Positions 1 to 54,304 of a stretch of DNA of 54,304 bases are shown here, in pieces. The notes below the pieces were generated by a model. It saw only the letters and a program-made list of their open reading frames with translations. It searched no databases and was not told the origin of the DNA. How positions within the stretch are numbered: position 1 is the first letter of the stretch; every line of letters begins with the position of its first letter. The DNA lies in assembly GCA_044356325.1 (NCBI GenBank), contig JBIKWJ010000001.1, positions 1 to 54,304 of the forward strand, in the 5' to 3' direction. Both the position numbers and the translations under genes were made by a program. The stretch comes from Minisyncoccia bacterium. Its GTDB lineage: Bacteria; Patescibacteriota; Minisyncoccia; SW-4-49-11.

Positions 1-2
1 GA

Positions 3-914
3 GCAATATATACCGCATCAAAAAATAATGATGGAAGAATAAATATAAATATGGCAGAGACATTGCCATCATTTAGAACTTGTCCAACAGGCTATATCCG
101 AGTACCTGGAAATAGTCTTTATCAAACCAAAGACTTTTGTGTAATGAAATATGAAGCCAAGGCAGTAAGTACCACAGATACCACAACAGGACTCGACGAT
201 CCCGAGACAGGATTTAACACCATCGACAATAATGATATAGCCACGACAGCCGCCAATAACCGGGCTATCGCCAGTGTAGCAAGTGGATATCCAATAGCAA
301 ATATAAGTCAGACCACAGCCGCCAGCTATTGTAGTACAGCAGGAGCAAGCCTTATAACCAATGCCGAATGGATGACCATAGCAAGGAATATAGAGGCCCA
401 ATTAAGTAATTGGACCACAGGAACAGCAACCTCCAGTGCCATAGGAACAGGAGGACTGTATAGAGGACATAGTGATACGAGCCCAAATACAGCATTAGCA
501 GCAGGACCAGATACTGATGGGTATATAGGGACAGGACAAAGTGGATTCAGTATAGAGAGGAGAACCCATACTCTTAGCAATGGAGAGATAATATGGGACT
601 TATCTGGAAATGTATGGGAATGGACAAATGATACCATAATGGGAGTAAATAAACCAACAGGAGGTTCTGAATTTACAGCTATGACAGGATATGGAAGTTT
701 AAGCTATGATTTAATCAGACCAAGTAATACCTGGAATAGTACACAGAATATGGGGCAATACTTTGTAGGAAGCACTACAGGAGGACCTTTCGCCTTCCTC
801 CGCGGTGGTGATTGGACTCCTAATTCCACTGATGCAGGGGTCTTTACTCTGGATCTTACTCATACTCCATCCTTTACGTACAGCAGTATTGGTTTCCGTT
901 GCGTCCTTCGCTGA
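3..914 (+). CDS. C-terminal part of an FGE-sulfatase/C-type-lectin-fold protein, probable DGR target (5' partial)
   Basis: Motifs FCVMKYEAK, WDLSGNVWEW, FLRGGDW and terminal IGFRC; the frame is open upstream of the ATG at 51 to the window edge. Confidence 0.85.
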   Translation, partial: AIYTASKNNDGRININMAETLPSFRTCPTGYIRVPGNSLYQTKDFCVMKYEAKAVSTTDTTTGLDDPETGFNTIDNNDIATTAANNRAIASVASGYPIANISQTTAASYCSTAGASLITNAEWMTIARNIEAQLSNWTTGTATSSAIGTGGLYRGHSDTSPNTALAAGPDTDGYIGTGQSGFSIERRTHTLSNGEIIWDLSGNVWEWTNDTIMGVNKPTGGSEFTAMTGYGSLSYDLIRPSNTWNSTQNMGQYFVGSTTGGPFAFLRGGDWTPNSTDAGVFTLDLTHTPSFTYSSIGFRCVLR

Positions 915-955
915 GGGCTTTAAGCCCCCCTCCCCTGATTTAGTTTGGGAGGGGG
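915..955 (+). other. Hairpins directly after the putative DGR variable region
   Basis: GGGCT-TTA-AGCCC at 915-927 and CCCCCTCCC...GGGAGGGGG at 926-955. Confidence 0.6.
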
Positions 956-1030
956 TAAATCAGCAAAATTTTTAGATAAAGATTATATGTTAGTAGCGGA
1001 GGTCTTATCCCTCCATTGTGTTTTGTAATC

Positions 1031-1099
1031 GTAGGGGCGACCTTTCAGTCGCCCGAAATAATTCTTATGAAACACAGGCGACTTTAAGGTCGCCCCTAT
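1031..1099. repeat. Inverted pair of GTAG-type REP palindromes
   Basis: GTAGGGGCGACC-tttca-GTCGCCC facing GGCGAC-tttaa-GGTCGCCCCTA; related copies near 1572, 28122, 41316 and 50001. Confidence 0.75.
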
Positions 1100-1214
1100 A
1101 TAAGGATAATAGTGGAGGGATACTCCGCTACGAAAGCATAACTTATCTACTATCTCCTCATCTCATACAACATATTGACCGAGTTGTGAAATCTTGCTAT
1201 ACTATAATCTAGTT

Positions 1215-1291
1215 GGCCTTGTCGTCTAGTCCGGTCAGGACGCCAGGTTTTCATCCTGGTAACACGGGTTCGAATCCCGTCGAGGCTACCA
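1215..1291 (+). tRNA. tRNA-Glu(TTC)
   Basis: Acceptor GGCCTTG/CGAGGCT, anticodon arm CCAGG-TT-TTC-AT-CCTGG, GGTTCGAATCC, encoded CCA. Confidence 0.95.
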
Positions 1292-1297
1292 ATTACT

Positions 1298-1370
1298 GCT
1301 CCTGTGGTGAAACTGGATATCACTACGGTCTTCGGAACCGTCATTCGGGGTTCGAACCCCTGCGGGAGCA
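1298..1370 (+). tRNA. tRNA-Arg(TCG)
   Basis: Acceptor GCTCCTG/CGGGAGC, anticodon arm ACGGT-CT-TCG-GA-ACCGT, GGTTCGAACCC. Confidence 0.95.
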
Positions 1371-1557
1371 CAGATAGAAGGAATATGTCAGTGACATATT
1401 CCTATAGGGGTTCGAAAGTCGGAGCCTGGTGTGAGTTTGCCTGAAAGGGGAGGCGAACACGGCGAGACGGGGTCGCGAGAATTTACCGTCAGGGAAATTA
1501 CTTGTGACCGAACCCCTGCGGGAGCACAGATAGAAGGAATATGTCAGTAACATATTC
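1353..1557 (+). repeat. 49-bp direct repeat of the tRNA-Arg 3' end plus downstream hairpin, flanking a structured insert
   Basis: 1353-1401 matches 1509-1557 with one mismatch. Confidence 0.9.
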
Positions 1558-1599
1558 AATATATGAGTTGTGTGGGGGTTACCTTATAGTCGCCCGTAT

Positions 1600-1790
1600 T
1601 CCACCCCACCGTCTAGCGACGGCACCCCTCAAGAGGGGAATATATAAAAATGTACTGTACGAAAAATTCCCCTCTTGAGGGGTGGCTCCTCTCATACTTT
1701 TGTTTGGGAGGAGCCGGGGTGGATAAAATATGAACTTGAAGTCTATCCACCCCCGCCTTACAGGCTCCCCCCTCCAAATGGGGACAAAAA
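1600..1790. repeat. Cluster of CCCCTCAAGAGGGG-family palindromic repeats
   Basis: CCACCCC-hairpin-CACCCCTCAAGAGGGG units in alternating orientation; same family recurs through the window. Confidence 0.85.
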
Positions 1791-1841
1791 TACAGCTTCT
1801 CCCAAAGTCTTGTAATGAAGCCTCTTACCTTGTACATACCC

Positions 1842-1870
1842 TTGACTTTATACCTAAAATGGGGTATAAT
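1842..1870 (+). promoter_or_regulatory. Sigma70-type promoter of rpoBC
   Basis: TTGACT-N17-TATAAT. Confidence 0.75.
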
Positions 1871-2046
1871 ATTTGCAACGGATGAGTGATGACACGTGAG
1901 AATTTATTGGATTGGCTATCAAATAATGACGATACAGATACATATTGCTTAGTACAAAAGAAAGTAATGGATTTACCATTGCTTATTTTGTGCGTTTATA
2001 AGTAATTCCGAATAAGTCCTCATCAAAGCACTATTAGATTAAGTAT

Positions 2047-5000
2047 ATGCATATGGCAAAAAATCAGAGAGTTTTCTTTAAGCCCACTATTGATCTAGAA
2101 TTACCAAATCTTATAGAGCCACAATTAGCTTCATATAAATGGTTTTTACAAGAAGGGCTTCGTGACCTCTTCGAGGAACATTATCCCGTACTTGACTGGA
2201 CAGGTAGCGAATATCGATTAGAATTTGTTGGATATCGATTGGATGAGCCAAAACTTTCTGAAGTACAATCTCGCGTAAAGAATATTACCTTTGAGGCTCC
2301 TCTTCGAGCTAAAATTACTCTGATTAATAATACAACTAATAAGAAAATTACCCAAGAAGTATTCTTGGGAGATGTTCCTCTTATGACGGAGCGAGGAACA
2401 TTTATTATCAATGGGACGGAGCGAGTTATTATTGCTCAAATTTTGCGTTCCCCTGGAGTATTCTTTACTGAAAATATTTCTCGAGATAAAAGATATTTTG
2501 GAGCCAAGCTTATTCCTACTCGTGGAGCTTGGATTGAAATTGAAACTGATGGTACTGGAGTAATGTGGGTAAAAATTGACCGTAAGCGTAAAGTTGCTCT
2601 TACTTCTCTTTTGCGCGCCTTTGGACTCGGTAAGGATAAGGATCTTATTTCAACTTTTGCTGATGTTGATACAGGTAAAGTAAAATTTATCAGAGAAACT
2701 ATTACAAAAGATGCTGCTCGTGACCAAAAATCAGGATTTGTAGAAGTGTATCGAAGAATTCGACCAGGGGATTTAGCAACAGATGATAATGCTCGGCAAT
2801 TAATTGAAGGAATGTTCTTTAATTTTAGTCGATATGATCTTGGTAAAGTTGGGCGATACAAGGTTAATAATCGATTAGGTGTTGACTTAACTGAAGATCC
2901 AAAGCATAGAATTTTACAAATTGATGACTTTATTAAAATTGTAAAAGAAATTATTCGTCTTAATAATGATACTCAGGCTATGCCCGATGATATTGATAAT
3001 CTTAGCAATCGACGTATTCGATTAATTGGAGAATTAGTACAAGAGCGAGCTCGAGTTGGATTTGCTCGAATGGAAAAAATTGTAAAAGATAGAATGAGTA
3101 CTGCGGACCCTCAAACTATTACTCCTACTAGTGTAATTAATGCACGTCCTCTCGTAGCTGCTATTCATGAGTTTTTCTCTTCAAGCCAATTGTCTCAGTA
3201 CATGGATCAAATTAATACATTATCCGAATTAGAGCATAAGCGAAGAGTGTCTGCTCTTGGACCAAATGGACTTGCTCGAGACCGAGCTGGATTCGAGGTT
3301 CGAGATGTTCATCCTACTCATTTTGGACGTATTTGTCCTATTGCGACACCGGAAGGTCCAAATATTGGACTTATTGGTCAATTAGCTACTTATGCTCATA
3401 TTAATGAATATGGATTCTTGGAAACTCCATTTAGAAAAGTAGTAAAAGGAAAAGTTACTGATGAAGTTGTATTTTTTGATGCCGCTGAGGAGAAAAAATA
3501 TGTTATTGCATCTGCAGTGGTAGATTTAGATGATAAGGGACTGATTATCAATGAGCGAGTTATTGCTCGTAGAGATAGTAATGTAATTATTGTTGAGCGA
3601 GATGAAATTGAATTTATCAATGTATCTCCAAAACAATTAATTTCTGTATCTACATCTCTTATTCCATTTGTGGAGCATAATGACTCTGCTAGAGCTTTGA
3701 TGGGCTCAAACATGCAGAAGCAGGGAGTGCCTTCTATTATAAGTGACTCTCCAATTGTAGGAACTGGTATGGAGCGAGATGCTGCTCGATATAGTGGTCA
3801 AATTATTGTAGCCCCTGAAGATGGAATTATTATTGAGGCTGATGCTGCGCATATTCTCTTTGAGGCAACTAAGTCAAAGAAGAGAACTTTATTCGAATTG
3901 ACTAAATTCTTAAAGTCTAATGCATATACAAGCGTTAATCAAAAAATTCGATGTATTCCTGGACAAAAAGTAACAAGAGGCGATCTTCTTGCTGATGGTT
4001 CATCTATGCAAAATGGAGAATTAGCTCTTGGACAAAACTTGAGAGTAGGATTTATGTCTTATGAAGGAAATAATTTTGAGGATGCTATCATTCTCTCAGA
4101 CAGACTAGTAAAAGAAGATGTATTTACTTCAGTTCATATTGAAGATTTCTCAATAGATGTCTCAGATACAAGACTTGGAGAAGAACAAGTTACTCGAGAT
4201 ATTCCTAATGTTTCAGAGGAGCGCCTAAAAGATTTGGATGCTGAAGGTATTGTAAGAATTGGAGCTACTGTAAAGCCAGGAAATATTCTTGTTGGGAAAA
4301 TTAGCCCTAAAGGAGAGACTGATTTGACAGCAGAAGAGCGATTGCTTCGAGTAATTTTTGGTGAAAAATCTCGAGAAGTAAAAGATTCTTCTCTCAAAAT
4401 GCCAAATGGTCATCAAGGAAAAGTTGTAGAAGTGAGAATATTTACTCGAGCAAATGGAGATAAACTTCCTAGTGGAGTTATCAAGAGAGTTCAAGTAAGT
4501 ATAGCTCATCTAAGAAAAGTAAGCGTTGGAGACAAATTAGCTGGACGACATGGAAATAAAGGAGTTATTGCAAAAATTCTTCCTCAAGAAGATATGCCAT
4601 TCTCAGCTGATGGAACTCCACTAGATATTTTGTTAACCCCACTTGGTATTGCATCCCGTATGAATCTTGGTCAAGTATATGAAACTCATCTTGGACTTGC
4701 AGTATCTGCTCTTGGACTAAAAGTTGCAAGCCCAGCCCTTGATGGAGTAAGTCTTGATAAGATTAAAGAATTACTTCGAGAAGCAAATCTTCCTGAAGAT
4801 GGAAAAGTTCAATTATATGACGGAAAAACTGGAGATGCTTATCTTGAAAAGACTACAGTTGGAGTTATGTATGTGATGAAATTAAACCATTTGATTGAAG
4901 ATAAGCTTCATATGCGATCTACTGGTCCTTATTCTCTTATTACTCAGCAACCTCTAGGAGGAAAAGCTCAAATGGGAGGCCAGAGACTTGGAGAAATGGA

Positions 5001-5235
5001 AGTATGGGCATTCGAAGGATATGGGGCTTCTCATATGCTTCAAGAAATGTTGACCATTAAATCTGATGATGTGATTGGACGATCTCGTGCCTATGAGTCA
5101 ATCATTAAGGGAGAAAAAATTCAAGCTCCATATATTCCTTCATCATTCCATGTATTGGTAAATGAATTAAAGGGACTTGGAATTAATGTTGCTCTCAAGA
5201 ATGCCAAGACAATAGTTGAGTCAGACGAAGAATAA
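2047..5235 (+). CDS. rpoB: RNA polymerase beta subunit
   Basis: GTFIINGTERV, TPEGPNIGL, GDKLAGRHGNKGV, GGQRLGEMEVWA. Confidence 0.99.
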   Translation: MHMAKNQRVFFKPTIDLELPNLIEPQLASYKWFLQEGLRDLFEEHYPVLDWTGSEYRLEFVGYRLDEPKLSEVQSRVKNITFEAPLRAKITLINNTTNKKITQEVFLGDVPLMTERGTFIINGTERVIIAQILRSPGVFFTENISRDKRYFGAKLIPTRGAWIEIETDGTGVMWVKIDRKRKVALTSLLRAFGLGKDKDLISTFADVDTGKVKFIRETITKDAARDQKSGFVEVYRRIRPGDLATDDNARQLIEGMFFNFSRYDLGKVGRYKVNNRLGVDLTEDPKHRILQIDDFIKIVKEIIRLNNDTQAMPDDIDNLSNRRIRLIGELVQERARVGFARMEKIVKDRMSTADPQTITPTSVINARPLVAAIHEFFSSSQLSQYMDQINTLSELEHKRRVSALGPNGLARDRAGFEVRDVHPTHFGRICPIATPEGPNIGLIGQLATYAHINEYGFLETPFRKVVKGKVTDEVVFFDAAEEKKYVIASAVVDLDDKGLIINERVIARRDSNVIIVERDEIEFINVSPKQLISVSTSLIPFVEHNDSARALMGSNMQKQGVPSIISDSPIVGTGMERDAARYSGQIIVAPEDGIIIEADAAHILFEATKSKKRTLFELTKFLKSNAYTSVNQKIRCIPGQKVTRGDLLADGSSMQNGELALGQNLRVGFMSYEGNNFEDAIILSDRLVKEDVFTSVHIEDFSIDVSDTRLGEEQVTRDIPNVSEERLKDLDAEGIVRIGATVKPGNILVGKISPKGETDLTAEERLLRVIFGEKSREVKDSSLKMPNGHQGKVVEVRIFTRANGDKLPSGVIKRVQVSIAHLRKVSVGDKLAGRHGNKGVIAKILPQEDMPFSADGTPLDILLTPLGIASRMNLGQVYETHLGLAVSALGLKVASPALDGVSLDKIKELLREANLPEDGKVQLYDGKTGDAYLEKTTVGVMYVMKLNHLIEDKLHMRSTGPYSLITQQPLGGKAQMGGQRLGEMEVWAFEGYGASHMLQEMLTIKSDDVIGRSRAYESIIKGEKIQAPYIPSSFHVLVNELKGLGINVALKNAKTIVESDEE

Positions 5236-5258
5236 TCATCATTTAATACGATATCTCT

Positions 5259-8200
5259 ATGAATAATCAAATCACCCCAAACAATGAGAAAGAGACTATA
5301 TCTATGAATGTAGTTGACTTCGATTCTATACAATTAACCCTGGCTTCTCCTGAAGATATTCTTGCATGGTCATCTGGAGAGGTTACTAAACCTGAAACTA
5401 TCAATTATCGAACTCAGAAAGCTGAGAAAGATGGTTTATTCTCAGAAAAAATCTTCGGACCTGTAAGAGATTATGAATGTTCTTGTGGAAAATATCGACG
5501 AATTCGATATAAGGGAATTATTTGTGATAAATGTGGAGTTGAAGTTACCAAATCTTCCGTTCGAAGAGAGAGAATGGCTCATATTGAACTTGCTATTCCG
5601 GTTGCACATATTTGGTTTTTACGAAATATTCCAAGCCGAATTGCTTTAATCTTAAATCAAACATTAACAGATGTTGAAAAAGTAGTATATTATTCTAGCT
5701 ATATTATCACAGAAGTTGATGAGAATCTAAAAAAAGATTATATCAAACAAGTGGAAGCAGAATATAAATATAAGCTTAATGATTTAGGTGTTGGTGGTAA
5801 TGATAGTGATCAGGCTTTACAAGAATTACTGGACTCCAAGCAACAGGCTTTAGATTTTCTTGCTACTCTTGAGAAATGGAATATTATTTCAGAAATTGAT
5901 TATCGTTTGATGTCAATGAAATTTGCTCCTGTATTCAAGGCTGCAACAGGTTCAGCTGTACTTCGTACTATTTTTGCTGGAATTGACCTGGAGGCAGAAC
6001 TTAAGAATTTAGAAAAAGAATTAGAAGTTGCTGATGGGCTCAAAGCTCAGAAAATTATCAAGAAAATTCGATTCCTTGGAGGATTACATCAAGCTAATGT
6101 TCGGCCAGAATGGATGTTCCTTACTCATCTTCCAGTTATCCCACCAGACCTTCGGCCAATGGTAGCTCTTGATGGAGGAAGATTTGCAACTTCAGATCTT
6201 AATGATTTGTATCGACGTGTAATTAATCGAAATAATCGATTAAAGAAATTGATGTCACAAAGAGCTCCTGAAGTAATTGTGCGTAATGAAAAGAGAATGT
6301 TACAAGAAGCAGTGGATGCCCTTATTGATAATTCAATGAGAAAGGGTCAATCAACTACAGTAGCTTCAACAGGACAAAAGAGAGTTCTCAAATCTCTTGC
6401 CGATTCTCTTAAAGGAAAGCAAGGGCGATTCCGACAAAATCTTCTTGGAAAGCGTGTAGATTATTCTGCTCGATCAGTAATTGTTGTTGGACCTAATCTT
6501 AAAATTAATGAGTGTGGAATTCCAAAAACCATGGCACTCGAATTATTCAAACCATTTATCATCAATCGATTAATAGAAGATGAATTTGCACATAATATTC
6601 GAAGTGCAACACGATTAATTGAACAAGGATTAGATATTGTTTGGGATATTCTTGATGAAGTTATTGAGCATCGATATGTTCTCTTGAACCGAGCACCTAC
6701 TCTTCATAGATTGAGTATTCAAGCTTTCAAACCAGTCTTGATTGAAGGAAAAGCTATTCAATTAAGTCCTATGGTATGTAGCCCCTTTAATGCTGATTTC
6801 GATGGAGATCAAATGGCGGTACATGTACCTTTGTCTGAAGAGGCTGTACGAGAAGCGGGAGAGTTAATGATATCTGATCATAACTTGATTAAACCATCCG
6901 ATGGAAGTCCTTCTTCAGCACCATCACAAGATATGGTATTGGGAATTTATTATACCACCGTTACTGATGAGAGTGATAAACCTGTTCAAGTATTCAGAAC
7001 CTTTGATGAAGCTGTGACTGCTTATGATCATAAGCAACTTGCTCTAAGAGAATTAGTAGAAATTCGAAATGAAGCAAAAGTTGGAAATACTCCAATCAAA
7101 ACAACCGTTGGGCGAATTTCATTTAATGAAATATTGCCAGAAGGATTTGAGTATGTAAATGAAGTAGTTGGTAAAAAACAGCTGAAGAATCTCTTGAATA
7201 AAGCTTTATATGAATTCACTCAACCACAAGTAGGAGAATTCTTAGATAGACTTAAGAAATTTGGATTTGCTGAAATGACTCGATCAGGATTATCTTGGGC
7301 TATTAGTGACTTCACCGTTTCTGATAAAAAAGATAAGCTTATTACCAATGCACAAAATAGTGTTGAGGAGGTAACCAATCAATTTGAAGATGGATTATTG
7401 ACTGAAAAAGAACGCTATGCACAAATTGTAGATGTATGGAGCAAGGCTTCTATCGAAATTGGAGCATTAGTACGATCAGAAGTTGATGTAAACGGACCGG
7501 TATTCTCTATGATTGATTCAGGAGCTCGAGGATCTTGGGGACAATTAAATCAGATGGCAGGAATGAAAGGACTGGTGGTATCACCATCAGGAAAAATTAT
7601 TGAAACTCCGATTACCTCTAGTTTCCTCAAGGGTCTTACTGAATTAGAATATTTCATCTCTACTCATGGAGCTCGAAAAGGACTTGTAGATACCGCTTTG
7701 AAGACAGCTACATCTGGATATCTTACTCGAAGACTCGTCGATGTAAATCAGGATATTGTGGTAAAAGAATCAGATTGTGGAGATACAACTGGACTCGTAT
7801 TATCACGTAGGGATGCTGAAGAAGCAGGAGATAGCTTTACCAATTTCATATTCGGAAGAAAAACTGTAGATGATATTGTGAACCCTGAGACCAAGAAAAC
7901 AATTGTGAAAGCAGGAGAGTTCATTACTCATGCTGAAGCTGAAATTATTGATACACTTGGTATTGATAATGTAAGAATTCGAAGTTTGGTAAGTTGTAAA
8001 ACCATTCGAGGAGTATGTCAATCTTGTTATGGAATTGACCTTGGGCGTAATGCAATTGTAAAAATTGGAGAAGCAGTAGGAATTGTTACTGCTCAAGCTA
8101 TTGGAGAACCTGCAACACAGTTAACTATGCGTACTTTCCATCAAGGAGGTTCAGCTGGAGCTGCTGATGTTACCAAGGGACTTCCAAGAGTAGAAGAAGT

Positions 8201-8894
8201 CTTCGAAGCTCGTAATCCAAAAACTCAAGCTATGATGTCAACTGTAGCTGGAACCGTAGTAGATGTGATTGAAACAGCTGGAGAAATTAGAATTAAGATT
8301 AAAACCGATGATTCTAAAGAAGCTAAGAAGTCAAAAGCAGATATCAAGGAACTTGTGGCTGACCCCGTAGTAGATATTGTTCTTGTGAAAGTAGGAGATA
8401 CTGTTGAAGTAGGACAACCAATTACAGAAGGACATCTTGATCTTGAAAAACTCTATAAGCATGCAGGTATTGATACTTTAACTCGATATATTATTCAGCA
8501 AATTCTTGAAATTTATAATTCTCAAGGAGCTGGAATTGCTATTAAGCATGTTGAGATGATTGTAAGACAAATGACTTCACGATATATGGTAACTGAACCA
8601 GGAAAATCTAGTTATTTGAAGGGACAAACTATTACACGTGATCAACTTCTTGAATTCAATCGATTCACCGAGAATAAAGATGATTTGATACAAGTAGACC
8701 CTCTATTGCAAGGTATTACCAAAGTTGCTCTTAATACTGAAAGTTTCTTATCAGCTGCATCTTTCCAAAATACCACCAAGGTATTAATTGATGCTGCCTT
8801 ATTTGGAAAAGAAGATCATTTGAGAGGGCTGAAAGAAAATGTCATTATCGGAAGACTTATCCCAGCAGGAACTGGATTCGAAACCGAGCGATAA
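5259..8894 (+). CDS. rpoC: RNA polymerase beta' subunit
   Basis: [10 protein letters not shown]-terminal zinc ribbon, catalytic [24 protein letters not shown]. Confidence 0.99.
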
Positions 8895-8958
8895 TATTTT
8901 GCAGAATATGTTTTCTGATGTATACTAGTACTATACATAGGATTAAAATAAAAAGATA

Positions 8959-9714
8959 ATGAATCGAAAAGCCATTATTATTTGGGGAATTGTAGGTATA
9001 ATAGCCATTATTGGTATTATGTTGACCTATATTCTTCTTCGTAATAATGGCTCTTCTGATAGGGTAAATACTACTTCACAGAATCAAAATGAGGAATTAA
9101 ATCAACTCAACACTGATCCAAACACCAATATATCTGAGGGGTCAGAAAATAGAGAAGGGAGTGGAGACTACTATTATTGGAGTATTATGCCAACCAAATT
9201 ACAATCTAAATTTTTGACTCCTAGAGAGAATTCAAATTTAGATTATTTTTACTCTAAAGATTTAGGAATTGCTTTTTCGTATGAAGTAGTCGCTATTGCC
9301 TCAGACAAATATATTGCAGTCTCTCCTGAAGATAATAAGATATACTTACATATTCTTGATACTCTAAAAGACTCAGGTCAATCAATAGAAATTATTACTA
9401 TAGACTCAGACAAGAGATTTAATACTATTCCAGACATTATTGCCACTCAACTATTAACCCCAGCACAGAATAACAATTGTCAAGTAACAGAAAAAGATGC
9501 GAGGTATAGTGTTATTGCTAAAGATACTAAAGTAAAAGATTCAACCTCAATTTGTGGTAAATATGCTAAGGGAAATAATAGATTCTTTATAAAACCTCAA
9601 GAAGAGGGGACTGCAACCAATAAATTAGTATTTGTGACTGCAGGGGATAAGGAGCTTAGTTATGATGGGAGTAATAACGGTAAATTCTGGTATCAGTCTG
9701 TAGTTGTAGAGTAA
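8959..9714 (+). CDS. Hypothetical protein with N-terminal membrane anchor
   Basis: 251-aa ORF, one hydrophobic N-terminal helix then a polar linker. Confidence 0.8.
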   Translation: MNRKAIIIWGIVGIIAIIGIMLTYILLRNNGSSDRVNTTSQNQNEELNQLNTDPNTNISEGSENREGSGDYYYWSIMPTKLQSKFLTPRENSNLDYFYSKDLGIAFSYEVVAIASDKYIAVSPEDNKIYLHILDTLKDSGQSIEIITIDSDKRFNTIPDIIATQLLTPAQNNNCQVTEKDARYSVIAKDTKVKDSTSICGKYAKGNNRFFIKPQEEGTATNKLVFVTAGDKELSYDGSNNGKFWYQSVVVE

Positions 9715-9761
9715 GCTTTGACAAAACTTGTGTTTTAGTATATAATTCTACAAGACTGTGC

Positions 9762-9834
9762 GCCGATATAGCTCAGTTGGTAGAGCGCACCCATGGTAAG
9801 GGTGAGGTCATCAGTTCAATCCTGATTATCGGCT
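9762..9834 (+). tRNA. tRNA-Thr(GGT)
   Basis: Acceptor GCCGATA/TATCGGC, anticodon arm CACCC-AT-GGT-AA-GGGTG. Confidence 0.95.
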
Positions 9835-9859
9835 CCCCAAACTATATAATGATATTACT

Positions 9860-10018
9860 ATGAGTCAAGAGAATTTAATCAAATTACAATGTACTGAAAC
9901 CGGTAAAATTGGTTATTATACGCGTAAGAATAAGAAGAAAAATACTGAAAAATTAGAGTTAAAGAAATTTAATTCTGATTTACGGCGACATACTCTTCAT
10001 CGAGAAATGAAGAAATAA
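9860..10018 (+). CDS. rpmG: 50S ribosomal protein L33 (absent from the ORF track)
   Basis: Manual translation MSQENLIKLQCTETGKIGYYTRKNKKKNTEKLELKKFNSDLRRHTLHREMKK. Confidence 0.95.
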   Translation: MSQENLIKLQCTETGKIGYYTRKNKKKNTEKLELKKFNSDLRRHTLHREMKK

Positions 10019-10028
10019 TACATCTAAT

Positions 10029-10054
10029 AAAAAGGAGCTAATTAGCTCCTTTTT
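10029..10054. terminator. Bidirectional intrinsic terminator between rpmG and fur
   Basis: AAAAAGGAGCTAATTAGCTCCTTTTT palindrome. Confidence 0.8.
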
Positions 10055-10472
10055 ATTTTTGGCAAGATTTGCATATACCCTGTATTTCAAAGGAATGAGA
10101 TATAGGCTTTCCAATATGAGAAATTGAGCTTAATAGGGGATCAATGAGGCATTCATCAATATCAATGATAGTATTACATTCAGAACAAGTAAAATGATGA
10201 TGATGAGGTAAAAATTGAGATGATAATTCATAGGAAGTGGCCTTTTCTCTATAAATAGCAACTATTAATTGAATGCTATGAAGTTTTTCTAGAATACGAT
10301 GAATTGTGGATAAGTCAATTGATTTATGATTATTTTTTAATTGAGTATAAATAGTTTTAGCTTCTATAGGAGTTTTGCTCTTAATGATAATATCAATAAC
10401 AGCTCTCATATGCTGAGTTAAGCGAATATGCGACTTTTGAATATAGGTATATATCTTGTCATTAATAGACAT
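10053..10472 (-). CDS. Fur/Zur family transcriptional repressor
   Basis: IDLSTIHR helix, HHHHFTCSEC and C-terminal CKSC. Confidence 0.92.
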   Translation of the reverse strand: MSINDKIYTYIQKSHIRLTQHMRAVIDIIIKSKTPIEAKTIYTQLKNNHKSIDLSTIHRILEKLHSIQLIVAIYREKATSYELSSQFLPHHHHFTCSECNTIIDIDECLIDPLLSSISHIGKPISHSFEIQGICKSCQK

Positions 10473-10485
10473 AGAATAAAATTAT

Positions 10486-10559
10486 TGGCAGGCACAGTAG
10501 GAATCGAACCTACGACGATGGTTTTGGAGACCATTGTTATACCATTTAACTATGCACCT
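10486..10559 (-). tRNA. tRNA-Trp(CCA)
   Basis: Minus strand: acceptor AGGTGCA/TGTGCCT, anticodon arm ATGGT-CT-CCA-AA-ACCAT, encoded CCA. Confidence 0.95.
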
Positions 10560-10604
10560 AAGTTATTACATTATACCTATAAACTCCTATTTTTGCAATA
10601 TACT

Positions 10605-10770
10605 GTCCTCCTTCGGAGAAGGTGGATAGAGCTTATTTTTGTATTTTATCCCCCCCACCCTATGGGCACCCCTCAAGAGGGGAATTTTTCGTACAGGACA
10701 TTGGTATATATTCCCCTCTTGAGGGGTGGTCACTCTCATACTTTTGTATGGGAGTGGGCGGGGTGGACAG
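10605..10770. repeat. CCCCTCAAGAGGGG-family repeat cluster
   Basis: Inverted pair CCCCTCAAGAGGGG / CCCCTCTTGAGGGG plus CTCTCATACTTTTGTATGGGAG hairpin as at 1690. Confidence 0.85.
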
Positions 10771-10839
10771 AAAAGTGAGGAATATATTATTGACATCAAA
10801 ACAGATATTTGATACTATTAGATAGTAGCTATACATACA

Positions 10840-10912
10840 GCGGGTATCGTATAAGGGCTAATTATCTCTGCCTTCCAAGCAGATGATGAGGGTTCGAATC
10901 CCTCTACCCGCT
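10840..10912 (+). tRNA. tRNA-Gly(TCC)
   Basis: Acceptor GCGGGTA/TACCCGC, anticodon arm TCTGC-CT-TCC-AA-GCAGA. Confidence 0.95.
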
Positions 10913-10937
10913 CATTCATAAATAGTAAAAAATTAAA

Positions 10938-11846
10938 ATGAGATATAAATATATACTATTATCTATAACTTTACTTATAGTATCTTACTTTGTATTTACT
11001 ACAAATACTCTTGCCCAAGTAACTTATCAATCCTATACTAATTTCCCTGGAGCGGGTAGAATTAGTAATTTGTGTCAACTGATTACTGCTCTTTGGTATC
11101 TTGGATTTGCAACTCTCTTTACTGCGGTACTTGGTATGTTTATATATGGAGGATATATGTATGTAACAGCAGGAGTAAATGCAGGAAAAGTTAATCAAGC
11201 CAAAGAAATCTTTACTAATACCATCACTGGACTCATTATAGGACTTTCTATATTTATTATCATTAATGTTATTAATCCAGGATTATTACAAGGGAATTGT
11301 AGTATTTCCTCCCCTGGAACAGGAGGACAAACTCTGGGAGGACAATCAGGACAATCTGATATTCAACCAAAGCCAGGAGAAAGTGTTTTTCCGATAACTG
11401 GTGTTTATCAATGTCCTGGTCCACGAACAAGCTTTGGTAATGCAAGGGGTAGATTACACGCCGGAGTAGATCTTACTCCTCCCTTAAGTACAGTTTCAGA
11501 TGCTCAAGCCTTACAACTTCCTATATTAGCATTTAGAGACGGTACAGTTAATGAGGTAGGAGGTGGATTTGGAGTTGTTGGGATAGATCATGGCGGTGGA
11601 TTAGAAACCAGATATGTACATAATAGCAAAATATTTGTAACTAAAGGGCAAAAAGTACAAGCTGGACAAGAAATAGCTAAAATGGGTGATGCTGGTAGTC
11701 CAGGAGTGATCCATGCTCACTTTGAAGTATATCAAAACAATAATCCTGTAGATCCAGCACCTGTAATATTTGATTCTGGTAAAAATCCAGACCCATCAAA
11801 AGTTAAAACTACTGGTAGTCCAAAATGTATTGGACAAAATTCATAA
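10938..11846 (+). CDS. CPR-type (VirB2/TrbC-like) pilin domain fused to M23 peptidase
   Basis: IYGGYMYVTAG..AKEIFTNTITGLII..INP pilin signature; HAGVD, TRYVH and HAHFEV M23 motifs. Confidence 0.85.
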   Translation: MRYKYILLSITLLIVSYFVFTTNTLAQVTYQSYTNFPGAGRISNLCQLITALWYLGFATLFTAVLGMFIYGGYMYVTAGVNAGKVNQAKEIFTNTITGLIIGLSIFIIINVINPGLLQGNCSISSPGTGGQTLGGQSGQSDIQPKPGESVFPITGVYQCPGPRTSFGNARGRLHAGVDLTPPLSTVSDAQALQLPILAFRDGTVNEVGGGFGVVGIDHGGGLETRYVHNSKIFVTKGQKVQAGQEIAKMGDAGSPGVIHAHFEVYQNNNPVDPAPVIFDSGKNPDPSKVKTTGSPKCIGQNS

Positions 11847-11917
11847 ATCATTATTTGAATTTTCCCCAAAATCAGCGTATACTATAAAGATAGATTAAAT
11901 GATAGAAAATAGTATAT

Positions 11918-14518
11918 ATGACTTTTTTACAAAAAATATTTGGAGATCCAAATGCAAAAACATTATCCAAAATTCAACCAATTGTAGACCAAATTAATTC
12001 TCTAGAAAATACCTATAAAGATAAATCTGATGAGGAAATAAGAGCAGAAATCACAAGGCTCAAATCAGAAGTACAAGATAAAGGTATTCATCTCGATGAA
12101 GTTCTTGTTCCTACTTTTGCACTTGTAAGAGAAGCTTCTCGCCGTACTCTTGGGCAGAGACATTTTGATGTACAGTTAATTGGAGGTATTGTATTGCATC
12201 AAGGGAAAATTGCTGAAATGAGAACTGGAGAAGGTAAAACCTTAGTAGCTACATTGCCAACGGTACTCAATGCCCTTACAGGACGAGGAGTACATGTGGT
12301 AACAGTAAATGATTATCTTGCAAAGCGAGATGCAGTTTGGATGGGACAAATTTATAACTTTTTAGGTTTATCTCTTGGTATTGTTACAGGAGAGGGAGCA
12401 TATCTCTATACTGAAGTTCCTGCAGAGGATAAGGAGAGAGATGAAAAAGGTTCTTATGAAGTAGAACAAGAATTTTTGATAGAGGTAAGTCGAAAAGAGG
12501 CATATGCTGCTGATATTACCTATGGGACTAATAATGAATTTGGTTTTGATTATTTGCGCGATAATATGGCGACTTCCAAGGAGTCTATGGTACAGCGAGA
12601 ATATTATTTTGCAATAGTTGATGAGGTAGATAGTGTTTTGATTGATGAGGCAAGAACTCCTCTTATTATTTCAGCGCCTGATGTAGAGTCTCCAGCTTTA
12701 TATAAAACATTTGCGAGTCTTGTACCTACTCTCAAGCCAGAAAAAGATTATACCGTAGATGAGAAAATGCGTACCGTGAATATTACAGAATCAGGTATAG
12801 ATAAAGTTGAAAAATCTCTCAATATTACTAATATTTATGAGGAAAAAGGTTTAGCTTTTGTGCATCATTTGGAACAAGCTCTCAAAGCTCAAGCTTTATT
12901 TCATCTTGATAAAGAATATGTAGTAAAGGATGGAGAAATTATTATTGTGGATCAATTCACCGGTCGTATGACTCCAGGACGGCGTTATTCGGAAGGACTA
13001 CATCAGGCTCTTGAGGCGAAAGAAGGAGTTACTATACAACAAGAATCTAAGACCTTGGCAACTATTACCTTACAGAACTATTTCCGTATGTATGATAAGT
13101 TAGCTGGTATGACCGGAACGGCTGTTACCAGTGCTGAGGAATTGCATAAAGTATATAATCTTGATGTGGTCATAATGCCAACCAATAAAGAAATAAAGAG
13201 ACAGGATTTAGCTGATGTAGTCTATAAAAATGAGAAAGCCAAATTCACTGCTATTGCAAAAAAAGTAAAAGAGGTGTCTGAGTTAGGACAACCAGTATTG
13301 CTTGGTACGGCTTCTATTGAAAAAAGCGAAGAGCTTGGTAAGGTTTTTGATAAATTCAAGCTCAAATATACTATTTTGAATGCAAAACAGCATGAGGCAG
13401 AAGGTCTTATCATTGCTGATGCAGGGAAACGTGGAGCTATTACTATTGCAACCAATATGGCAGGGCGAGGAGTCGATATTAAACTGGGAGGAGCCAATGC
13501 TACGGAAGAAGAAAAACAAGCAGTATTAGAGCTTGGAGGATTATATGTGATTGGAAGTGAAAGGCATGAAGCTCGTCGTATTGATAATCAGTTAAGAGGT
13601 CGCTCTGGTCGGCAAGGTGAGGCTGGTATTACTCAATTTTATCTTTCTCTTGACGATGAGATTATGCGGATTTTTGGAGGAGATAGAATTAAGTCTCTGA
13701 TGGAGAGATTCAATTTTCCTGAAGATGAGCCAATTGAAAATGTTCTTATTGCAAAATCTATAGAGGGAGCTCAGACCAAAATTGAAGGGTTTCACTTTGA
13801 TTCTCGTAAACATTTACTCGAATATGATGATGTTATCAATAAACAGCGAGAAATTATCTATAAAAAGAGACGAGACATTCTTTTGAATCAAATAGATATC
13901 AAATCACAAACTTCAGAGTTAATTCGAGAAAATATCTATAAAATTGTATCATTTTACACTACTATTGAAAGTACTCGAGAATGGGATTTGAATGCAATTG
14001 TAGAGGATATTCAAGGACTTATTGGTAATACCATTGATTTTAATTCTACTCTAGAGAATATTCGAGATCAAGAAGGTACTATAGAAACTAAAAAACAAGC
14101 TATTATTGATACCTTAGTAAATACTATTGAGAGTATTCTTTCAAAGCGATTTGAATCAGTTAGTGATGAGCAATATCAGGGAGTATTGAACTCAATATAT
14201 ATTCAAACAATAGATAATCTTTGGATGGAACATCTGGAGGTAATTGATTATCTAAAAACGGGAATTCGACTCCGAGGTTATGCGCAAAGAGATCCTCTTA
14301 TCGAATATAAAAATGAGGCCTTTATGTTATTTGAAAAACTATTAACCTCAATTCGAGATAATTATATCAATACGATTTTGAGAATTGAGCCAACTCCTCA
14401 AACAGCTCAGAATATATCTATTCCAAGCCCTATGGAAGAATCTCTGCCCCGAGTAGGCCGCAATGATCTTTGCCCTTGTGGAAGTGGAAAAAAGTATAAA
14501 AAATGTCACGGTAAATAA
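11918..14518 (+). CDS. secA: Preprotein translocase SecA
   Basis: [46 protein letters not shown] zinc motif. Confidence 0.99.
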
Positions 14519-14533
14519 TATAATATCACAAAT

Positions 14534-15313
14534 ATGAAAAACTGGTTAAATAAAAACCCAAAGCTCATATTCCCAATAGGATTATTCCTATTTCTTGCAA
14601 TAGGAGGCTCATATACATATTTTATTCTCCTTGAGAAGCCAGATAGTAAAGTTACTGATTTCAAATCCTGTGTCGACTCGAATAAGGGTAAAATTCAAGA
14701 AGTAATTCCACCTCGATGCCTATACGATGGTAAAACATATACCGAAGAAGTTGCGACAAAACCAGATGACACGAATCCAAATGGTGAGGGAATAAATCTC
14801 GACCTCCCAGAAATTGAAAAAGCTCCAATTGAAGCTTGGTTAGAGAAAAATAATTATAATCAATATGGTGATAGTATAGATACTATGTATACAGGAGGAA
14901 CTCCATTATTTGATGAGTCTAAGGGAACATATATCAAATTATATGATTATTTACTTAAAAAATATCCAACAAAACCTTGGTTAGCTAATATTGAAATTGT
15001 AAATTTACCCCAAACTGAAGTCAAATCATTTACCACAGTAAAAAAATGGCTCAATTTTACTGACCCTAATTTTGAATTACAATATCCTGATTTTGTACAA
15101 GTAGCTAATCAAAATGGATATCCAGTCAAATTCACTGGTGAAGAGGGATTTGAATTTGTTATTTATGTAGATAGTAAAGCCCCGCAATATGACTCTGGTA
15201 CTTGTGAGAAAAAAGAGGATGTAGATGCCCTGGGAGTATATTTGTGCTATAATAAAACAAAAGCATATCAAGAATTATATCAAAGAATATTAGATTCCTT
15301 TGTGGCTAGATAA
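14534..15313 (+). CDS. Hypothetical membrane-anchored surface protein
   Basis: N-terminal TM helix, FxxC..PPRC module, DTMYTGGTPLFDE motif. Confidence 0.75.
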   Translation: MKNWLNKNPKLIFPIGLFLFLAIGGSYTYFILLEKPDSKVTDFKSCVDSNKGKIQEVIPPRCLYDGKTYTEEVATKPDDTNPNGEGINLDLPEIEKAPIEAWLEKNNYNQYGDSIDTMYTGGTPLFDESKGTYIKLYDYLLKKYPTKPWLANIEIVNLPQTEVKSFTTVKKWLNFTDPNFELQYPDFVQVANQNGYPVKFTGEEGFEFVIYVDSKAPQYDSGTCEKKEDVDALGVYLCYNKTKAYQELYQRILDSFVAR

Positions 15314-15351
15314 ATAAGAAAAGATATTATGTATAAAACTCGTAAGTTAGA
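15265..15351 (+). repeat. 87-bp direct repeat, copy 1
   Basis: Matches 16813-16899 at 84 of 87 positions. Confidence 0.92.
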
Positions 15352-16675
15352 GTTATATGATGTTGCTATCGTTGGTGCAGGAGCGGCTGGGATAATTGCG
15401 GCTGAAGTTCTAGTTAAGAAAGGTCTAAAAGTTTGTGTTTTAGAGGCTCGTGATAGAATTGGGGGGCGCTTAAAAAGTGTCAAAACTAATTCTGGTGCAT
15501 TTGTTGAGCTAGGTGGTCAGTGGCTTGCGATGTCAGGGCAAAAGCGACTCGAAGCACTTGTAAAAAAATATAAATATGAACATTTTATTAATTCAACAAA
15601 AGGATATGTTTTTTCAGAAGATTTGAATGGTTTACAAAAGCTTCCAAAAGGCTCTATTCCTTTATCTTTTGTTGGAAAAATTGATTCTTTGCGGTTTAGA
15701 TATTATCTTTCAAGAAAGATTAAAGATGTAAATCTTGAAACTATAGAAGAACATAAGGAACTTGATCAGATAGATATTCAGAGTTGGTTGAATAATAATC
15801 TATGGACTAAAGATTCAAGAGAATATTGGAGAATTCTTTTTGAGCAGGCACTATGTTGTGAGATTAGTAATGTATCTGTCCTTGAGGGTTTATTGAATTT
15901 AAGCACTATCGGAGATTTTGATTTACTTGAAAAAGCTGACCACTTTTATTTTAATAAGGGTCTTTCAAACCTTTTTTCCAAGATAGTTAAAGATAATGAT
16001 ATAGAAGTTCGCTATAACTCTGAAATCACTCATATCAATCAGGGTCAAGATTCCGTTACTTTGCGCGGAAGTTTTGGTGAGATAAAGTCAAAATTTGCAT
16101 TAGTCGCTGTTCCCCCGCAGGTTTTTTCTCGGATTTCATTTGAACCAAAACTATCTGAAGATTTAGATAAAGTAATTCATTCTTTTCAACAAGGTAATGT
16201 CGTAAAAGTTGTCGCATTTTATAAAGAACCTTGGTGGAGAGACATGGGGAATTCTGGACTAATACAGTCGCAGGTTGGTCCTTTTGATTTTATCATCGAC
16301 TCGTCTTTTCCAAATTTACAAGAAGGGGTTTTAGTGGGGCTTGCTGTAAGTACCTATGCAAAGAAACTCGAAAACTTATCTGACTCTGAAATAAAAGAAA
16401 AATTTATCGAACAGGTAAATAGAACACATAGGGCTTCGTACCAACCAGTAGAGATTCATTGCATGAATTGGATAAATGAAAAATTTACTTTAGGTGGTTA
16501 TTCTTCTCGTCGAAAAATAGGATATTGGTCTTTGTACGGAGATATTCTAGCGCAGCCACAAGCAAGGATTTTCTTTGCCGGAACAGAATCTGCAAGACAG
16601 TGGAGAGGATACGTAGAGGGAGCGCTTGAGTCAGGCGAAAGACAAGCAAATATCATTGCCAAAAAGTTAAAATAA
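15329..16675 (+). CDS. Flavin monoamine oxidase family protein
   Basis: VAIVGAGAAG, LEARDRIGGR, ELGGQW, FAGTE..GYVEGALESG. Confidence 0.93.
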   Translation: MYKTRKLELYDVAIVGAGAAGIIAAEVLVKKGLKVCVLEARDRIGGRLKSVKTNSGAFVELGGQWLAMSGQKRLEALVKKYKYEHFINSTKGYVFSEDLNGLQKLPKGSIPLSFVGKIDSLRFRYYLSRKIKDVNLETIEEHKELDQIDIQSWLNNNLWTKDSREYWRILFEQALCCEISNVSVLEGLLNLSTIGDFDLLEKADHFYFNKGLSNLFSKIVKDNDIEVRYNSEITHINQGQDSVTLRGSFGEIKSKFALVAVPPQVFSRISFEPKLSEDLDKVIHSFQQGNVVKVVAFYKEPWWRDMGNSGLIQSQVGPFDFIIDSSFPNLQEGVLVGLAVSTYAKKLENLSDSEIKEKFIEQVNRTHRASYQPVEIHCMNWINEKFTLGGYSSRRKIGYWSLYGDILAQPQARIFFAGTESARQWRGYVEGALESGERQANIIAKKLK

Positions 16676-16812
16676 ATTTTGATGTATAAATACTAAAAAA
16701 TCGATTTTAAATACAACCTTTTAGATCTAATTATTAAATTTAAAAGCAAGGCTCCTTATACTATAAATATAAATGTTAAATCTCTATATTTATGATATAA
16801 TAGAAATGAACA

Positions 16813-16899
16813 ATATCAAGAATTATATCAAAGAATATTAGATTCCTTTGTGGCTAGATAGATAAGAAGAGATATTATGTATAAAACTCGTAAATTAGA
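16813..16899 (+). repeat. 87-bp direct repeat, copy 2
   Basis: Matches 15265-15351. Confidence 0.92.
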
Positions 16900-18151
16900 T
16901 AATGGACTTACTATAATTGGTATCCCCTTAAAAGATTCCAAAACTACTACTGTCTTAACTTTAGTAGGAGTTGGTTCAAGATATGAGTCTGATACTGAGC
17001 AGGGATTATCTCATTTCTTAGAGCATATGATGTTCAAAGGTACGCAAAAAAGACCTAATGCTAAAATTATTGCCCAGGAATTAGATGGACTTGGGGCCTC
17101 TTATAATGCTTTTACGAGCTACGAGTATACGGGGTATTGGGTAAAAGTAAGAAATCAAAAAAAATATATAGCCCTTGATATTATTGCGGATATTTTTCAA
17201 AATTCTCTTCTTCAAGAAAGCGATATCAAAGTAGAGCGAGGAGCTATTACTGAAGAGCTTAATATGTATTTAGATATGCCAACAAGGCAAATACATAGTG
17301 ATTTTCAGTCTCTCTTGTATGGAGCCACCCCTCTCGGGAGATCAATTATAGGAACACGAGAATCTATACATTCATTTATAAGACCAGATTTTATTGAATA
17401 TGTGTCTCAAAAATATGTAACGGGAAATACCTATATTATTATTGCAGGTGAAGTAGATACAGCAATTATCGATAGAGTAGAGGAGTCTTTTAGGTATGCT
17501 CGTAATCAAAAAGATATACCGACAAGAGATAGTATTACTATTCAGCAAACTAAACCACAAGTTGCAATTAGGAGTAAAAAAACAGATCAAACTCATTTAA
17601 TGCTTGGATTTCATATTCCATCTATTCATAATGAGGAGAGATATATTGCTACTATAGCAAGTACCATATTAGGAGGATATATGAGCTCTCGATTATTTAC
17701 AGAAATTCGAGAAAAGAGGGGATTATCGTATTATATTCGAGCTGATAGTCATCATTTTGATGATACAGGAGTATTTAGTATTAATACTGGTGTTCAAAAT
17801 ACCAAAGTTATTGAGACAGTAAAGCGAATAGTTCAGGAATTACAAAATATGAAAAATTTACCAGTATCAGATAAAGAATTATTAATAGCGAAAGAGCATA
17901 TAAAGGGGCAAACTGTTATGGAATTTGAATCCAGTGACGAGATAGCAGCTATTATTGGTATGAATGAATTATTATTAAAAAAACCATTTGATTTAGATAA
18001 AGAAATGGAATTATATGGAGCAGTTACCAAACAGCAAATTCTTGATTTTCTGCAGCAATACGCTCAATCAGAACATCTCAATTTAGCCCTAATTGGAGAT
18101 ATTTCAGCCTCAGAGAATATCAAATTAGAGAATATACTTGCAAGCTTATGA
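16877..18151 (+). CDS. M16 (pitrilysin) family zinc peptidase
   Basis: HFLEHMMFKGT, NAFTS, SRLFTEIREKRGLSY. Confidence 0.96.
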   Translation: MYKTRKLDNGLTIIGIPLKDSKTTTVLTLVGVGSRYESDTEQGLSHFLEHMMFKGTQKRPNAKIIAQELDGLGASYNAFTSYEYTGYWVKVRNQKKYIALDIIADIFQNSLLQESDIKVERGAITEELNMYLDMPTRQIHSDFQSLLYGATPLGRSIIGTRESIHSFIRPDFIEYVSQKYVTGNTYIIIAGEVDTAIIDRVEESFRYARNQKDIPTRDSITIQQTKPQVAIRSKKTDQTHLMLGFHIPSIHNEERYIATIASTILGGYMSSRLFTEIREKRGLSYYIRADSHHFDDTGVFSINTGVQNTKVIETVKRIVQELQNMKNLPVSDKELLIAKEHIKGQTVMEFESSDEIAAIIGMNELLLKKPFDLDKEMELYGAVTKQQILDFLQQYAQSEHLNLALIGDISASENIKLENILASL

Positions 18152-19302
18152 TATATCTTGATAATCAGTCTAGTACCCCAATTCATCCTGAAGTATTAAA
18201 AACTGTGACTCAAGTTATGCAAGATAATTTTGCAAATCCCCATAGTCAGCATTCAGGAGGGCAACAAGCAATACATAGTATAGATAAAGCCCGCCGCATT
18301 ATTACTGAGTATTTAGGAGTAGAATTCTCAGAACTTATTTTTACCAGTGGAGCTACTGAGAGCAATAATATTGCAATACAGGGAGTAATTTTAAAAGCCT
18401 TACAGACACAAGAGCAAATAGAAATTATCACCACTCCTATAGAACATAGTTCAGTTATAGAGACTATTAAAGCTTTACAAATAGCATACCCAGAGAAAAT
18501 CACCATAAAAACAATTCCTATTGATGAGACTGGTATTGTAAAGGTACAGGATATACAAGCATTATTGACCGAGAATACCGTATTAGTAAGTATTATTCAT
18601 GCTAATAATGAAATCGGAACTATACAACCAATTCGAGATATTGGTAGAATGCTCAAAAAATATAATCCTGAATCCGTATATCCACTTTTTCATTCTGATG
18701 GAGCTCAAGCAATTTGGTCAGAAGACATCAATTTACATTATGCTAATCTTGACCTATATAGTATATCGGGACATAAAATGTATGCTCCCAAAGGTATAGG
18801 AGCCTTATTTATCAAAAAAGATACCCCTATACAAGCAATTACCTATGGGGGTGGGCAAGAATATGCTATGCGACCAGGTACACTTAATACCCCCCTTATT
18901 GTAGGACTTGGGGAGGCATTCCGGCTACTCACTATTCCAGAGCATAAAGAATCATTAAAAAGAGTCAGGGCTCTGAGAGACAATCTTCTAGACAAATTAC
19001 TCGAATTAGAGGGGATATCTTTAAACGGAGATAGAGAAAATCGATTGCCACAAAATATTAATATTGCATTTTTACATAAATCTTCAGATAGTCTTGTGAT
19101 CGCCGCTGATTTAGCTGGGCTTGCTATCTCGGCAGGATCAGCTTGCCATAGTGGGGCCACTCAGGAATCCTATGTTATTCAGGCAATTAGTCCACCTGAA
19201 TCTGATTATGCTACTCATAGTATTCGTATATCCTTATCTCAATATACGAGTAAGGAGGAAATAGAAGAGGCTTATACTATTATCACAAAATCATTAATCT
19301 AA
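18148..19302 (+). CDS. iscS: Cysteine desulfurase (IscS/NifS family)
   Basis: FTSGATESNN, NNEIGTIQP, SGHKMYAPKG, SAGSACHS. Confidence 0.93.
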   Translation: MIYLDNQSSTPIHPEVLKTVTQVMQDNFANPHSQHSGGQQAIHSIDKARRIITEYLGVEFSELIFTSGATESNNIAIQGVILKALQTQEQIEIITTPIEHSSVIETIKALQIAYPEKITIKTIPIDETGIVKVQDIQALLTENTVLVSIIHANNEIGTIQPIRDIGRMLKKYNPESVYPLFHSDGAQAIWSEDINLHYANLDLYSISGHKMYAPKGIGALFIKKDTPIQAITYGGGQEYAMRPGTLNTPLIVGLGEAFRLLTIPEHKESLKRVRALRDNLLDKLLELEGISLNGDRENRLPQNINIAFLHKSSDSLVIAADLAGLAISAGSACHSGATQESYVIQAISPPESDYATHSIRISLSQYTSKEEIEEAYTIITKSLI

Positions 19303-19306
19303 ATAT

Positions 19307-20647
19307 ATGCTCAATATACTCATATCATTACTTATATTTACCCTTCCCTTTGAAATAGTAAAAATATCATTTGGGACTCTCGATATTAGAATACATCAAA
19401 TTCTGCTTGCTCTTATTGTAATTACACTTATACCTCGTTTATTCAAAAAAGAACCAATCTCTACACTTTGGAATAATATAACTTCACTTGATTGGTATTA
19501 TAATAATATCCACTTAGTTTTATTATCAGGAATGTGGCTTATGATTATCATAGGAGGTGTTTTTAATAGGGGAGAAGGGGACTTGAAAGCAGTAATGATT
19601 CGAAATTTGGTATTATTAGGATATATTTTGGTATTTTATATTATATTTAAATATATCAATACTCGAAAACGACTGTACAAAGCTTTAAATTTGATATTTT
19701 TGAGTACGGGGGTATTGATATTAATTGGTTTATATGAGGCAATTGCCTTTCAATTAGGATGGAATAGTTTGCAGGTATTTCCTGGTAGAGTAGATAGTCT
19801 TTTACCAGAGCCAAATTGGTTTGGAATGTGGCTATCTACCATATATGCTATTAGCTTACCTCTAGCTTTTTATGCCAAAAAATCTAAAGAACAATTTGCT
19901 TTATGGTTTTTGATATTAGGAACTGTTTTGATGAGTATTCTCTCAGTCACCAGAGCAAGTTGGCTGGCAATTATTGTAATAACAGCTTTATATATATTGT
20001 ATCAAGCAATATTTGTGAGACAATATATGCAATTAGGAAAATATATTATTATACTTTTTGCTATACTATTTGGAGCTGCAGGTATGTCTCAATTAGGGCT
20101 TACTAATTTTAATCTCAAAGATCGTATTAGCTCTATTATCACCCAAGAGACCACTTATTATTATAAAATTGATGAAAAGACAGGAAAAGAAGTAGCAGTA
20201 AACCCAAAAGAGGTAGATAAAAAATCAGATACAGTTAAAGTTCGCAAAGAATCAGATGTCAATGTATTAAGTCGCAAAGATGGATATATTTATGCAGGAT
20301 ATATTATATATAATAATATTTTTACGGGAGTTGGACTTACTGGATATGAAAATAGGGTAGCAAATGGATATAATACCAATAATATTCTCCTTGCTGTAGC
20401 AGTATCAGGTGGAATTATTGCAATTTCTCTATTTTTATCATTCTTGTATATTATTACCAAACAAGGATTTCTTATCTTAAAGACAGATTCTAAGCTAGCT
20501 ACGATACTATTTGGGAGTTTACTTGCAACATTTATTACAGGAATGTTTAATGATAATTTCTTAATGGGATTTACCTGGTTAATATTTGCTATTGTGGCAG
20601 CTATACCAGAAGTCGTGTGGAGAGAAGAATCTAGTTCAAAGAAATAA
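19307..20647 (+). CDS. O-antigen ligase-like membrane protein
   Basis: Many TM helices, EPNWFG and TRASWLA motifs, large extracytoplasmic loop. Confidence 0.8.
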   Translation: MLNILISLLIFTLPFEIVKISFGTLDIRIHQILLALIVITLIPRLFKKEPISTLWNNITSLDWYYNNIHLVLLSGMWLMIIIGGVFNRGEGDLKAVMIRNLVLLGYILVFYIIFKYINTRKRLYKALNLIFLSTGVLILIGLYEAIAFQLGWNSLQVFPGRVDSLLPEPNWFGMWLSTIYAISLPLAFYAKKSKEQFALWFLILGTVLMSILSVTRASWLAIIVITALYILYQAIFVRQYMQLGKYIIILFAILFGAAGMSQLGLTNFNLKDRISSIITQETTYYYKIDEKTGKEVAVNPKEVDKKSDTVKVRKESDVNVLSRKDGYIYAGYIIYNNIFTGVGLTGYENRVANGYNTNNILLAVAVSGGIIAISLFLSFLYIITKQGFLILKTDSKLATILFGSLLATFITGMFNDNFLMGFTWLIFAIVAAIPEVVWREESSSKK

Positions 20648-20667
20648 TATTATTCATATATATAATT

Positions 20668-20706
20668 ATAAACTCTGTATAGTATCACTGATTATACAGA
20701 GTTTAT
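20668..20706. terminator. Long inverted repeat after the O-antigen ligase gene
   Basis: ATAAACTCTGTATAGT-N7-ATTATACAGAGTTTAT. Confidence 0.5.
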
Positions 20707-20743
20707 AGAAGGGGAGTATTCTCATTTTGTAATAATATCTCAT

Positions 20744-20772
20744 TTGACAATATAATTACAACGGAGTATAAT
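20744..20772 (+). promoter_or_regulatory. Consensus sigma70 promoter upstream of xer, overlapping the dif-like site
   Basis: TTGACA-N17-TATAAT. Confidence 0.75.
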
Positions 20773-20788
20773 CATTATTATACTCCGT
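20761..20788. other. dif-like recombination site
   Basis: ACGGAGTATAA-TCATTA-TTATACTCCGT: perfect 11-6-11 inverted repeat with the ATAA/TTAT inner core, about 370 bp before a Xer gene. Confidence 0.7.
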
Positions 20789-20867
20789 TAGATATACAGA
20801 AAAAAAGATACATAGTTCATTTTATATAATTACCACTCCCCTTTCTTGTGAATTTGTTCTTTTAGAA

Positions 20868-21092
20868 AATTCCCCTCTTGAGGGGTGGACAGCTTCGCTG
20901 GACGGGGTGGAGTAATTCAAAGCTATATTCTATCCACCCTCCCCCTACGGGTACTCCCTCCAAAGGTGTGGACTTAGTTATATCTAAACTATAAGTCCTC
21001 CTCCGTCACCTTCGGCGACACCTCCCCCAAGGGAGGACAGTTATCTTTGTCCCTCGCTGGCGAGGGTGGCGACGAAGTCGACGGGTGTGGAC
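20868..21092. repeat. CCCCTC..GAGGGG-family repeat cluster
   Basis: Four double-hairpin units in alternating orientation. Confidence 0.8.
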
Positions 21093-21161
21093 GGATTCTA
21101 TACCATGTTACTCCAATCAGATCATAGATCTTAACCCTAATACCAATTAAATAGCATATAT

Positions 21162-22205
21162 ATGCCAAGAAGCCAAAAACTGCCCTTATTAGAAGACTTT
21201 TTACTTTTTTTGACTACTAGTAACTATTCAAAGGCTACTATTCATAATTATGAAAGAGATTTATTGATTTTTGAGAAATTTTTGAGCGATAATGATTTTG
21301 AATTCCATAACATTACCAAAAAAACCATAATTATATATCAGGCAGATTTATTAGCTGAAGACAGACAAGTATTCAAAGCTAAATCACAGTATCAAAAAGC
21401 TAAACCCCTAGAACCCAAAACTATAAACCGAATGCTAACCAGTATCAGGTCATATTTTGTTTACCTCATAGACAATGAACACCCATGCCCCTTATTACCT
21501 CAGCAAATCAAATTAATGAAGCTAGGGAAGTACAAACTACATTTACCGGAGTTAGAGACTTTGATTCAATTCATCGAATCACCAAAACAATTAGAATCCA
21601 ATGCATTTATTGGCCTCAGGAATCAAACTGTATTAGAATTAATTTTTGCCTCAGGAATGCGAATTTCTGAAGTTACCCATCTAACCATTGATCAAATTCA
21701 TCAAGATGATTCTAAAATTTTGATAAAAGGCAAGGGTAATAAGCAAAGATTTGTTTATTTAACCCCGCGAGCACATACTATATTAGATGAATATTTGAAA
21801 CAGAGATATGAAATTATCAAACAAGCTCTCCCCTCTCAATATCAAGCAGGGGAGTATATTAATCAATTTAGTTATGTATTTATTACCAAAAAAACTTTTG
21901 ATACCCTCAAAGAACAAATAAAAGATCAAAGTCTCCCCTCTTCCCTACTGAATTCCCATATATCCGAGAATTATCTTCAATCCAAAATCAAATCCTATCG
22001 ATTATTACTCAATATCCCCTACCCTATCTCCGCCCATACCCTCCGACATGGATTTGCAACATACTTAGCTGAATCTGGAGCCAATCCCGCCGCTATCAAA
22101 GTATTACTCGGACATGAGTCTCTCGAGACCACAACCAAATATGTACATGCCTCCGATACCTTTGCCGAAGAAACCCATGAGAATTTCCATCCTCTTAAAA
22201 AGTGA
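21162..22205 (+). CDS. XerC/D-family tyrosine recombinase
   Basis: SGMRISE, KGKGNKQR, HTLRHGFAT, LLGHESLETTTKY. Confidence 0.95.
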   Translation: MPRSQKLPLLEDFLLFLTTSNYSKATIHNYERDLLIFEKFLSDNDFEFHNITKKTIIIYQADLLAEDRQVFKAKSQYQKAKPLEPKTINRMLTSIRSYFVYLIDNEHPCPLLPQQIKLMKLGKYKLHLPELETLIQFIESPKQLESNAFIGLRNQTVLELIFASGMRISEVTHLTIDQIHQDDSKILIKGKGNKQRFVYLTPRAHTILDEYLKQRYEIIKQALPSQYQAGEYINQFSYVFITKKTFDTLKEQIKDQSLPSSLLNSHISENYLQSKIKSYRLLLNIPYPISAHTLRHGFATYLAESGANPAAIKVLLGHESLETTTKYVHASDTFAEETHENFHPLKK

Positions 22206-22206
22206 T

Positions 22207-22246
22207 GTTATCTACTCTTGACAAAATAGAAGAAATGTGCTATAGT
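22207..22246 (+). promoter_or_regulatory. Cassette promoter 1
   Basis: GTTAT-N6-TTGACA-N17-TATAGT with extended -10 TG. Confidence 0.8.
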
Positions 22247-22271
22247 TTTGAAGTTGTCAATGGATCAATCC

Positions 22272-22643
22272 ATGCGTCGTTCATTATCAGCCCTTCTCCT
22301 TCTCGCCTCCACAGCCCTCGGGCTCGTATCAGGAGCTCCGGTTTCTGCTCAACCGGCTTCTGGTCCAAATAATAGAGTGATTTATCCTGATGTCAGGGTA
22401 TGTGTAACAAAAAAGGATGCATCTTCCTGCTATCGAGTTCCATACAATGATCCTACTTTGATCAGCTTGATGCAAAGACATAAGCCTAAGGTAAAGGAGA
22501 TACATATCCCTTTATTAAGTGATGCCTATGAAAGTGGGATTCTCTTCTGGGGAAGTCTTGTTTTCTTGCTAGTAGCATCTAGTGGGATTGTAGCGTGGAT
22601 GATTTTAGACTGGAAGAAAATTCGTCCTACTAATCCTCACTAA
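22272..22643 (+). CDS. Small exported protein with C-terminal TM helix (cassette 1)
   Basis: Signal peptide MRRSLSALLLLASTALGLVSGAPVSA, Cys pair, own promoter and terminator. Confidence 0.8.
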   Translation: MRRSLSALLLLASTALGLVSGAPVSAQPASGPNNRVIYPDVRVCVTKKDASSCYRVPYNDPTLISLMQRHKPKVKEIHIPLLSDAYESGILFWGSLVFLLVASSGIVAWMILDWKKIRPTNPH

Positions 22644-22664
22644 TCTTATCAACTTACCCAGACT

Positions 22665-22693
22665 AAGACCGGCACCCAGTGTCCGGTCTTTTT
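22665..22693 (+). terminator. Intrinsic terminator of cassette 1
   Basis: AAGACCGG..CCGGTCTTTTT. Confidence 0.8.
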
Positions 22694-22715
22694 CATTTCC
22701 CTCTCAAAAGGTGAT

Positions 22716-22755
22716 GTCATCCACCCTTGACAAAATAGAAGAAATATGCTATAGT
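22716..22755 (+). promoter_or_regulatory. Cassette promoter 2
   Basis: GTCAT-N6-TTGACA-N17-TATAGT, nearly identical to promoter 1. Confidence 0.8.
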
Positions 22756-22791
22756 TTTATCGACCCTCAGAGGGATATCCCTCATCCGATC

Positions 22792-23040
22792 ATGAAACTT
22801 AGTTCTTTTCTTCTCCTTGCAACCACCGCCGCAGCAGCCATCGGGCTCGCTGCTCCAGTACAGGCAGGCGAGACCTCTCGTCTGTGTGAAATGGACAGAA
22901 ATGGCAGTCCTAAGAAATGCTTCTATGTCAAGAAGTCTTCTCTCCCGACAATAATCCGGGATTACTCCTGCGACAAGCCTAATGGGCTTCGTTGCCAACC
23001 TCTGTGGGGAGAGCCTATCTCCTTCCCAAGTATCGATTGA
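22792..23040 (+). CDS. Small secreted 4-Cys protein (cassette 2)
   Basis: Signal peptide MKLSSFLLLATTAAAAIGLAAPVQA; start chosen downstream of the promoter. Confidence 0.8.
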   Translation: MKLSSFLLLATTAAAAIGLAAPVQAGETSRLCEMDRNGSPKKCFYVKKSSLPTIIRDYSCDKPNGLRCQPLWGEPISFPSID

Positions 23041-23056
23041 TTAGACAGATCCTCTC

Positions 23057-23088
23057 GCCGGAACGCATTGCACGGTCCGGCTTTTTTT
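23057..23088 (+). terminator. Intrinsic terminator of cassette 2
   Basis: GCCGGA..TCCGGC followed by a T run. Confidence 0.8.
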
Positions 23089-23107
23089 ATTTACTTTTAA
23101 ATATAAT

Positions 23108-23147
23108 GTTATTAACTATTGATAAAATAGAAAAAGTATGGTATAGT
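23108..23147 (+). promoter_or_regulatory. Cassette promoter 3
   Basis: GTTAT-N6-TTGATA-N17-TATAGT. Confidence 0.75.
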
Positions 23148-23175
23148 TCTCTCGACCTCTAGAGGGATTGTCCTC

Positions 23176-23376
23176 ATGCTAAAATCAGCTCGTTATTTAA
23201 TTTTGGTTATCATTTCATTTCTGTTCTTTGCAAACTTGCCAGTCTATGCGAAAGGAAAAGAGGTTGTTATCCCTACCTTTCATCCACATGCTATATACTG
23301 GACGGCAGGTGTACTGATCCTGATTTTGTTTTGTGGTGTTTGTTATCTCGATAGAAAGGATGATGACTACTATTGA
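23176..23376 (+). CDS. Small membrane protein (cassette 3)
   Basis: Signal peptide ending PVYA plus TM helix; terminator AGCTGGA..TCCGGCTTTTT at 23391-23420. Confidence 0.75.
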   Translation: MLKSARYLILVIISFLFFANLPVYAKGKEVVIPTFHPHAIYWTAGVLILILFCGVCYLDRKDDDYY

Positions 23377-23419
23377 TCATCATCCCTTCAAGCTGGACGC
23401 ATTACGCGCTCCGGCTTTT

Positions 23420-24061
23420 TCATTTCAATTCAGGTAAATTATCCAGAGTATAACAATTCTCAATATTGAATTTTCCAGATTGTCTGCGTTCCAATTCTTC
23501 GAGATAAGCTCCTGTTCCGAGTTTAATACCAATATCATATCCAAGGGACCTGATATAAGTCCCACTAGCACAATATATGTCTAACGTGATGTAAGGATAG
23601 GTATATTCTAATATATCAATACGAGTAATAATCACATTACGCGCAGGTATATCTATATGTTCACCTTTACGGGCTAATTCATACATTTTCTTGCCATTGA
23701 TTTTGATAGCTGAATACATAGGTGGTATTTGCTGTATTTCCCCTATAAATTGCTTGACTACCAATTCTATTTGTTCTCGGGTAGGGATAATATCGGTACT
23801 ATACTCTTGTATGACTCCATCTTTATCATAAGTATCACTTATAAAGCCTAATTTTAGCTTTGTGCGGTATATTTTATCTTGTTTCATAAGAGTATTGCTT
23901 TTTTTGGTAGACTCACGTCCTACAAGCAGAATTAATACTCCAGTGGCAAAAGGGTCAAGAGTTCCCGCATGACCAATCTTTTTGATACCATAAAATCGGC
24001 GTAGCTTATTGACTACGGTGTGAGAAGTGATTCCAGCGGGCTTATTAATAGGAATAATCAT
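23420..24061 (-). CDS. truB: tRNA pseudouridine(55) synthase
   Basis: KIGHAGTLDPFATGVL, PPMYSAIK, GTYIRSL. Confidence 0.97.
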   Translation of the reverse strand: MIIPINKPAGITSHTVVNKLRRFYGIKKIGHAGTLDPFATGVLILLVGRESTKKSNTLMKQDKIYRTKLKLGFISDTYDKDGVIQEYSTDIIPTREQIELVVKQFIGEIQQIPPMYSAIKINGKKMYELARKGEHIDIPARNVIITRIDILEYTYPYITLDIYCASGTYIRSLGYDIGIKLGTGAYLEELERRQSGKFNIENCYTLDNLPELK

Positions 24062-24106
24062 ATAGGCTATTGTAGCATAGATATAGTATATGAGAATAGT
24101 CTTATT

Positions 24107-24490
24107 TCCACCCCGTCAACTTTGTTGACACCCCTCAAGAGGGGCCGGTGGTGGATAGAGAATTCTAAAAGTACTCCACCCCATCCAGCGAAGCTGTCCA
24201 CCCCTCAAGAGGGGAATAATTTAATGCACGAGAAAATTCCCCTCTTGAGGGGTGTATTCCTCCTATACTTTTGTATGGGAGGGAGACGGGGTGGAGTATT
24301 TTTGCAACTTGCTCTCTGTCCCTCGCCTTTTAATCCTACTTGGGATGAGAGGGGTGAATTATTTTTTTCTATATCCACCCCCGCCCTACAGGCTTCCCCC
24401 TCCCTGCCTACCGCAGGCAGGCGAAGGGGGACAAAAATATATATCGCAAAACAACCTCCCCCACCCGTCTGCCGTAGGTAGAAAGGAGGA
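24107..24490. repeat. Large palindromic repeat cluster with a nested CCTGCCT..AGGCAGG element
   Basis: Three CCCCTC(AA/TT)GAGGGG units plus related double hairpins. Confidence 0.85.
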
Positions 24491-24528
24491 CAATATACTT
24501 TTACTACCCCTACTAAATCTACTCAACA

Positions 24529-24556
24529 TAAAAAAGCACCTATATGGTGCTTTTTT
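24529..24556 (-). terminator. Intrinsic terminator of the HU gene
   Basis: AAAAAAGCACC-TATAT-GGTGCTTTTTT. Confidence 0.8.
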
Positions 24557-24578
24557 ATGAGTGCAAGTTATAATATAT

Positions 24579-24854
24579 TTATTTAACTGCATCTTTCAAC
24601 TTCTTTCCTGCTTTGAATTTAGGAGTTTTGGTTGCAGCGATCTTGATCTTTTCTAGAGTTCGTGGGTTAACACCATCTCTTGCTTGTCGTTGGGTTACTG
24701 AGAAAGTCCCAAATCCAGCGAGAGTAACATCTTCCCCTTTAGAAAGGGTCTTGGTCACTACATCAATGAAAGCTTGAAGTACTGCTTCAGAATCCTTCTT
24801 TGAGGTTCCAGCTACATCAGCGATTGCTGATACTAGTTCTGCTTTAGTTGCCAT
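24579..24854 (-). CDS. hup: DNA-binding protein HU
   Basis: KAELV, GFGTF, ARDGVNPRT, PKFKAGKKLKDAV. Confidence 0.97.
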   Translation of the reverse strand: MATKAELVSAIADVAGTSKKDSEAVLQAFIDVVTKTLSKGEDVTLAGFGTFSVTQRQARDGVNPRTLEKIKIAATKTPKFKAGKKLKDAVK

Positions 24855-24955
24855 CTACACACACCTCCTTTCTCATATTGTTTTCCTTAGTATTTGATTG
24901 GATATTATTATCCTTGTTTCATCATATAGTATATATGCGGAGTTGTAAAGGTTTT

Positions 24956-26482
24956 TTACCTTGCATAATCAATAATACGAGTTTCTCGTATCAAAGTAAC
25001 CTTAATTTCACCAGGATATTTGAGCTCTTCTTCTATCTTGAGAGCAATTTTGCGAGCCATTTTTTTGGCTTGTATATCATTAATTTTGTATGGTGTCACG
25101 AATACACGAATCTCACGACCAGCATTAATGGCATAACTTTTATCCACTCCATAAAAAGCATTAGTAATAGCCTCCAATTCACCCAGTCTTTTGATATAAT
25201 TATCCACAGAATCACGCCGAGCTCCAGGTCGAGAAGCTGACAGGGCATCTGCTGCCTGCACAATACGAGATTCTAGACTCTCATAAGGATATTCCTCATG
25301 ATGAGACTGCATAGCCTTGATTACCTCTTCTTTGATACCATATTTACTGAGTACGGTGCGTCCAATTTCCACATGAGTACCCTCAACTTCATGATCAAGA
25401 GCCTTCCCAATATCATGGAAAAGACCTCCCATCTTTGCAATCATCACATTAGCCCCGAGTTCTGCCGCAATAGCTCCCGCCAAATGAGCAACTTCTACAC
25501 TATGCATCAAAACATTTTGCCCATAACTGGTACGGAATTGCAATCGTCCGAGTATATAGGTGAGTTTAGGGTCTATACCTGTAATACCAGTATCATAGAG
25601 AGCAGCCTCTCCTGCCTCTTTAATCTTTTGTTGTACAAGCTCTTTTGATTTAATCACAAATTCCTCAATACGAGCTGGTTGTATACGCCCATCTTCAATC
25701 AAAGCTTCTAGAGCCAGCTTTGCAATATGCCGCCGTATAGGATCAAAACAAGATAATACAATACTATCAGGACTATCATCTATAATAACCTGCACTCCTG
25801 TAGCATTCTCGAGAGCTCGTATATTACGACCTTCTTTTCCAATAATACGCCCCTTTACCTCTTCGCTGTCTATTGACACACTTGCAGTATTAAATTCAGC
25901 AGATTGACCTTGAGCATATTTTTGCATAGCCAGAACCATAATATTCTTGGCTTTTTGTTCCAATTGATTATGCCTAATCCCCTCTAAACGCTCTATTTGT
26001 AATAATAATTCCTCATGAGAAGTCTCTTCTACCTTTTCGAGAAGCTCAGATTTAGCCTGTTCTGTATTAAGCCCAGCAATATGCCCAAGTTCAGTGATTT
26101 GCTTTTGTTTGAGCCCTTCAACCTCTTGATACAAAGCCTTAATTCTCTCCCCCTTTGTCTTGAGTTCAAGTCTATGATTTTCTAATTCCTGTACTTGTTT
26201 TTCCAAGTCCTTTTCCCTTCTCAAAACACTTTCTTCTAGGAGAACAGCGGTTTTCCTAATTTCTGAGGCTTCGGCTCTAGCCTTATCTTTTAGTATTTCC
26301 GCCTCTTGCTCGGCTTCTTTTTTGAGTTTTTTAGACTCTTCTTCGAATTGAGTTTGCAGTGATTGAATTTTAGCTTCTTTTGAATTGATTAATCTTTTGA
26401 CAATGAATAGTCTGAGACCATATCCTATACCAGTACCTATTAATAAGCTTGAAGTCAACCACAATAATGAAATTGCAGTCAT
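24956..26482 (-). CDS. rny: Ribonuclease Y
   Basis: TM plus coiled coil, KH (KGRIIGKEGRNIR), HD domain, SASRPGAR. Confidence 0.97.
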   Translation of the reverse strand: MTAISLLWLTSSLLIGTGIGYGLRLFIVKRLINSKEAKIQSLQTQFEEESKKLKKEAEQEAEILKDKARAEASEIRKTAVLLEESVLRREKDLEKQVQELENHRLELKTKGERIKALYQEVEGLKQKQITELGHIAGLNTEQAKSELLEKVEETSHEELLLQIERLEGIRHNQLEQKAKNIMVLAMQKYAQGQSAEFNTASVSIDSEEVKGRIIGKEGRNIRALENATGVQVIIDDSPDSIVLSCFDPIRRHIAKLALEALIEDGRIQPARIEEFVIKSKELVQQKIKEAGEAALYDTGITGIDPKLTYILGRLQFRTSYGQNVLMHSVEVAHLAGAIAAELGANVMIAKMGGLFHDIGKALDHEVEGTHVEIGRTVLSKYGIKEEVIKAMQSHHEEYPYESLESRIVQAADALSASRPGARRDSVDNYIKRLGELEAITNAFYGVDKSYAINAGREIRVFVTPYKINDIQAKKMARKIALKIEEELKYPGEIKVTLIRETRIIDYAR

Positions 26483-26652
26483 ATAATATTTTGTAAGATA
26501 ATAAACTAAATGTATTTTGCATATACATCACAATTATAGCATAGTAAGCAAGTAAATGCGAATTATAAAATAATAGTTAATTATCAAAAACACAAAAGCA
26601 CCTATCAATATAATTGTTAGGTGCTTTTGTTAGAGAGGCTAATTATCTTGGA

Positions 26653-27912
26653 TTAATACTTTTTTACAAAAGTAAGAGCCCAACCAATTTTATTACCTCG
26701 TCCAGTTCTACCAATACGGTGAATATAATCCTCTTCAGTTCGAGGCAATTCGTAATTGATAACATGAGTAATATCCCCAACATCAATTCCACGAGAAGCC
26801 ACATCGGTTCCAATCATAATCCAAGCCTCATTGCTCTTGAATTTCTTCAACGCAATTTGTCTATGCATTTGAGTCTTGTCACCATGAATAGATTCCACAT
26901 CAAAACCATGTTGTTGTAAATCTCGGTACAAATTCTCTACCGCCATTTTGGTCTCACAGAAAATAAGAACTTTTTTCACTTCATCTTTATTCAAGATATC
27001 CATCAATAAGTCCATTTTATTATCATTACGAGTAACAGTCACAATGTCTTGATGAACATTATTACTAGATACATTGCTAGATAATAATACATTAACTGGA
27101 TTCACAAGGAAAGTCTCCATCAATTGACGAGTTTTTCCTTCAGTTGTAGCAGAGAAGAATAATTTTTGAGTATCTTTTGGAAGTAATTCTAGAATATATC
27201 GAATTTCATCAATAAATCCCATATCAAGCATTCGGTCAACCTCATCCAATACGATGGTTGAAAAACTATCCATATGAATAGCCTTACGATTAATCAAATC
27301 TTTGAATCGTCCAGGAGTTGCAATGATAAAATGATTATGCCGAGATAATCGGAACATTTGCTTACGAATAGGAGTTCCTCCAATACAAACGGTACTATAA
27401 ATACCCTGACCACGATTAGTAATTTTGTGAAGCTCTTGTTCAATTTGAAGAGCTAATTCTCGGGTAGGAGCAAGTATCACAGCTGACTTTTTAGGATCTA
27501 AAGTCATGCTATGAAGAAGTGGAAGCAAGAAAGCCAAAGTTTTACCAGTACCAGTACCAGCAAGTCCAATAACATCATTTCCTGCCATTACAGGTTTAAT
27601 AGCCTGATCTTGAATAGGAGTAGGATTAATCATACCCTTTTCAGTAAGAGCAGCATCAATCCATGATGCAAAACCAAAGTCTTTGAAAGTATGGGTGATT
27701 TTGGTCTCAGCCTCTGGAAGAGGTTCAGCAACCTTCACAAATAAAGAATGGTCAAGTTGTTTAGTACCAGATTTTTTGCCATATCTTCGGCCACCACCTC
27801 CGCCATAGCGAGGTCGTCCGCCAAAAGAATCGCGAGAAGAACTATTATTATATCGAGAAGATGAGTTAGAGCGATTAGAAAATCGACTACTACTATTATT
27901 AGAGTACGCCAT
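26653..27912 (-). CDS. DEAD-box RNA helicase
   Basis: GTGTGKT, PTRELA, DEVD, SAT, HRIGRTGR; start placed at MAYSNN. Confidence 0.96.
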   Translation of the reverse strand: MAYSNNSSSRFSNRSNSSSRYNNSSSRDSFGGRPRYGGGGGRRYGKKSGTKQLDHSLFVKVAEPLPEAETKITHTFKDFGFASWIDAALTEKGMINPTPIQDQAIKPVMAGNDVIGLAGTGTGKTLAFLLPLLHSMTLDPKKSAVILAPTRELALQIEQELHKITNRGQGIYSTVCIGGTPIRKQMFRLSRHNHFIIATPGRFKDLINRKAIHMDSFSTIVLDEVDRMLDMGFIDEIRYILELLPKDTQKLFFSATTEGKTRQLMETFLVNPVNVLLSSNVSSNNVHQDIVTVTRNDNKMDLLMDILNKDEVKKVLIFCETKMAVENLYRDLQQHGFDVESIHGDKTQMHRQIALKKFKSNEAWIMIGTDVASRGIDVGDITHVINYELPRTEEDYIHRIGRTGRGNKIGWALTFVKKY

Positions 27913-28174
27913 ACAAAATATGATTATGAATATGATATGGAATATAGATACCAATCATATACATACTTGTATAAACGCCATCTATGACCACATTGAAGAA
28001 GATTATATCATAGATTATATTATTTGTCAAGTTATAATAACACCAAAATTGAGTTAGGGGTATTCTGTCCTCCCTTGGAGGAGGTGGCACGAAGTGCCGG
28101 AGGTGGATTGTTTTTGTCCTCGTAGGGGTGACCTCTCAGTCGCCTTTTATATATAATAGTTACTAACTATTACT

Positions 28175-29146
28175 TCAATATTTGTAGAAACCTATAATTT
28201 GATCTTTATTGTGAGGATCACTTTCAGCAACCAATAGGGTTAATGTAGTCAATACTTGGGGAGTTATTTTAGAAGTATTCAATGTTTTGGTCTTATTCAA
28301 AAGCCAAATAAAAGCAAAAGCACCTGATCTTTTATTCCCATCATTCAAAGGATGGTTTTTAATAATAAAATATAATAGATGGGCAGCCTTCTCTTCAATA
28401 GAAGGATATATCTCTTCCCCAAAAGCAGATTGAAAAATATTACCAACAATTCCTGCTATAGCATTAGGTTGTTTTTCTTGTCCAAATAACTTGGTCGCCA
28501 TCTTCTTTTTATACAAATCTTGCTTTAGCTCAACCAAAGCTTGTATTAATTCATCAGCAGTGAATTCCACTTGAGACTTATTGAGACCTGATTGTGGCAA
28601 ATCAGATTTGTCATACGCATCAAGAGCAAACCAAGTCTCAGCAAAAAACTTAACCAATTCTAAAGCATCACTAGTCTTAACCTCACTATTTACAAGGATT
28701 AATGTCTTGACCGTCTCAATAGCCTTGAGAAACTCATCATAATTCTGGGCTAATACTTTTTTATTAATACTATATCCTTTCGTAATATACTGTTTTAATG
28801 TTTGTGTAGCCCATTGACGAAAGGTAACTGCCATAGAAGATTTTGTTCTATAACCAACTGCCAGAATAATGTCTAAATTATAAAAAGTCACATTTTTTGT
28901 TTGACTCTTACCTTTTAAAGCTCCGTGAGGAGTGGTCTGTGCAAATTTTGCACTAACCACTTTTGCATCCAATTCCCTATCTAAAAAAATATTTTTAATA
29001 TGTCTTGTTACCACTGATCTATCTACAGCAAAAAGTTCAGCAATCTGAGCTTGATTAGCCCAAATCGTATCCTGAGTCCAGTCACCCTTCAACTCAATAG
29101 CACCATTTTTTGCTTGATAAATAATTGTATGCGGTTTTGTATTCAT
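28175..29146 (-). CDS. RhuM-like domain plus Fic/Doc domain protein
   Basis: YNLDIILAVGYR, FRQWAT and HPLNDGNKR. Confidence 0.9.
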   Translation of the reverse strand: MNTKPHTIIYQAKNGAIELKGDWTQDTIWANQAQIAELFAVDRSVVTRHIKNIFLDRELDAKVVSAKFAQTTPHGALKGKSQTKNVTFYNLDIILAVGYRTKSSMAVTFRQWATQTLKQYITKGYSINKKVLAQNYDEFLKAIETVKTLILVNSEVKTSDALELVKFFAETWFALDAYDKSDLPQSGLNKSQVEFTADELIQALVELKQDLYKKKMATKLFGQEKQPNAIAGIVGNIFQSAFGEEIYPSIEEKAAHLLYFIIKNHPLNDGNKRSGAFAFIWLLNKTKTLNTSKITPQVLTTLTLLVAESDPHNKDQIIGFYKY

Positions 29147-29227
29147 AATAATTTATATATACTCCATTATACCATAATAATAGCCTAATTTATAATATAA
29201 ATTCATAGAGGAAGGTTTTGTATTTTA

Positions 29228-29351
29228 TCTTCCTTTGGAGGAGGATGACTGAGCTAATTACCCTCTTGAGGGGTGGCAGGCTTTGCCTGACGGGGTGGAA
29301 CCGTATTCTGTCCCCCTTTTAGGAGGGGGTGCCTGAAAGGCGGGGGTGGAT
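29228..29351. repeat. Palindromic repeat cluster
   Basis: CCCTCTTGAGGGG and CCCCCTTTTAGGAGGGGG double-hairpin units. Confidence 0.75.
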
Positions 29352-29367
29352 AAATTTCATAAAACTA

Positions 29368-29407
29368 GTTATAACCTATTGATAAAATTAGGGAAATGTG
29401 CTATTCT
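29368..29407 (+). promoter_or_regulatory. Cassette promoter 4
   Basis: GTTAT-N6-TTGATA-N17-TATTCT with extended -10 TG. Confidence 0.7.
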
Positions 29408-29433
29408 ATTTTTGTTCCCCATGAGCACCCATC

Positions 29434-29796
29434 ATGAGTACCAATTCCATTTCCAGAGGTCCCCTTGTCATATTCGGAGTTGGCTTTGGTTTAATATTGT
29501 TACTAATTCTTATATCAAATGGGTTACGCTTAACAACCTATGTCGCGAATGTTCCTTGCACAGTGATCAAGGCAGAGAATGTTAGAACAAGTGATGAAAG
29601 TAGTTCCTATAGGCTTTTCTGTAAGCAGGAAACATTCGATATCAAGGATGACTGGTGGACAGGCAGATTCACGAGCTCTGACATGTACGGAGCTATTTCT
29701 AATCTCTCCAAAGGATCGGAAATATCTCTAGATGTGTGGGGAATCCGTTTTGGACCCACCAGCGCCAAACGATCTGCAATCAATTGGAGACAGTAA
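29434..29796 (+). CDS. Small membrane-anchored protein (cassette 4)
   Basis: N-terminal TM, Cys pair; terminator ATCCCC..GGGGATTTTT at about 29816-29845. Confidence 0.75.
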   Translation: MSTNSISRGPLVIFGVGFGLILLLILISNGLRLTTYVANVPCTVIKAENVRTSDESSSYRLFCKQETFDIKDDWWTGRFTSSDMYGAISNLSKGSEISLDVWGIRFGPTSAKRSAINWRQ

Positions 29797-29846
29797 ACAG
29801 ATGAGTGTTTCTACCATCCCCCTAGCTATGCCGGGGGATTTTTTTA

Positions 29847-30086
29847 TTACTTAAACAATTTTGAAAACCAGCCGAATAAACTTGGGACTTTGCCCTTGCT
29901 CAGTTCTCTGGTATGTTTAAAAATAGGTTTATTATACCCTATATTGTATTTTATTTTTTGCTTAACTCGAGAAGGGCTCAAAGATTGTACTGCAGAAATT
30001 CCCGTAGCCTTCTTTATCCTTCGCTTCAACTTTGTCACTCCGAGCAATGTTTTGATGGATGGTTTGCGGTAACGGAAGAGTTTCAT
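29847..30086 (-). CDS. Small basic hypothetical protein downstream of hsdR
   Basis: 79-aa Lys/Arg-rich ORF co-oriented 15 bp after hsdR. Confidence 0.65.
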   Translation of the reverse strand: MKLFRYRKPSIKTLLGVTKLKRRIKKATGISAVQSLSPSRVKQKIKYNIGYNKPIFKHTRELSKGKVPSLFGWFSKLFK

Positions 30087-30101
30087 AATGATTATTTATC
30101 T

Positions 30102-33100
30102 TTATTGTGTTAATTCTTGAGCCAATAGTTCACTTTGCTCCAGAACTTTATCAGCTTCTATTCTTGCAAGATCAGGTGGATAACCATATCTCATGAGAAT
30201 TTTTTTGACCGTAAGACGGAGTTTAGCTCTGACATCTTCTCGTTTTTCCCAATCAACCGTAGCATTTTTGCGGATAATATCAACAATAACATGAATCAAC
30301 TCTTTCATTTTATGATCATCTAAAAATTTCGTAGAATCATTCTGAGCCAGTACACTATAAAAGGCATATTCTTCTGGAGTAAGTCCAATATCTTCCGCCT
30401 TTTTATCCTCCAATTTCATTGCCCGAGCAATTTCTGAAAGTTCCTGAATCACTTGAGCCGTATCAATTTGATTATTATGATACCTATTGATTACACTCTC
30501 AAGCATCTCAGAAAACTTTTTTCCTTGAGCCATATTTTTTCTTTTTCGTAATTTTACCTCATCATTCAAGAGCTTACGCAGAAGTTCAAAGGCAAGATTT
30601 TTTTGCTCCATATTTTTGACCTCAAGCAAAAATTCCTCTGACAAAATATCCAGTGTCGGAGTTTTCATCCCCGCAGCCTCGAACACATCCACTACTCCAT
30701 CACTCGCCAAAGCCTCCTCTACAATTTGTCTTACCGCCGTCTCTACCTGACTATCTGAAACACCCCCACTAGGAGTGAATTTATTAATACGAGCTTTAAT
30801 CGCTTGAAACAACGCAACTTCATCTCGTATTTGCTCAGCCTCAAAACTTGGAACCGCCATCGCAAATAACTTCGACAAAGCAGTCACTTCCGTCAAAAAT
30901 CTCTGCTTAAGTTTTTCATCATATAAAATAAAGTTTGTCGCCCCCAATAAAATATGTAATTTTTCACTACTCTCAGCCTGAAAATAATTTTTGTATTCAA
31001 AGCCATGGAACATTTGCTCCACAATCTCAAATTTTGTCTTCATACTCGCAATAACCTCAGCAATATCTAGAACCGCATCACCCTCACCACCACTTTGAAT
31101 ATACACACCCATCGCATTTCTCAGATCCTGACCAATACCAATATAATCCACAATCAATCCTCCTGGTTTATCCTTATATACCCGATTAACCCGAGCAATA
31201 GCCTGCATCAAATTAGCACCCTGCATCTTTTTATCAATATACATCGTATGCAAACACGGAACATCAAATCCCGTCAACCACATAGACTGAACAATCACCA
31301 TCTGAAGTGAATCCTGAGAATCCTTGAGCCTCAGAGCAAGCTTCTTTCTGTCCTCTTTATTCGTATGATGAGCTTGAAAGTCTTCAGGATCATCACTACT
31401 CGAAGTCATCACAATTTTAAGCTTCCCTTGCATCAATTCATCACTATGCCAATCAGGACGAAGAGCAATAATTTCTTGATATAACCAAACCGCAATTTGC
31501 CTTGTCATACATACCACCATAGCCTTCCCCTCAAAGGTTCTTTGCCTCGCCTCAAAATGCTCCACAATATCCTTAGCCAAATCCTTTAGTCTATCAGGAT
31601 GACCAACCACCGCATCAATTTGAGCATTTTTCTTTTTCGCCTTTTCCTTTTGCTCCTCAGTAGCACCAACAATTTCATCAATAGCATAATCAATTTTATT
31701 GACCAACTCCTTATTCAATTTAATTTTAACCAAACGAGACTCATAACTAATCGGCACCGTAGCCCCATCATCCACCGCCTGCTTAATATCATAAATATCA
31801 ATTTCATTCCCAAATACATTACGCGTTGACCTGTCCTCCTTCTCAATCGGAGTCCCCGTAAACCCAATAAAAGAAGCCCTCGGCAAAGCATCCCTCAAAT
31901 ATTTAGCATTCCCATATCGAATTTCAGACCCATCCACCGTTTCTACCTCTCGCCCCTTGAATCCATATTGACTACGATGAGCCTCATCCGCCACAACCAC
32001 AATATTCGAACGCTCAGATAAAGTTTCATACACATTCCCCTCACGAGGAGCAAATTTCTGAATAGTCGTAAAAATAATACCACCCCCCGCAACCTTGAGA
32101 AGCTCTTTCAAATGCTCACGACTTTCCGCCTGCACAGGAGTCTGTCTCAATAATTGCTTACAATTTCCAAAAGTCGTAAATAACTGATCATCAAGATCAT
32201 TCCTATCCGTCAAAATAACAATAGTCGGATTCTTCATCATCGGCTCCACCACAATTTGCCCCGTATAAAACACCATAGAAAGAGATTTTCCCGAACCCTG
32301 AGTATGCCAAATAACTCCAATTTTTCTATTACCCTCAGATTCATCAGTAGCCCTCAAGGTTTCCTTAACCGCTTTTTCCACTGCATAATATTGATGATAG
32401 GCTGCAATTTTCTTAATCTTCACCACCGATAATAACCCCGTTTTTTCATCCTTTTGCTCCTCTTGTTCAAAAACCGTATTATATCGAATCAATCGAAGTA
32501 ACACCTCAGGAACAAGCATTTTTTCAGCCATAATCTGCATTTCTGGCACAATACCATTCTCCTTTTTCTCAGGAGATTTCCAAGCCACAAATCGCTCAAA
32601 AGGAGCAGACACACTCGACATACGAGCATCAATTCCATCTGAGATAATACATAAGGCATTATAATAAAAAATACTCGGAACAGCTTTTTTATAATTCTGA
32701 ATTTGTGTAAAAGCCCTCTCCAAAGTCGCCTTTTCATCAGTAGCATTCTTCAACTCCACTACAACTAAAGGAAGCCCATTCACATAAATCACGACATCCA
32801 ATCGCTTCTCATTATTATGCTCTTTGATCACCAATTGATTCACCGCCCAAAAGCTATTATTTGAGACATTCTCCAAATCAAGAAGCTTAACATTGATACC
32901 CTTTGTAGCATCATCTTTGACATATTCAACCGTAATCCCATCAGTCAAATAAGTATGAAACTTTTCATTATTCGCCATCACATCAGAAGACCCAAGATTC
33001 ATAATATGTTGATACGCCTCATACCTTGCTGATTCAGGAATATCTGGATTCAATCTTTTGAGTGACTCCTTGAGATGATTTTCGAGTATGACACTATCAA

Positions 33101-33245
33101 ATCGTTCTCTTTGGGGATTATTAGAATACGGAGCCTGTCTGCCAGCCAGGCAGGCAATATCTGGACCATAGAAATACTCATAGCCTTGAGCTACAAGGAT
33201 ATCTATCAAGGTCTGTTCTATATGGAATTCGTTGAGGGTAGTCAT
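30102..33245 (-). CDS. hsdR: Type I restriction endonuclease subunit R
   Basis: NGLPLVVVELK, WHTQGSGKS, DEAHRSQY, QAIARVNR. Confidence 0.97.
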   Translation of the reverse strand: MTTLNEFHIEQTLIDILVAQGYEYFYGPDIACLAGRQAPYSNNPQRERFDSVILENHLKESLKRLNPDIPESARYEAYQHIMNLGSSDVMANNEKFHTYLTDGITVEYVKDDATKGINVKLLDLENVSNNSFWAVNQLVIKEHNNEKRLDVVIYVNGLPLVVVELKNATDEKATLERAFTQIQNYKKAVPSIFYYNALCIISDGIDARMSSVSAPFERFVAWKSPEKKENGIVPEMQIMAEKMLVPEVLLRLIRYNTVFEQEEQKDEKTGLLSVVKIKKIAAYHQYYAVEKAVKETLRATDESEGNRKIGVIWHTQGSGKSLSMVFYTGQIVVEPMMKNPTIVILTDRNDLDDQLFTTFGNCKQLLRQTPVQAESREHLKELLKVAGGGIIFTTIQKFAPREGNVYETLSERSNIVVVADEAHRSQYGFKGREVETVDGSEIRYGNAKYLRDALPRASFIGFTGTPIEKEDRSTRNVFGNEIDIYDIKQAVDDGATVPISYESRLVKIKLNKELVNKIDYAIDEIVGATEEQKEKAKKKNAQIDAVVGHPDRLKDLAKDIVEHFEARQRTFEGKAMVVCMTRQIAVWLYQEIIALRPDWHSDELMQGKLKIVMTSSSDDPEDFQAHHTNKEDRKKLALRLKDSQDSLQMVIVQSMWLTGFDVPCLHTMYIDKKMQGANLMQAIARVNRVYKDKPGGLIVDYIGIGQDLRNAMGVYIQSGGEGDAVLDIAEVIASMKTKFEIVEQMFHGFEYKNYFQAESSEKLHILLGATNFILYDEKLKQRFLTEVTALSKLFAMAVPSFEAEQIRDEVALFQAIKARINKFTPSGGVSDSQVETAVRQIVEEALASDGVVDVFEAAGMKTPTLDILSEEFLLEVKNMEQKNLAFELLRKLLNDEVKLRKRKNMAQGKKFSEMLESVINRYHNNQIDTAQVIQELSEIARAMKLEDKKAEDIGLTPEEYAFYSVLAQNDSTKFLDDHKMKELIHVIVDIIRKNATVDWEKREDVRAKLRLTVKKILMRYGYPPDLARIEADKVLEQSELLAQELTQ

Positions 33246-33256
33246 AAGTAGTGTAT

Positions 33257-34279
33257 CTAAGTAATATTATGATTCAAATTATACTTTTTAGCAAACTGTT
33301 CCCATAAATCATCAGTGATATTTAAAAACTCTTTTATATTTTCATCTCTTCTAAAAATTTTAACAATCTCTTTATTTGCAATAGTAGAATTATAAATACA
33401 ATAATTATCCATTGAACTGTGTAATATTTGTATAAAATGGTCTTTTGAAAAAAATAGATAATACTTTTGTAATTCTTTTATAAATTCCCCCATATCATTA
33501 TAAGACTTATCTTCATTTAAATATGCTAATACAATATTTAAATCTTGTGTTGTAACAATAGTACCTATTGTCTCATTCGCTACAGAGTCAAATATAATTA
33601 ACCTTTTCTGAGATTTTTCTTTAAAAGACAATACCCAATTATTCTCAATATTTAACCATTTTTCTTCATACTCAATACCCTCATATGTTTCTTGGATTTG
33701 TTGCAATATATAGTCACTAGGTATATTTAAACCTATATTTTTTTCAAATTCTTCAAAGTTTTCTATCACTTTAATATTTGGATGTTTTTGTAATGCTGTT
33801 TGAAATACCTTATCTTTTGTACATACAAAAACATACTTATCTGGTATAGTTTGTAAATATTCTAAAATTGTAAAATAGATATAAGTATCTTTAAACCCTT
33901 TTCCACCCGTTTGAAATGGTGGAAGTTCTTTAATTGCTAACTCTCTTATTTGATCCAATACTGAATGATTTTTTAAATGTATTATGGTATACTTTATATC
34001 TTCTTTGTTTTCTAATTCCGTAATATGTGCTTCATTATCAAAGTTTTCCGTATCTTCTTGATTGATATTTCTTAACCAATGAAAAGGATTCTTCAAAAAT
34101 AATCCCTTATTCTTTTCAAGCTCTTTTCTTTTTTGACATTTTAACTCTTCAATTACTAGGTCTGGTAAAATAATTTCTGCTATTTCTGCAAACTTTTGAA
34201 GCTCAACTCTACCCCCAAGAAAGGACTCGGGGTTAGTATCTTTAATAATATTAGTGTCAAAAATTACTTTTACTTTCAT
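33257..34279 (-). CDS. PIN-like domain protein (DUF4935-like)
   Basis: VIFDTN, VIEEL, PPF..KGFKDTYIY, TKD acidic pattern. Confidence 0.8.
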   Translation of the reverse strand: MKVKVIFDTNIIKDTNPESFLGGRVELQKFAEIAEIILPDLVIEELKCQKRKELEKNKGLFLKNPFHWLRNINQEDTENFDNEAHITELENKEDIKYTIIHLKNHSVLDQIRELAIKELPPFQTGGKGFKDTYIYFTILEYLQTIPDKYVFVCTKDKVFQTALQKHPNIKVIENFEEFEKNIGLNIPSDYILQQIQETYEGIEYEEKWLNIENNWVLSFKEKSQKRLIIFDSVANETIGTIVTTQDLNIVLAYLNEDKSYNDMGEFIKELQKYYLFFSKDHFIQILHSSMDNYCIYNSTIANKEIVKIFRRDENIKEFLNITDDLWEQFAKKYNLNHNIT

Positions 34280-35022
34280 CTATTTATCAAATCATAAGCT
34301 AGACTTGCTAAAACAATATAATGAATTGCTAAATTTTTATCTAATTCTTGTGCTGGGGTATGAGCTTTTTGATTTCTTAAATTCTGTATAGCCATGTGTA
34401 AATATTTCACTCCTTCAAAAAAATCTTTCTCAGCATCATTTTGTGGTTTATGTCCAAAAATAGTTTCAAGATTATCCTCCTTAAATGCTTCATGAGCTTT
34501 TTCTTTACCAGTAATCAATTTTAACTTCTCTCTAACTATTTTATATGATTCTTCCACAGCATTAAAATAATGTCCTGAATTGAGCAAAGTTTTAACATGA
34601 TCGAAGACCTCTTTTTGTAAAACAATTGAAATTGTATTATCTAAGAAGTTGGCTTCCGAAATTTTTTCAATACTAATGTCTTCTCCAAAAAGTTTTTGTC
34701 CAATTTCTTTTCCTTTTTTGATTAAGTTTTCATTAAAATCAGCTACATTCAAGTTTTGAATGAGAATCTGATTTTCAATATACTCAATAAGTTTTAAAAT
34801 ACTTTTTCCAACAATCCTATCATCAGCAACAGCCCAAAATCCACGAATACGATTTGCTTTTGAGCCACTTGCGTAGTTGTATTTTTTATCATAAATATTT
34901 ATCCCAACATCATCTATAAAAAATTCACCCATAGTACGATCAGAAAAATCCAACACATACCCACCACCCATCTGGAATAATTTTTCTAGTAGTTGTTTCT
35001 CAATAGTTGTTAAATTTGCCAT
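34276..35022 (-). CDS. TIGR02391-like protein with Abi-associated N-terminal domain
   Basis: MGGGYVLDFSDRT..SGSKANR N-terminus; YFNAVEESYK and LRNQKAH C-terminus. Confidence 0.75.
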   Translation of the reverse strand: MANLTTIEKQLLEKLFQMGGGYVLDFSDRTMGEFFIDDVGINIYDKKYNYASGSKANRIRGFWAVADDRIVGKSILKLIEYIENQILIQNLNVADFNENLIKKGKEIGQKLFGEDISIEKISEANFLDNTISIVLQKEVFDHVKTLLNSGHYFNAVEESYKIVREKLKLITGKEKAHEAFKEDNLETIFGHKPQNDAEKDFFEGVKYLHMAIQNLRNQKAHTPAQELDKNLAIHYIVLASLAYDLINR

Positions 35023-35031
35023 AAAATTGTT

Positions 35032-36357
35032 CTATTCAAATCCATTCACCCTCACCGCTCCACTCATCAATTTCGGTAACAACTCATCACGACTACGAGC
35101 GAGAGATTGAATTTCATGTAAATTATCCAAAATTTTTGTGAAAATTGAATTGGTAGTATTATGAAAATTTTCCAATACTTCTTGATTTGGTAGCATAATT
35201 TCTATATTTGAAAATGTAGAAGTGTTGATGTTTAATGTTGCAGAGCCACCACTACCAATAGCTAATAAATCACTTTTCATATTTGTTAGTGCAAAATACA
35301 AGTATTCAAGGTATTTTCCATCATTTGGAACAATAGAATTTATCTGCTGATTTGTTTGAGAATCTTTGCTTGTAATTGTAACTAAACCAACTGTTGCAAT
35401 ACAACTCACACAAATTGCATTTTTTGGAATGAATTTATTTTTTTGTGTATTTGCTCCAAGCTCTGTTAAAGAATCTTCTGTTTTTACAATAAAAACTTCT
35501 CCGTGCATATCGGGAATTTTTATAAACGGAATTTCACCTCCAAAATATTCCTTATTTTCTTTTGATGGTGTTTTTCCACAAACAATTTGTCCAACTTCCC
35601 CCAACTTCCCAACTCTCCACCCTTCTGGTAAATCACCTGCCTGCGCCGAGTCTTCGGCAAGCAGGTCATCCACTCCATATTTCCCACCTGCCTGCCGACT
35701 AGGCAGGAACCATTCTTTAAATATGGTCTGCCCCATCTCTTCCAATGTTTTATTTTGCTCTCTTAATAGCTCAATCTTATCATCAAAGCTACTTAATACT
35801 GAGGCGATGGCTTTTTGTTCTGGAAGAGGAGGGAGAAGAAAAGAATAATTTCTTAATTGAGCCAATCCAACATTTTTAATCGTGCTTCCATTTGCATTTT
35901 TTGAAATATCATATTGAAACCTATTTTCAAACATTAAATAATAAACAAAATCAACACTAACATCATTCTTTATATTAAAATAAGCAGCACTTTTTCCTAA
36001 AATACATTTTTCATTCCTATATTTTGCTAAATTTCCAATAGTTCCATTAATTGATAGTAAGACTGTTCTTTCATTTAGATCTTTTTTATACTTATCGAAT
36101 TCTATTTGATCAATTTTTTTAGTGTCTTGTTTAATTTCAATTTTACCATTTACTATATTATTTCCATTGATAAAAAAATATTCTCCATCTTCTGAATATT
36201 TAGGAGTTCCATGTAATCCATCTCCGATTTTCTCACAAACCTCCCCCAAAGTCGTCTCTACCCAATCTGTGGGCGAATAATCCACCCCGTCCTGCTTTGC
36301 AGTCCACCCCTCAAGAGGGGAATCTTTTGTTACCGTCTGTGAGGTGTTATCAGCCAT
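35032..36357 (-). CDS. hsdS: Type I R-M specificity subunit
   Basis: Two TRDs, LPPLPEQKAIA, LPEGW, RDELLPKLMSG; start placed at MADNT just after the rhuM stop. Confidence 0.95.
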   Translation of the reverse strand: MADNTSQTVTKDSPLEGWTAKQDGVDYSPTDWVETTLGEVCEKIGDGLHGTPKYSEDGEYFFINGNNIVNGKIEIKQDTKKIDQIEFDKYKKDLNERTVLLSINGTIGNLAKYRNEKCILGKSAAYFNIKNDVSVDFVYYLMFENRFQYDISKNANGSTIKNVGLAQLRNYSFLLPPLPEQKAIASVLSSFDDKIELLREQNKTLEEMGQTIFKEWFLPSRQAGGKYGVDDLLAEDSAQAGDLPEGWRVGKLGEVGQIVCGKTPSKENKEYFGGEIPFIKIPDMHGEVFIVKTEDSLTELGANTQKNKFIPKNAICVSCIATVGLVTITSKDSQTNQQINSIVPNDGKYLEYLYFALTNMKSDLLAIGSGGSATLNINTSTFSNIEIMLPNQEVLENFHNTTNSIFTKILDNLHEIQSLARSRDELLPKLMSGAVRVNGFE

Positions 36358-36358
36358 A

Positions 36359-37363
36359 TTATTTCTTGCCTTGTAATTTTTTGACCAATTCTTTTTCAAA
36401 GTCTGAGTGGATTTTTTGGGTTTTGTTAAACTCTTTGTATTCGGATAATGCCTTTTTTTGTGCCTGCTCTTGGGAAATTTTGCCTTTACCATCTAGAATT
36501 TTGAACTCATTAAAGCTCAAGAATTTGATTACACTATTTGCAAAACTTGCCATATCAAATGTAGTTTGATTCTCGATAATATTTTCTATATAGTCAAAAA
36601 ATGCCGATACAGTTCGCTCCAGTTTTTTGATTTCTTCCTGGGAAAGATAATTCTTAGCAATTTTTACATCTGATTGAAGTATTCTGCCAGATGGGGAATT
36701 TCTCCATGTTGTCAGTCCCATATTTTCCTTATCTTTATCTGCTTTGGAATAGACAATTTCCGCTGCGGTTTGTCCTGTTATCGCATAGTGAAACAGGTTT
36801 TGAACAGTTGCATAAAACTCTTTTGCTTCTGGAGATTTAGGATTATAATCAGAACTACATTCTGCAAATATATCGGTTATTTGTAAATAGATTCTTCTTT
36901 CACTTGCTCGAATTGATCGTACTCTCTCTAATAATTCTTTGAAGTAATCTTTACTAAAGACCTGTTCACCTTGCTTTAGCCTATCATCATCCAGTACAAA
37001 TCCTTTGATGATAAAATCTTTTAATACACTGGTAGCCCAAATACGAAATTGTGTTGCTCTTGCTGAATTAACTCGATATCCAACAGAGATAATAGCATCA
37101 AGATTATAAAATTTTGTTTTATATTTTTTCCCATCGCTGGCAGTATGTTCCAAAATGGAACTAACTGAATTTTCGTTTAATTCTCCATCCGTAAAAATAT
37201 TTCCTAAGTGTTTTGTAATTGCTGGTCTTTGTACTCCAAAAAGCTCTGCCATTCTTTCTTGTGTCAACCAAAGATTTTCATTATGCAAAAAAACATCTAA
37301 ATGCACGTCACCGTCATCAGATTGGTAAAGAATGAAATTTGACTGTTGTTTCAAATCTTTCAT
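36359..37363 (-). CDS. RhuM family protein
   Basis: YNLDAIISVGYRVNS, ATQFRIWAT, IRASERR. Confidence 0.93.
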   Translation of the reverse strand: MKDLKQQSNFILYQSDDGDVHLDVFLHNENLWLTQERMAELFGVQRPAITKHLGNIFTDGELNENSVSSILEHTASDGKKYKTKFYNLDAIISVGYRVNSARATQFRIWATSVLKDFIIKGFVLDDDRLKQGEQVFSKDYFKELLERVRSIRASERRIYLQITDIFAECSSDYNPKSPEAKEFYATVQNLFHYAITGQTAAEIVYSKADKDKENMGLTTWRNSPSGRILQSDVKIAKNYLSQEEIKKLERTVSAFFDYIENIIENQTTFDMASFANSVIKFLSFNEFKILDGKGKISQEQAQKKALSEYKEFNKTQKIHSDFEKELVKKLQGKK

Positions 37364-37365
37364 AT

Positions 37366-38880
37366 TTATTCTAAATCAAATCCAATTTTAGCAAGTTGCT
37401 TTTTGATTTCTGCATTCATTTTCTCTTCTTTGGCGAATTGTTCGGCAAGAGTAGTAGTGAGTTTATGCATTTTATCTTCAAATGGTATTCCATCATCTTC
37501 TGCATCTTTAATCCCTACATAGCGACCAGGTGTAAGAACAAAACCATGTTTCTCTACTTCTTCTCTTTGTGCTGACTTACAAAAGCCTTTTATATCCTCG
37601 TATTGTTCAGGATTTTTTCGCCAATTATGATAGGTGTTGGCAATAGTGTCTATATCTTCTTCAGTAAATTCTCTATGAACTCGGTCTTTGAGGAATCCCA
37701 TATCTGATGCATCGATGAAGAGAATTTCTTTATTGCGTGTTGTTCTTTCTCTTCTCAATATCCAAATACAGGCGGGTATTCCGGTATTATAAAAAAGTTG
37801 CTTTGGGAGTGCAACGATACATTCCACCAAATCATATTGAATCAGGGTTTTGCGAATTTCTCCTTCTCCTGAAGTATTGGAGCTAAGGCTTCCATTAGCA
37901 AGTACAGTTGCCATTACTCCGTGAGGTGCGAGGTGATATAACATATGCTCCATCCATCCAAAATTAGCATTTCCTGCTGGTGGTTTTCCATATTTCCATC
38001 TTGCATCATCTTGAAGTATATCTACTCCCCAATCTGATTGATTAAATGGAGGGTTTGCGAGGATATAATCGGCTTTGAGGTCAGGATGTGCATCTTTCAA
38101 GAAACTTCCTTCGGTATTCCAAGCTACAAATTGTGAGTTTATATTACGGATTGCAAGATTCATTTTGGAGAGCTTCCAAGTTGTTTGATTGGATTCTTGT
38201 CCATAAATAGTGATATCTTTGATATTTCCTGAGTGTTCTTGTACAAATTTTTCACTCATCACAAACATTCCCCCAGAACCACAGGCGGGATCATATACTC
38301 TTCCTTTATACGGCTCTATCATCTCTACCATCAATTTGACAATAGATTTTGGAGTATAGAATTGTCCTCCCTTTTTCCCTTCAGCATTAGCAAATTCTCC
38401 AAGGAAATATTCATATACTCTTCCAAACAAATCTTTGGATTTAGTATTTTCTACTTGTAATTCTGTATTAGAAATAAGGTCAATCAATTGTCCGAGTGAG
38501 GCTTTATCTAAATTAGGCTTCCCAAATACTTTTGGGAGTACATTTTTGAGCTCGGGATTTTCTTTCTCGATTGCCTCCATAGCATTATCTAACTCTTGTC
38601 CAATAGTTGGGAGTTTTGCTTTGGCTTGGAGATTTTTCCATCTTGCCTGTTCGGGCACAAAGAAAATATTCTCAGAAATATATTCATCTCTATCCTCTGG
38701 ATCACTAAATTCATCCTGAGCTAATTTGTCATAAAGTTCTTGAAAAGATTCAGAAATATATTTAAGAAAAATAAGTCCAAGAGCTACATTCTTATATTCT
38801 GCCGCATCAATATTTTTACGAAGTTTATCTGCTGCTTTGAATAATTGTGCTTCAAAATGGAGATTTTGACCTTGTGCCAT
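37366..38880 (-). CDS. hsdM: Type I R-M methyltransferase subunit
   Basis: [26 protein letters not shown]. Confidence 0.97.
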
Positions 38881-38992
38881 AAAAAAAATATATATTATTT
38901 ACCCCTATTATACCATATCCCCCACCTTTTGAGGAGTGATTATCTCATAAAAAATATATATTACACAGAATTATCTATGTAATGTGTCGTGA

Positions 38993-39595
38993 TTATTGTA
39001 TATCTAGTAAATCTTTTAACTTTTTACCTTTATATTGCCAATAGGCTGCTCCGTGATAGGCTCCACTTTTATTGCTATTACCTTTTTGTTGATATATCTT
39101 TCGGGTTAATGGGGATAATTTGAAAATTTGTCCCCCATATTCTACATCTCTCTCACCTACGACTTTTGCTGTGATATCTTTATCTGCTATGAATATTATT
39201 TCCTCTCCATCTTGTATGCCTTTTCTATAAAAACTAAATTTTGCACTTTGCTCTCTGGATTTTGAAATTTCATCGAATTCTTTTTCTTTATCTATATCTT
39301 TTGGATATATTACTTTTCCTTCAAAGGATAGGAGTAATTGTTTTACCAAATCATAGTCTAGCGCGAATAACTCACTGTCTCCTACTCTGTGTTTGGTGAA
39401 AATTTCTTTGAGTAGATTTTCTTTATATGTATAGTCTTCTAGTTCTATTGCAAAGAATCTCTTTAATCCTGAGACATTGTAGTATCCATTTGATTCTAGA
39501 TTTCTCATCCTTTCTTGATAATTTTGACTGCCTGTTTGTCCTATTTTTATTAGTCCATCGACTACTGTTGTCATTATATAGACTACTCCTTTCAT
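38993..39595 (-). CDS. GIY-YIG (T5orf172-like) nuclease domain protein
   Basis: GVVYIM..IKIGQT..ERM..ELF; C-terminal GAAYWQYKG domain. Confidence 0.8.
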   Translation of the reverse strand: MKGVVYIMTTVVDGLIKIGQTGSQNYQERMRNLESNGYYNVSGLKRFFAIELEDYTYKENLLKEIFTKHRVGDSELFALDYDLVKQLLLSFEGKVIYPKDIDKEKEFDEISKSREQSAKFSFYRKGIQDGEEIIFIADKDITAKVVGERDVEYGGQIFKLSPLTRKIYQQKGNSNKSGAYHGAAYWQYKGKKLKDLLDIQ

Positions 39596-39755
39596 AGATT
39601 ATGTGAATTTAATGATTGTTTGTATTATAGCATGTTTTTAGGTTGAATTACTAGCCGAATACATCCTCCTCCACCTTTCAGGAAACCCTCCTAAACAACG
39701 TATAGGAGGGACTTAAAGCTCCTCTCACAAGGGAGGACAGTTTATGGAGTAAAAT

Positions 39756-39783
39756 AAAAACCGATGCGCGGGGCATCGGTTTG
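39756..39783 (-). terminator. Intrinsic terminator of the NblA-like cassette
   Basis: Minus strand AAACCGATGC-CCCGC-GCATCGGTTTTT. Confidence 0.8.
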
Positions 39784-39800
39784 AACATTGTAGTGACAGA

Positions 39801-40034
39801 CTATGAACTATCTTGAGAGAATGAATCAGGGTATAAACTTGCATCAGATCGAGCAGGGGCACCGAACTGTTGACGCATTACCCATTGAGTAGCTGCTTTC
39901 TGAGCTTGCCAAGCCTGAGCTAATTGCTTACATAGTCCACGTAAGACTTGAGGATCTCCAGTGGCGTCAATCGCTCGAGTCATTCGCTCAAGTTCAAACT
40001 TCTGAAAATCTGACAATTGCATAGAATCATTCAT
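39801..40034 (-). CDS. NblA-like small helical protein (cassette 5)
   Basis: MNDSMQLSDFQKFELERM..LCKQLAQAW..ATQWVMRQQFG; LSxxQxF motif and two-helix pattern; promoter TTGACA-N17-TAATCT at 40088-40060. Confidence 0.6.
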   Translation of the reverse strand: MNDSMQLSDFQKFELERMTRAIDATGDPQVLRGLCKQLAQAWQAQKAATQWVMRQQFGAPARSDASLYPDSFSQDSS

Positions 40035-40161
40035 GACTACACATGCAAAGAGCATATTTAGATTACCCAAATTATCTTATTCTGTCAATATATAGTAGAA
40101 GGTTTTGATTTGACAATATGGGAATACTTATACTGATACATGAAATTTGTTCTTTTTGTCT

Positions 40162-40270
40162 ATGAACAAACTCCGTCCTGAATTAGCAAGATCTCAAATT
40201 ATTGAGCTCATTCGTAGAACTGTAATATATAGAGTACAACAAGACTTGGAAAAGTCAAATAACAAACGCA
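40162..40270 (+). pseudogene. Possible truncated small ORF interrupted by a repeat
   Basis: MNKLRPELARSQIIELIRR.. runs into the composite repeat at about 40270. Confidence 0.3.
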
Positions 40271-40356
40271 CCCCTCAATTTATCTCCATCCCTACGGGAG
40301 GTAAACCCGTAGGTGGAGAGGGGAATTTAAAAAGCCACCTTTTGGGGTGGCTTGGG
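40270..40356. repeat. Composite repeat with nested insert and terminator-like hairpin
   Basis: Closely matches about 42441-42530; nested part also at about 43687-43741. Confidence 0.85.
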
Positions 40357-40439
40357 GGGAATTATATTTTTATGTTATATGTATTTGATATTCTTGGAAA
40401 AATTATATATAATTACCAAGGTTATCTCCAAATTATCCC

Positions 40440-40724
40440 ATGGATCCACAAATTGCTAACAAACACCGGTCTGCTGTGTTGTTGATAAGAGAAATTATTA
40501 TTTGTGTTAGAAAAAATCAGAAAACAATAAGTAAAGCTCAGTTGATAGATCTTTTAGCAGAGCACCTAGAGACAGAAGAATATTTAAATTACACACAAAA
40601 TATTCTTCTAGTAAATTGTAGAGACAATGATATCCTCACAATAGATGGACAAACTAATAATGTGAGATTTCCAAAACGAAGAGATGGAACCGGGAATGTC
40701 ATAGAGTATCATTATATAAAATAA
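40440..40724 (+). CDS. Hypothetical protein (cassette 6)
   Basis: Promoter GTTAT-N6-TTGATA-N17-TATAAT at 40374-40413; terminator GAGCTCGGG..CTCGAGCTTTTT at about 40744-40772. Confidence 0.7.
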   Translation: MDPQIANKHRSAVLLIREIIICVRKNQKTISKAQLIDLLAEHLETEEYLNYTQNILLVNCRDNDILTIDGQTNNVRFPKRRDGTGNVIEYHYIK

Positions 40725-40823
40725 AGTATCATTTTGAGTAAATGAGCTCGGGTATAAAACTCGAGCTTTTTTATAATCAAAAAAGCCACTCTCTGGGAGG
40801 GTGGCTTGGGAGAAGAAAGGGTC

Positions 40824-41141
40824 TCAGATTTGCTCTTTGGGAACAAGTCCAAGCCTCTGAACCTCGGATTTGAGATGACAGACTTCGGGTCGAGGCTCAT
40901 CCTTCGGCCAAGTGTCTCCGAGGGAGACAAAGCCTGCCCAGGGTTGTTCCACATACTCCCCACAATTAATCGGTCGAGGGTTGGCTCCATCCCTGATAGC
41001 CGTCCGCATGGCCTCCAAACGGGATTCGGCTCGAGTGGCACGCTCAGAGAGCGGGCATATATACAGGTATAAAGTTAGAGCGGATGTCGCCATCACAGCT
41101 CCTACTATGGTGTAGAGAAACACAGGCGTACTAATGGTCAT
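40824..41141 (-). CDS. Membrane-anchored Cys-containing hypothetical protein (cassette 7)
   Basis: Visibly GC-richer ORF with N-terminal TM; TTGACA promoter at 41211; terminator at about 40779-40807; alternative GTG start at 41150. Confidence 0.7.
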   Translation of the reverse strand: MTISTPVFLYTIVGAVMATSALTLYLYICPLSERATRAESRLEAMRTAIRDGANPRPINCGEYVEQPWAGFVSLGDTWPKDEPRPEVCHLKSEVQRLGLVPKEQI

Positions 41142-41351
41142 GATGTACACCCCCCTTAGGGGGAGAGATAAATGGTCGTGTTATATATAGCATATTTTTA
41201 CATTTTGTCAATAGTAGTGGTCAACTTTTAATACAAAAAAGAGCAATCCACCCTCCCCTTCGGGTACTCCCTCCTAAGGGAGACAGAAGTTCAAAGGAGA
41301 GGGTAAAACAAATACAGGCGACTGGGAGGTCGCCCCTACGAAGAAATATAA

Positions 41352-42212
41352 TCACTCTAAATCTTTTACTCTATTCAATAAATCTTGTACTGAACTTGTG
41401 TCTAATAGACTGAAGGCGAAGAGTTTTTTGCCTAAATCTTTGAGCGAGGCGCCTAGATGATAGATTTCTTTTTGGTCTATTATTAGGAATCTATCATGGC
41501 TTTTGTTGAATTTCTTTAGCTTAAAGTTTCCATATTGCTGATTGACTTTCTGTATATCTAGCTCTAATTCCTTACTTATTGGATGGGTTAATATAAGGGC
41601 TTTTACTTTTGGGTTCTTTTTGGCTAGATGTATTAGGGTGCTCTCGTCTATATAATTGTCTATAAGGATTATATGTGTCTTGGCTTTGCGAATTATCTTT
41701 GAGAATAATTCATAGGCATCGAATACTTGTCCTTCGAAGAATATGCCTTGGGTGGGGATGGTATTGGTATGTATTTGCAAGTCTATTTGATTTACTTTTT
41801 CACTCAAAGATTGAATATTATCTTCTATTCTGTTTATCCGATTATTCAGTGCATAGCCTTTGAGTAAATAGTCTCGTAAAATATTGGTTGCCCAGATGCG
41901 AAATTGTGTACCTTGTTTTGATTTTACTCGGTACCCTACTGATATTATAACATCTAGATTGTAATACTCCACTTGGCGCTCAACCTTTCTGCCTCCTTCA
42001 TTTTGAACTGTCGCAAATTTTGCGACAGTTGCTATATTATCTAGTTCTCCTTCCGAAAAAACATTATTGATGTGTTTACCAAGAGTTTTTACATCTCTAC
42101 CAAAAAGCAAAGCCATTTGCTGTCTGTTTAACCAAACAGTTTCGTGTTTAAGCATTACTTCTATATGCTCATCTAAATCATCTGGTCTATATAAAATAAT
42201 TTCATTTTTCAT
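41352..42212 (-). CDS. RhuM-like domain protein with C-terminal PLD-like nuclease domain
   Basis: YNLDVIISVGYRV, FRIWAT; LIDNYID and HDRFLIID..GASLKDLG. Confidence 0.85.
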   Translation of the reverse strand: MKNEIILYRPDDLDEHIEVMLKHETVWLNRQQMALLFGRDVKTLGKHINNVFSEGELDNIATVAKFATVQNEGGRKVERQVEYYNLDVIISVGYRVKSKQGTQFRIWATNILRDYLLKGYALNNRINRIEDNIQSLSEKVNQIDLQIHTNTIPTQGIFFEGQVFDAYELFSKIIRKAKTHIILIDNYIDESTLIHLAKKNPKVKALILTHPISKELELDIQKVNQQYGNFKLKKFNKSHDRFLIIDQKEIYHLGASLKDLGKKLFAFSLLDTSSVQDLLNRVKDLE

Positions 42213-42349
42213 ATTTTAATTTAATGTATGGTTTTATTATAGAATATAACTAAAGAATAGTGAATTATTATTTTCCATAGTGGATAAGTTTATATTTATT
42301 TATAAGTTTGTATTATAGCATATTTGAGGTTGAATTGGGAGCCGAACAC

Positions 42350-42530
42350 ATCCACCTCCGGCACTTCGTGACACCTCCTCCGAAGGAGGACAAGGAGGCA
42401 AGTTGCAAAACACTTCCACCCCGTCCAGCGAAGCTGTCCACCCCTCAATTTATCTCCACCCCTACGGGAGGTAAACCCGTAGGGAGAGAGGGGAATTTAA
42501 AAAGACCACCCTCTGGGAGAGTGGCTTGGG
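42350..42530. repeat. Palindromic repeat cluster with nested insert
   Basis: CCACCTCC..CCTCCGAAGGAGG unit and interrupted CCCCTCAA/GAGGGG unit. Confidence 0.8.
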
Positions 42531-43517
42531 TTATTCTATGTCTACGATGTATCTCATCTTATTCATTATACTCCTCAAAATCGTAATACATTCCTCAGCT
42601 GTATTACATTGCATAAGTTGAGAGCGGATATCGCTGGCTCCTGGAAAATTATTGAGATATATTTTGAAGCATTTTTTCATCACTGCAAAGTTTTTCTCTT
42701 GTCCCCAAGTTTGGTCAAAAAGTTGTATATGTTCGATGAGTTTTTGCACCTTTATCTCTGTACTGAGTGTATCGTGGTCTATATTGGGATTGAATATCCA
42801 AGGATTATAGAATACTCCCCTTCCAATCATTATCCCATCTACACCATATTGATTGGCGATATCAAGTCCCTGCTGATAAGACAGAATATCTCCATTGCCA
42901 ATAATGAGGGTATGAGGGCTTAGCTCGTCTCTTAGTTTTACTGCCTTTCCAATTTCATCCCAATGAGTAGGATAATCGGATAATTCTTTTACGGTACGGC
43001 CATGTATGGTGAGGGCGTCTAGATTAGATTGTAAGAGATGTCCAATCCATTCTTCGGTTTGAATTTCAGTAAAGCCAATGCGGGTTTTGACACTGACTGG
43101 TATATCCCCCGCTCCCTCTTTGGCGGCTTGTATAATATCTGAGGCGAGTTGGGGATTTTTGATAAGTGCGGAGCAAGCTCCTTGTTTGATTACTTTTTTG
43201 ACTGGGCAGCCCATATTGATATCTAGGCCAGCAAAACCTTGTTCTCTGGCATAAACTCCCGCCTGATAATAATGCTCTGGTGTAATACCCCAAATTTGGG
43301 CTACGAGAGGCTGTTCCTCTGGGGTATATTGTAATCGATGTATGACTTTTGATCTTCCAATTTCAGAGGCGAGTCCCTCTACGCTGGTAAATTCTGTCAC
43401 CATAACATCAGGACGTCCACAAGAGCTAATAATACGCCGAAAAACTGTATCAGTTACCTCCTCCATAGGAGCTAATACAAAAAAGGGTTTAGATAATGAT
43501 TGCCAAAATGATTGCAT
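42531..43517 (-). CDS. dus: tRNA-dihydrouridine synthase
   Basis: LAPME, DINMGCP, SVKTRIG, IHGRT, GNGDI, MIGRG. Confidence 0.95.
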   Translation of the reverse strand: MQSFWQSLSKPFFVLAPMEEVTDTVFRRIISSCGRPDVMVTEFTSVEGLASEIGRSKVIHRLQYTPEEQPLVAQIWGITPEHYYQAGVYAREQGFAGLDINMGCPVKKVIKQGACSALIKNPQLASDIIQAAKEGAGDIPVSVKTRIGFTEIQTEEWIGHLLQSNLDALTIHGRTVKELSDYPTHWDEIGKAVKLRDELSPHTLIIGNGDILSYQQGLDIANQYGVDGIMIGRGVFYNPWIFNPNIDHDTLSTEIKVQKLIEHIQLFDQTWGQEKNFAVMKKCFKIYLNNFPGASDIRSQLMQCNTAEECITILRSIMNKMRYIVDIE

Positions 43518-43596
43518 AGGGTTATTAAATATACGTTTATTATAACATGTGTTGATGATTTATAAATACACATTATACATTAAGGGTTATTATTTT

Positions 43597-43741
43597 GTCC
43601 CCCTTCGCCTGCCTACCGCAGGCAGGCAAAGGAGGACAGAAACTCAGGTTGCAAAATACTCCACCCCGTCAGGCGAAGCCTGCCACCCCTCAATTTATCT
43701 CCACCCCTACGGGAGATAAACCCGTAGGGAGAGAGGGGAAT
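43597..43741. repeat. Palindromic repeat cluster with both nested element types
   Basis: GCCTGCCTACCGCAGGCAGGC and CTACGGG..CCCGTAG inserts inside hairpin loops. Confidence 0.8.
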
Positions 43742-43838
43742 TTTTAGCACTATCCCAAAATAGCAATAGTAATGGTTATTGTAAATTAACAATAAAAGAA
43801 AAACCCCACCTTGACGACGGGGGTTTTGATAGAAGAGT

Positions 43839-44045
43839 TCATTTGAAAAAGAGAGCTATAATTATCACAACAAGTAAGTAGTTGATGGGAATTGTCGGTA
43901 TAATTCCAATTAGTGTCAGTATAATTTCAATTAGGTAGACACTTAGGAAGACTATAATGAATAACAAGATACCCCAGATAATTTTAGACGCTATATCTCT
44001 TTTCAAGACGGTTTTCGCTTGACTGAGAAGGTTTCTTAGTGACAT
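43839..44045 (-). CDS. Small hydrophobic membrane protein (cassette 8)
   Basis: Promoter GTTAT-N6-TTGACA-N17-TATAGT at 44110-44071; terminator at about 43799-43827. Confidence 0.7.
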   Translation of the reverse strand: MSLRNLLSQAKTVLKRDIASKIIWGILLFIIVFLSVYLIEIILTLIGIIPTIPINYLLVVIIIALFFK

Positions 44046-44117
44046 GTTCAAGCTGTCGGAGGTCGAAAAAACTATAGCATAAAGAGCCTAAAATGTCAAT
44101 ATCTAATAACGTTATCC

Positions 44118-44912
44118 TTATATCAATTTCTTCTTTTTATCATCTACTGTTTCATAAAAATATCTGAATAATCCTTTCCATTGAGTAATGGATAAATCTT
44201 GTGGTCGGGATTTGATATGGAATTGATGGGTTTTGGCGAGTCTTTTCCATTGTTCATAGGTGAATATAGGCTCAAGATTTTTCATCAAATTGGACTTTTG
44301 CTGTCCAAAAGCATAGGTTATAAACTTGATATAATCTTGTTTTACTTCCCAAATAGGAGTTGGGATTTGCTCTAATCGTAATAGCTGTACGCTAACACTA
44401 GGAGCTGGGGAGAAATCTGTTTTTTCAAAATTATATACCACTTCACAATTATATAATGAGTTTAGGATAATAGAGATAATACTAGGCTCTGTGGTTCCAA
44501 TTACGCGCTCTATTGCTTCTTTTTGTCCGAATATGAGGGCAGATTCTGGGCTATTATTAGCAGTATATAATCCTTTGATGAGCTCGGAGAATATGGCAAA
44601 AGGTGGATTGGATATAATGGCAAAGCTTTCGCTGGGATAGGTGATTTTGCGAATATCTTGATTGATAATAGTTGCTTTATCTCCAAAATTATCTTGTAGT
44701 TTGCTATATAAATCTGGATCAAGTTCTATTGCTTGTACTCTATATTCTCTTGCAACTAATTCTTTGGTAATAATCCCCTCTCCTGCTCCCAAATCTAAGA
44801 TGAGGGAATTTGGACTTAAGGGAATAAAATCAATAATATACCGTATTAAGGCAGGGTTTTTGATAAAATTTTGAGAATAGGCCTTGCGCTTCTCACTATT
44901 ATAATCTTGCAT
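44118..44912 (-). CDS. rRNA adenine N6-methyltransferase, Erm/KsgA family (Erm-like)
   Basis: SQNFI, LDLGAGEG, NPPF, FSPAPSV, LSITQWKGLF; start placed at MQDYN. Confidence 0.88.
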   Translation of the reverse strand: MQDYNSEKRKAYSQNFIKNPALIRYIIDFIPLSPNSLILDLGAGEGIITKELVAREYRVQAIELDPDLYSKLQDNFGDKATIINQDIRKITYPSESFAIISNPPFAIFSELIKGLYTANNSPESALIFGQKEAIERVIGTTEPSIISIILNSLYNCEVVYNFEKTDFSPAPSVSVQLLRLEQIPTPIWEVKQDYIKFITYAFGQQKSNLMKNLEPIFTYEQWKRLAKTHQFHIKSRPQDLSITQWKGLFRYFYETVDDKKKKLI

Positions 44913-44917
44913 ATAAT

Positions 44918-46654
44918 TTAGGATTCTAAATGCTCTATCAAATCCATAACTTTTACCCACAGTGCCTCTTGTGTGGCAAGTTTCTCAGGTGATTCTGCTA
45001 TTCCTAGTCTTACATCTTCTTTTAAGTCCGCAATTTTTTTATCTATTTTATTTAATTCTTTGCGAGCTTGATATAATTCTCTTTTACGTGTTTTCTCATC
45101 TCCGGCATAGGTAGATACGGTTTGAGTAATGGCTTCGGTGTTCTGCTCTTTAGTCTGATCAGCATGATGCTGTAGACTCCATACATATTCTTCATAATTC
45201 CCATTATATTTGGTGATGGCGCCATCTTTTACTTGCCAAATCATTGTCGCAAGATTATTAACAAAACTTCTATCATGGCTCACAAAAATAAGAGTTCCTC
45301 CCCATTCTGCTAGGGAACTTCCCATAATTTCTACGGTTTCCATATCGAGATGGTTTGTAGGTTCATCCAAAATCAAGACATCATATCCTTCCAGGAATAC
45401 TGCTGCGAGTCGCAATCTTGCCTTTTCCCCTCCAGATAATACGGTGAGAGGTTTATCATGTTCTGCTTTAGAGAATAAGAAACTTCCAAGAGTTTTTTTG
45501 ACATCATCATCACTGATGGATATATCTGCAACTTTTCTCAAATAATCATAAATAGTAGACTGATTTTGGGTGTCGAATTCTACACTTTGGGCAAAATATC
45601 CAATTTTAAGTCCATTCCCAAATTTAAATTCACCATTTAATAGGGGTAATTCACCTGAAAGAGTTTTCAAAAGTGTAGATTTTCCTTGTCCATTATCTCC
45701 GAGTACGGCAATTTTTTGCCCTCTCTCTACATATAGATTTTGACCCTCTGCGATTATTGTTTTATCATATCCGATACTGATGCGAGGTATATCTAATCCC
45801 ATACCTGAACTTTTGGCAATAAAAGGCAAATGCATTCTTACTTTTGAGCTGGGGGTATATATACTTTTTTTCTCCTGAGATAATCGCTCAATATGTTTTT
45901 GCTTGGATTTAGCTTGAGCGGCTTTACTTGCCTTTGCTCCAAATCGGTCTATAAATTCTTGTAATTGGGCTTGTTTTTTCTCAATATTAGCATTGGTACG
46001 GATAATTTGATTCTGTACTGTTTGCTTATATTCAAAATATTCATCTACATTACCAGGATATAGAGCAATTTGTCCCTGATCAACTTCTATGGTACTGGTC
46101 ATTACTCTTCGGAGGAATTCTCTATCATGAGTAATCAATAATACTGTTCCTTTAAAAGATATAAGCCAATGTTCTAATAAAAGAATAGTGGAAAGATCAA
46201 GATAATTGGTCGGCTCATCCAAAAGTATGAGATTTGGCTTTGCCATCAACATTCGAATAAGCTTTAATCGCATACGATATCCTCCAGAAATATCCCCAAT
46301 AGGAAGTTCCAGCTTTTCTTTTGGCATATCGAATTCTAGGGCTTGTTTGAATATTTCCCAATCTTGACTTTGCGTAGTCTCTATCAAATAATTAATTCCT
46401 GTTTGCTCTAAATCAAATTCATCTTCTTGGGCAATATAGCCAATGCGAGTAGATTTATCTAAAGTAATACTTCCATCATCAGGCTCTTCTAGTCCCAAAA
46501 TCATACGAAATAAGGTACTCTTCCCCGCTCCATTGCGTCCAAGGACACCATAAATTTCTCCCTCATGAATAGAGCAAGTAGCAGTATTAAATATAACCTT
46601 GAGTCCATAATGTTTCTCAAGGTTATATATACGAATTAATTCTCTTTTAGCCAT
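44918..46654 (-). CDS. ABC-F family ATPase
   Basis: Two ABC domains (GRNGAGKST, LDEPTN twice), linker FIDRFGAKASKAAQAKS, no TM segments. Confidence 0.95.
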   Translation of the reverse strand: MAKRELIRIYNLEKHYGLKVIFNTATCSIHEGEIYGVLGRNGAGKSTLFRMILGLEEPDDGSITLDKSTRIGYIAQEDEFDLEQTGINYLIETTQSQDWEIFKQALEFDMPKEKLELPIGDISGGYRMRLKLIRMLMAKPNLILLDEPTNYLDLSTILLLEHWLISFKGTVLLITHDREFLRRVMTSTIEVDQGQIALYPGNVDEYFEYKQTVQNQIIRTNANIEKKQAQLQEFIDRFGAKASKAAQAKSKQKHIERLSQEKKSIYTPSSKVRMHLPFIAKSSGMGLDIPRISIGYDKTIIAEGQNLYVERGQKIAVLGDNGQGKSTLLKTLSGELPLLNGEFKFGNGLKIGYFAQSVEFDTQNQSTIYDYLRKVADISISDDDVKKTLGSFLFSKAEHDKPLTVLSGGEKARLRLAAVFLEGYDVLILDEPTNHLDMETVEIMGSSLAEWGGTLIFVSHDRSFVNNLATMIWQVKDGAITKYNGNYEEYVWSLQHHADQTKEQNTEAITQTVSTYAGDEKTRKRELYQARKELNKIDKKIADLKEDVRLGIAESPEKLATQEALWVKVMDLIEHLES

Positions 46655-46712
46655 AGTATATATACAGTATTCACTTCATACTATGCCATAAAAATTGAAT
46701 TATGGCAAGTTA

Positions 46713-47009
46713 TTACTGAGCTGAAGTTGGCAACCCTCCAGGAATATTTACTGTAGGATTTGTTGCCTCTGGATCTGGTTCAGATATTCCCGCTGCTGGA
46801 TTTGCTGCAGGGGTTGTTGCTGGAGTCTCTATAGTTTGAGATACTTCTTCTAATACGGGAGTAGGCTCTTGATTTTGTCTATATAAAAGATACCCAAGTA
46901 CAGCACCACCTCCAATAACAAGTATTAGGAGAATAAGAGTAGTCCTAGAACCACCATTAGATTGTACTTCTTGTTGTGAGCTTTCAGGTGTTCCAAATGT
47001 ATCTGCCAT
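46713..47009 (-). CDS. Small single-TM protein with Pro/Thr-rich tail
   Basis: 98-aa ORF; starts MADTF like its neighbour. Confidence 0.75.
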   Translation of the reverse strand: MADTFGTPESSQQEVQSNGGSRTTLILLILVIGGGAVLGYLLYRQNQEPTPVLEEVSQTIETPATTPAANPAAGISEPDPEATNPTVNIPGGLPTSAQ

Positions 47010-47030
47010 AATATATTTATTAGCTATTAA

Positions 47031-47540
47031 TTATTGTTCCAATATACCAATAGGACGTGAATAAGGATTAAGTAGATCATCCTCTCCCATAGGAGGACGA
47101 TCACTTCTCTCCTTACTCAAAATTTTGGTAGCATCTTTTCCACAAACATCTGTAGCTTTAATATTTAATGTTTGTGATATATTTGTTTTTATAAAATCTG
47201 AGATATCATATACTATATCATCCACTACGGCCCAACAAGATTCTATTTTTGAATTGACTTCTAATTGCTGTTTAGTAACAATATTATTAGGGTCTATATT
47301 AGATATATTTTTAGCTAAAAATTCTGGATTAACAGATTCTATCGGAGTATTAACTGACTCAGACTTAGTTACTGAATTTACCTCTACATCTGGGTTGGTA
47401 TTAGTATTTTTACCCTGAATTTCTATAGTCATACTGAATCCGATGCTCGCAAGAATAATAAGTATAATAACATTTTTAGAACATCTCTTGGATTGAGTTG
47501 TTTCCGGTGAATATTTTGCTGCACTAAATGTATCTGCCAT
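47031..47540 (-). CDS. Membrane-anchored degenerate cytochrome b5-like protein
   Basis: SCWAVVDDIVYDIS and CGKDAT present, HPGG absent. Confidence 0.8.
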   Translation of the reverse strand: MADTFSAAKYSPETTQSKRCSKNVIILIILASIGFSMTIEIQGKNTNTNPDVEVNSVTKSESVNTPIESVNPEFLAKNISNIDPNNIVTKQQLEVNSKIESCWAVVDDIVYDISDFIKTNISQTLNIKATDVCGKDATKILSKERSDRPPMGEDDLLNPYSRPIGILEQ

Positions 47541-47544
47541 ATAT

Positions 47545-48054
47545 TTAATTTTGTATTGCTTCAGCTAATTTCCCAATTTTAAATCCTACCAAAACATCAC
47601 TTGCACCACCTTCCTTATGCTCAATAGGTTTTGCAAATAATGCTGTTCCATCTTTTCCACAAATTTTAAGGATCTCAGCTTCTCCACCTGGATGATTTGG
47701 TACGTATTTAGTAATATCATATACATTGCCATCAACAATAGTCCAACAGGAAGATTTACTATTATTCTCTGCAACTTGATTGGGGGTAATATTAAGCCCA
47801 GGCACAAGACTACTTGGAATAGAAGCCCCAGCTGAGGGAGTATTTGTTACAGTAGTAGATGTAGGAGCAGTATTAGGTACAGGCTCAGCAATTTCTGGAG
47901 AATTAGTTGTTTTTGACTCACCATTTGATTGGTATACAAGATACCCTAAAAAACTAGCGCAAATAAGTATAAATCCAATAAAAACAATAGTAAATTTTGA
48001 GATTTTTGGTACTTTTTGTTCTACTGATGTATTGGGTGTAATTTTAGGTTCCAT
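47545..48054 (-). CDS. Membrane-anchored cytochrome b5-like heme-binding protein
   Basis: SCWTIVDGNVYDIT..HPGG..CGKDGT. Confidence 0.9.
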   Translation of the reverse strand: MEPKITPNTSVEQKVPKISKFTIVFIGFILICASFLGYLVYQSNGESKTTNSPEIAEPVPNTAPTSTTVTNTPSAGASIPSSLVPGLNITPNQVAENNSKSSCWTIVDGNVYDITKYVPNHPGGEAEILKICGKDGTALFAKPIEHKEGGASDVLVGFKIGKLAEAIQN

Positions 48055-48114
48055 TATTTTATATTGGTATTATAACTTTATAAATAGTATATCATAGAGA
48101 ATATTTTTCTGCAA

Positions 48115-49260
48115 CTATATATTCTTCTTTAATAAGGATATTATGAATAACTCAATATTACGATATAAATATGCTAATCCAAAAGAAATTGGTAAGATAA
48201 TAATTACTGGTATAAGAGCATAGAGAATAATCTGTATAATTAATAACTGATCTGAAAATGGATACAAAATAAAAATCAGTTGCTGTATGGGGAAATGAAA
48301 TAAAAATATCCATAAACTAATACGCCCTAAAGGAGATAATATATTTTGAATCATAGTAGCTATAGGATTAGATTTTTGAAAATAATTCCATAATATAAAT
48401 ATAATAGCAAAACCGAAAAATATCTGAACATTATAAAATGATAAAGACTTCACCGTTGTTTCACTAAGATTAAGATATGGGAGTAAAACAATAATAGAGG
48501 CCTGTAAAGCAAAATATATACAAATCAATTCTTGCCAGATTGAAGATGGGGCTTCACTAAAAATATTTTTTCTCACCATTCCATATACAAAGAATATAAG
48601 ATATTGTCCACATAAGGGTATATCCCATAAATACCAAGTATCAGGGATAGAAAAAGATATGAGAGAAATACTAAGAGCTCCTATAAGGAGATATTTGGGA
48701 CTAATTTTACGAATATAATCTAGTAGTGGATATAGTAAATATAATTGGAATAATACCGGTATAAAATAAAATGGTATAGCTGCTTCTCCAGATATAAGGA
48801 GTTTGGGAAGAGTAATGTCTCCACTATACCCTATTTGCCATAATATAGTAGTGATAATAATATAAGGTATTGCAATACGAATAATTTTGCTTCCATAAAA
48901 TTGTATTATGGCTCTCCCACTCCATACAAAAGGCTTTAATAACAATCCAGATGTAAACAAAAAAACAGGAATAGCAAATCGAAATATATTATTGACAACA
49001 CTTAATAGTATACTATCAAAAAGAGTATTGTATTCAAATCCCAAAAGATAACAGGCGTGAATAATAATCACACTAATAATAGCAATTCCTTTGAGAGTAT
49101 CAATAGAGGCAAGTCTTTTTTGAGGAGGGATATTGATATCTTTAGTGTCAATATCCCAGAATAATTGAGAGTATCGAGGTATCACAAGTAAAATCAGGGT
49201 ACCTATAATCATCACAAGATACTCGAATAGGAATTGACTTTGAACTTGAAAGATATCCAC
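48115..49260 (-). CDS. Acyltransferase-3 family membrane protein
   Basis: IDTLKGIAIISVIIIH, FAIPVF..SG, LGRISLWIFLFH. Confidence 0.88.
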   Translation of the reverse strand: MDIFQVQSQFLFEYLVMIIGTLILLVIPRYSQLFWDIDTKDINIPPQKRLASIDTLKGIAIISVIIIHACYLLGFEYNTLFDSILLSVVNNIFRFAIPVFLFTSGLLLKPFVWSGRAIIQFYGSKIIRIAIPYIIITTILWQIGYSGDITLPKLLISGEAAIPFYFIPVLFQLYLLYPLLDYIRKISPKYLLIGALSISLISFSIPDTWYLWDIPLCGQYLIFFVYGMVRKNIFSEAPSSIWQELICIYFALQASIIVLLPYLNLSETTVKSLSFYNVQIFFGFAIIFILWNYFQKSNPIATMIQNILSPLGRISLWIFLFHFPIQQLIFILYPFSDQLLIIQIILYALIPVIIILPISFGLAYLYRNIELFIISLLKKNI

Positions 49261-49700
49261 TATTTTAGTTCAGCAATAAGAGGCTGTGTATAGGGAGGAA
49301 TAGGGAAAATAAAGGTACGAGTACCGGACTTAGTAACCAAACTATTAAACTGCCTGATATTAGAGTTATGGGTTTTAATCATCTCATCATACTCTTGCCT
49401 CTGCTGATTAAACGCATCAATAGACTTATTATATTTAGGTACTACTTCATTATATTGAGCTATCTTTTTACTAGAAAGCAATTCATCCAAAGTCTCTTTT
49501 TCTTTTGCAAGATTAATCTTCGCTTTTTCTAAATCTTGCTCTTTTTCTGTAATTATAGAGGCCTCTATATTAATGGTATTATCCAATGCTCTCATATTTT
49601 GAGTATCCTCATAGTGTATATGTTCTTGCCAACCCCACCAAGATACATTAGCAACAATATAGCATATTACAAATAGGGTAAAAATTTTTGATATGGACAT
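49260..49700 (-). CDS. Membrane-anchored coiled-coil hypothetical protein
   Basis: N-terminal TM, repeated YN/FN heptad pattern. Confidence 0.75.
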   Translation of the reverse strand: MSISKIFTLFVICYIVANVSWWGWQEHIHYEDTQNMRALDNTINIEASIITEKEQDLEKAKINLAKEKETLDELLSSKKIAQYNEVVPKYNKSIDAFNQQRQEYDEMIKTHNSNIRQFNSLVTKSGTRTFIFPIPPYTQPLIAELK

Positions 49701-49847
49701 ATATATAGTAGCATTTATTTTATTTACTGTATATAGTATATCGTAAATTATATGATTAGTAAAATATTTGTATGAGATGAGGAGATCGTAGACAAAACAG
49801 ATTACTATACATTACTAACCTAGGGTCCCTAACCTGTCACAAAAAGT

Positions 49848-50023
49848 GTCCTCCTTTGCCTGCCTGGGGTAGGCAGGGAGGAGGTGGCCGTCAGGCCGGA
49901 GGTGGATAGAGTTCAAGTCTTTATTTTATCCACCCCCGCCTTTCAGGCTTCCCCCTCCTAAGGGGGACAAAAGTAATAATTCTTTTGTTGCGACAATATA
50001 TGCGACTATAAGGTCGCCCCTAC
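49848..50023. repeat. Palindromic repeat cluster plus GTAG-type REP
   Basis: Double-hairpin units with nested CCTGCCT-GGGGT-AGGCAGG; GGTCGCCCCTAC near 50012. Confidence 0.8.
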
Positions 50024-50073
50024 ACAAATCTCATCTTGTCTAAGATGTATCTCATCTTATTCAATATTTTATA

Positions 50074-50490
50074 TTAACCTAATTCTTTGAAAAAGCTATC
50101 CAAGATACCGTCTATATCATCAATAGTTTTATATTCTTGAACTTGCAAATTTGCATTACCTCCAATCATCGGGGACAATCTTCTCCCTTCTTGCTCACGG
50201 AAAAGGCATAATATAGGTTTTTTACCCTCCATTTGCCCAATTTCATACCCTACTCCCAAACTTGGAGTAGTAACCTCAGCTACTACAATATCTGATTCAT
50301 TGAGCCAATTCATATCCCGCCGATAAATATCAATATCACTAGAATCTTGTTCACCAAAAGTAGTTAATTCACTATCTCCAATATGCTCCGTTAATACCGT
50401 ACCATAGGCTTCAAGTTGTTGTATAATTTGAGCATAGAGATCCTTATCATCTCGCCCTCCTCTAATTGACCCTGCAAAATATATTTTCAT
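50074..50490 (-). CDS. Nucleoside 2-deoxyribosyltransferase / Rcl-like hydrolase
   Basis: IYFAGSIRGGR, VLTEH, AEVTTPSLGVGYEIG. Confidence 0.92.
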   Translation of the reverse strand: MKIYFAGSIRGGRDDKDLYAQIIQQLEAYGTVLTEHIGDSELTTFGEQDSSDIDIYRRDMNWLNESDIVVAEVTTPSLGVGYEIGQMEGKKPILCLFREQEGRRLSPMIGGNANLQVQEYKTIDDIDGILDSFFKELG

Positions 50491-50619
50491 ATTATGTTAT
50501 ATTATTATGTATATATTATATCATAAGTTAAATACGTTATTTATCAAATATAGCTCATATAAGGATATCCACATATACAATTATTAAAGGAAAGTATATA
50601 ATATAAATGATCTTATTAT

Positions 50620-51378
50620 ATGTTTTTAATTAATAATATGTTTGATATTCTATTTGCAAGAACATTCTTTATCGTAGGAGGTATGTTAGTCATAACCGCC
50701 ATTACTGCTCTTATCAACAAAGGATTTGAGACATCATTGGAGTATTGGGGAAGTATTATTGCATTGTTTGGATTATTGATTGCCCTTATGTTTTATGCCA
50801 ATGTTTTTCCTACCAATTTGATTCTTGTGGGACTTTTTTCTGCTATTATGGGCTGGATCATTGGCCCTACAATATCGGCATTAGGTCAACGATATAAGTT
50901 TAGAAAACATCTCAAGAATAATGGAGTTGTGATTGAAAAAGGTCGTAATATCCCTAAAGAATATCAAGAAGAATTTGCGACATCTTTTGATAATGAAGAA
51001 TATCAATCAGAATGGAATAATACTGTCTTTCAAGCACTTTTTGCCACAGCAATAGCAGTATTTGCAACTGGAGGTACAGTTTTCTTAACCAATATTGACT
51101 TTAGTTTTTTGAATGGATTTTTATTTATTTCATTAATTATTTTAGTTATTATGGGGCTATTAAATGTATTCATATTTCGCTCGCATATGTTTACCTTTAT
51201 TAGTTCTTATTTTGGGGCTGTTATTTTTACCCTATATCTCTTATTCGATTTTAATAGACTAGAAGCAATGGCAGGAGATGAGTCATGGGGAACTGCTATT
51301 GATATCTCAGTTAATCTTTATTTAGACATTATTAATTTATTTTTGGATTTACTCACTATACTTTCCGAGTTCAATTAA
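50620..51378 (+). CDS. Bax inhibitor-1/YccA family membrane protein
   Basis: Seven-TM pattern, LYLDIINLFL. Confidence 0.9.
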   Translation: MFLINNMFDILFARTFFIVGGMLVITAITALINKGFETSLEYWGSIIALFGLLIALMFYANVFPTNLILVGLFSAIMGWIIGPTISALGQRYKFRKHLKNNGVVIEKGRNIPKEYQEEFATSFDNEEYQSEWNNTVFQALFATAIAVFATGGTVFLTNIDFSFLNGFLFISLIILVIMGLLNVFIFRSHMFTFISSYFGAVIFTLYLLFDFNRLEAMAGDESWGTAIDISVNLYLDIINLFLDLLTILSEFN

Positions 51379-51396
51379 AATACTAAAGTAGTTTTT

Positions 51397-52101
51397 ATGA
51401 CCATTATACAAAACTCCCTTCGCCAATATGCTTCTCCCGAGAGGAAGGTTAATGTAGAGAGATTTTTTAAAACAGGAAAAGGGCAATATGGAGAGGGCGA
51501 TGAGTTCATTGGGGTAAGTAATCCCGATGTCAGAAAAGTCGCGAGGCAGTACAAAGATATATCATTAGATGAGATAGAGTTACTACTTCATTCCCCTATT
51601 CATGAAGATAGATTATGTGCTCTCATAATACTTGTCAATCAGAACACAAAAGCAAATCCAGAAGCTCAAAAAACTATCGTTAATCTGTATATTGTCAATT
51701 TGCATTATATCAATAATTGGGATCTCGTGGACCTCTCAGCTCATTATATACTCGGTAAAGCTATATATGATGGAATTCAGTCCAAAGATATACTCGATAC
51801 CCTCGCTCCCTCCCCTATTCTCTGGGAGCGAAGAGTTAGCATTATATCTACCTTTTATTTTATCCATAAAGGGAATATTGATGATACCTTGAGATTATCT
51901 AAAGTTTTACTCACAGATAAGGAAGATTTAATGCATAAAGCCGTAGGTTGGGCTTTGAGAGAAGCTTGGAAAAAAGACGCCCCTCGAGTAGAGGAGTTCC
52001 TCCAAAAGAATTATTCTCATATTCCTCGCACCACACTCCGCTATGCTATTGAGCGTATAGAAGAGAATAAGCGTAAGAGATTTTTGAAGGGGATGTTTTA
52101 A
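51397..52101 (+). CDS. DNA alkylation repair protein (AlkD-like)
   Basis: FFKTGKGQYGEGD, NNWDLVD, KAVGWALRE, RTTLRYAIE. Confidence 0.92.
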   Translation: MTIIQNSLRQYASPERKVNVERFFKTGKGQYGEGDEFIGVSNPDVRKVARQYKDISLDEIELLLHSPIHEDRLCALIILVNQNTKANPEAQKTIVNLYIVNLHYINNWDLVDLSAHYILGKAIYDGIQSKDILDTLAPSPILWERRVSIISTFYFIHKGNIDDTLRLSKVLLTDKEDLMHKAVGWALREAWKKDAPRVEEFLQKNYSHIPRTTLRYAIERIEENKRKRFLKGMF

Positions 52102-52169
52102 ACTAGTAAAAACTCCCTACAGACAGTATCTGTAAGGAGCTTTGTTGAAAGTTGTGAGATGCTTTTTAT

Positions 52170-52604
52170 CTACTTATTTTTGATTCTCAGCCACCGATCC
52201 CTGATTTTATTATATAGATCTTGTATGTCTTCAGAGAATACGCTCGCTGAGCATACGAAGATATAGAAATAGATGATACTCAGATATCGGTGAGTATAGA
52301 GAGTTATGCTCATCTCTTGATAACCAATTTTCTCAAAGAGAATTGACATTAGCCGAAGCATAATCGGTAGAGATAGCCAAAAACTCAATATCCAAAAACC
52401 TATGAGAGAATTTCTCCATAATAGTTGAGTACGTATTCCACGTACAGGTTTTATGATATTTGCATAGTAGCCAGATATATACCATGCATAGAGAGCCAGT
52501 GGGGAGGCAGGAATTCCTACCCCAAAGGCAACGGTATCCCAGCCTGCCAATAGGCAGTATAGTGCTGAGAAGACAGCACCCAAAAGCATGAAGATGAATT
52601 CCAT
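52170..52604 (-). CDS. Hypothetical multi-TM protein (cassette 9)
   Basis: Promoter GTTAT-N6-TTGACA-N17-TAATTT at 52673-52634; hairpin at about 52108-52143. Confidence 0.7.
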   Translation of the reverse strand: MEFIFMLLGAVFSALYCLLAGWDTVAFGVGIPASPLALYAWYISGYYANIIKPVRGIRTQLLWRNSLIGFWILSFWLSLPIMLRLMSILFEKIGYQEMSITLYTHRYLSIIYFYIFVCSASVFSEDIQDLYNKIRDRWLRIKNK

Positions 52605-52719
52605 GTTAAAAATGTGCGATTGTGAACTAGATCAAATTAGCATATAGAGTATGTTTTGTCAATATTACATAACTTCTTTACTAGAATTTTTTCTTGACTA
52701 GCTTTCAAGCTAGTACTTC

Positions 52720-53766
52720 TTATTTCCCCATAACTATTTGTGCCAATTTAATCATTGTCCTAAATGAAATATCAGGAGATGCAACTTGATTTACTGTTCC
52801 AACTATAAACATATCTTCTTTTGGACTATAATACGCCAATGCACCCGAAAGTCCTGAATGTCCTATAAAATAAGGCATAGTCCCTGTGGGATTAAAAATC
52901 CAAGGAAGTTTAAATAAGTGAATACCTATACCTGATTGCATAGGGAAAAAGATATTATTCCATTCTTGTAAATCATTTATATATTCTTTTGGGAATAATA
53001 CACCCGTAAAAAAGGCTTGAATAAAGACAAGCATATCAGCAGATGTTGATACAACACCCCCATCTGCACCAAATGAAGTCATAGCTTTCGGGATATCAAG
53101 TTCATTCTCTTTATAATATAGTGTTTTCGGTGTCTTATCAGTTGCGTCTGTATATAAGTAAGTATGAGATAATTTGAGAGGCTTGATTATCAGCTCATCG
53201 CAATTAGTAGCATAGGATTTATTCGTAATAAGTTCAATAATTTTACCCAGCAATTGAAAATTAGCATCAGAATAATTAGCTTTATTTTTTGTCCCTGGAA
53301 TAAAAAGTGGTGGCATTGCTTTTGTTCTTTCAATAGCTTGCTCAAAAGTCCAAAATTGGTCATTCCCATTTTTGATATCATCTTCCAAACTTTGCCCCTC
53401 TCTTCCCTTTCCTTGAAAATAATCAGCAAGTCCAGATGTATGGGATAAGAGATGTTTGATAGTGATTTCATCTGAATAGTCCTTCCCTTTATACATATGT
53501 AAACCATTCATAATAGACTTATCTAGATATATACTAATTTTGTCTTCAAGTTTCAACTTCCCCTCTGACTTGAGATATAGGATAATAGCAGTAGTAAATA
53601 ATTTTGTCGTACTCGCAATAAAATAACTTTGATCAACTGAAAGATTACCCGAAGCTCCAAACCAGGTAAAATCTCCCTTTTTTATACCAAATGAAGCCCC
53701 AAATATTTTCTTCCCATCAACAGTTTTATCTAGAATTGCTTGTAATATATGTTCTTTGTCAATCAT
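52720..53766 (-). CDS. Serine hydrolase, beta-lactamase/transpeptidase-like family
   Basis: ASTTK (SxxK), LLSHTSGL, YSD, GHSG. Confidence 0.9.
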   Translation of the reverse strand: MIDKEHILQAILDKTVDGKKIFGASFGIKKGDFTWFGASGNLSVDQSYFIASTTKLFTTAIILYLKSEGKLKLEDKISIYLDKSIMNGLHMYKGKDYSDEITIKHLLSHTSGLADYFQGKGREGQSLEDDIKNGNDQFWTFEQAIERTKAMPPLFIPGTKNKANYSDANFQLLGKIIELITNKSYATNCDELIIKPLKLSHTYLYTDATDKTPKTLYYKENELDIPKAMTSFGADGGVVSTSADMLVFIQAFFTGVLFPKEYINDLQEWNNIFFPMQSGIGIHLFKLPWIFNPTGTMPYFIGHSGLSGALAYYSPKEDMFIVGTVNQVASPDISFRTMIKLAQIVMGK

Positions 53767-53898
53767 ATGTGTATGGGTATTGGGGGTAACTTATTACTAT
53801 AGTAGCATATTGGGTTGTGGGGAGTAAAGCCTTTGTCCTATACTCATTTATACTCCATATATTCAGAGGTTATTTTATGTATTATACTATAGGTTTTA

Positions 53899-54304
53899 TT
53901 ATTTAGATATATTTTGAAAATTTTCATAGCTTCCAATTTTGGCAAAATTTATTTCAAAATTCACATTATCTATCTTATCAATTCTGACAGAATCAATACC
54001 CAAAGTTTGTAATTTGGGGTATGTTAAAAGCTCACCTTCTTTAAGTTTTAATATATCTCTTAATATCCAGCTTCCCAACTCTTTATTAGAATAGGACATA
54101 AGAGCTTTTCTTTTATCTTGACATACTTTTGATTGCATCTTATTCCCATTTGGTAGCTTTAATTCAAAAGATGTGTCTCTATCAGGGAAAAATCCTGGGA
54201 AATTCTTATGAATATAGGCTGGGATTGGGATATAAACTTCATCTAGATGTCTAATTCTTCCTCCTGCATTCCACTGATTTAAGCCACTTTTTGGGAAAAC
54301 TGTT
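53899..54304 (-). CDS. C-terminus of an NgoFVII-family restriction endonuclease (partial)
   Basis: Frame continues to the window edge: SGLNQWNAGGR..EVYIPIP..FFP..KVCQD..KALMS..LGSWIL. Confidence 0.75.
   Translation of the reverse strand, partial: TVFPKSGLNQWNAGGRIRHLDEVYIPIPAYIHKNFPGFFPDRDTSFELKLPNGNKMQSKVCQDKRKALMSYSNKELGSWILRDILKLKEGELLTYPKLQTLGIDSVRIDKIDNVNFEINFAKIGSYENFQNISK

Follow-up and report, generated by a model that had tools for sequence, protein, structure and literature searches.

What kind of system, if any, is formed by dispersed short open reading frames (ORFs) that each carry their own, similar promoter? The question arises from a window of 54,304 nucleotides (the whole stretch of DNA analysed) from a freshwater genus of Paceibacteria (CPR) with a tiny, 0.82-Mb genome. 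A preliminary description of this window singled out nine ORFs (starts 22272, 22792, 23176, 29434 and 40440 on the plus strand; 40034, 41141, 44045 and 52604 on the minus strand) and read them as a rapidly turning-over, co-regulated gene set, plausibly host-directed effectors of an episymbiont. We consider it probable that the nine are instead part of about 30 'moron-like' accessory expression cassettes, which reuse a portable promoter module in this genus. The window is reproduced with 0 differences by the DNA contigs of run X3, an independent assembly, and contigs of a single RNA library touch the region as fragments. Contigs C3 and C10 have a contaminant-like look.

Anatomy of the nine units

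All nine ORFs have a TTGAYA-N16/17-TAnnnT site 25-41 nt 5' of their ATG (counted from the -10 box) and a GC-rich hairpin followed by a T-run 3' of their stop codon. The -35/-10 spacer is 17 nt in 8/9 cases and 16 nt at 41141(-). GTYAT stands exactly 6 bp 5' of the -35 box in seven of them (22272, 22792, 23176, 29434 and 40440 on the plus, 44045 and 52604 on the minus strand), and is missing from that register at 40034(-) and 41141(-). Since GTYAT-N6-TTGAYA has no match in window positions 1-22196, the promoters of tRNA-Thr, tRNA-Gly and any promoter of rpoB lack it, as had been claimed; the tRNA promoters are preceded by TAGAG (Thr) and GGAAT (Gly). An eighth copy, overlooked before, lies at 28041-28025(-), 5' of a DEAD-box helicase gene. 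Each cassette is thereby predicted to be a self-contained monocistronic unit, where promoter use, promoter strength and termination are all read from the sequence.

Cassettes 1 to 3 form a tandem trio on the plus strand, directly 3' of a tyrosine recombinase (xer-like) gene. Cassette 1 (22207..22693) begins with GTTAT (22207-22211), which overlaps the 3' end of that gene, followed by the -35 box (22218-22223) and a TGc-TATAGT -10 box (22241-22246). Its ORF (22272-22643, 123 aa) encodes a signal peptide and a C-terminal transmembrane segment, and its terminator is a hairpin at 22667-22688 with a subsequent T-run. The mature part is missing in the relative G008 and in a DNA contig of run X9, with the beginning of ORF 1 fused to ORF 2. 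Cassette 2 (22716..23088; GTCAT 22716-22720, -35 box 22727-22732, -10 box 22750-22755, terminator 23057-23088) has the last ~17 nt of the xer gene repeated in its promoter region. Its ORF (22792-23040, 82 aa), by sequence a secreted protein with 4 Cys, has 3 database homologs and relatives in G005, G006 and G008. Cassette 3 (23108..23420; GTTAT 23108-23112, -35 box TTGATA 23119-23124, -10 box 23142-23147) encodes 66 aa (23176-23376) with a signal peptide and a transmembrane segment; its terminator (23392-23420) abuts the end of truB, and both G008 and G004 have ORFs with a related N-terminus.

Four of the nine cassettes lie inside a variable 14.5-kb defence island (28050..42590) with GC-rich hairpin repeats at both ends. 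It holds PDC-S23 (28175-29146), a type I R-M system (hsdR 30102-33245), PDC-S57 (38993-39595) and PDC-S05 (41352-42212), is missing from G010 and is arranged differently in the DNA contigs of run X9. Cassette 29434 (29368..29846, plus strand; GTTAT 29368-29372, -35 box TTGATA 29379-29384, -10 box TATTCT 29402-29407, terminator 29818-29846) encodes 120 aa (29434-29796) with an N-terminal membrane anchor, and its product matches PHROG 301, 'secreted protein' (E=1.6e-7), as well as DUF1523-like phage clusters in the Atlas. Cassette 40034 (39751..40088, minus strand; -35 box 40088-40083, terminator 39782-39751) encodes 77 aa (40034-39801) and cassette 40440 (40374..40775, plus strand; GTTAT 40374-40378, -35 box TTGATA 40385-40390, -10 box TATAAT 40408-40413, terminator 40744-40775) an AT-rich ORF of 94 aa (40440-40724), both without a hydrophobic segment. 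Cassette 41141 (40779..41211, minus strand; -35 box 41211-41206, TGc-TATATA -10 box, terminator 40807-40779) encodes 105 aa (41141-40824, GC 0.53), comprising a transmembrane anchor plus a domain in which 2 Cys are invariant. The latter ORF has 18 database homologs (35-96% identity), and an alignment of 11 family sequences shows 22 invariant columns. Given this family with its two invariant Cys and the PHROG 301 match of ORF 29434, the cassette ORFs are real genes.

The remaining cassettes are on the minus strand. Cassette 44045 (43794..44110; GTTAT 44110-44106, -35 box 44099-44094, TGc-TATAGT -10 box, terminator 43823-43794) occupies the ksgA-dusB slot and encodes 68 aa with 2 transmembrane segments (44045-43839). 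Cassette 52604 (52108..52673; GTTAT 52673-52669, -35 box 52662-52657, TGc-TAATTT -10 box) encodes a multi-pass membrane protein of 144 aa (52604-52170), followed by a terminator hairpin (52140-52113) and T-run; one paralog with 34% identity is found on contig C2.

The promoter module and its upstream element

Genome-wide, GTYAT-N6-TTGAYA occurs 14 times, 8 of which fall inside the window, compared to a mean of 3.85 (maximum 8) in 20 second-order Markov genomes. For the full form, GTYAT-N6-TTGAYA-N17-TAnnnT, 9 copies face a mean of 0.10 in the same genomes (90-fold), where counts are not fully independent as the three tandem promoters duplicate one another. Spacing is specific: GTTAT-Nk-TTGACA is most frequent at k=6 (9 copies), while the other 13 spacings tested yield 0-3.

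A shared promoter signature had been proposed for the nine ORFs. This observation is confirmed, and the signature forms part of a longer, lineage-restricted module, GTTAT-N6-TTGACAAAAT..TRTGnTATAGT, with 33 genomic copies (nhmmer, E<0.01), about 26 of which are followed by a hairpin with T-run after their first ORF. GTTAT itself is not its general mark: only 11/33 module promoters carry it (22/33 do not) and 26/33 have G at -11, both figures being partly circular because the seeds of the model included GTYAT promoters. The promoter-leader module is found again at other loci and also as tandem copies. For instance, the promoter and leader of cassette 1 have a copy with 90% identity at C1:138990-139039, with a different ORF downstream. 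Part of the promoter sharing stems from duplication of this module.

Likewise, the suggested link of the motif to cassettes survives in part. GTTAT is rare on strong promoters of conserved genes (1/99), compared to 5/14 TGnTATAGT promoters. On the other hand, module promoters are also predicted to drive conserved genes, i.e., those of a GT4 glycosyltransferase and of the CshA-like DEAD-box helicase, a core gene (27912-26653, minus strand). The helicase promoter (28002..28041, minus strand) comprises GTTAT (28041-28037), a -35 box (28030-28025) and a TGa-TATAAT -10 box ending at 28002. Among orthologous helicase promoters, 9/9 keep GTTAT-N6-TTGACAAAT invariant, while the -35/-10 spacer and the N6 vary (5 different N6 sequences among the nine). 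Such conservation shows GTTAT to be under purifying selection in a core-gene promoter. Among related CPR genomes, GTTAT-N6-TTGACAAA is present in 11/11 genomes of the genus (40 copies vs. 3 control matches), in 3/5 other genomes of the family and in 2/44 genomes of other families. In sum, conservation marks GTTAT-N6 5' of the -35 box as a real, lineage-specific upstream promoter element.

These data bear on the reading of the nine ORFs as a dedicated regulon, in which a transcription factor would co-regulate host-directed effector genes through GTYAT as its operator half-site. We regard this as unlikely, albeit the most credible of the alternatives. The element is position-specific, under selection and rare on conserved genes, 7/9 products are exported or membrane proteins, and GTTAT/ATAAC inverted repeats are formed at 28041, 29368 and 44110. 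However, neither spacing nor order is constant among these repeats, the promoter of a housekeeping helicase carries the element invariantly, two thirds of the module promoters are without it, and of the nine ORFs two have no copy of the motif and two encode cytoplasmic proteins. Furthermore, nothing ties the products to a host, 4/9 ORFs sit among phage-defence candidate genes, and ORF 29434 resembles phage proteins.

Composition, products and turnover

Several of the ORFs had been described as GC-richer than core genes and most as encoding exported or membrane peptides, and both properties are borne out. Compared to 581 conserved genes, 6/9 window ORFs are at or above the 97th percentile of GC and 8/9 at or below the 4th percentile of codon score. 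The same shift is seen for the 31 module ORFs of at least 39 aa: their median GC is 0.435 vs. 0.342 (MWU p=3e-13) and their median codon score 0.034 vs. 0.276 (MWU p=2e-18). A signal-peptide or transmembrane-like hydrophobic segment is found in 7/9 window ORFs but only in 31/115 small core genes (Fisher p=0.0036); the other two are predicted to be cytoplasmic. Several cassette ORFs are without homologs, and of 10 module ORFs tested from outside the window, 9 belong to no Pfam family.

Such products could also derive from phages or mobile elements, that is, the cassettes could be true prophage morons with a promoter type of phage origin. ORF 29434 with its viral matches fits this, as does the architecture, which equals the moron definition in the respective passages of PMC4378225, and the core promoter pattern without GTTAT is widespread, being found in at least 114 viral contigs. 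Still, we deem this origin improbable: a PHROG search gave no significant match for 8/9 window ORFs and the relative P0022 (one weak match, E=6e-4), GTYAT is on 0/83 viral matches of the promoter pattern, genes for phage structural proteins or integrases are absent next to the cassette slots, and the module also serves a core gene.

Turnover is rapid, as the preliminary description had supposed. Among 11 genomes of the same genus, DNA of the individual ORFs is present in 0-5, e.g., 5 for cassette 40440, 2 for 40034, 1-2 for 41141, 1 for 29434 and 0 for 52604. All nine cassettes are missing from G010, where three slots are gaps of 7-60 bp; the slot of cassette 52604 is an empty 7-bp gap both there and in G004. 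Between xer and truB, the number of cassettes ranges from 0 to 3 in the 10 genomes compared. Relative to G008 (median identity to the source genome G000 92.4%), 28/33 module ORFs are aligned over less than 50%, compared to 112/712 core-like and 58/189 small genes, where core-like status is defined from G008 only and gene calls are crude. Units are thus gained, lost and exchanged among close relatives.

The exchange respects the frame of the unit. Across 9 genomes, the ksgA-dusB slot contains different hydrophobic ORFs. In G008, this slot retains the terminator and the promoter with its leader as far as the ATG, but the ORF between them is unrelated (no BLASTP alignment between the slot ORFs of G000 and G008). 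More generally, homology between G000 and G008 ends -36 to +69 nt relative to the ATG in 9/11 cases (the others at -134 and -37) and restarts 1-103 nt 3' of the stop codon in 6/11 cases examined, where some apparent cases of a conserved promoter with a different ORF are alignments of paralogous copies rather than of the syntenic site (C8:108090, C8:135011). That is, the breakpoints of homology lie close around the ORF, and in several cases a different ORF stands within a retained promoter-leader and terminator frame. No target-site duplications were found at the two junctions inspected.

An integron-like system, in which the Xer-like tyrosine recombinase inserts and excises ORF-plus-hairpin cassettes 3' of a resident promoter, would account for the position of the trio directly behind the recombinase gene, its variable cassette number and breakpoints near the leader and after the hairpin. 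We consider it very improbable, because the recombinase is best described by XerC/XerD models (~168 bits; integron-integrase model 86 bits, cut-off 265) and is intact in G010 and G001 despite their empty slots. In addition, 6/9 cassettes are far from it, each has its own promoter, and the hairpins are short GC stems with T-runs that differ in sequence between cassettes, with no shared attC-like boxes seen by eye. Finally, chance promoter-like strings before spurious ORFs in AT-rich DNA, or assembly chimeras, are already strongly disfavoured: although promoter-like sites in the AT-rich region are about as frequent as in shuffles (79 vs. 71.5), several ORFs lack homologs and contigs C3 and C10 look contaminant-like, the 90-fold enriched full motif is conserved across genomes, independent contigs reproduce the window exactly, and ORF families are conserved down to invariant Cys residues.

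Proposed mechanism and relation to known systems

For the favoured moron-like cassettes, the predicted promoter is close to the sigma-70/sigma-A-type consensus; its -35 box is followed by an A-tract, its -10 box is of the TRTG-type extended form (TTGACAAAAT..AAATRTGnTATAGT), and GTTAT often stands on its 5' side at the fixed 6-bp distance. The unit is completed by the 25-41 nt gap between -10 box and ATG, one mostly small ORF of foreign composition and an intrinsic terminator. Units are located either between conserved genes, in intergenic slots, or within the defence island. Such a module may provide strong autonomous expression of newly acquired genes. Turnover could proceed by homologous recombination that uses conserved flanks and the repeats of promoter, signal-peptide or terminator modules, and additionally by illegitimate insertion and deletion. 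GTTAT may be contacted by RNA polymerase itself, similar to an UP element, or by a putative activator.

Among the closest known systems is the moron, a concept of Hendrix and Juhala. According to the moron passages of PMC4378225, a phage moron is a single coding region with its own promoter and terminator between two genes which relatives have side by side; it differs from its neighbours in nucleotide composition, and how it was acquired is given there as not known. The cassettes share the promoter-ORF-terminator unit, the foreign composition and the insertion between neighbours of relatives. In contrast to morons, they are part of the chromosome of a CPR cell, where they lie between core genes and in a defence island; they number about 30 per 0.82-Mb genome, many with one portable lineage-specific promoter module; and an ORF can be exchanged within a persisting frame.

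As in integrons, variable ORFs are swapped at a fixed site 3' of a resident promoter, a hairpin follows each, and one array adjoins a tyrosine recombinase gene. Unlike in integrons, every cassette has its own promoter, the hairpins resemble ordinary intrinsic terminators, the recombinase is Xer-like and below the integron-integrase cut-off, and most units are dispersed rather than arrayed.

UP elements are characterized in the relevant parts of PMC12641261 as alternating A- and T-tracts of no defined length. Following that account, GTTAT resembles them as a third block 5' of the -35 box in the fixed register of the proximal UP subsite, and the TRTG motif 5' of the -10 box resembles extended -10 promoters. 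GTTAT differs in being a discrete 5-mer at one spacing, confined to one family-level lineage and a subset of promoters.

Last, the sections of PMC4158269 and PMC13385816 on flexible genomic islands, or 'dark matter islands', report small, fast-evolving membrane and secreted proteins. Narrow distribution, fast turnover, many small membrane or secreted genes and variable hotspots are common to these islands and the cassettes, while the cassettes, unlike the islands as portrayed in those sections, combine a shared promoter module with frame-preserving exchange of the ORF.

Structure, composition and products of the cassettes

The studied genome (G000; contigs C1, C2, etc.) comprises 818,776 bp in 15 contigs with a GC content of 35%; the window corresponds to C1:1-54304. 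DNA contigs of sequencing run X3 reproduce the window with 0 differences, which argues against a chimeric assembly. The runs containing the window sequence are lake-water metagenomes; some close relatives are MAGs from rivers and a creek. For comparison, we used 11 other species of the same genus (G001-G011). G008 was compared as a whole genome; 80% of G000 aligns to it with a median identity of 92.4%. Two contigs, C3 (6518 bp, GC 0.59) and C10 (3777 bp, GC 0.66), are wholly unaligned to G008, and their GC content is far from that of the genome; they are probably binning contaminants. The RNA library X24, available as contigs only, overlaps positions 22774-22829 and several core genes; such contigs cannot show transcription or its starts and ends, and parts they leave uncovered carry no evidential weight.

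All nine ORF starts (22272, 22792, 23176, 29434 and 40440 on the forward strand; 40034, 41141, 44045 and 52604 on the reverse strand) are preceded by a TTGAYA box that is separated by 16-17 nt from a TAnnnT -10 box, which in turn lies 25-41 nt upstream of the ATG. In 6/9 cases the -10 box is preceded by TGn. The arrangement corresponds to a predicted promoter of the sigma-70/sigma-A type whose -10 box is extended (-35 box similar to TTGACA, spacer of 16-18 bp, TAnnnT, and TG or TRTG a single base ahead of it). On the 3' side of all nine stop codons, a GC-rich hairpin is followed by a T-run. Judged by sequence, each cassette has one coding region that carries a promoter and a terminator of its own. 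The shared promoter and stem-loop architecture put forward in the preliminary description is seen in 9/9 cases, and the autonomy of the units is predicted for 9/9.

Relative to 581 conserved genes, 6/9 cassette ORFs reach or exceed the 97th percentile of GC content (there is no enrichment in GC for 40440 and 44045), and the codon score is at or below the 4th percentile of conserved genes for 8/9. A hydrophobic segment (signal-peptide or transmembrane-like) is found in 7/9 products vs. 31/115 small conserved genes. The atypical composition and the prevalence of exported or membrane products noted before are thereby borne out. Neither of the two inspected junctions (52101/52720 and xer/truB) shows a target-site duplication.

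Searches using Pfam, PHROGs (all nine ORFs) and PADLOC (six) returned only sub-threshold Pfam hits, except for ORF 29434, which matches PHROG 301 'secreted protein' (E=1.6e-7) as well as DUF1523-like viral clusters; NCBIfam was run on flanking genes only. For ORF 41141, 18 homologs define a small protein family in which two Cys are invariant and a transmembrane anchor is present; an AlphaFold2 model of this family from 11 sequences (mean pLDDT 59, pTM 0.29) was too poor for a fold search. Three homologs were found for ORF 22792. The Atlas matches of ORF 52604 score below 0.9 and are leads only. A tblastn comparison revealed no paralogy among the nine ORFs, but 52604 matches C2:27327-26914. The first two ORFs of the tandem trio in the xer-truB slot (ORF1, 22272; ORF2, 22792) align with no better than E=3.1 but have a C-x(9-10)-C..PT[LI]I pattern in common; they may be very distant paralogs. 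Judged by sequence, the nine products are otherwise mutually unrelated. No tie to a host cell was found for any of the nine products, and an Rfam search of the window at gathering thresholds reported five tRNAs only.

Four of the ORFs (29434, 40034, 40440 and 41141) are located within a defence island of 14.5 kb (28050-42590). It holds a type I restriction-modification (R-M) system with hsdR at 30102-33245 and three PADLOC candidates, namely PDC-S23 (28175-29146), whose C-terminus is Fic/Doc-like, PDC-S57 (38993-39595) and PDC-S05 (41352-42212). The island is missing in G010, and DNA contigs of run X9 show other sequence at the position of the R-M block. Adjoining hsdR, the stretch 29814-30100 with a 79-aa ORF (30086-29847, reverse strand) is 87-93% identical in G003, G008, G010 and G011; its surroundings differ among those genomes, and in G010 it is found on another contig.

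A promoter module with exchanged ORFs

The cassettes of the tandem trio resemble one another well beyond five bases, namely over a promoter-leader stretch of about 80 nt and in their terminators, and the second copy duplicates ~17 nt from the 3' end of the xer-like gene. When 12 promoters of this type were used as a profile (cut-off E<0.01), 33 copies of this module were identified in G000. The initial observation is confirmed and reaches the whole genome. The module core, TTGACAAAAT-N-AAATRTGnTATAGT, is a near-perfect promoter. A TRTG extended -10 box is described for Firmicutes (PMC12641261), and TGn is present at 14/14 TTGAYA-N17-TATAGT sites of the genome. The strict core TTGAYAAAA-N11-TGNTATAGT occurs 11 times in G000 vs. 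0 times in simulations; it is found in 11/11 genus genomes (1-5 copies each), 1/5 other genomes of the family and 0/44 genomes of other families in the class. Since TTGACAAAAT-N10-TGNTATAGT matches at least 114 viral contigs, the core alone represents a general strong-promoter consensus that is uninformative on origin. We rejected the pattern as evidence for a phage origin of the promoter. Of the viral-contig matches examined, 0/83 carry the GTYAT element (five bases located 6 bp upstream of the -35 box).

The first ORFs after the 33 copies mostly show a GC content of 0.40-0.63 and low codon scores, and an obvious hairpin with T-run follows the ORF at about 26/33 copies (by eye). Outside the window, 9/10 tested module ORFs are without Pfam family, including proteins of 290-431 aa. 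One of the nine, a protein of 308 aa with a GC content of 0.63, is a member of a large family without a name that comprises 705 representative clusters. The exceptions among all module genes are a GT4 glycosyltransferase and, inside the window, a CshA-like helicase. In C8:100000-136000 and C1:217500-220100, module promoters are clustered before GC-rich ORFs without Pfam family, among them secreted proteins of 394 aa and 133 aa (GC 0.57-0.58) and the 308-aa protein; these are probably larger accessory islands assembled from units of this kind. A pair of small lipoproteins, paralogous to each other (lipobox LLLGVSGC), is encoded on the reverse strand at C8:50753-51082 and C8:51759-52166 within a 2.5-kb segment missing from G008, and one of the two genes sits after a GTTAT promoter.

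The rapid turnover suggested in the preliminary description is reflected among the relatives. Less than half of the ORF is aligned in G008 for 28/33 module ORFs vs. 112/712 core-like and 58/189 small genes. G010 lacks all nine window cassettes: the respective gaps measure 13-15 bp between xer and truB, 60 bp between ksgA and dusB and 7 bp between the flanks of 52604, and the whole 28030-42588 block is absent. These alignments indicate an insertion of the cassettes between genes that are adjacent in relatives. For the six ORFs tallied, DNA of 52604 and 44045 is found in 0/11 genus genomes, of 29434 in 1/11, of 41141 in 1-2/11, of 40034 in 2/11 and of 40440 in 5/11. Across ten genomes, the number of cassettes between xer and truB ranges from 0 to 3; they come from a few families of small secreted proteins, and GTYAT is present at 10/14 promoters in this slot. 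In nine genomes, the ksgA-dusB slot contains a differing small hydrophobic ORF or is empty. In G008, and independently in an X9 DNA contig, the start of cassette 1 is fused to ORF2 and the mature part of ORF1 is lost. From the metagenome contigs, we counted as real the joint 22285->22827 (side 96) and a long X9 contig without the R-M block. The many X9/X13 joints at 24.2-24.5, 28.1, 29.3 and 41.3 kb were not counted, as they lie inside hairpin repeats with sides of 22-43 nt.

In several cases, the exchange concerns the ORF rather than its frame. Within the ksgA-dusB slot, promoter and leader are common to G000 and G008 as far as the ATG, and so is the terminator CCCCGTCGTCAAGGYGGGG, while the ORFs (68 aa and 76 aa, respectively) are unrelated without any BLASTP alignment. 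Considering 11 cases, two of which are alignments to paralogous promoter copies and not to the syntenic site, G000-G008 homology ends -36 to +69 nt from the ATG in 9/11 (the others at -134 and -37) and restarts 1-103 nt past the stop in 6/11. Furthermore, a 90% identical copy of the cassette 1 promoter-leader region is found ahead of another ORF at 139 kb. Kept frames with other ORFs, together with this copy, imply that module and cargo have separate histories. Overall, the sequence data describe units that are autonomous, compositionally foreign, fast in turnover and mostly envelope-directed.

A GC-rich multi-hairpin repeat of REP/MITE type is located at 43590-43744, 24403-24436, 29266-29299, 40269-40328, 42402-42498 and 49847-49877, with units ending in GGGGTGGA. 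Its 46 loci in G000 are nearly all intergenic, 34 of them being unaligned in G008. About 30 matches are found in most genus genomes and few in G001, G003, G007 and G010. The repeats are break points of metagenome contigs and flank the 14.5-kb island on both sides; no Rfam match was found for them.

The GTTAT element

GTYAT is found exactly 6 bp upstream of the -35 box in 7/9 cassettes, as counted before, and is missing at 40034 and 41141 (both reverse strand). It was also held to be absent from the rpoB, tRNA-Thr and tRNA-Gly promoters. This is correct, given that no copy in this register is present within window positions 1-22196; the respective bases read TAGAG at the tRNA-Thr and GGAAT at the tRNA-Gly promoter.

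Genome-wide, GTYAT-N6-TTGAYA occurs 14 times, whereas 20 simulated Markov genomes average 3.85 copies and contain 8 at most; with a full promoter it occurs 9 times vs. 0.10 simulated. The spacing of GTTAT-Nk-TTGACA peaks at k=6 (9 copies vs. 0-3 elsewhere; 5 vs. 0-3 in G008). Among strong promoters of conserved genes, GTYAT is rare (1/99), with G at -11 in 20/99, which equals the background rate; when promoters are chosen by their -35/-10 boxes alone (TGnTATAGT), the counts are 5/14 and 10/14, respectively. GTTAT-N6-TTGACAAA is found in 11/11 genus genomes (40 copies vs. 3 control hits), 3/5 other genomes of the family and 2/44 genomes of other families.

The most suitable test of function is provided by the promoter of a CshA-like DEAD-box helicase because the gene is conserved. 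Here, at 28041-28025 on the reverse strand, we find an eighth window copy that the preliminary description had overlooked. GTTAT-N6-TTGACAAAT is invariant in 9/9 extracted orthologous promoters, while N6 shows five versions, the -35/-10 spacer is variable and sequences farther upstream are unrelated. In G009, a GTTAT-N6 copy adjoins the helicase match; G005 and G006 gave no match. Between G010 and G000, homology breaks exactly at the helicase -35 box, and GTTAT is nonetheless present. This conservation pattern constitutes a phylogenetic footprint, at the sequence level, of a real element on a core gene.

GTYAT can therefore no longer be regarded as a cassette-only mark. What stands of the proposed signature is that the element is real, lineage-specific and enriched on accessory units; however, it is not exclusive to them, and it is not on most of them, as only 11/33 module promoters bear it, a count that is itself partly circular because the seed promoters contained GTYAT. 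A transcription-factor regulon, which would combine a shared operator with co-expression of its members, is hypothetical here: the motif is shared and conserved, and no regulator was found. The palindrome of a dimeric operator was rejected since GTTAT/ATAAC inverted repeats are present at three promoters in three different arrangements.

A second upstream module, CTCCTCATCTCATAC, likewise ends 6 bp upstream of the -35 box, there of housekeeping promoters. It is found at 1154-1168 (forward strand, before tRNA-Glu/Arg), at 49784-49770 (reverse strand) and at 15 further G000 loci (e.g., C2:14650, C6:38537, C11:7620). The genes that follow include the tRNA-Glu operon, S16, S1, RuvB, Gmk, Cmk and HrcA, and 12/12 downstream ORFs are conserved in G008. 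CTCCTCATCTCATAC forms the end of a 175-383-bp repeat that is missing from G008 at the same sites, where homology restarts 1-7 nt past the box in 7/8 clean cases; the remaining case has +23 nt. Exact copies number 11 in G000 vs. 0-1 per other genus genome. The repeat looks like a young MITE-like element landing just upstream of -35 boxes.

Implications and comparison with known systems

CPR/Patescibacteria are largely uncultured. To our knowledge, there is hardly any information on their promoters or on the ways in which new genes are gained and expressed in such tiny genomes. A joint reading of our observations would be a form of gene capture distinct from integrons, in which the promoter supplies the capture: portable promoter-leader and terminator modules would act as reusable 'expression slots' whose foreign ORFs are swapped by recombination. 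GTTAT (-46 to -42) would then be bound by an activator of its own or contacted by RNA polymerase in a lineage-specific manner, such that the whole accessory set would be controlled jointly with the CshA helicase, and CTCCTCATCTCATAC would mark housekeeping promoters in the same register. We consider this complete scheme rather unlikely. The interpretation given in the preliminary description is partly right: it holds for the autonomy, turnover, composition and mostly envelope-directed products of the units, and is hypothetical as to co-regulation and effector function.

Several implications arise from these data. First, GTTAT would represent a third element of promoters that is specific to this lineage; it is enriched among accessory genes and also conserved in front of a core gene. 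Second, about 30 autonomous units explain much of the gene-content difference between relatives that are about 92% identical in aligned DNA; most window units encode envelope or secreted proteins, and several are located in a defence island. Third, a kept frame with exchanged ORF is relevant to a long-standing problem, namely the way in which genomes acquire morons and other insertions of single genes. Finally, should the module prove to be strong and portable as a promoter, it could serve as a practical genetic part in CPR organisms.

Judged by titles and abstract starts in open-access literature, we found no paper on a promoter motif or on cassettes of this type from CPR bacteria. An integron array was rejected on two grounds. 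With regard to the integrase, the best matches are XerC/XerD, and the integron-integrase model TIGR02249 scores 86 bits vs. a cut-off of 265. With regard to attC sites and promoterless cassettes, every unit bears a promoter, and the hairpins are short GC stems with T-runs and unrelated sequences, where attC boxes were judged by eye. Furthermore, the Xer-like recombinase here persists beside empty slots. Sequence comparison thus indicates that the units are not integron cassettes.

The position of GTTAT, about -46 to -42, fits the proximal subsite of an UP element, i.e., A/T tracts upstream of the -35 box bound by alpha-CTD. However, the UP element is an A/T tract (PMC12641261), which GTTAT is not.

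The units resemble phage morons. As defined in PMC4378225, a moron has its own promoter and terminator, is inserted between genes adjacent in relatives, deviates in composition and is acquired by a mechanism that is not known. The cassettes match this published definition in promoter, terminator, insertion, composition and acquisition. Residence in a phage or prophage does not apply, as the cassettes are flanked by xer, truB, ksgA, dusB and defence genes and only 1/9 ORFs has a solid PHROG match. The cassettes differ from phage morons in being chromosomal, numerous and equipped with one common promoter module.

Follow-up and report, generated by a model that had tools for sequence, protein, structure and literature searches.

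Cassette genes of a Minisyncoccia bacterium show a start-codon context that differs from that of its core genes

Hollerer and Jeschek (2023; PMC10018350), citing Esposito et al. and Ganoza, describe a quadruplet pairing of U(−1) in the mRNA with A37 of the initiator tRNA, and the passages of that paper dealing with it report a modest modulation in E. coli. The core genes studied here also have U directly 5′ of AUG and depend on a sole initiator tRNA with A37, but U(−1) is near-obligatory in this lineage lacking Shine-Dalgarno (SD) motifs, and the C(−1) of the cassette genes described below is unable to form the U(−1):A37 pair. In cyanobacteria, a di-pyrimidine at −1/−2 was described by Sazuka and Ohara (1996), according to the section of PMC5622118 that cites them. 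Pyrimidines at both positions were found in 65 of the 95 cassette-type clusters defined below vs. 256 of 773 genome-wide, and the homologues of cassette 5 mostly start as CC-ATG or TC-ATG; here, however, the genome is that of a member of the Patescibacteria, in which the context is confined to accessory cassette genes. For the SD-less initiation of Bacteroidia, Baez et al. (2019; PMC6847099) gave A at −3, −6, −12 and −13 as determinants. The core genes studied here share an intact anti-SD without SD use and an A-rich upstream region, whereas U(−1) dominates in them and the portion of that paper on the determinants gives no U(−1) rule. As regards organization, the cassettes resemble phage morons, being strain-variable, autonomous promoter-gene(-terminator) units between conserved genes, but they lie outside any recognisable prophage. 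They also resemble integron gene cassettes, as the array of cassettes 1–3 lies directly downstream of a tyrosine recombinase gene (Pfam Phage_integrase, E=1e-30); however, every cassette is driven by a promoter of its own, the Xer-like recombinase gene runs in the cassettes' direction, and attC-like sites were not identified here. The distinct start context of the cassettes is the new point.

The source of the DNA is a tiny lake bacterium whose ordinary genes nearly all have U before AUG. Using crude gene calls (first ATG, ORFs of at least 80 aa, GTG and TTG starts left out), the −1 base of 776 starts genome-wide was T in 78%, A in 11%, G in 6% and C in 5%. T(−1) rose to 92–94% in operon-internal genes (94% in the 188 genes located 0–15 nt past the upstream gene) and preceded only 50% of the in-frame internal ATGs. 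No SD signal was detected genome-wide, GGAG or GAGG being present 5′ of no more than 17 of the 604 T(−1) genes, and the 16S rRNA retains CCUCC. The one initiator tRNA has the loop CUCAUAA, giving A at position 37. In small samples of 4–36 ORFs per genome, T(−1) was 57–100% in 11 genomes of the genus; the range narrowed to 78–100% for the seven genomes that gave 10 ORFs or more, and a family member with a GC of 0.49 had 73%. Native genes of this SD-less Paceibacteria lineage start with (A)U-AUG, and the near-obligatory U(−1) fits a four-base pairing with A37 of the initiator tRNA, the role that we infer for it.

The window (the whole stretch of 54,304 nt analysed) contains nine cassette genes with sigma-70-type bacterial promoters. 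The core set compared with them (rpoB, rpoC, rpmG, secA, an M16 gene, xer and their neighbours, 2047..22205, + strand) has T before ATG and is devoid of SD motifs. Cassette 1 (22218..22643, +) has the −35 at 22218–22223, the −10 at 22241–22246, a leader at 22247–22271 and its ATG (tcc-ATG) at 22272; the ORF, ending at 22643, encodes 123 aa with a signal-peptide-like N-terminus. Cassette 2 (22727..23040, +) has the −35 at 22727, the −10 at 22750–22755, CGACC at 22761–22765, a GAGGG/CCCTC hairpin at 22770–22783 and its ATG (atc-ATG) at 22792, with an ORF of 82 aa up to 23040; its transcription would start at the G at +7 after the −10. Cassette 3 (23119..23376, +), with the −35 at 23119, the −10 at 23142–23147 and CGACC at 23153–23157, has a leader in which GAGG(G) at 23162–23166 pairs with CCTC at 23172–23175, adjoining the ATG at 23176; its ORF of 66 aa reaches 23376. 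Cassette 4 (29379..29796, +) has the −35 at 29379, the −10 at 29402–29407 and its ATG (atc-ATG) at 29434, and its 120-aa product, whose ORF ends at 29796, has a membrane segment at the N-terminus. C also stands before an out-of-frame ATG at 29421. Cassette 5 (39801..40088, −), with the −35 at 40088–40083, the −10 (TAATCT) at 40065–40060 and its ATG (gtc-ATG) at 40034, encodes up to 39801 a 77-aa protein whose family of small proteins occurs in picocyanobacteria and on viral contigs. Cassette 6 (40385..40724, +) has TTGATA at 40385–40390, TATAAT at 40408–40413, its ATG (ccc-ATG) at 40440 and an ORF of 94 aa up to 40724; its orthologues in the genus genomes G003 (80% identity) and G008 (70%) both retain CC/TCC-ATG. 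Cassette 7 (40824..41211, −) has the −35 at 41211–41206, the −10 (TGcTATATA) at 41189–41184, CGACC at 41178–41174, the leader hairpin CCCCCTAAGGGGG at 41163–41151 (−) and its ATG (atc-ATG) at 41141, with 105 aa encoded up to 40824. Cassette 8 (43839..44099, −), with the −35 at 44099–44094, the −10 at 44076–44071, CGACC at 44065–44061 and its ATG (aac-ATG) at 44045, encodes up to 43839 a 68-aa membrane-segment-like protein. Finally, cassette 9 (52170..52662, −), with the −35 at 52662–52657, the −10 (TAATTT) at 52639–52634 and its ATG (aac-ATG) at 52604, encodes up to 52170 a multi-pass membrane-like protein of 144 aa. Read by eye, N-termini are signal-peptide-like or membrane-segment-like in several cassette proteins. 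A terminator-like hairpin was scored only downstream of cassette 1, and a hairpin plus T-run was read by eye from the sequence after cassettes 2 and 3. Besides tRNAs, no Rfam family was found in the window.

The sequence-only reading of this DNA had claimed that C precedes the ATG of all nine cassettes, and their nine 9-mers were all located at the implied places; the cassette string CAATCCATG has an extra occurrence at 27657 (+), within a gene. The claimed T before ATG of rpoB, rpoC, rpmG (9860), secA, the M16 gene and xer was found in six out of six, CGACC was present in cassettes 2, 3, 7 and 8 as described, and the strings of the three small leader hairpins were located at 22764, 23156 and 41163 (−). 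CGACC begins 6 nt past the −10 hexamer in these four cassettes, a spacing that was read by eye in all four and that a script confirmed in cassettes 2 and 3. The probability of nine C(−1) out of nine is ~2e-12 at the genome-wide rate of 5% and 6e-4 at the cassette-class rate of 0.44, and chance is excluded as its source because C(−1) makes up only 5% of the 776 starts. Among the window ORFs of at least 80 aa called by the first-ATG rule, C(−1) was found in 3 of 47, all of them cassettes (4, 6 and 9).

When the comparison of cassette and core start contexts was carried to the genome and the genus, the contrast was upheld, with C(−1) enriched at ~40%. The genes behind the strong promoter module in 12 pooled genus genomes gave 95 protein clusters, in which the −1 base was C in 42, T in 33, A in 17 and G in 3; after removing the clusters of the window, C(−1) was present in 37 of 90. 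The nine out of nine of the window is the upper tail of this real enrichment. AT-ATG was found in 2 of the 95 clusters vs. 335 of 773 starts (43%) genome-wide. In the 68 short-ORF clusters the composition was C46/T35/A18/G1 at −1 and C44/T41/A13/G1 at −2, with C at 13–22% from −3 to −14 and G at 41% at −11, and the 15 long-ORF clusters had C in 7 and T in 7 at −1. These distributions show that the start sites of the genome fall into two populations. The common 5′ tag that had been proposed was not borne out, since CGACC at +6 after the −10 was found in only 9 of 165 distinct genus modules. YTCWAGAGGG comes next in 8 of these 9, and because of this common element the eight form one leader subfamily. 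CGACC is therefore the likely transcription-start region of one homologous leader subfamily and is not a general tag.

Core-like first cistrons had T(−1) in 82% and C(−1) in 6%; in first cistrons with a GC3 of at least 0.33, the −1 base was T 37, C 26, A 21 and G 16, with C at 44% at −2. T(−1) dropped across GC3 bins (48/54, 72/92, 36/50, 30/49 and 6/31), and the median GC3 was 0.35 in C(−1) genes vs. 0.22 in T(−1) genes (P=2e-6). The GC3 of rpoB and rpoC is ~0.2 and, therefore, codon bias linked to expression does not account for this contrast. By GC3, eight of the nine cassette ORFs rank at the 82nd percentile or higher. It follows that the start context tracks gene origin and not operon position. 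Genome G010 lacks cassettes 1–3, the entire 28.1–42.5 kb island, cassette 8 and cassette 9, and G008 and G003 have different DNA at the cassette slots. Cassettes 5, 7 and 9 were present in 1, 4 and 0 of 10 genus genomes, respectively, and a small T(−1) control gene in all 10. All these data show that the cassettes are insertions, strain-variable and compositionally atypical. T(−1) was found in other strain-variable genes of islands in the window (type I restriction genes, Fic, RhuM-like), so accessory status alone is insufficient for C(−1).

Cassette 5 has 363 homologues, among them picocyanobacterial ones with 58–74% identity, and all 13 names among the 120 matches listed are Cyanobium, Synechococcaceae or Cyanobacteriota. 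In 80 metagenome loci the ATG of the homologues mostly follows CC or TC, and the GC of those scored is mostly 0.53–0.70. Among 301 genomes of the class, two yielded a member of the family. These results show that cassette 5 descends from picocyanobacteria or their phages. Because the di-pyrimidine context is cyanobacterial and cassette 5 has this origin, C before ATG is read as a foreign mark, and the explanation that we favour, with about even confidence, is that imported cassette genes keep a foreign, cyanobacterium-like di-pyrimidine start context. The cassettes would have been imported and then set behind the strong sigma-70 promoter module, and may have retained, or been selected for, a non-native start region with pyrimidines at −2/−1, C at least as common as U and nearly no G, together with a weakly G-rich stretch near −11 and a small 5′ stem-loop that is limited to one subfamily of leaders. 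Searches with cassettes 1, 4 and 7 and with a cassette of GC 0.58 elsewhere in the genome gave no donor, only cassette 5 being traced; viral contigs yielded no relatives of cassettes 2, 4 and 9 and only a 19-residue match for cassette 7. The donor-derived context of the other eight cassettes is presumed, their cyanobacterial or other outside origin being unproven. Against the foreign-context explanation, the GC3 of cassette 5 is already down to 0.30 and C(−1) is present in both diverged Paceibacterial copies, which fits awkwardly with a gene not yet ameliorated. In addition, the nine out of nine of the window exceeds the class rate of ~0.41–0.44, and the strong exclusion of G and AT-ATG suggests some recipient selection and not inheritance alone.

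A dedicated start region on the recipient side, in which YY at −2/−1, the G patch near −11 and the 5′ hairpin form a selected initiation mode, appears unlikely to us. Such a mode would serve short-leader monocistronic mRNAs, with the G patch, weak as it is, being SD-like; it might throttle or regulate how membrane or secreted proteins are translated when a very strong promoter supplies their mRNA, and might use the intact anti-SD instead of the U(−1):A37 pairing. It agrees with the near absence of AT-ATG, with C at −1 and −2 being each ~2.3-fold over the rest of the leader (P ~5e-7 and ~2e-6), with G in 1 of 68 clusters at either position, and with GGAG/GAGG being 7-fold commoner in non-T genes (8/38 vs. 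17/604, P=4e-5). Furthermore, the GAGG...CCUC stem ends exactly at −1 in the leaders of cassette 3, G004, G008 and G011, long ORFs behind the module have a like context, and the orthologues of cassettes 5, 6, 1, 2 and 3 retain C(−1). However, identity over 12 multi-member clusters was not higher at −1 (0.59) and −2 (0.51) than at other leader positions (0.43–0.69), and within the class SD-like motifs accompanied C only slightly more often than T (10/41 vs. 2/32, P=0.056). The stems are invariant and so give no covariation, several z-scores are weaker than −2, and core first cistrons with an equal promoter-to-ATG spacing (20–35 nt) use AU-AUG.

It is improbable that C(−1), CGACC and the hairpin were inherited together in one duplicated, mobile promoter-leader module reaching the start codon. 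A 59-nt repeat (family D3) does lie 5′ of cassettes 1–4, the 18 nt TATAGTTTTATCGACCCT are identical at cassette 2 and at C8:108104, leaders of the cassette 1, 2 and 3 types occur again in G002, G004, G005, G006, G008 and G011, and the YTCWAGAGGG shared after CGACC points the same way. Nevertheless, leader similarity ends 10–25 nt 5′ of the ATG, the last 8–12 nt of cassette 2-type leaders are almost wholly different (atccgatc, acccttcac, actaatacc) while all ending in C, the copy at C8:108104 ends in T-ATG, and beyond the window C(−1) recurs in unrelated clusters (37 of 90).

That the true cassette starts are other codons is very improbable. Several starts were picked among alternatives in the sequence-only reading; cassette 1 has an in-frame ATG at 22260, 12 nt upstream and with A at −1, this position being ATG or GTG in the G008, G011 and G004 orthologues, and GTG or TTG lies in frame shortly upstream in cassettes 7 (GTG at 41150, 9 nt upstream of the chosen ATG) and 8. 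However, a fixed rule (first ATG 15–60 nt past the −10, ORF of at least 30 aa) gave C(−1) in all six window modules, out of nine, that were detected by the promoter-module HMM (E≤0.05), and also in cassettes 5 and 6, missed by it, and 8 (E=0.17), when applied by hand. The start of cassette 5 is fixed by homology (alignment to 40034) and that of cassette 6 by its two orthologues, and the chosen Met of cassettes 1, 2 and 3 stands before a signal-peptide-like segment.

A purge of CATG from native DNA by specific restriction or methylation, still incomplete in young DNA, would agree with CATG being the lowest of the 256 tetranucleotides (observed/expected 0.56) and with C before only 2.1% of in-frame internal ATGs, but it is hardly credible, as A and G are depleted at −1 as well, making a preference for T the main force, GTG-start cassettes also have C(−1) (gcc-GTG in G002, ctc-GTG in G011) and −2 is pyrimidine-rich too.

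Equally hard to credit is the original proposal that these mRNAs are 5′-tagged or built for another organism's ribosome and exported to a host. Its premise of a non-native context stood, and this context resembles the cyanobacterial di-pyrimidine; the cassette 5 family, picocyanobacterial and from viral contigs, is cytoplasmic-looking and has no signal peptide, and cyanobacteria-associated CPR cells (Gracilibacteria) were observed in lakes, as stated in the relevant part of PMC9166423. However, translation by another organism's ribosome and RNA delivery were not supported: the promoters are bacterial, several proteins have Sec-type N-termini, no 5′ sequence is common to the cassettes, and the only Rfam matches in the window are tRNAs. 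Kozak-like features other than C(−1) were not enriched, with a purine at −3 in six of nine cassettes (by eye) vs. ~55% genome-wide and G(+4) in two of nine. Inheritance of the start context from the donor accounts for the data, so export is unnecessary. Under the foreign-context explanation, C before ATG would mainly signal that a gene is of foreign origin and has adapted only in part to the host rule, and would not be a tag.

All nine nonamers in which the sequence-only reading had placed a C directly before a cassette start were found in the window, defining ATGs at 22272+ (c1), 22792+ (c2), 23176+ (c3), 29434+ (c4), 40034− (c5), 40440+ (c6), 41141− (c7), 44045− (c8) and 52604− (c9). The T at −1 reported for the core genes rpoB, rpoC, secA, rpmG, xer and the M16 gene was confirmed, as were CGACC at c2, c3, c7 and c8 and the positions of three hairpin strings. 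The nine ATGs stand 25–41 nt 3' of a TTGACA/TTGATA, (TG)n-TATAGT-like promoter with a spacer of 16–17 nt, and a consensus scan of the promoters of c1, c2 and c3 gave 11, 11 and 10 matches out of 12, respectively, with the TG extension. A pyrimidine was present at −1 in 9/9 cassettes and at both −1 and −2 in 7/9, and an SD-like element at usable distance was seen just in c3 (GAGGG) and c7 (a G run). Besides C(−1), Kozak-like features were not enriched in the nine cassettes, neither a purine at −3 nor a G at +4, as judged by inspection. The mRNAs do not appear to be leaderless either, with ATGs 25–41 nt past the −10 and transcription starts deduced from promoter geometry. In the contigs of one metatranscriptome run the core genes HU-like, RNase Y-like, helicase and truB were covered, and of the cassettes just 56 nt were represented, from the leader and start region of c2 (22774–22829). 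The promoter core, scanned against genome contigs, matched Clostridia, Gammaproteobacteria, Saccharibacteria and many others; it is a generic strong sigma-70 consensus and therefore useless for finding relatives.

The security of these starts differs among cassettes. That of c5 is fixed, as the N-terminal Met of twenty homologues aligns on 40034 and the orthologue in G009, a relative of the same genus, reads ...gtaagtCC-ATG with no upstream ATG. For c6, CCC/TCC-ATG is kept in the orthologues of the relatives G003 (80% identity) and G008 (70%), and in c1, c2 and c3 the chosen Met leads, by inspection, a signal-peptide-like segment. The start of c1 is nevertheless ambiguous, with an in-frame codon 12 nt upstream, preceded by A, that is ATG in the present genome (G000) and G008 and GTG in the relatives G011 and G004. 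This upstream codon (22260; fetched loci L230 in G008, L139 in G011 and L136 in G004) lies about 6–7 nt past the predicted transcription start and is a possible near-leaderless alternative start. An in-frame GTG is located 9 nt upstream of the chosen ATG of c7, and an in-frame TTG 6 nt upstream of that of c8.

The contrast claimed between cassettes and core genes extended beyond the window, where C reached about 40% (an 8-fold enrichment) inside a YY-AUG context, that is, with pyrimidines at −2 and −1. A promoter-module HMM was built from 25 copies in G000, and a pattern search of the remaining 11 genomes of the genus located further modules (7–23 matches per genome vs. 0–1 for a reversed control). 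A fixed rule, taking the first ATG 15–60 nt past the −10 with an ORF of at least 30 aa, yielded 138 starts. The base at −1 was C 13, T 17, A 5 and G 2 for the 37 starts of G000 and C 39, T 39, A 19 and G 4 for the 101 of its relatives. C(−1) was obtained for 6/6 window modules located, and the 31 G000 starts outside the window gave C 7, T 17, A 5 and G 2 (7/31 C; P = 7e-4 against a 5% rate). Since the relatives are kin and partly share cassettes, clusters of module-driven proteins grouped by N-terminal peptide were also counted. The 95 clusters gave C 42, T 33, A 17 and G 3, and the 90 with no window member C 37, T 33, A 17 and G 3; the 9/9 of the window is thus the upper tail of the class rate (0.44^9 = 6e-4). 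For the 68 short-ORF clusters, position −1 was C 46%, T 35%, A 18% and G 1%, and position −2 was C 44%, T 41%, A 13% and G 1%, so that C+T amounted to 81% and 85%, respectively; from −3 to −14 C was 13–22%, and G reached 41% at −11. YY at −2/−1 occurred in 65/95 clusters vs. 256/773 genes genome-wide, and AT-ATG, the preferred core context, in 2/95 vs. 335/773. SD-like GGAG/GAGG was found in 10/41 C(−1) clusters.

The G000 assembly comprises 818,776 bp in 15 contigs with a GC content of about 35%, the window being the first 54.3 kb of contig C1, and the DNA runs containing this stretch are labelled lake-water metagenomes. The 16S rRNA ends ...GGATCACCTCCTTTCTA and its anti-Shine-Dalgarno is therefore intact. 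Core starts were called on 793 non-overlapping ORFs of at least 80 aa by our own first-ATG rule, which ignores GTG and TTG starts; it replaced start picking by anti-SD hybridisation energy, which had given 3-periodic in-gene artefacts. Contigs C3 and C10 (6.5 and 3.8 kb), with a GC of 0.59 and 0.66 vs. about 0.35 for the remainder, were excluded as likely contaminants and are probably foreign to the genome bin. The −1 base of the 776 first-ATG starts genome-wide was T 78%, A 11%, G 6% and C 5%, and no G-rich (SD) signal was detected anywhere upstream of them. T(−1) rose to 82% among the 661 genes whose first ATG was also the earliest potential start codon of any kind. The 2900 in-frame internal ATGs gave T 50%, A 33%, G 15% and C 2%, and real starts are therefore enriched in T. 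By distance to the upstream gene, T(−1) was 94% at 0–15 nt (n = 188) and 90% at 15–50 nt (n = 89), dropping to 62–76% for gaps of at least 100 nt. GGAG/GAGG within −20 to −5 was present in 17/604 T(−1) genes (3%), SD cores were 7-fold commoner in non-T than in T(−1) genes, and initiation led by a GGAGG-like motif 5–10 nt upstream is not the pattern of the core.

A single initiator-type tRNA-CAU was found; its anticodon stem contains three G-C pairs, and its loop is CUCAUAA, which makes position 37 an A. The core genes thus have both parts of the U(−1):A37 quadruplet context, a U 5' of the start and an initiator tRNA with A37. Pairing of U(−1) with A37 of tRNA-fMet is described in the available text of PMC10018350, and the core preference fits it, the part played by the pair here being deduced by analogy. 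SD-less Bacteroidia have an adenine-based start context according to the accessible portion of PMC6847099, whereas the core genes of the present genome show U(−1) instead. A full-text literature search on Patescibacteria, Shine-Dalgarno and translation initiation returned no paper, and a broader one had none on CPR among the matches listed. As to the tRNA set (C1:73477–73649), just two CAU-anticodon tRNAs (initiator and elongator Met) are accompanied by a tRNA-Ile with a UAU anticodon, and reading of AUA seems not to involve a lysidine-type tRNA-Ile2.

In 20-kb samples of 4–36 ORFs each, T(−1) was 57–100% in 11 genomes of the genus, and 78–100% in the seven that contributed 10 ORFs or more, small samples all the same; a family member of GC 0.49 gave 73% in a sample of the same length. 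Among six other families of the class (9–14 ORFs sampled), T(−1) was 44–58% in five and 7%, with A 64%, in the sixth (G014). SD-like motifs were near zero in all these samples except that of G016, which consisted of 2 ORFs.

The cassettes vary among strains and are atypical in composition. Close relatives (RpoC identity 97–98%) were compared, and in one of them, G010, xer directly adjoins truB, so c1–c3 are missing; the entire 28.1–42.5 kb island is also absent and the c8 and c9 slots are empty. Other DNA occupies the cassette slots of G008 and G003. Among 301 sampled genomes of the class, the 2 with c5 and the 5 with c7 (40–58% identity) all belong to this genus; c9 was found in no sampled genome of the genus but in 4 distant genera. 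A small gene with T(−1), used as a control, was present in 10/10 genomes of the genus. GC3 reaches the 82nd percentile or more in eight of the nine cassette ORFs, and the GC3 of about 0.2 of rpoB and rpoC speaks against a codon bias linked to expression. At −1, core-like first cistrons (GC3 < 0.28, at least 150 aa, n = 127) had 82% T and 6% C, and their −2 base was A in 47%; in first cistrons with GC3 of at least 0.33 (n = 62) the −1 base was T 37%, C 26%, A 21% and G 16%, and C stood at −2 in 44%. Across GC3 bins T(−1) went down from 48/54 to 6/31; start context tracks composition, not operon position. The restriction, Fic and RhuM-like genes of the island have T at −1, which counts against a simple rule equating accessory genes with C.

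Several further observations concern the same loci. A DNA contig of run X9, from another strain, joins the first codons of c1 (22285) to codon 12 of c2 (22827) with 15 other letters between them, forming a hybrid cassette in a related strain, and bears further rearrangements within 22.2–23.1 kb. A 59-nt repeat precedes c1 (22191–22249) and c2 (22700–22758). It opens in the last codons and stop of xer (CCTCTTAAAAAGTGATG vs. CCTCTCAAAAGGTGATG), and the c2 copy therefore retains a remnant of the 3' end of xer. Such a remnant points to a tandem duplication, or to site-specific insertion where the recombinase gene ends. Finally, a GC-rich (0.57) gene at C1:216748–217932, with the same promoter module, encodes a 395-aa protein with a signal-peptide-like N-terminus and has a full GGAGG motif; it has orthologues in G002, G008, G009 and G010. 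The −1 base differs among the genomes (T, C, T, G; one GTG start) and seems to be free where an SD is present.

For one cassette the origin could be traced. The 77-aa c5 protein has 363 relatives at E ≤ 0.01, and among the 120 listed all 13 with a name are Cyanobium, Synechococcaceae or Cyanobacteriota (62–72% identity); in the atlas, the clusters closest to it are those of Cyanobacteriota and Uroviricota. Relatives with 58–77% identity over the best segment are encoded at eighty metagenome loci, and the 63 contigs scored have a GC of 0.53–0.70, all but one (0.43). The homologous ATG in these loci mostly follows CC or TC, as in ...cgccgctcgCC-ATG and ...gttcagTC-ATG, with exceptions ending in G, A or T. 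The family also occurs on twenty-one viral contigs; named phage and plasmid collections had no match to c5. The paceibacterial copies share, by inspection, a distinct C-terminal tail (...QDSS), suggestive of one acquisition. A proposed signal for translation initiation in cyanobacteria is a di-pyrimidine at −1/−2 (Sazuka and Ohara 1996, as cited in the accessible part of PMC5622118), and the cyanobacterial rule is taken here from this literature and the c5 family. Start calls in the GC-rich cyanobacterial loci were discarded, their codon-periodic profile indicating false starts. An assignment of c5 to NblA, the phycobilisome degradation protein, was not supported: the cut-off of Pfam PF04485 was not reached, the 3/20 family members that matched doing so at E = 0.052 at best, and the nearest NblA-containing atlas cluster scored 0.76. 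The PDB gave no match to c5.

Descent from a cyanobacterium or cyanophage is thus shown by its homologues for c5, the one cassette on which the donor link is based. No donor taxonomy came from the 18 relatives of c7 or the 6 of a 133-aa GC-0.58 cassette (C1:218092–218493), the 30 relatives of c4 offered no useful name, and c1 had no traceable donor (atlas scores ≤ 0.87). A scan of viral contigs found nothing for c2, c4 and c9 and a 19-residue match only for c7, and tblastn of 40 G000 cassette proteins against the cyanobacterial and viral loci fetched with c5 gave self-hits only (four G000 loci). The weak relatives of c4 (29434–29796) include a 713-aa predicted shrimp protein (5 stretches, E = 5e-7), and c4 has a sub-threshold Pfam match to an integrin-beta-like N-terminal domain (E = 0.0067); these may reflect contamination or chance.

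Like morons, the cassettes have their own promoter, lie between conserved genes and are strain-variable, and c1–c3 also have candidate terminators (a terminator-like site scored after c1; hairpins plus T-runs after c2 and c3 by inspection). However, morons reside in phages or prophages; these cassettes lie in no recognisable prophage, and no phage structural genes were seen beside them. Integron arrays consist of promoterless cassettes with attC and IntI, whereas every cassette here has its own promoter, and the recombinase by c1–c3 matches the general Phage_integrase and SAM-like domains.

The most economical explanation is that native genes follow the U(−1) rule and that the cassettes are imports whose YY context, foreign and resembling that of cyanobacteria, was either retained or favoured by filtering; in some of them a weak SD accompanies it. 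A serious rival is a dedicated short-leader start region selected in the recipient. G at −1/−2 and AT-ATG are nearly absent from the cassettes, which hints at some recipient selection and keeps this rival in play; however, a test of orthologous cassettes for extra conservation at −1/−2 gave no excess.

Common descent of a promoter-leader module would explain the hairpin as well as CGACC, but it leaves C(−1) unaccounted for, since the leaders diverge before the ATG. In 165 distinct modules, G stands at +7 after the −10 in 56%, vs. 6–27% at other positions, and this G is likely the transcription start, judging from the sequence profile. CGACC begins at +6 in 9/165 modules, where its frequency in the genome (1.8e-4 per position) predicts about 0.03, and 8 of the 9 continue with YTCWAGAGGG and thus form one homologous leader subfamily. 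The leader hairpin of the sequence-only reading does exist, but its minimum-energy form is GAGGG-loop-CCCUC and not the CCCTCAGAGGG then drawn. It occurs in 10/11 members of the subfamily (−5.5 to −11.3 kcal/mol), with variable loops and invariant stems, and therefore no covariation, and the 3' arm extends exactly to −1 in four members (c3, G004, G008 and G011). Lying about 8 nt from the predicted 5' end, such a stem-loop could stabilise the mRNA. No Rfam families besides tRNAs were found in the window. GC-rich intergenic hairpin repeats, CCCCTCAAGAGGGG and related, are numerous in the window (for instance at 1606–1780, 10650–10752, 20868–20977, 24112–24462, 41248–41343, 42415–42498 and 43660–43743), and the leader hairpin of the c2 type, GACCCTCAGAGGGA, is similar to their core.

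A cause at the DNA level has also to be weighed, in which avoidance of CATG makes C before ATG rare in native DNA. CATG is indeed the most under-represented of the 256 tetranucleotides in G000, window included (observed/expected 0.56), followed by ACGT (0.58) and GATC (0.59), a depletion that looks like palindrome or restriction-site avoidance; however, C also precedes the start in cassettes that begin with GTG, and −2 is also pyrimidine-rich, both points against a purely DNA-level cause. For the 5' tag or RNA export suggested by the sequence-only reading, nothing was found in support.

If the cassettes are imports, the genus might have two start-site 'dialects', a near-obligatory U(−1) for its own genes and a di-pyrimidine, weak-SD one for a mobile cassette pool derived at least partly from picocyanobacteria or their phages, a picture that we consider improbable in this full form. 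Start context could then be a sequence-only marker for host- or prey-derived genes, and would indicate picocyanobacteria as the partner of an uncultured CPR lineage. In a bolder version, some cassette products, e.g., that of c5, may act inside a picocyanobacterial partner.

Hosts and ways of life are a gap in the biology of freshwater Paceibacteria; the available text of PMC9166423 reports cyanobacterial association in lake CPR for Gracilibacteria only. If the import reading is right, a lineage with U(−1) in about 80–94% of its genes and no SD use would be an unusually clean natural case of four-base initiator pairing, and the U(−1) rule would improve gene-start prediction in CPR genomes. A distinct context limited to strain-variable, promoter-equipped cassettes would be a simple flag of recent imports. 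Likewise, c5 would connect this genus with picocyanobacteria or their phages through a first concrete case of gene flow.

Follow-up and report, generated by a model that had tools for sequence, protein, structure and literature searches.

An NblA-type gene of picocyanobacterial affinity in a genus of lake Paceibacteria and its possible use inside a cyanobacterial host

One genus of lake Paceibacteria carries a gene for an NblA-type protein, very probably captured horizontally as a functional gene and since kept under purifying selection. The gene lies in a window of 54,304 nucleotides (positions 1 to 54,304 of contig JBIKWJ010000001.1), which is the whole stretch of DNA that was analyzed. NblA normally triggers a cell's digestion of its own light-harvesting antenna. 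The best explanation as a whole, capture of the gene followed by use of its product in a cyanobacterial host, is put forward tentatively, and as a complete account falls somewhat short of an even chance.

The NblA-type gene and its putative expression signals

The NblA-type ORF is leftwards-oriented, with an ATG at 40034 and a stop codon at 39803–39801, and encodes the 77 amino acids (plus stop) quoted in the initial annotation, with the same N-terminus (MNDSMQLSDFQKFELERM); an alternative TTG start at 40070 would yield an 89-residue version. On sequence grounds it is far beyond a chance reading frame: 363 database proteins match it at E≤0.01, and the two nearest share 88% and 79% of their residues with it. 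The gene and its putative signals are organized as follows.

39758–39782, minus strand: intrinsic-terminator-like hairpin with a T run; 10 bp stem, starting 19 nt past the ORF stop
39801–40034, minus strand: NblA-type ORF, 77 aa; residues 1–58 form a conserved core and the tail is variable
40060–40088, minus strand: promoter-like TTGACA–17–TAATCT, conserved in three species (alignment A3); putative in function
39756–40097, minus strand: promoter-like site, ORF and terminator-like hairpin together, a mini-cassette of mobile appearance (blastn)

The gene has a promoter-like site and a terminator-like hairpin of its own, in line with the initial annotation; both are conserved in two sister species, and are consensus matches rather than proof of transcription. 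The −35 hexamer TTGACA (40088–40083) is invariant in alignment A3 and is separated by a 17-nt spacer from TAATCT (40065–40060). A promoter scan picks another, overlapping site (5′-TTGTCA—18 bp—TATATT; 40116–40087; 10/12 matches). The terminator stem is preserved in G532 and G534 with both arms changed (alignment A3, by eye). Segment 39756–40097 is the sole part in common with the G532 and G534 copies, which occupy other loci; its blastn identity is 74% to L032/L155 and 77% to L156, and it is present as a single copy in the source genome (G000). RNA run X24 contributes one 236-nt contig, on 39416–39637 in the neighboring T5orf172 gene and none on the NblA-type gene, and is uninformative on the expression of the latter. 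Inspection by eye reveals no signal peptide, as had been noted at the outset.

Locus integrity and genome context

The assembly comprises 818,776 bp in 15 contigs and is 99.5% complete. Its description as non-photosynthetic and CPR-like holds, with no match to phycobilisome proteins (PF00502) anywhere in the assembly and with a same-genus relative that is a Candidatus Paceibacterota bacterium.

The initial annotation had named a chimeric assembly as grounds for abandoning its reading. That a cyanobacterial or phage fragment was joined to a CPR contig during assembly or binning is highly improbable, although the bin does contain two small, foreign-looking contigs of high GC content (C3, 0.59; C10, 0.66). 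The gene is situated 39.8 kb inside a 252,952-bp contig of 0.35 GC, and three other lake-water runs have contigs that span 39309–40195, 39681–41284 and 39802–40976 with 0 differences. Since these bridge both junctions, the locus is not an assembly chimera. Two further species of the genus have homologous cassettes, and the gene has a GC content of 0.44, not the 0.69 of Cyanobium loci.

The neighboring genes include a type I restriction-modification system (30102–38880), a T5orf172 gene (38993–39595) and a RhuM gene (41352–42212), and this variable context would also suit a passenger gene or one with a part in defence. A GC-rich patch at 40800–41250 shows no apparent cyanobacterial affinity; it yields three chance-level Rfam rows only at E≤1, has fold z-scores of −1.25 and 0.01, and contains a 108-aa ORF with 8 homologues.

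A divergent picocyanobacterial family

The best matches had been expected in cyanobacteria or cyanophages, and the named ones are indeed picocyanobacterial, with the family also present on phage contigs. Among the 120 listed of the 363 homologues, all ten rows that name their organism belong to Cyanobium, Synechococcaceae or Cyanobacteriota, and cyanobacterial titles account for 73 of the best 80 of 232 tblastn-confirmed genome loci. Identity to Cyanobium and Synechococcus proteins, chromosomal Cyanobium copies included, is 60–75%, with E values down to 1e-25. The family has 301 cluster representatives at E≤0.001; alignment A2 contains 134 representatives, with 17 of the 150 listed excluded as partial matches or much longer proteins.

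Alignment A1 has 29 sequences, the CPR copies among them, and 28 invariant columns, each of whose residues the window protein retains (M1, L7, Q11, F13, L15, E16, R17, M18, R20, A21, I22, D23, Q29, L31, R32, L34, K36, Q37, L38, A41, W42, Q45, A47, A48, W51, M53, R54 and Q55). The C-terminal tails differ, with CPR copies ending in QDSS and Cyanobium copies in D-[IV]-L.

The family includes a published NblA. Both qPCR primers of the host nblA2 gene (Syncc8109_1607, PMC12695635) fall within one ORF of L185. This ORF matches the family HMM at 60.7 bits and aligns with the window protein without gaps, at 38% identity (pairwise E 3e-11). Its product, NblA2 of Synechococcus sp. WH8109, is the best structural match to Nostoc NblA according to its authors (PMC12695635). 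The same source describes picocyanobacterial NblAs as highly divergent, missed by general profiles and present in several copies, and assigns them by remote homology and predicted structure, its experiments having dealt with viral NblA (PMC12695635). Each of four Cyanobium/Synechococcus genomes likewise contains 2–3 family members and gives no match to the Pfam NblA profile (PF04485). The CPR protein thus shares its sequence family and ~58-residue core with picocyanobacterial NblA-type proteins, but its carrier is non-photosynthetic and has neither a phycobilisome nor a Clp system. The CPR gene also differs from the picocyanobacterial copies in its GC content (0.44 rather than ~0.69), its replaced C-terminal tail, and its own sigma-70-like promoter in AT-rich surroundings.

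Relation to canonical NblA

Canonical NblA is described as a helix-loop-helix protein of ~60 residues whose dimer is a four-helix bundle and which, as an adaptor, brings phycobiliproteins to ClpC (PMC7966870). The window protein shares with the canonical proteins, of which structures are solved from Nostoc/Anabaena PCC 7120 (1ojh), Thermosynechococcus vulcanus and Synechococcus elongatus, the N-terminal L-S-x-x-Q-x-F motif, a predicted helix hairpin and a predicted symmetric dimer. The LSxxQxF motif and the C-terminal Q-x-G named in the initial annotation are both present, the former reading L-S-D-F-Q-K-F in the window protein and L-[ST]-L-E-Q-x-F in 46 collected canonical NblA proteins. The window protein differs from the canonical proteins in falling below the Pfam threshold, in an identity of ~12% by hhalign, in having no Foldseek match to a solved NblA, and in being encoded by a carrier without phycobilisomes and ClpC–ClpP.

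General profiles do not recover the protein. The Pfam NblA profile (PF04485; gathering threshold 25 bits) gives no row for it at E≤10 and no match across the whole CPR genome, and an NCBIfam search of the ORF gives no NblA row. Relatives are matched weakly (7/29 and 11/134 family members; best E 0.002), and Acyl-CoA_dh_C matches 14/134 members as weakly as PF04485. A profile–profile comparison by hhalign of the 134 representatives in A2 with the 46 canonical proteins is far stronger (94.5%; score 42.9; P 7.8e-8), with an alignment of 57 columns covering both helices. In 200 column shuffles the maximum score is 17.5 (mean 10.3, sd 2.2), and a reversed profile scores 8.7. The N-terminal motif contributes much of the hhalign score, and a low-diversity comparison of 120 close homologues with 26 Nostocales-type NblA proteins gives 69.7% over just 18 columns.

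Structure prediction gives a similar picture. The AF2 monomer has predicted helices at residues 9–25 and 28–57 in a helix-loop-helix arrangement (mean pLDDT 71). A homodimer model has an ipSAE of 0.47, as against 0.00 for the best of three controls, with pLDDT of at least 72, at least 86% of contacts agreeing between runs, and a symmetric interface along residues 31–50. The mark for a dimer is reached by 20/30 solved one-chain pairs and 1/23 solved single chains, and this pass, being a prediction, could stem from a resemblance to NblA dimers already solved. Foldseek returns 0 PDB chains at E≤10, which is a weak negative because short hairpins score poorly; against BFVD the best match is a viral protein (C7F495; E 0.014, TM 0.55), with all others at E>1. 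A PDB sequence-profile search returns nothing with A1 and four chance-level rows with A2, the fourth being NblA 1ojh at E 0.79. The nearest Atlas cluster that has a Pfam family is NblA (22% of members; score 0.76), which is taken as a lead only.

Short helical hairpins readily resemble each other, and the sub-threshold Pfam scores, the empty Foldseek search of the PDB and the chance-level rank of 1ojh could all be expected if the likeness were convergent and the picocyanobacterial proteins formed an unrelated hairpin family, uninformative on antenna degradation. We regard this as improbable, given an hhalign score far beyond all 200 shuffles, the agreement in length and helix boundaries, the predicted symmetric dimer, the reported structural likeness of the family member WH8109 NblA2 to Nostoc NblA, and the Atlas lead. 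Membership of the ORF in a branch of the NblA family that is divergent and picocyanobacterial, with remote homology to canonical NblA, is well supported by these comparisons of sequences. The relation to NblA proposed in the initial annotation therefore stands through the hhalign result and the presence of WH8109 nblA2 in the family, though not as a Pfam match or a Foldseek match in the PDB.

Distribution, insertion site and transfer

The family is present in 3/12 species of one Paceibacteria genus (2/11 besides the source). At wider ranks it was found in 0/5 in other genera of the taxonomic family, 0/44 in the class and 0/400 other genomes in a sample of the phylum. Among the CPR genomes searched its occurrence is limited to that genus, with none in ~445 others. 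Comparison with relatives delimits an insertion around the gene.

39640–40316, no strand: genome-specific segment, 677 bp; homology of relatives ends at 39639 and restarts at 40317
40269–40334, no strand: short repeat at the border of the insert, dispersed through the genome in ~8 copies

Matches to G533, G536, G529, G534 and G528 end at query positions 10638–10641, and they restart at 11318 (G533, G529) or at 11368–11373 (G528, G531, G526). Depth spikes and contig breaks occur at the 40269–40334 repeat in lake metagenomes.

The GC content of the gene (0.44) lies between those of the CPR genome (0.35) and of Cyanobium loci (0.69), and the cassette has very probably drifted towards the low GC of its recipient after capture. 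Over 58 codons, the window copy and those of two sister species have dN/dS ratios of 0.11, 0.30 and 0.08 at dS values of 0.8–2.1, from which long retention under constraint follows.

A recent passenger, consisting of picocyanobacterial or phage DNA in a variable, repeat-flanked spot and being lost without having had a role, would fit the presence of the gene in only three species, its different loci in these with dispersed repeats alongside, and the state of one of the two G532 copies, which is a contig-end fragment. It is nonetheless an unlikely account, since the low dN/dS at high dS, the intact reading frames, the conserved promoter and terminator, and the amelioration of GC from about 0.69 to 0.44 all argue against it. 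Capture with retention remains the very probable reading given above.

The initial annotation spoke of a captured cyanobacterial gene. Its relatives are picocyanobacterial and the insert is absent from relatives of the carrier, and to this extent the claim stands; the choice between a picocyanobacterium and a phage as donor does not follow from the data. In the free tree, 6/7 'CPR' rows are nested within a Cyanobium clade (P0002, P0003 and P0006 being counted as CPR rows solely from a shared QDSS tail). AU tests reject neither a single clade of all seven CPR rows (p 0.568) nor a separation of the 44 cyanobacterial rows from the CPR and viral rows (p-AU 0.689; constrained tree 6.94 lnL better), and a nested position of the CPR copies within Cyanobium is not claimed. 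The tree has 62 columns, and for this reason does not resolve the donor, which could be a Cyanobium-type picocyanobacterium or one of its phages. The capture could also stem from environmental DNA, without physical association.

Site of action and the cyanophage parallel

The canonical partners of NblA are missing from the carrier. Besides phycobilisome proteins, ClpP (PF00574) and the Clp N-domain (PF02861) have no match in the 99.5%-complete CPR genome, so canonical bridging of phycobiliproteins to ClpC–ClpP cannot run in the CPR cell and the canonical partners exist only in a cyanobacterium. The most likely use would be that of cyanophage nblA, with action inside a cyanobacterial host cell, where the protein would trigger breakdown of the antenna and perhaps of other proteins; this would free amino acids for an auxotrophic epibiont. 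Such a host-directed use, derived from the absence of partners and the phage analogy, is possible, and we favor it tentatively while thinking it rather more apt to prove wrong than right.

Cyanophages provide a parallel. Viral NblA is reported to direct degradation of the phycobilisome and other host proteins, and the NblAs of T7-like phages are reported as closer to canonical NblA than to the picocyanobacterial type (PMC12695635). Cyanophages such as S-TIP37 and Ma-LMM01 carry a host-type nblA as an auxiliary gene (PMC12695635, PMC11477984), as the CPR carrier does, but the latter is a cellular, epibiont-type bacterium and not a virus; the protein would therefore need to cross two cell envelopes. 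Only ATPases of the type IV pilus type were found in the CPR genome, and VirB4-like AAA_10 matches fall below the cut-off, so no type IV secretion system is claimed.

The NblA-type family itself occurs in viral sequences. Terminase and portal genes adjoin a family member in L091, and primase, ribonucleotide reductase and sigma factor genes are near one in L089. The photosystem genes psbA/psbD (PF00124) are absent from all five viral records carrying the family, four of which are at least 96% complete, and for this reason these records are not termed cyanophages. A tblastn search of the window protein against 50,697 GenBank phage records gives no match.

The protein might instead work inside the CPR cell, as an adaptor or regulator of a protease or ATPase with a new partner, or as part of a defence or mobile-element island, and its role would then be unrelated to any host antenna. 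The restriction-modification, T5orf172 and RhuM context, the lack of a signal peptide and of a known delivery system, and the distinct QDSS tails are all in keeping with this, and purifying selection proves function and not its site of action. On the other side, the 28 columns that stay invariant with the CPR copies included suggest that surfaces used in cyanobacteria look retained, the CPR genome offers no ClpP or Clp N-domain partner, and no defence-family or regulator profile scores above threshold. A role inside the CPR cell is unlikely on balance.

If the host-directed reading is correct, the gene would play for a cellular parasite the part that nblA plays for cyanophages, and the concept of auxiliary metabolic genes would reach beyond phages to such parasites. 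CPR bacteria would then join cyanophages in lowering picocyanobacterial light harvesting in lakes, and this CPR lineage would have its first host assignment and first candidate host-directed effector, a concrete one with an assayable activity. Very few Patescibacteria have a known host or known effectors. A full-text literature search found nothing relevant that joins nblA with Patescibacteria, and a broader CPR/Paceibacteria search had none with nblA among the matches listed.

A second cyanobacterial gene and the putative host

Carriage of the NblA-type gene is a hint of a life at the expense of picocyanobacteria. In the literature examined, Gracilibacteria are the only freshwater CPR bacteria so far seen on picocyanobacteria, having been found attached to them by CARD-FISH (PMC9166423).

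The genus also carries an aldehyde-deformylating oxygenase (PF11266, 6e-113), a second cyanobacterial gene, and both this and the NblA-type gene appear to be under constraint in a genus with genomes of 0.6–0.9 Mb. The aldehyde-deformylating oxygenase family has very few known members outside the cyanobacteria. Together the two genes make a concrete and testable hypothesis of a picocyanobacterial host. In its fullest form, the lake Paceibacteria genus would be an epibiotic parasite of freshwater picocyanobacteria, delivering an NblA-type effector that makes the host ClpC–ClpP digest its phycobilisomes and so feeds an amino-acid-auxotrophic epibiont, with the oxygenase as a second trophy of the association; with so many steps combined, this scenario is doubtful.

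A SOUL-domain protein encoded beside the aldehyde-deformylating oxygenase gene was not found in the five picocyanobacterial genomes searched with that query. The oxygenase gene is present in 8/12 species of the genus and 0/49 outside it, and the CPR protein is 70–72% identical to those of Cyanobium/Synechococcus and 59–64% identical to those of five other cyanobacteria.

The NblA-type gene and its putative signals

The minus-strand translation of the 77-aa open reading frame agrees with the protein sequence quoted in the initial annotation. The gene and its putative signals are organized as follows:

40116-40087, minus strand: promoter-like TTGTCA-18-TATATT upstream of the ORF (promoter scan)
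40088-40083 and 40065-40060, minus strand: TTGACA and TAATCT separated by a 17-nt spacer (alignment with two sister-species copies)
40034 (ATG) to 39803-39801 (stop), minus strand: NblA-type ORF, 77 aa
39782-39758, minus strand: hairpin with a 10-bp stem containing GC, then a T run, 19 bases past the stop (terminator scan)

In the alignment of sister-species copies, TTGACA-17-TAATCT is better conserved than the scan-reported TTGTCA-18-TATATT. An in-frame ATG at 40055, upstream of 40034, is lost in one sister species, and 40034 is therefore taken as the start. Local GC over the gene is 0.45-0.47 versus about 0.30-0.33 in the adjoining DNA, and no signal peptide is seen by eye in the protein.

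Membership of the NblA family

The NblA match proposed in the initial annotation gains little from direct searches. Pfam and NCBIfam profiles give no NblA row for the ORF at E<=10 (the best row, ARM_5, scores 16 bits, short of its cut-off of 27), Pfam NblA makes weak contact with 7/29 and 11/134 members of the two family alignments (best E 0.002), the family profile reaches the solved Nostoc NblA (1ojh) at E 0.79 only, and a Foldseek search of the PDB with the predicted model finds no chain. Profile-profile comparison gives a much clearer NblA signal and, with the predicted fold, supports the match. When the alignment of 134 family representatives is compared by hhalign with 46 canonical NblA sequences (from the 39 of 121 cyanobacterial genomes having PF04485), the probability is 94.5% (P 7.8e-8, score 42.9) over 57 columns covering both helices; the maximum over 200 column shuffles of the NblA alignment is 17.5 (mean 10.3, sd 2.2), and reversal of that alignment gives 8.7. 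The AF2 monomer is a helix-loop-helix (helices 9-25 and 28-57, pLDDT 71), and the predicted homodimer has an ipSAE of 0.47 versus 0.00 for controls, with contact agreement of at least 86% and partner pLDDT of at least 72. The dimer mark is attained by 20 of 30 proteins whose solved structures are one-chain pairs and by 1 of 23 with a single-chain structure; the pass may stem from resemblance to solved NblA dimers, and indicates likeness rather than binding.

A large protein collection contains 363 homologues at E<=0.01, the two closest being 88% and 79% identical and the next ones about 89 aa long with 60-73% identity; 10 of the 120 rows listed are named by organism, and all ten names are Cyanobium, Synechococcaceae or Cyanobacteriota MAGs. 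When each species was represented by a single genome, 232 family loci were confirmed. The best 80 of these include 73 titled as cyanobacteria (Cyanobium, freshwater Synechococcus, Aphanothece and a contig labelled Microcystis), four titled as other phyla on roughly 0.7-GC contigs from one MAG series, two titled 'uncultured bacterium', and one Paceibacterota MAG. A full HMM search yields 301 cluster representatives at E<=0.001, and the family is thus large and diverse; 28 columns are invariant in the 29-sequence alignment, every one of them intact in the CPR copies.

Picocyanobacterial NblAs are described in PMC12695635 (Nature 2025) as too divergent for general profiles to detect, as present in several copies per genome, and as retaining the dimeric NblA architecture in predicted structures; the experiments described there concern a viral NblA, the picocyanobacterial proteins being assigned via remote homology and structure prediction. 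The forward qPCR primer given there for 'host nblA2 (Syncc8109_1607)' has one exact match in 401 Cyanobium-family genomes, and both nblA2 primers fall within one 52-aa ORF that reaches 60.7 bits with the family HMM and is 38% identical, gap-free, to the window protein. These two matches place the window ORF in a family already published as picocyanobacterial NblA. Consistent with this, four Cyanobium/Synechococcus genomes, in which PF04485 has no match at E<=1, have 2-3 family members each.

Transfer into the CPR genus

NblA homology together with horizontal transfer is highly probable. A contig of 252,952 bp begins with the 54-kb window and belongs to an assembly of 818,776 bp (15 contigs, 99.5% complete), in which a whole-genome profile search finds no phycobilisome protein (PF00502) and no Pfam NblA match. 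One relative from the same genus bears the title 'Candidatus Paceibacterota bacterium', and with the lack of PF00502 this sustains, as far as tested, the earlier description of the genome as CPR-like and non-photosynthetic. Two of the 11 other species in the genus have the family, G532 (a full copy plus another at a contig end) and G534; the family profile finds none in five genomes of other genera in the taxonomic family, 44 in the class, or 400 others in a phylum sample.

By DNA comparison, homology with five genus relatives ends at 39639 and restarts at 40317 in G533 and G529 and about 50 bases later in G528, G531, and G526; in G533, the nearest relative, hsdM and T5orf172 are present with nothing between the homology ends. 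Only 39756-40097, the promoter-ORF-terminator unit, is common to G532 and G534, where it lies at other loci with 74-77% nucleotide identity. The unit has one copy in the present genome, with short dispersed repeats at its borders:

39686-39724, 40269-40334 and 41245-41350; also 42439-42504 and 43684-43743: short GC-rich dispersed repeats, 40-66 nt, about 4-10 genome copies

These repeats are numerous across the genus, metagenome contigs end and depth spikes at them, and they may be MITE- or REP-like.

A check for chimeric assembly, raised in the initial annotation, found none: contigs from three other lake-water runs span 39309-40195, 39681-41284, and 39802-40976 with zero differences and bridge both junctions. 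The gene GC of 0.44 rules out a stray cyanobacterial fragment (0.69 in Cyanobium loci) and, being between that value and the genome's 0.35, identifies an old resident, present long enough for GC drift. Over a 58-codon core, comparison of the copies from the three species gives dN/dS values of 0.11, 0.30, and 0.08 (dS 0.8-2.1), and in the alignment, by eye, both arms of the terminator stem have changed with pairing kept. These comparisons indicate that the gene is under selection that retains it; that it is a passenger being lost is quite unlikely. The second G532 copy (L157:2-100, at the start of contig C150) is truncated and ends D-I-L as in Cyanobium proteins, whereas other CPR copies end QDSS.

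Pairwise identity peaks with chromosomal copies in Cyanobium (as much as 72-75%), with viral copies at 50-64%. The expected picocyanobacterial or cyanophage affinity is borne out in part: the named best matches are picocyanobacterial and phages carry the family; GenBank phages give zero matches to the window protein and psbA is found in none of five viral records tested that carry the family. The family is encoded at 23 IMG/VR loci, and at least two carriers are real phages: a complete 110-kb phage genome (L091; region 6372-10573) with terminase large subunit and portal genes directly downstream of the family gene, and a genome of 279 kb, complete and bearing terminal repeats (L089; region 470-10456), in which primase, ribonucleotide reductase, and sigma factor genes surround it. 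In the free tree six of seven 'CPR' rows, a label that for P0002, P0003, and P0006 rests solely on the shared tail, form one clade within the Cyanobium group, and the G534 copy groups with viral rows. AU tests on 62 columns reject neither a single CPR clade (p 0.568) nor a separation of all cyanobacterial rows from CPR and viral rows (p 0.689), so the claim is limited to transfer from a picocyanobacterium-plus-phage gene pool, possibly once.

Possible role of the protein

NblA is described in PMC7966870 as a ClpC adaptor that binds phycobiliproteins and passes them to ClpC-ClpP. The CPR protein would act within a cyanobacterial cell, as phages use nblA, which is the simplest course because the only known partners of this constrained adaptor occur in cyanobacteria; ClpP and the Clp N-domain have zero matches in the CPR genome. 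Such a host-directed mechanism is possible, if tentative. Searches of the genome identified five type IV pilus-type ATPases and no secretion system beyond these, VirB4-like matches being sub-threshold. The NblA-type proteins, and the fact that phages carry them, are already known; among the papers listed by full-text searches on nblA and Patescibacteria or CPR, an NblA-type gene under selection in a CPR bacterium appears unpublished. Should action on a host hold, which is somewhat less than an even prospect, this would be a parasite-borne nblA in a cellular, not viral, carrier.

A new role within the CPR cell itself is rather unlikely, although the gene's neighbours are a type I R-M system and T5orf172 and RhuM genes, in an island parts of which are common to only some genus members:

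30102-42212: variable island
30102-33245: hsdR
35032-36492: hsdS
37366-38880: hsdM
38993-39595: T5orf172-domain gene
40824-41150, minus strand: 108-aa ORF with an N-terminal hydrophobic stretch, in a GC patch of 0.54-0.56
41352-42212: RhuM-family gene

The 108-aa ORF has eight homologues only, none named, and its region is poorly conserved across the genus, with no Rfam match or fold signal. One 236-nt contig from an aquaculture metatranscriptome (X24) matches 39416-39637, in the 5' portion of T5orf172, at two differences, and may be DNA carry-over.

Possible association with picocyanobacteria

A genome-wide GC-outlier scan identified, outside the window, a 267-aa ORF of GC 0.53 (C12:102922-103725; L189:2923-3726, minus strand) encoding a full-length aldehyde-deformylating oxygenase (PF11266, E 6e-113). 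This family is known almost exclusively from cyanobacteria, and PF11266 is above cut-off in one of 14 control genomes, Synechococcus elongatus. The CPR protein is 70-72% identical to those of four Cyanobium/Synechococcus genomes and one marine Synechococcus, versus 59-64% for five other cyanobacteria; 8 of the genus's 12 species have it, compared with 0 of 49 genomes from outside the genus. Its gene resembles the NblA cassette in being a lone GC-rich one between AT-rich flanks (0.30-0.35). Its neighbours (L189:149-865, 1323-1955, and 2073-2828) encode SOUL haem-binding, NAD(P)H-binding (NAD_binding_10), and DUF4336 domains; a search with the SOUL protein as query does not find it in five picocyanobacterial genomes.

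Two separate picocyanobacterial captures within a single genus are consistent with a lasting association, although both genes may have come by uptake of abundant environmental DNA. Other freshwater CPR, belonging to the Gracilibacteria, are described in PMC9166423 as attached to picocyanobacteria by CARD-FISH. The window stretch is represented by at least half of sampled words in nine lake-water metagenome runs, four of which are possible sources.

Two foreign-looking small contigs are present in the bin, C3 (6,518 bp, GC 0.59; L204) and C10 (3,777 bp, GC 0.66; L205). C3 encodes ThyX and thymidylate kinase, among GenBank phages it best matches thymidylate synthase genes from Synechococcus phages (about 68%), and it is possibly a co-binned phage fragment. 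Elsewhere outside the window, a 299-aa WD40-repeat protein (C1:139262-140161; L190) of GC 0.63 is encoded in a 0.35-GC contig beside a 316-aa ORF of GC 0.59 (C1:137671-138621; L190), and these two genes are further candidates for foreign origin.
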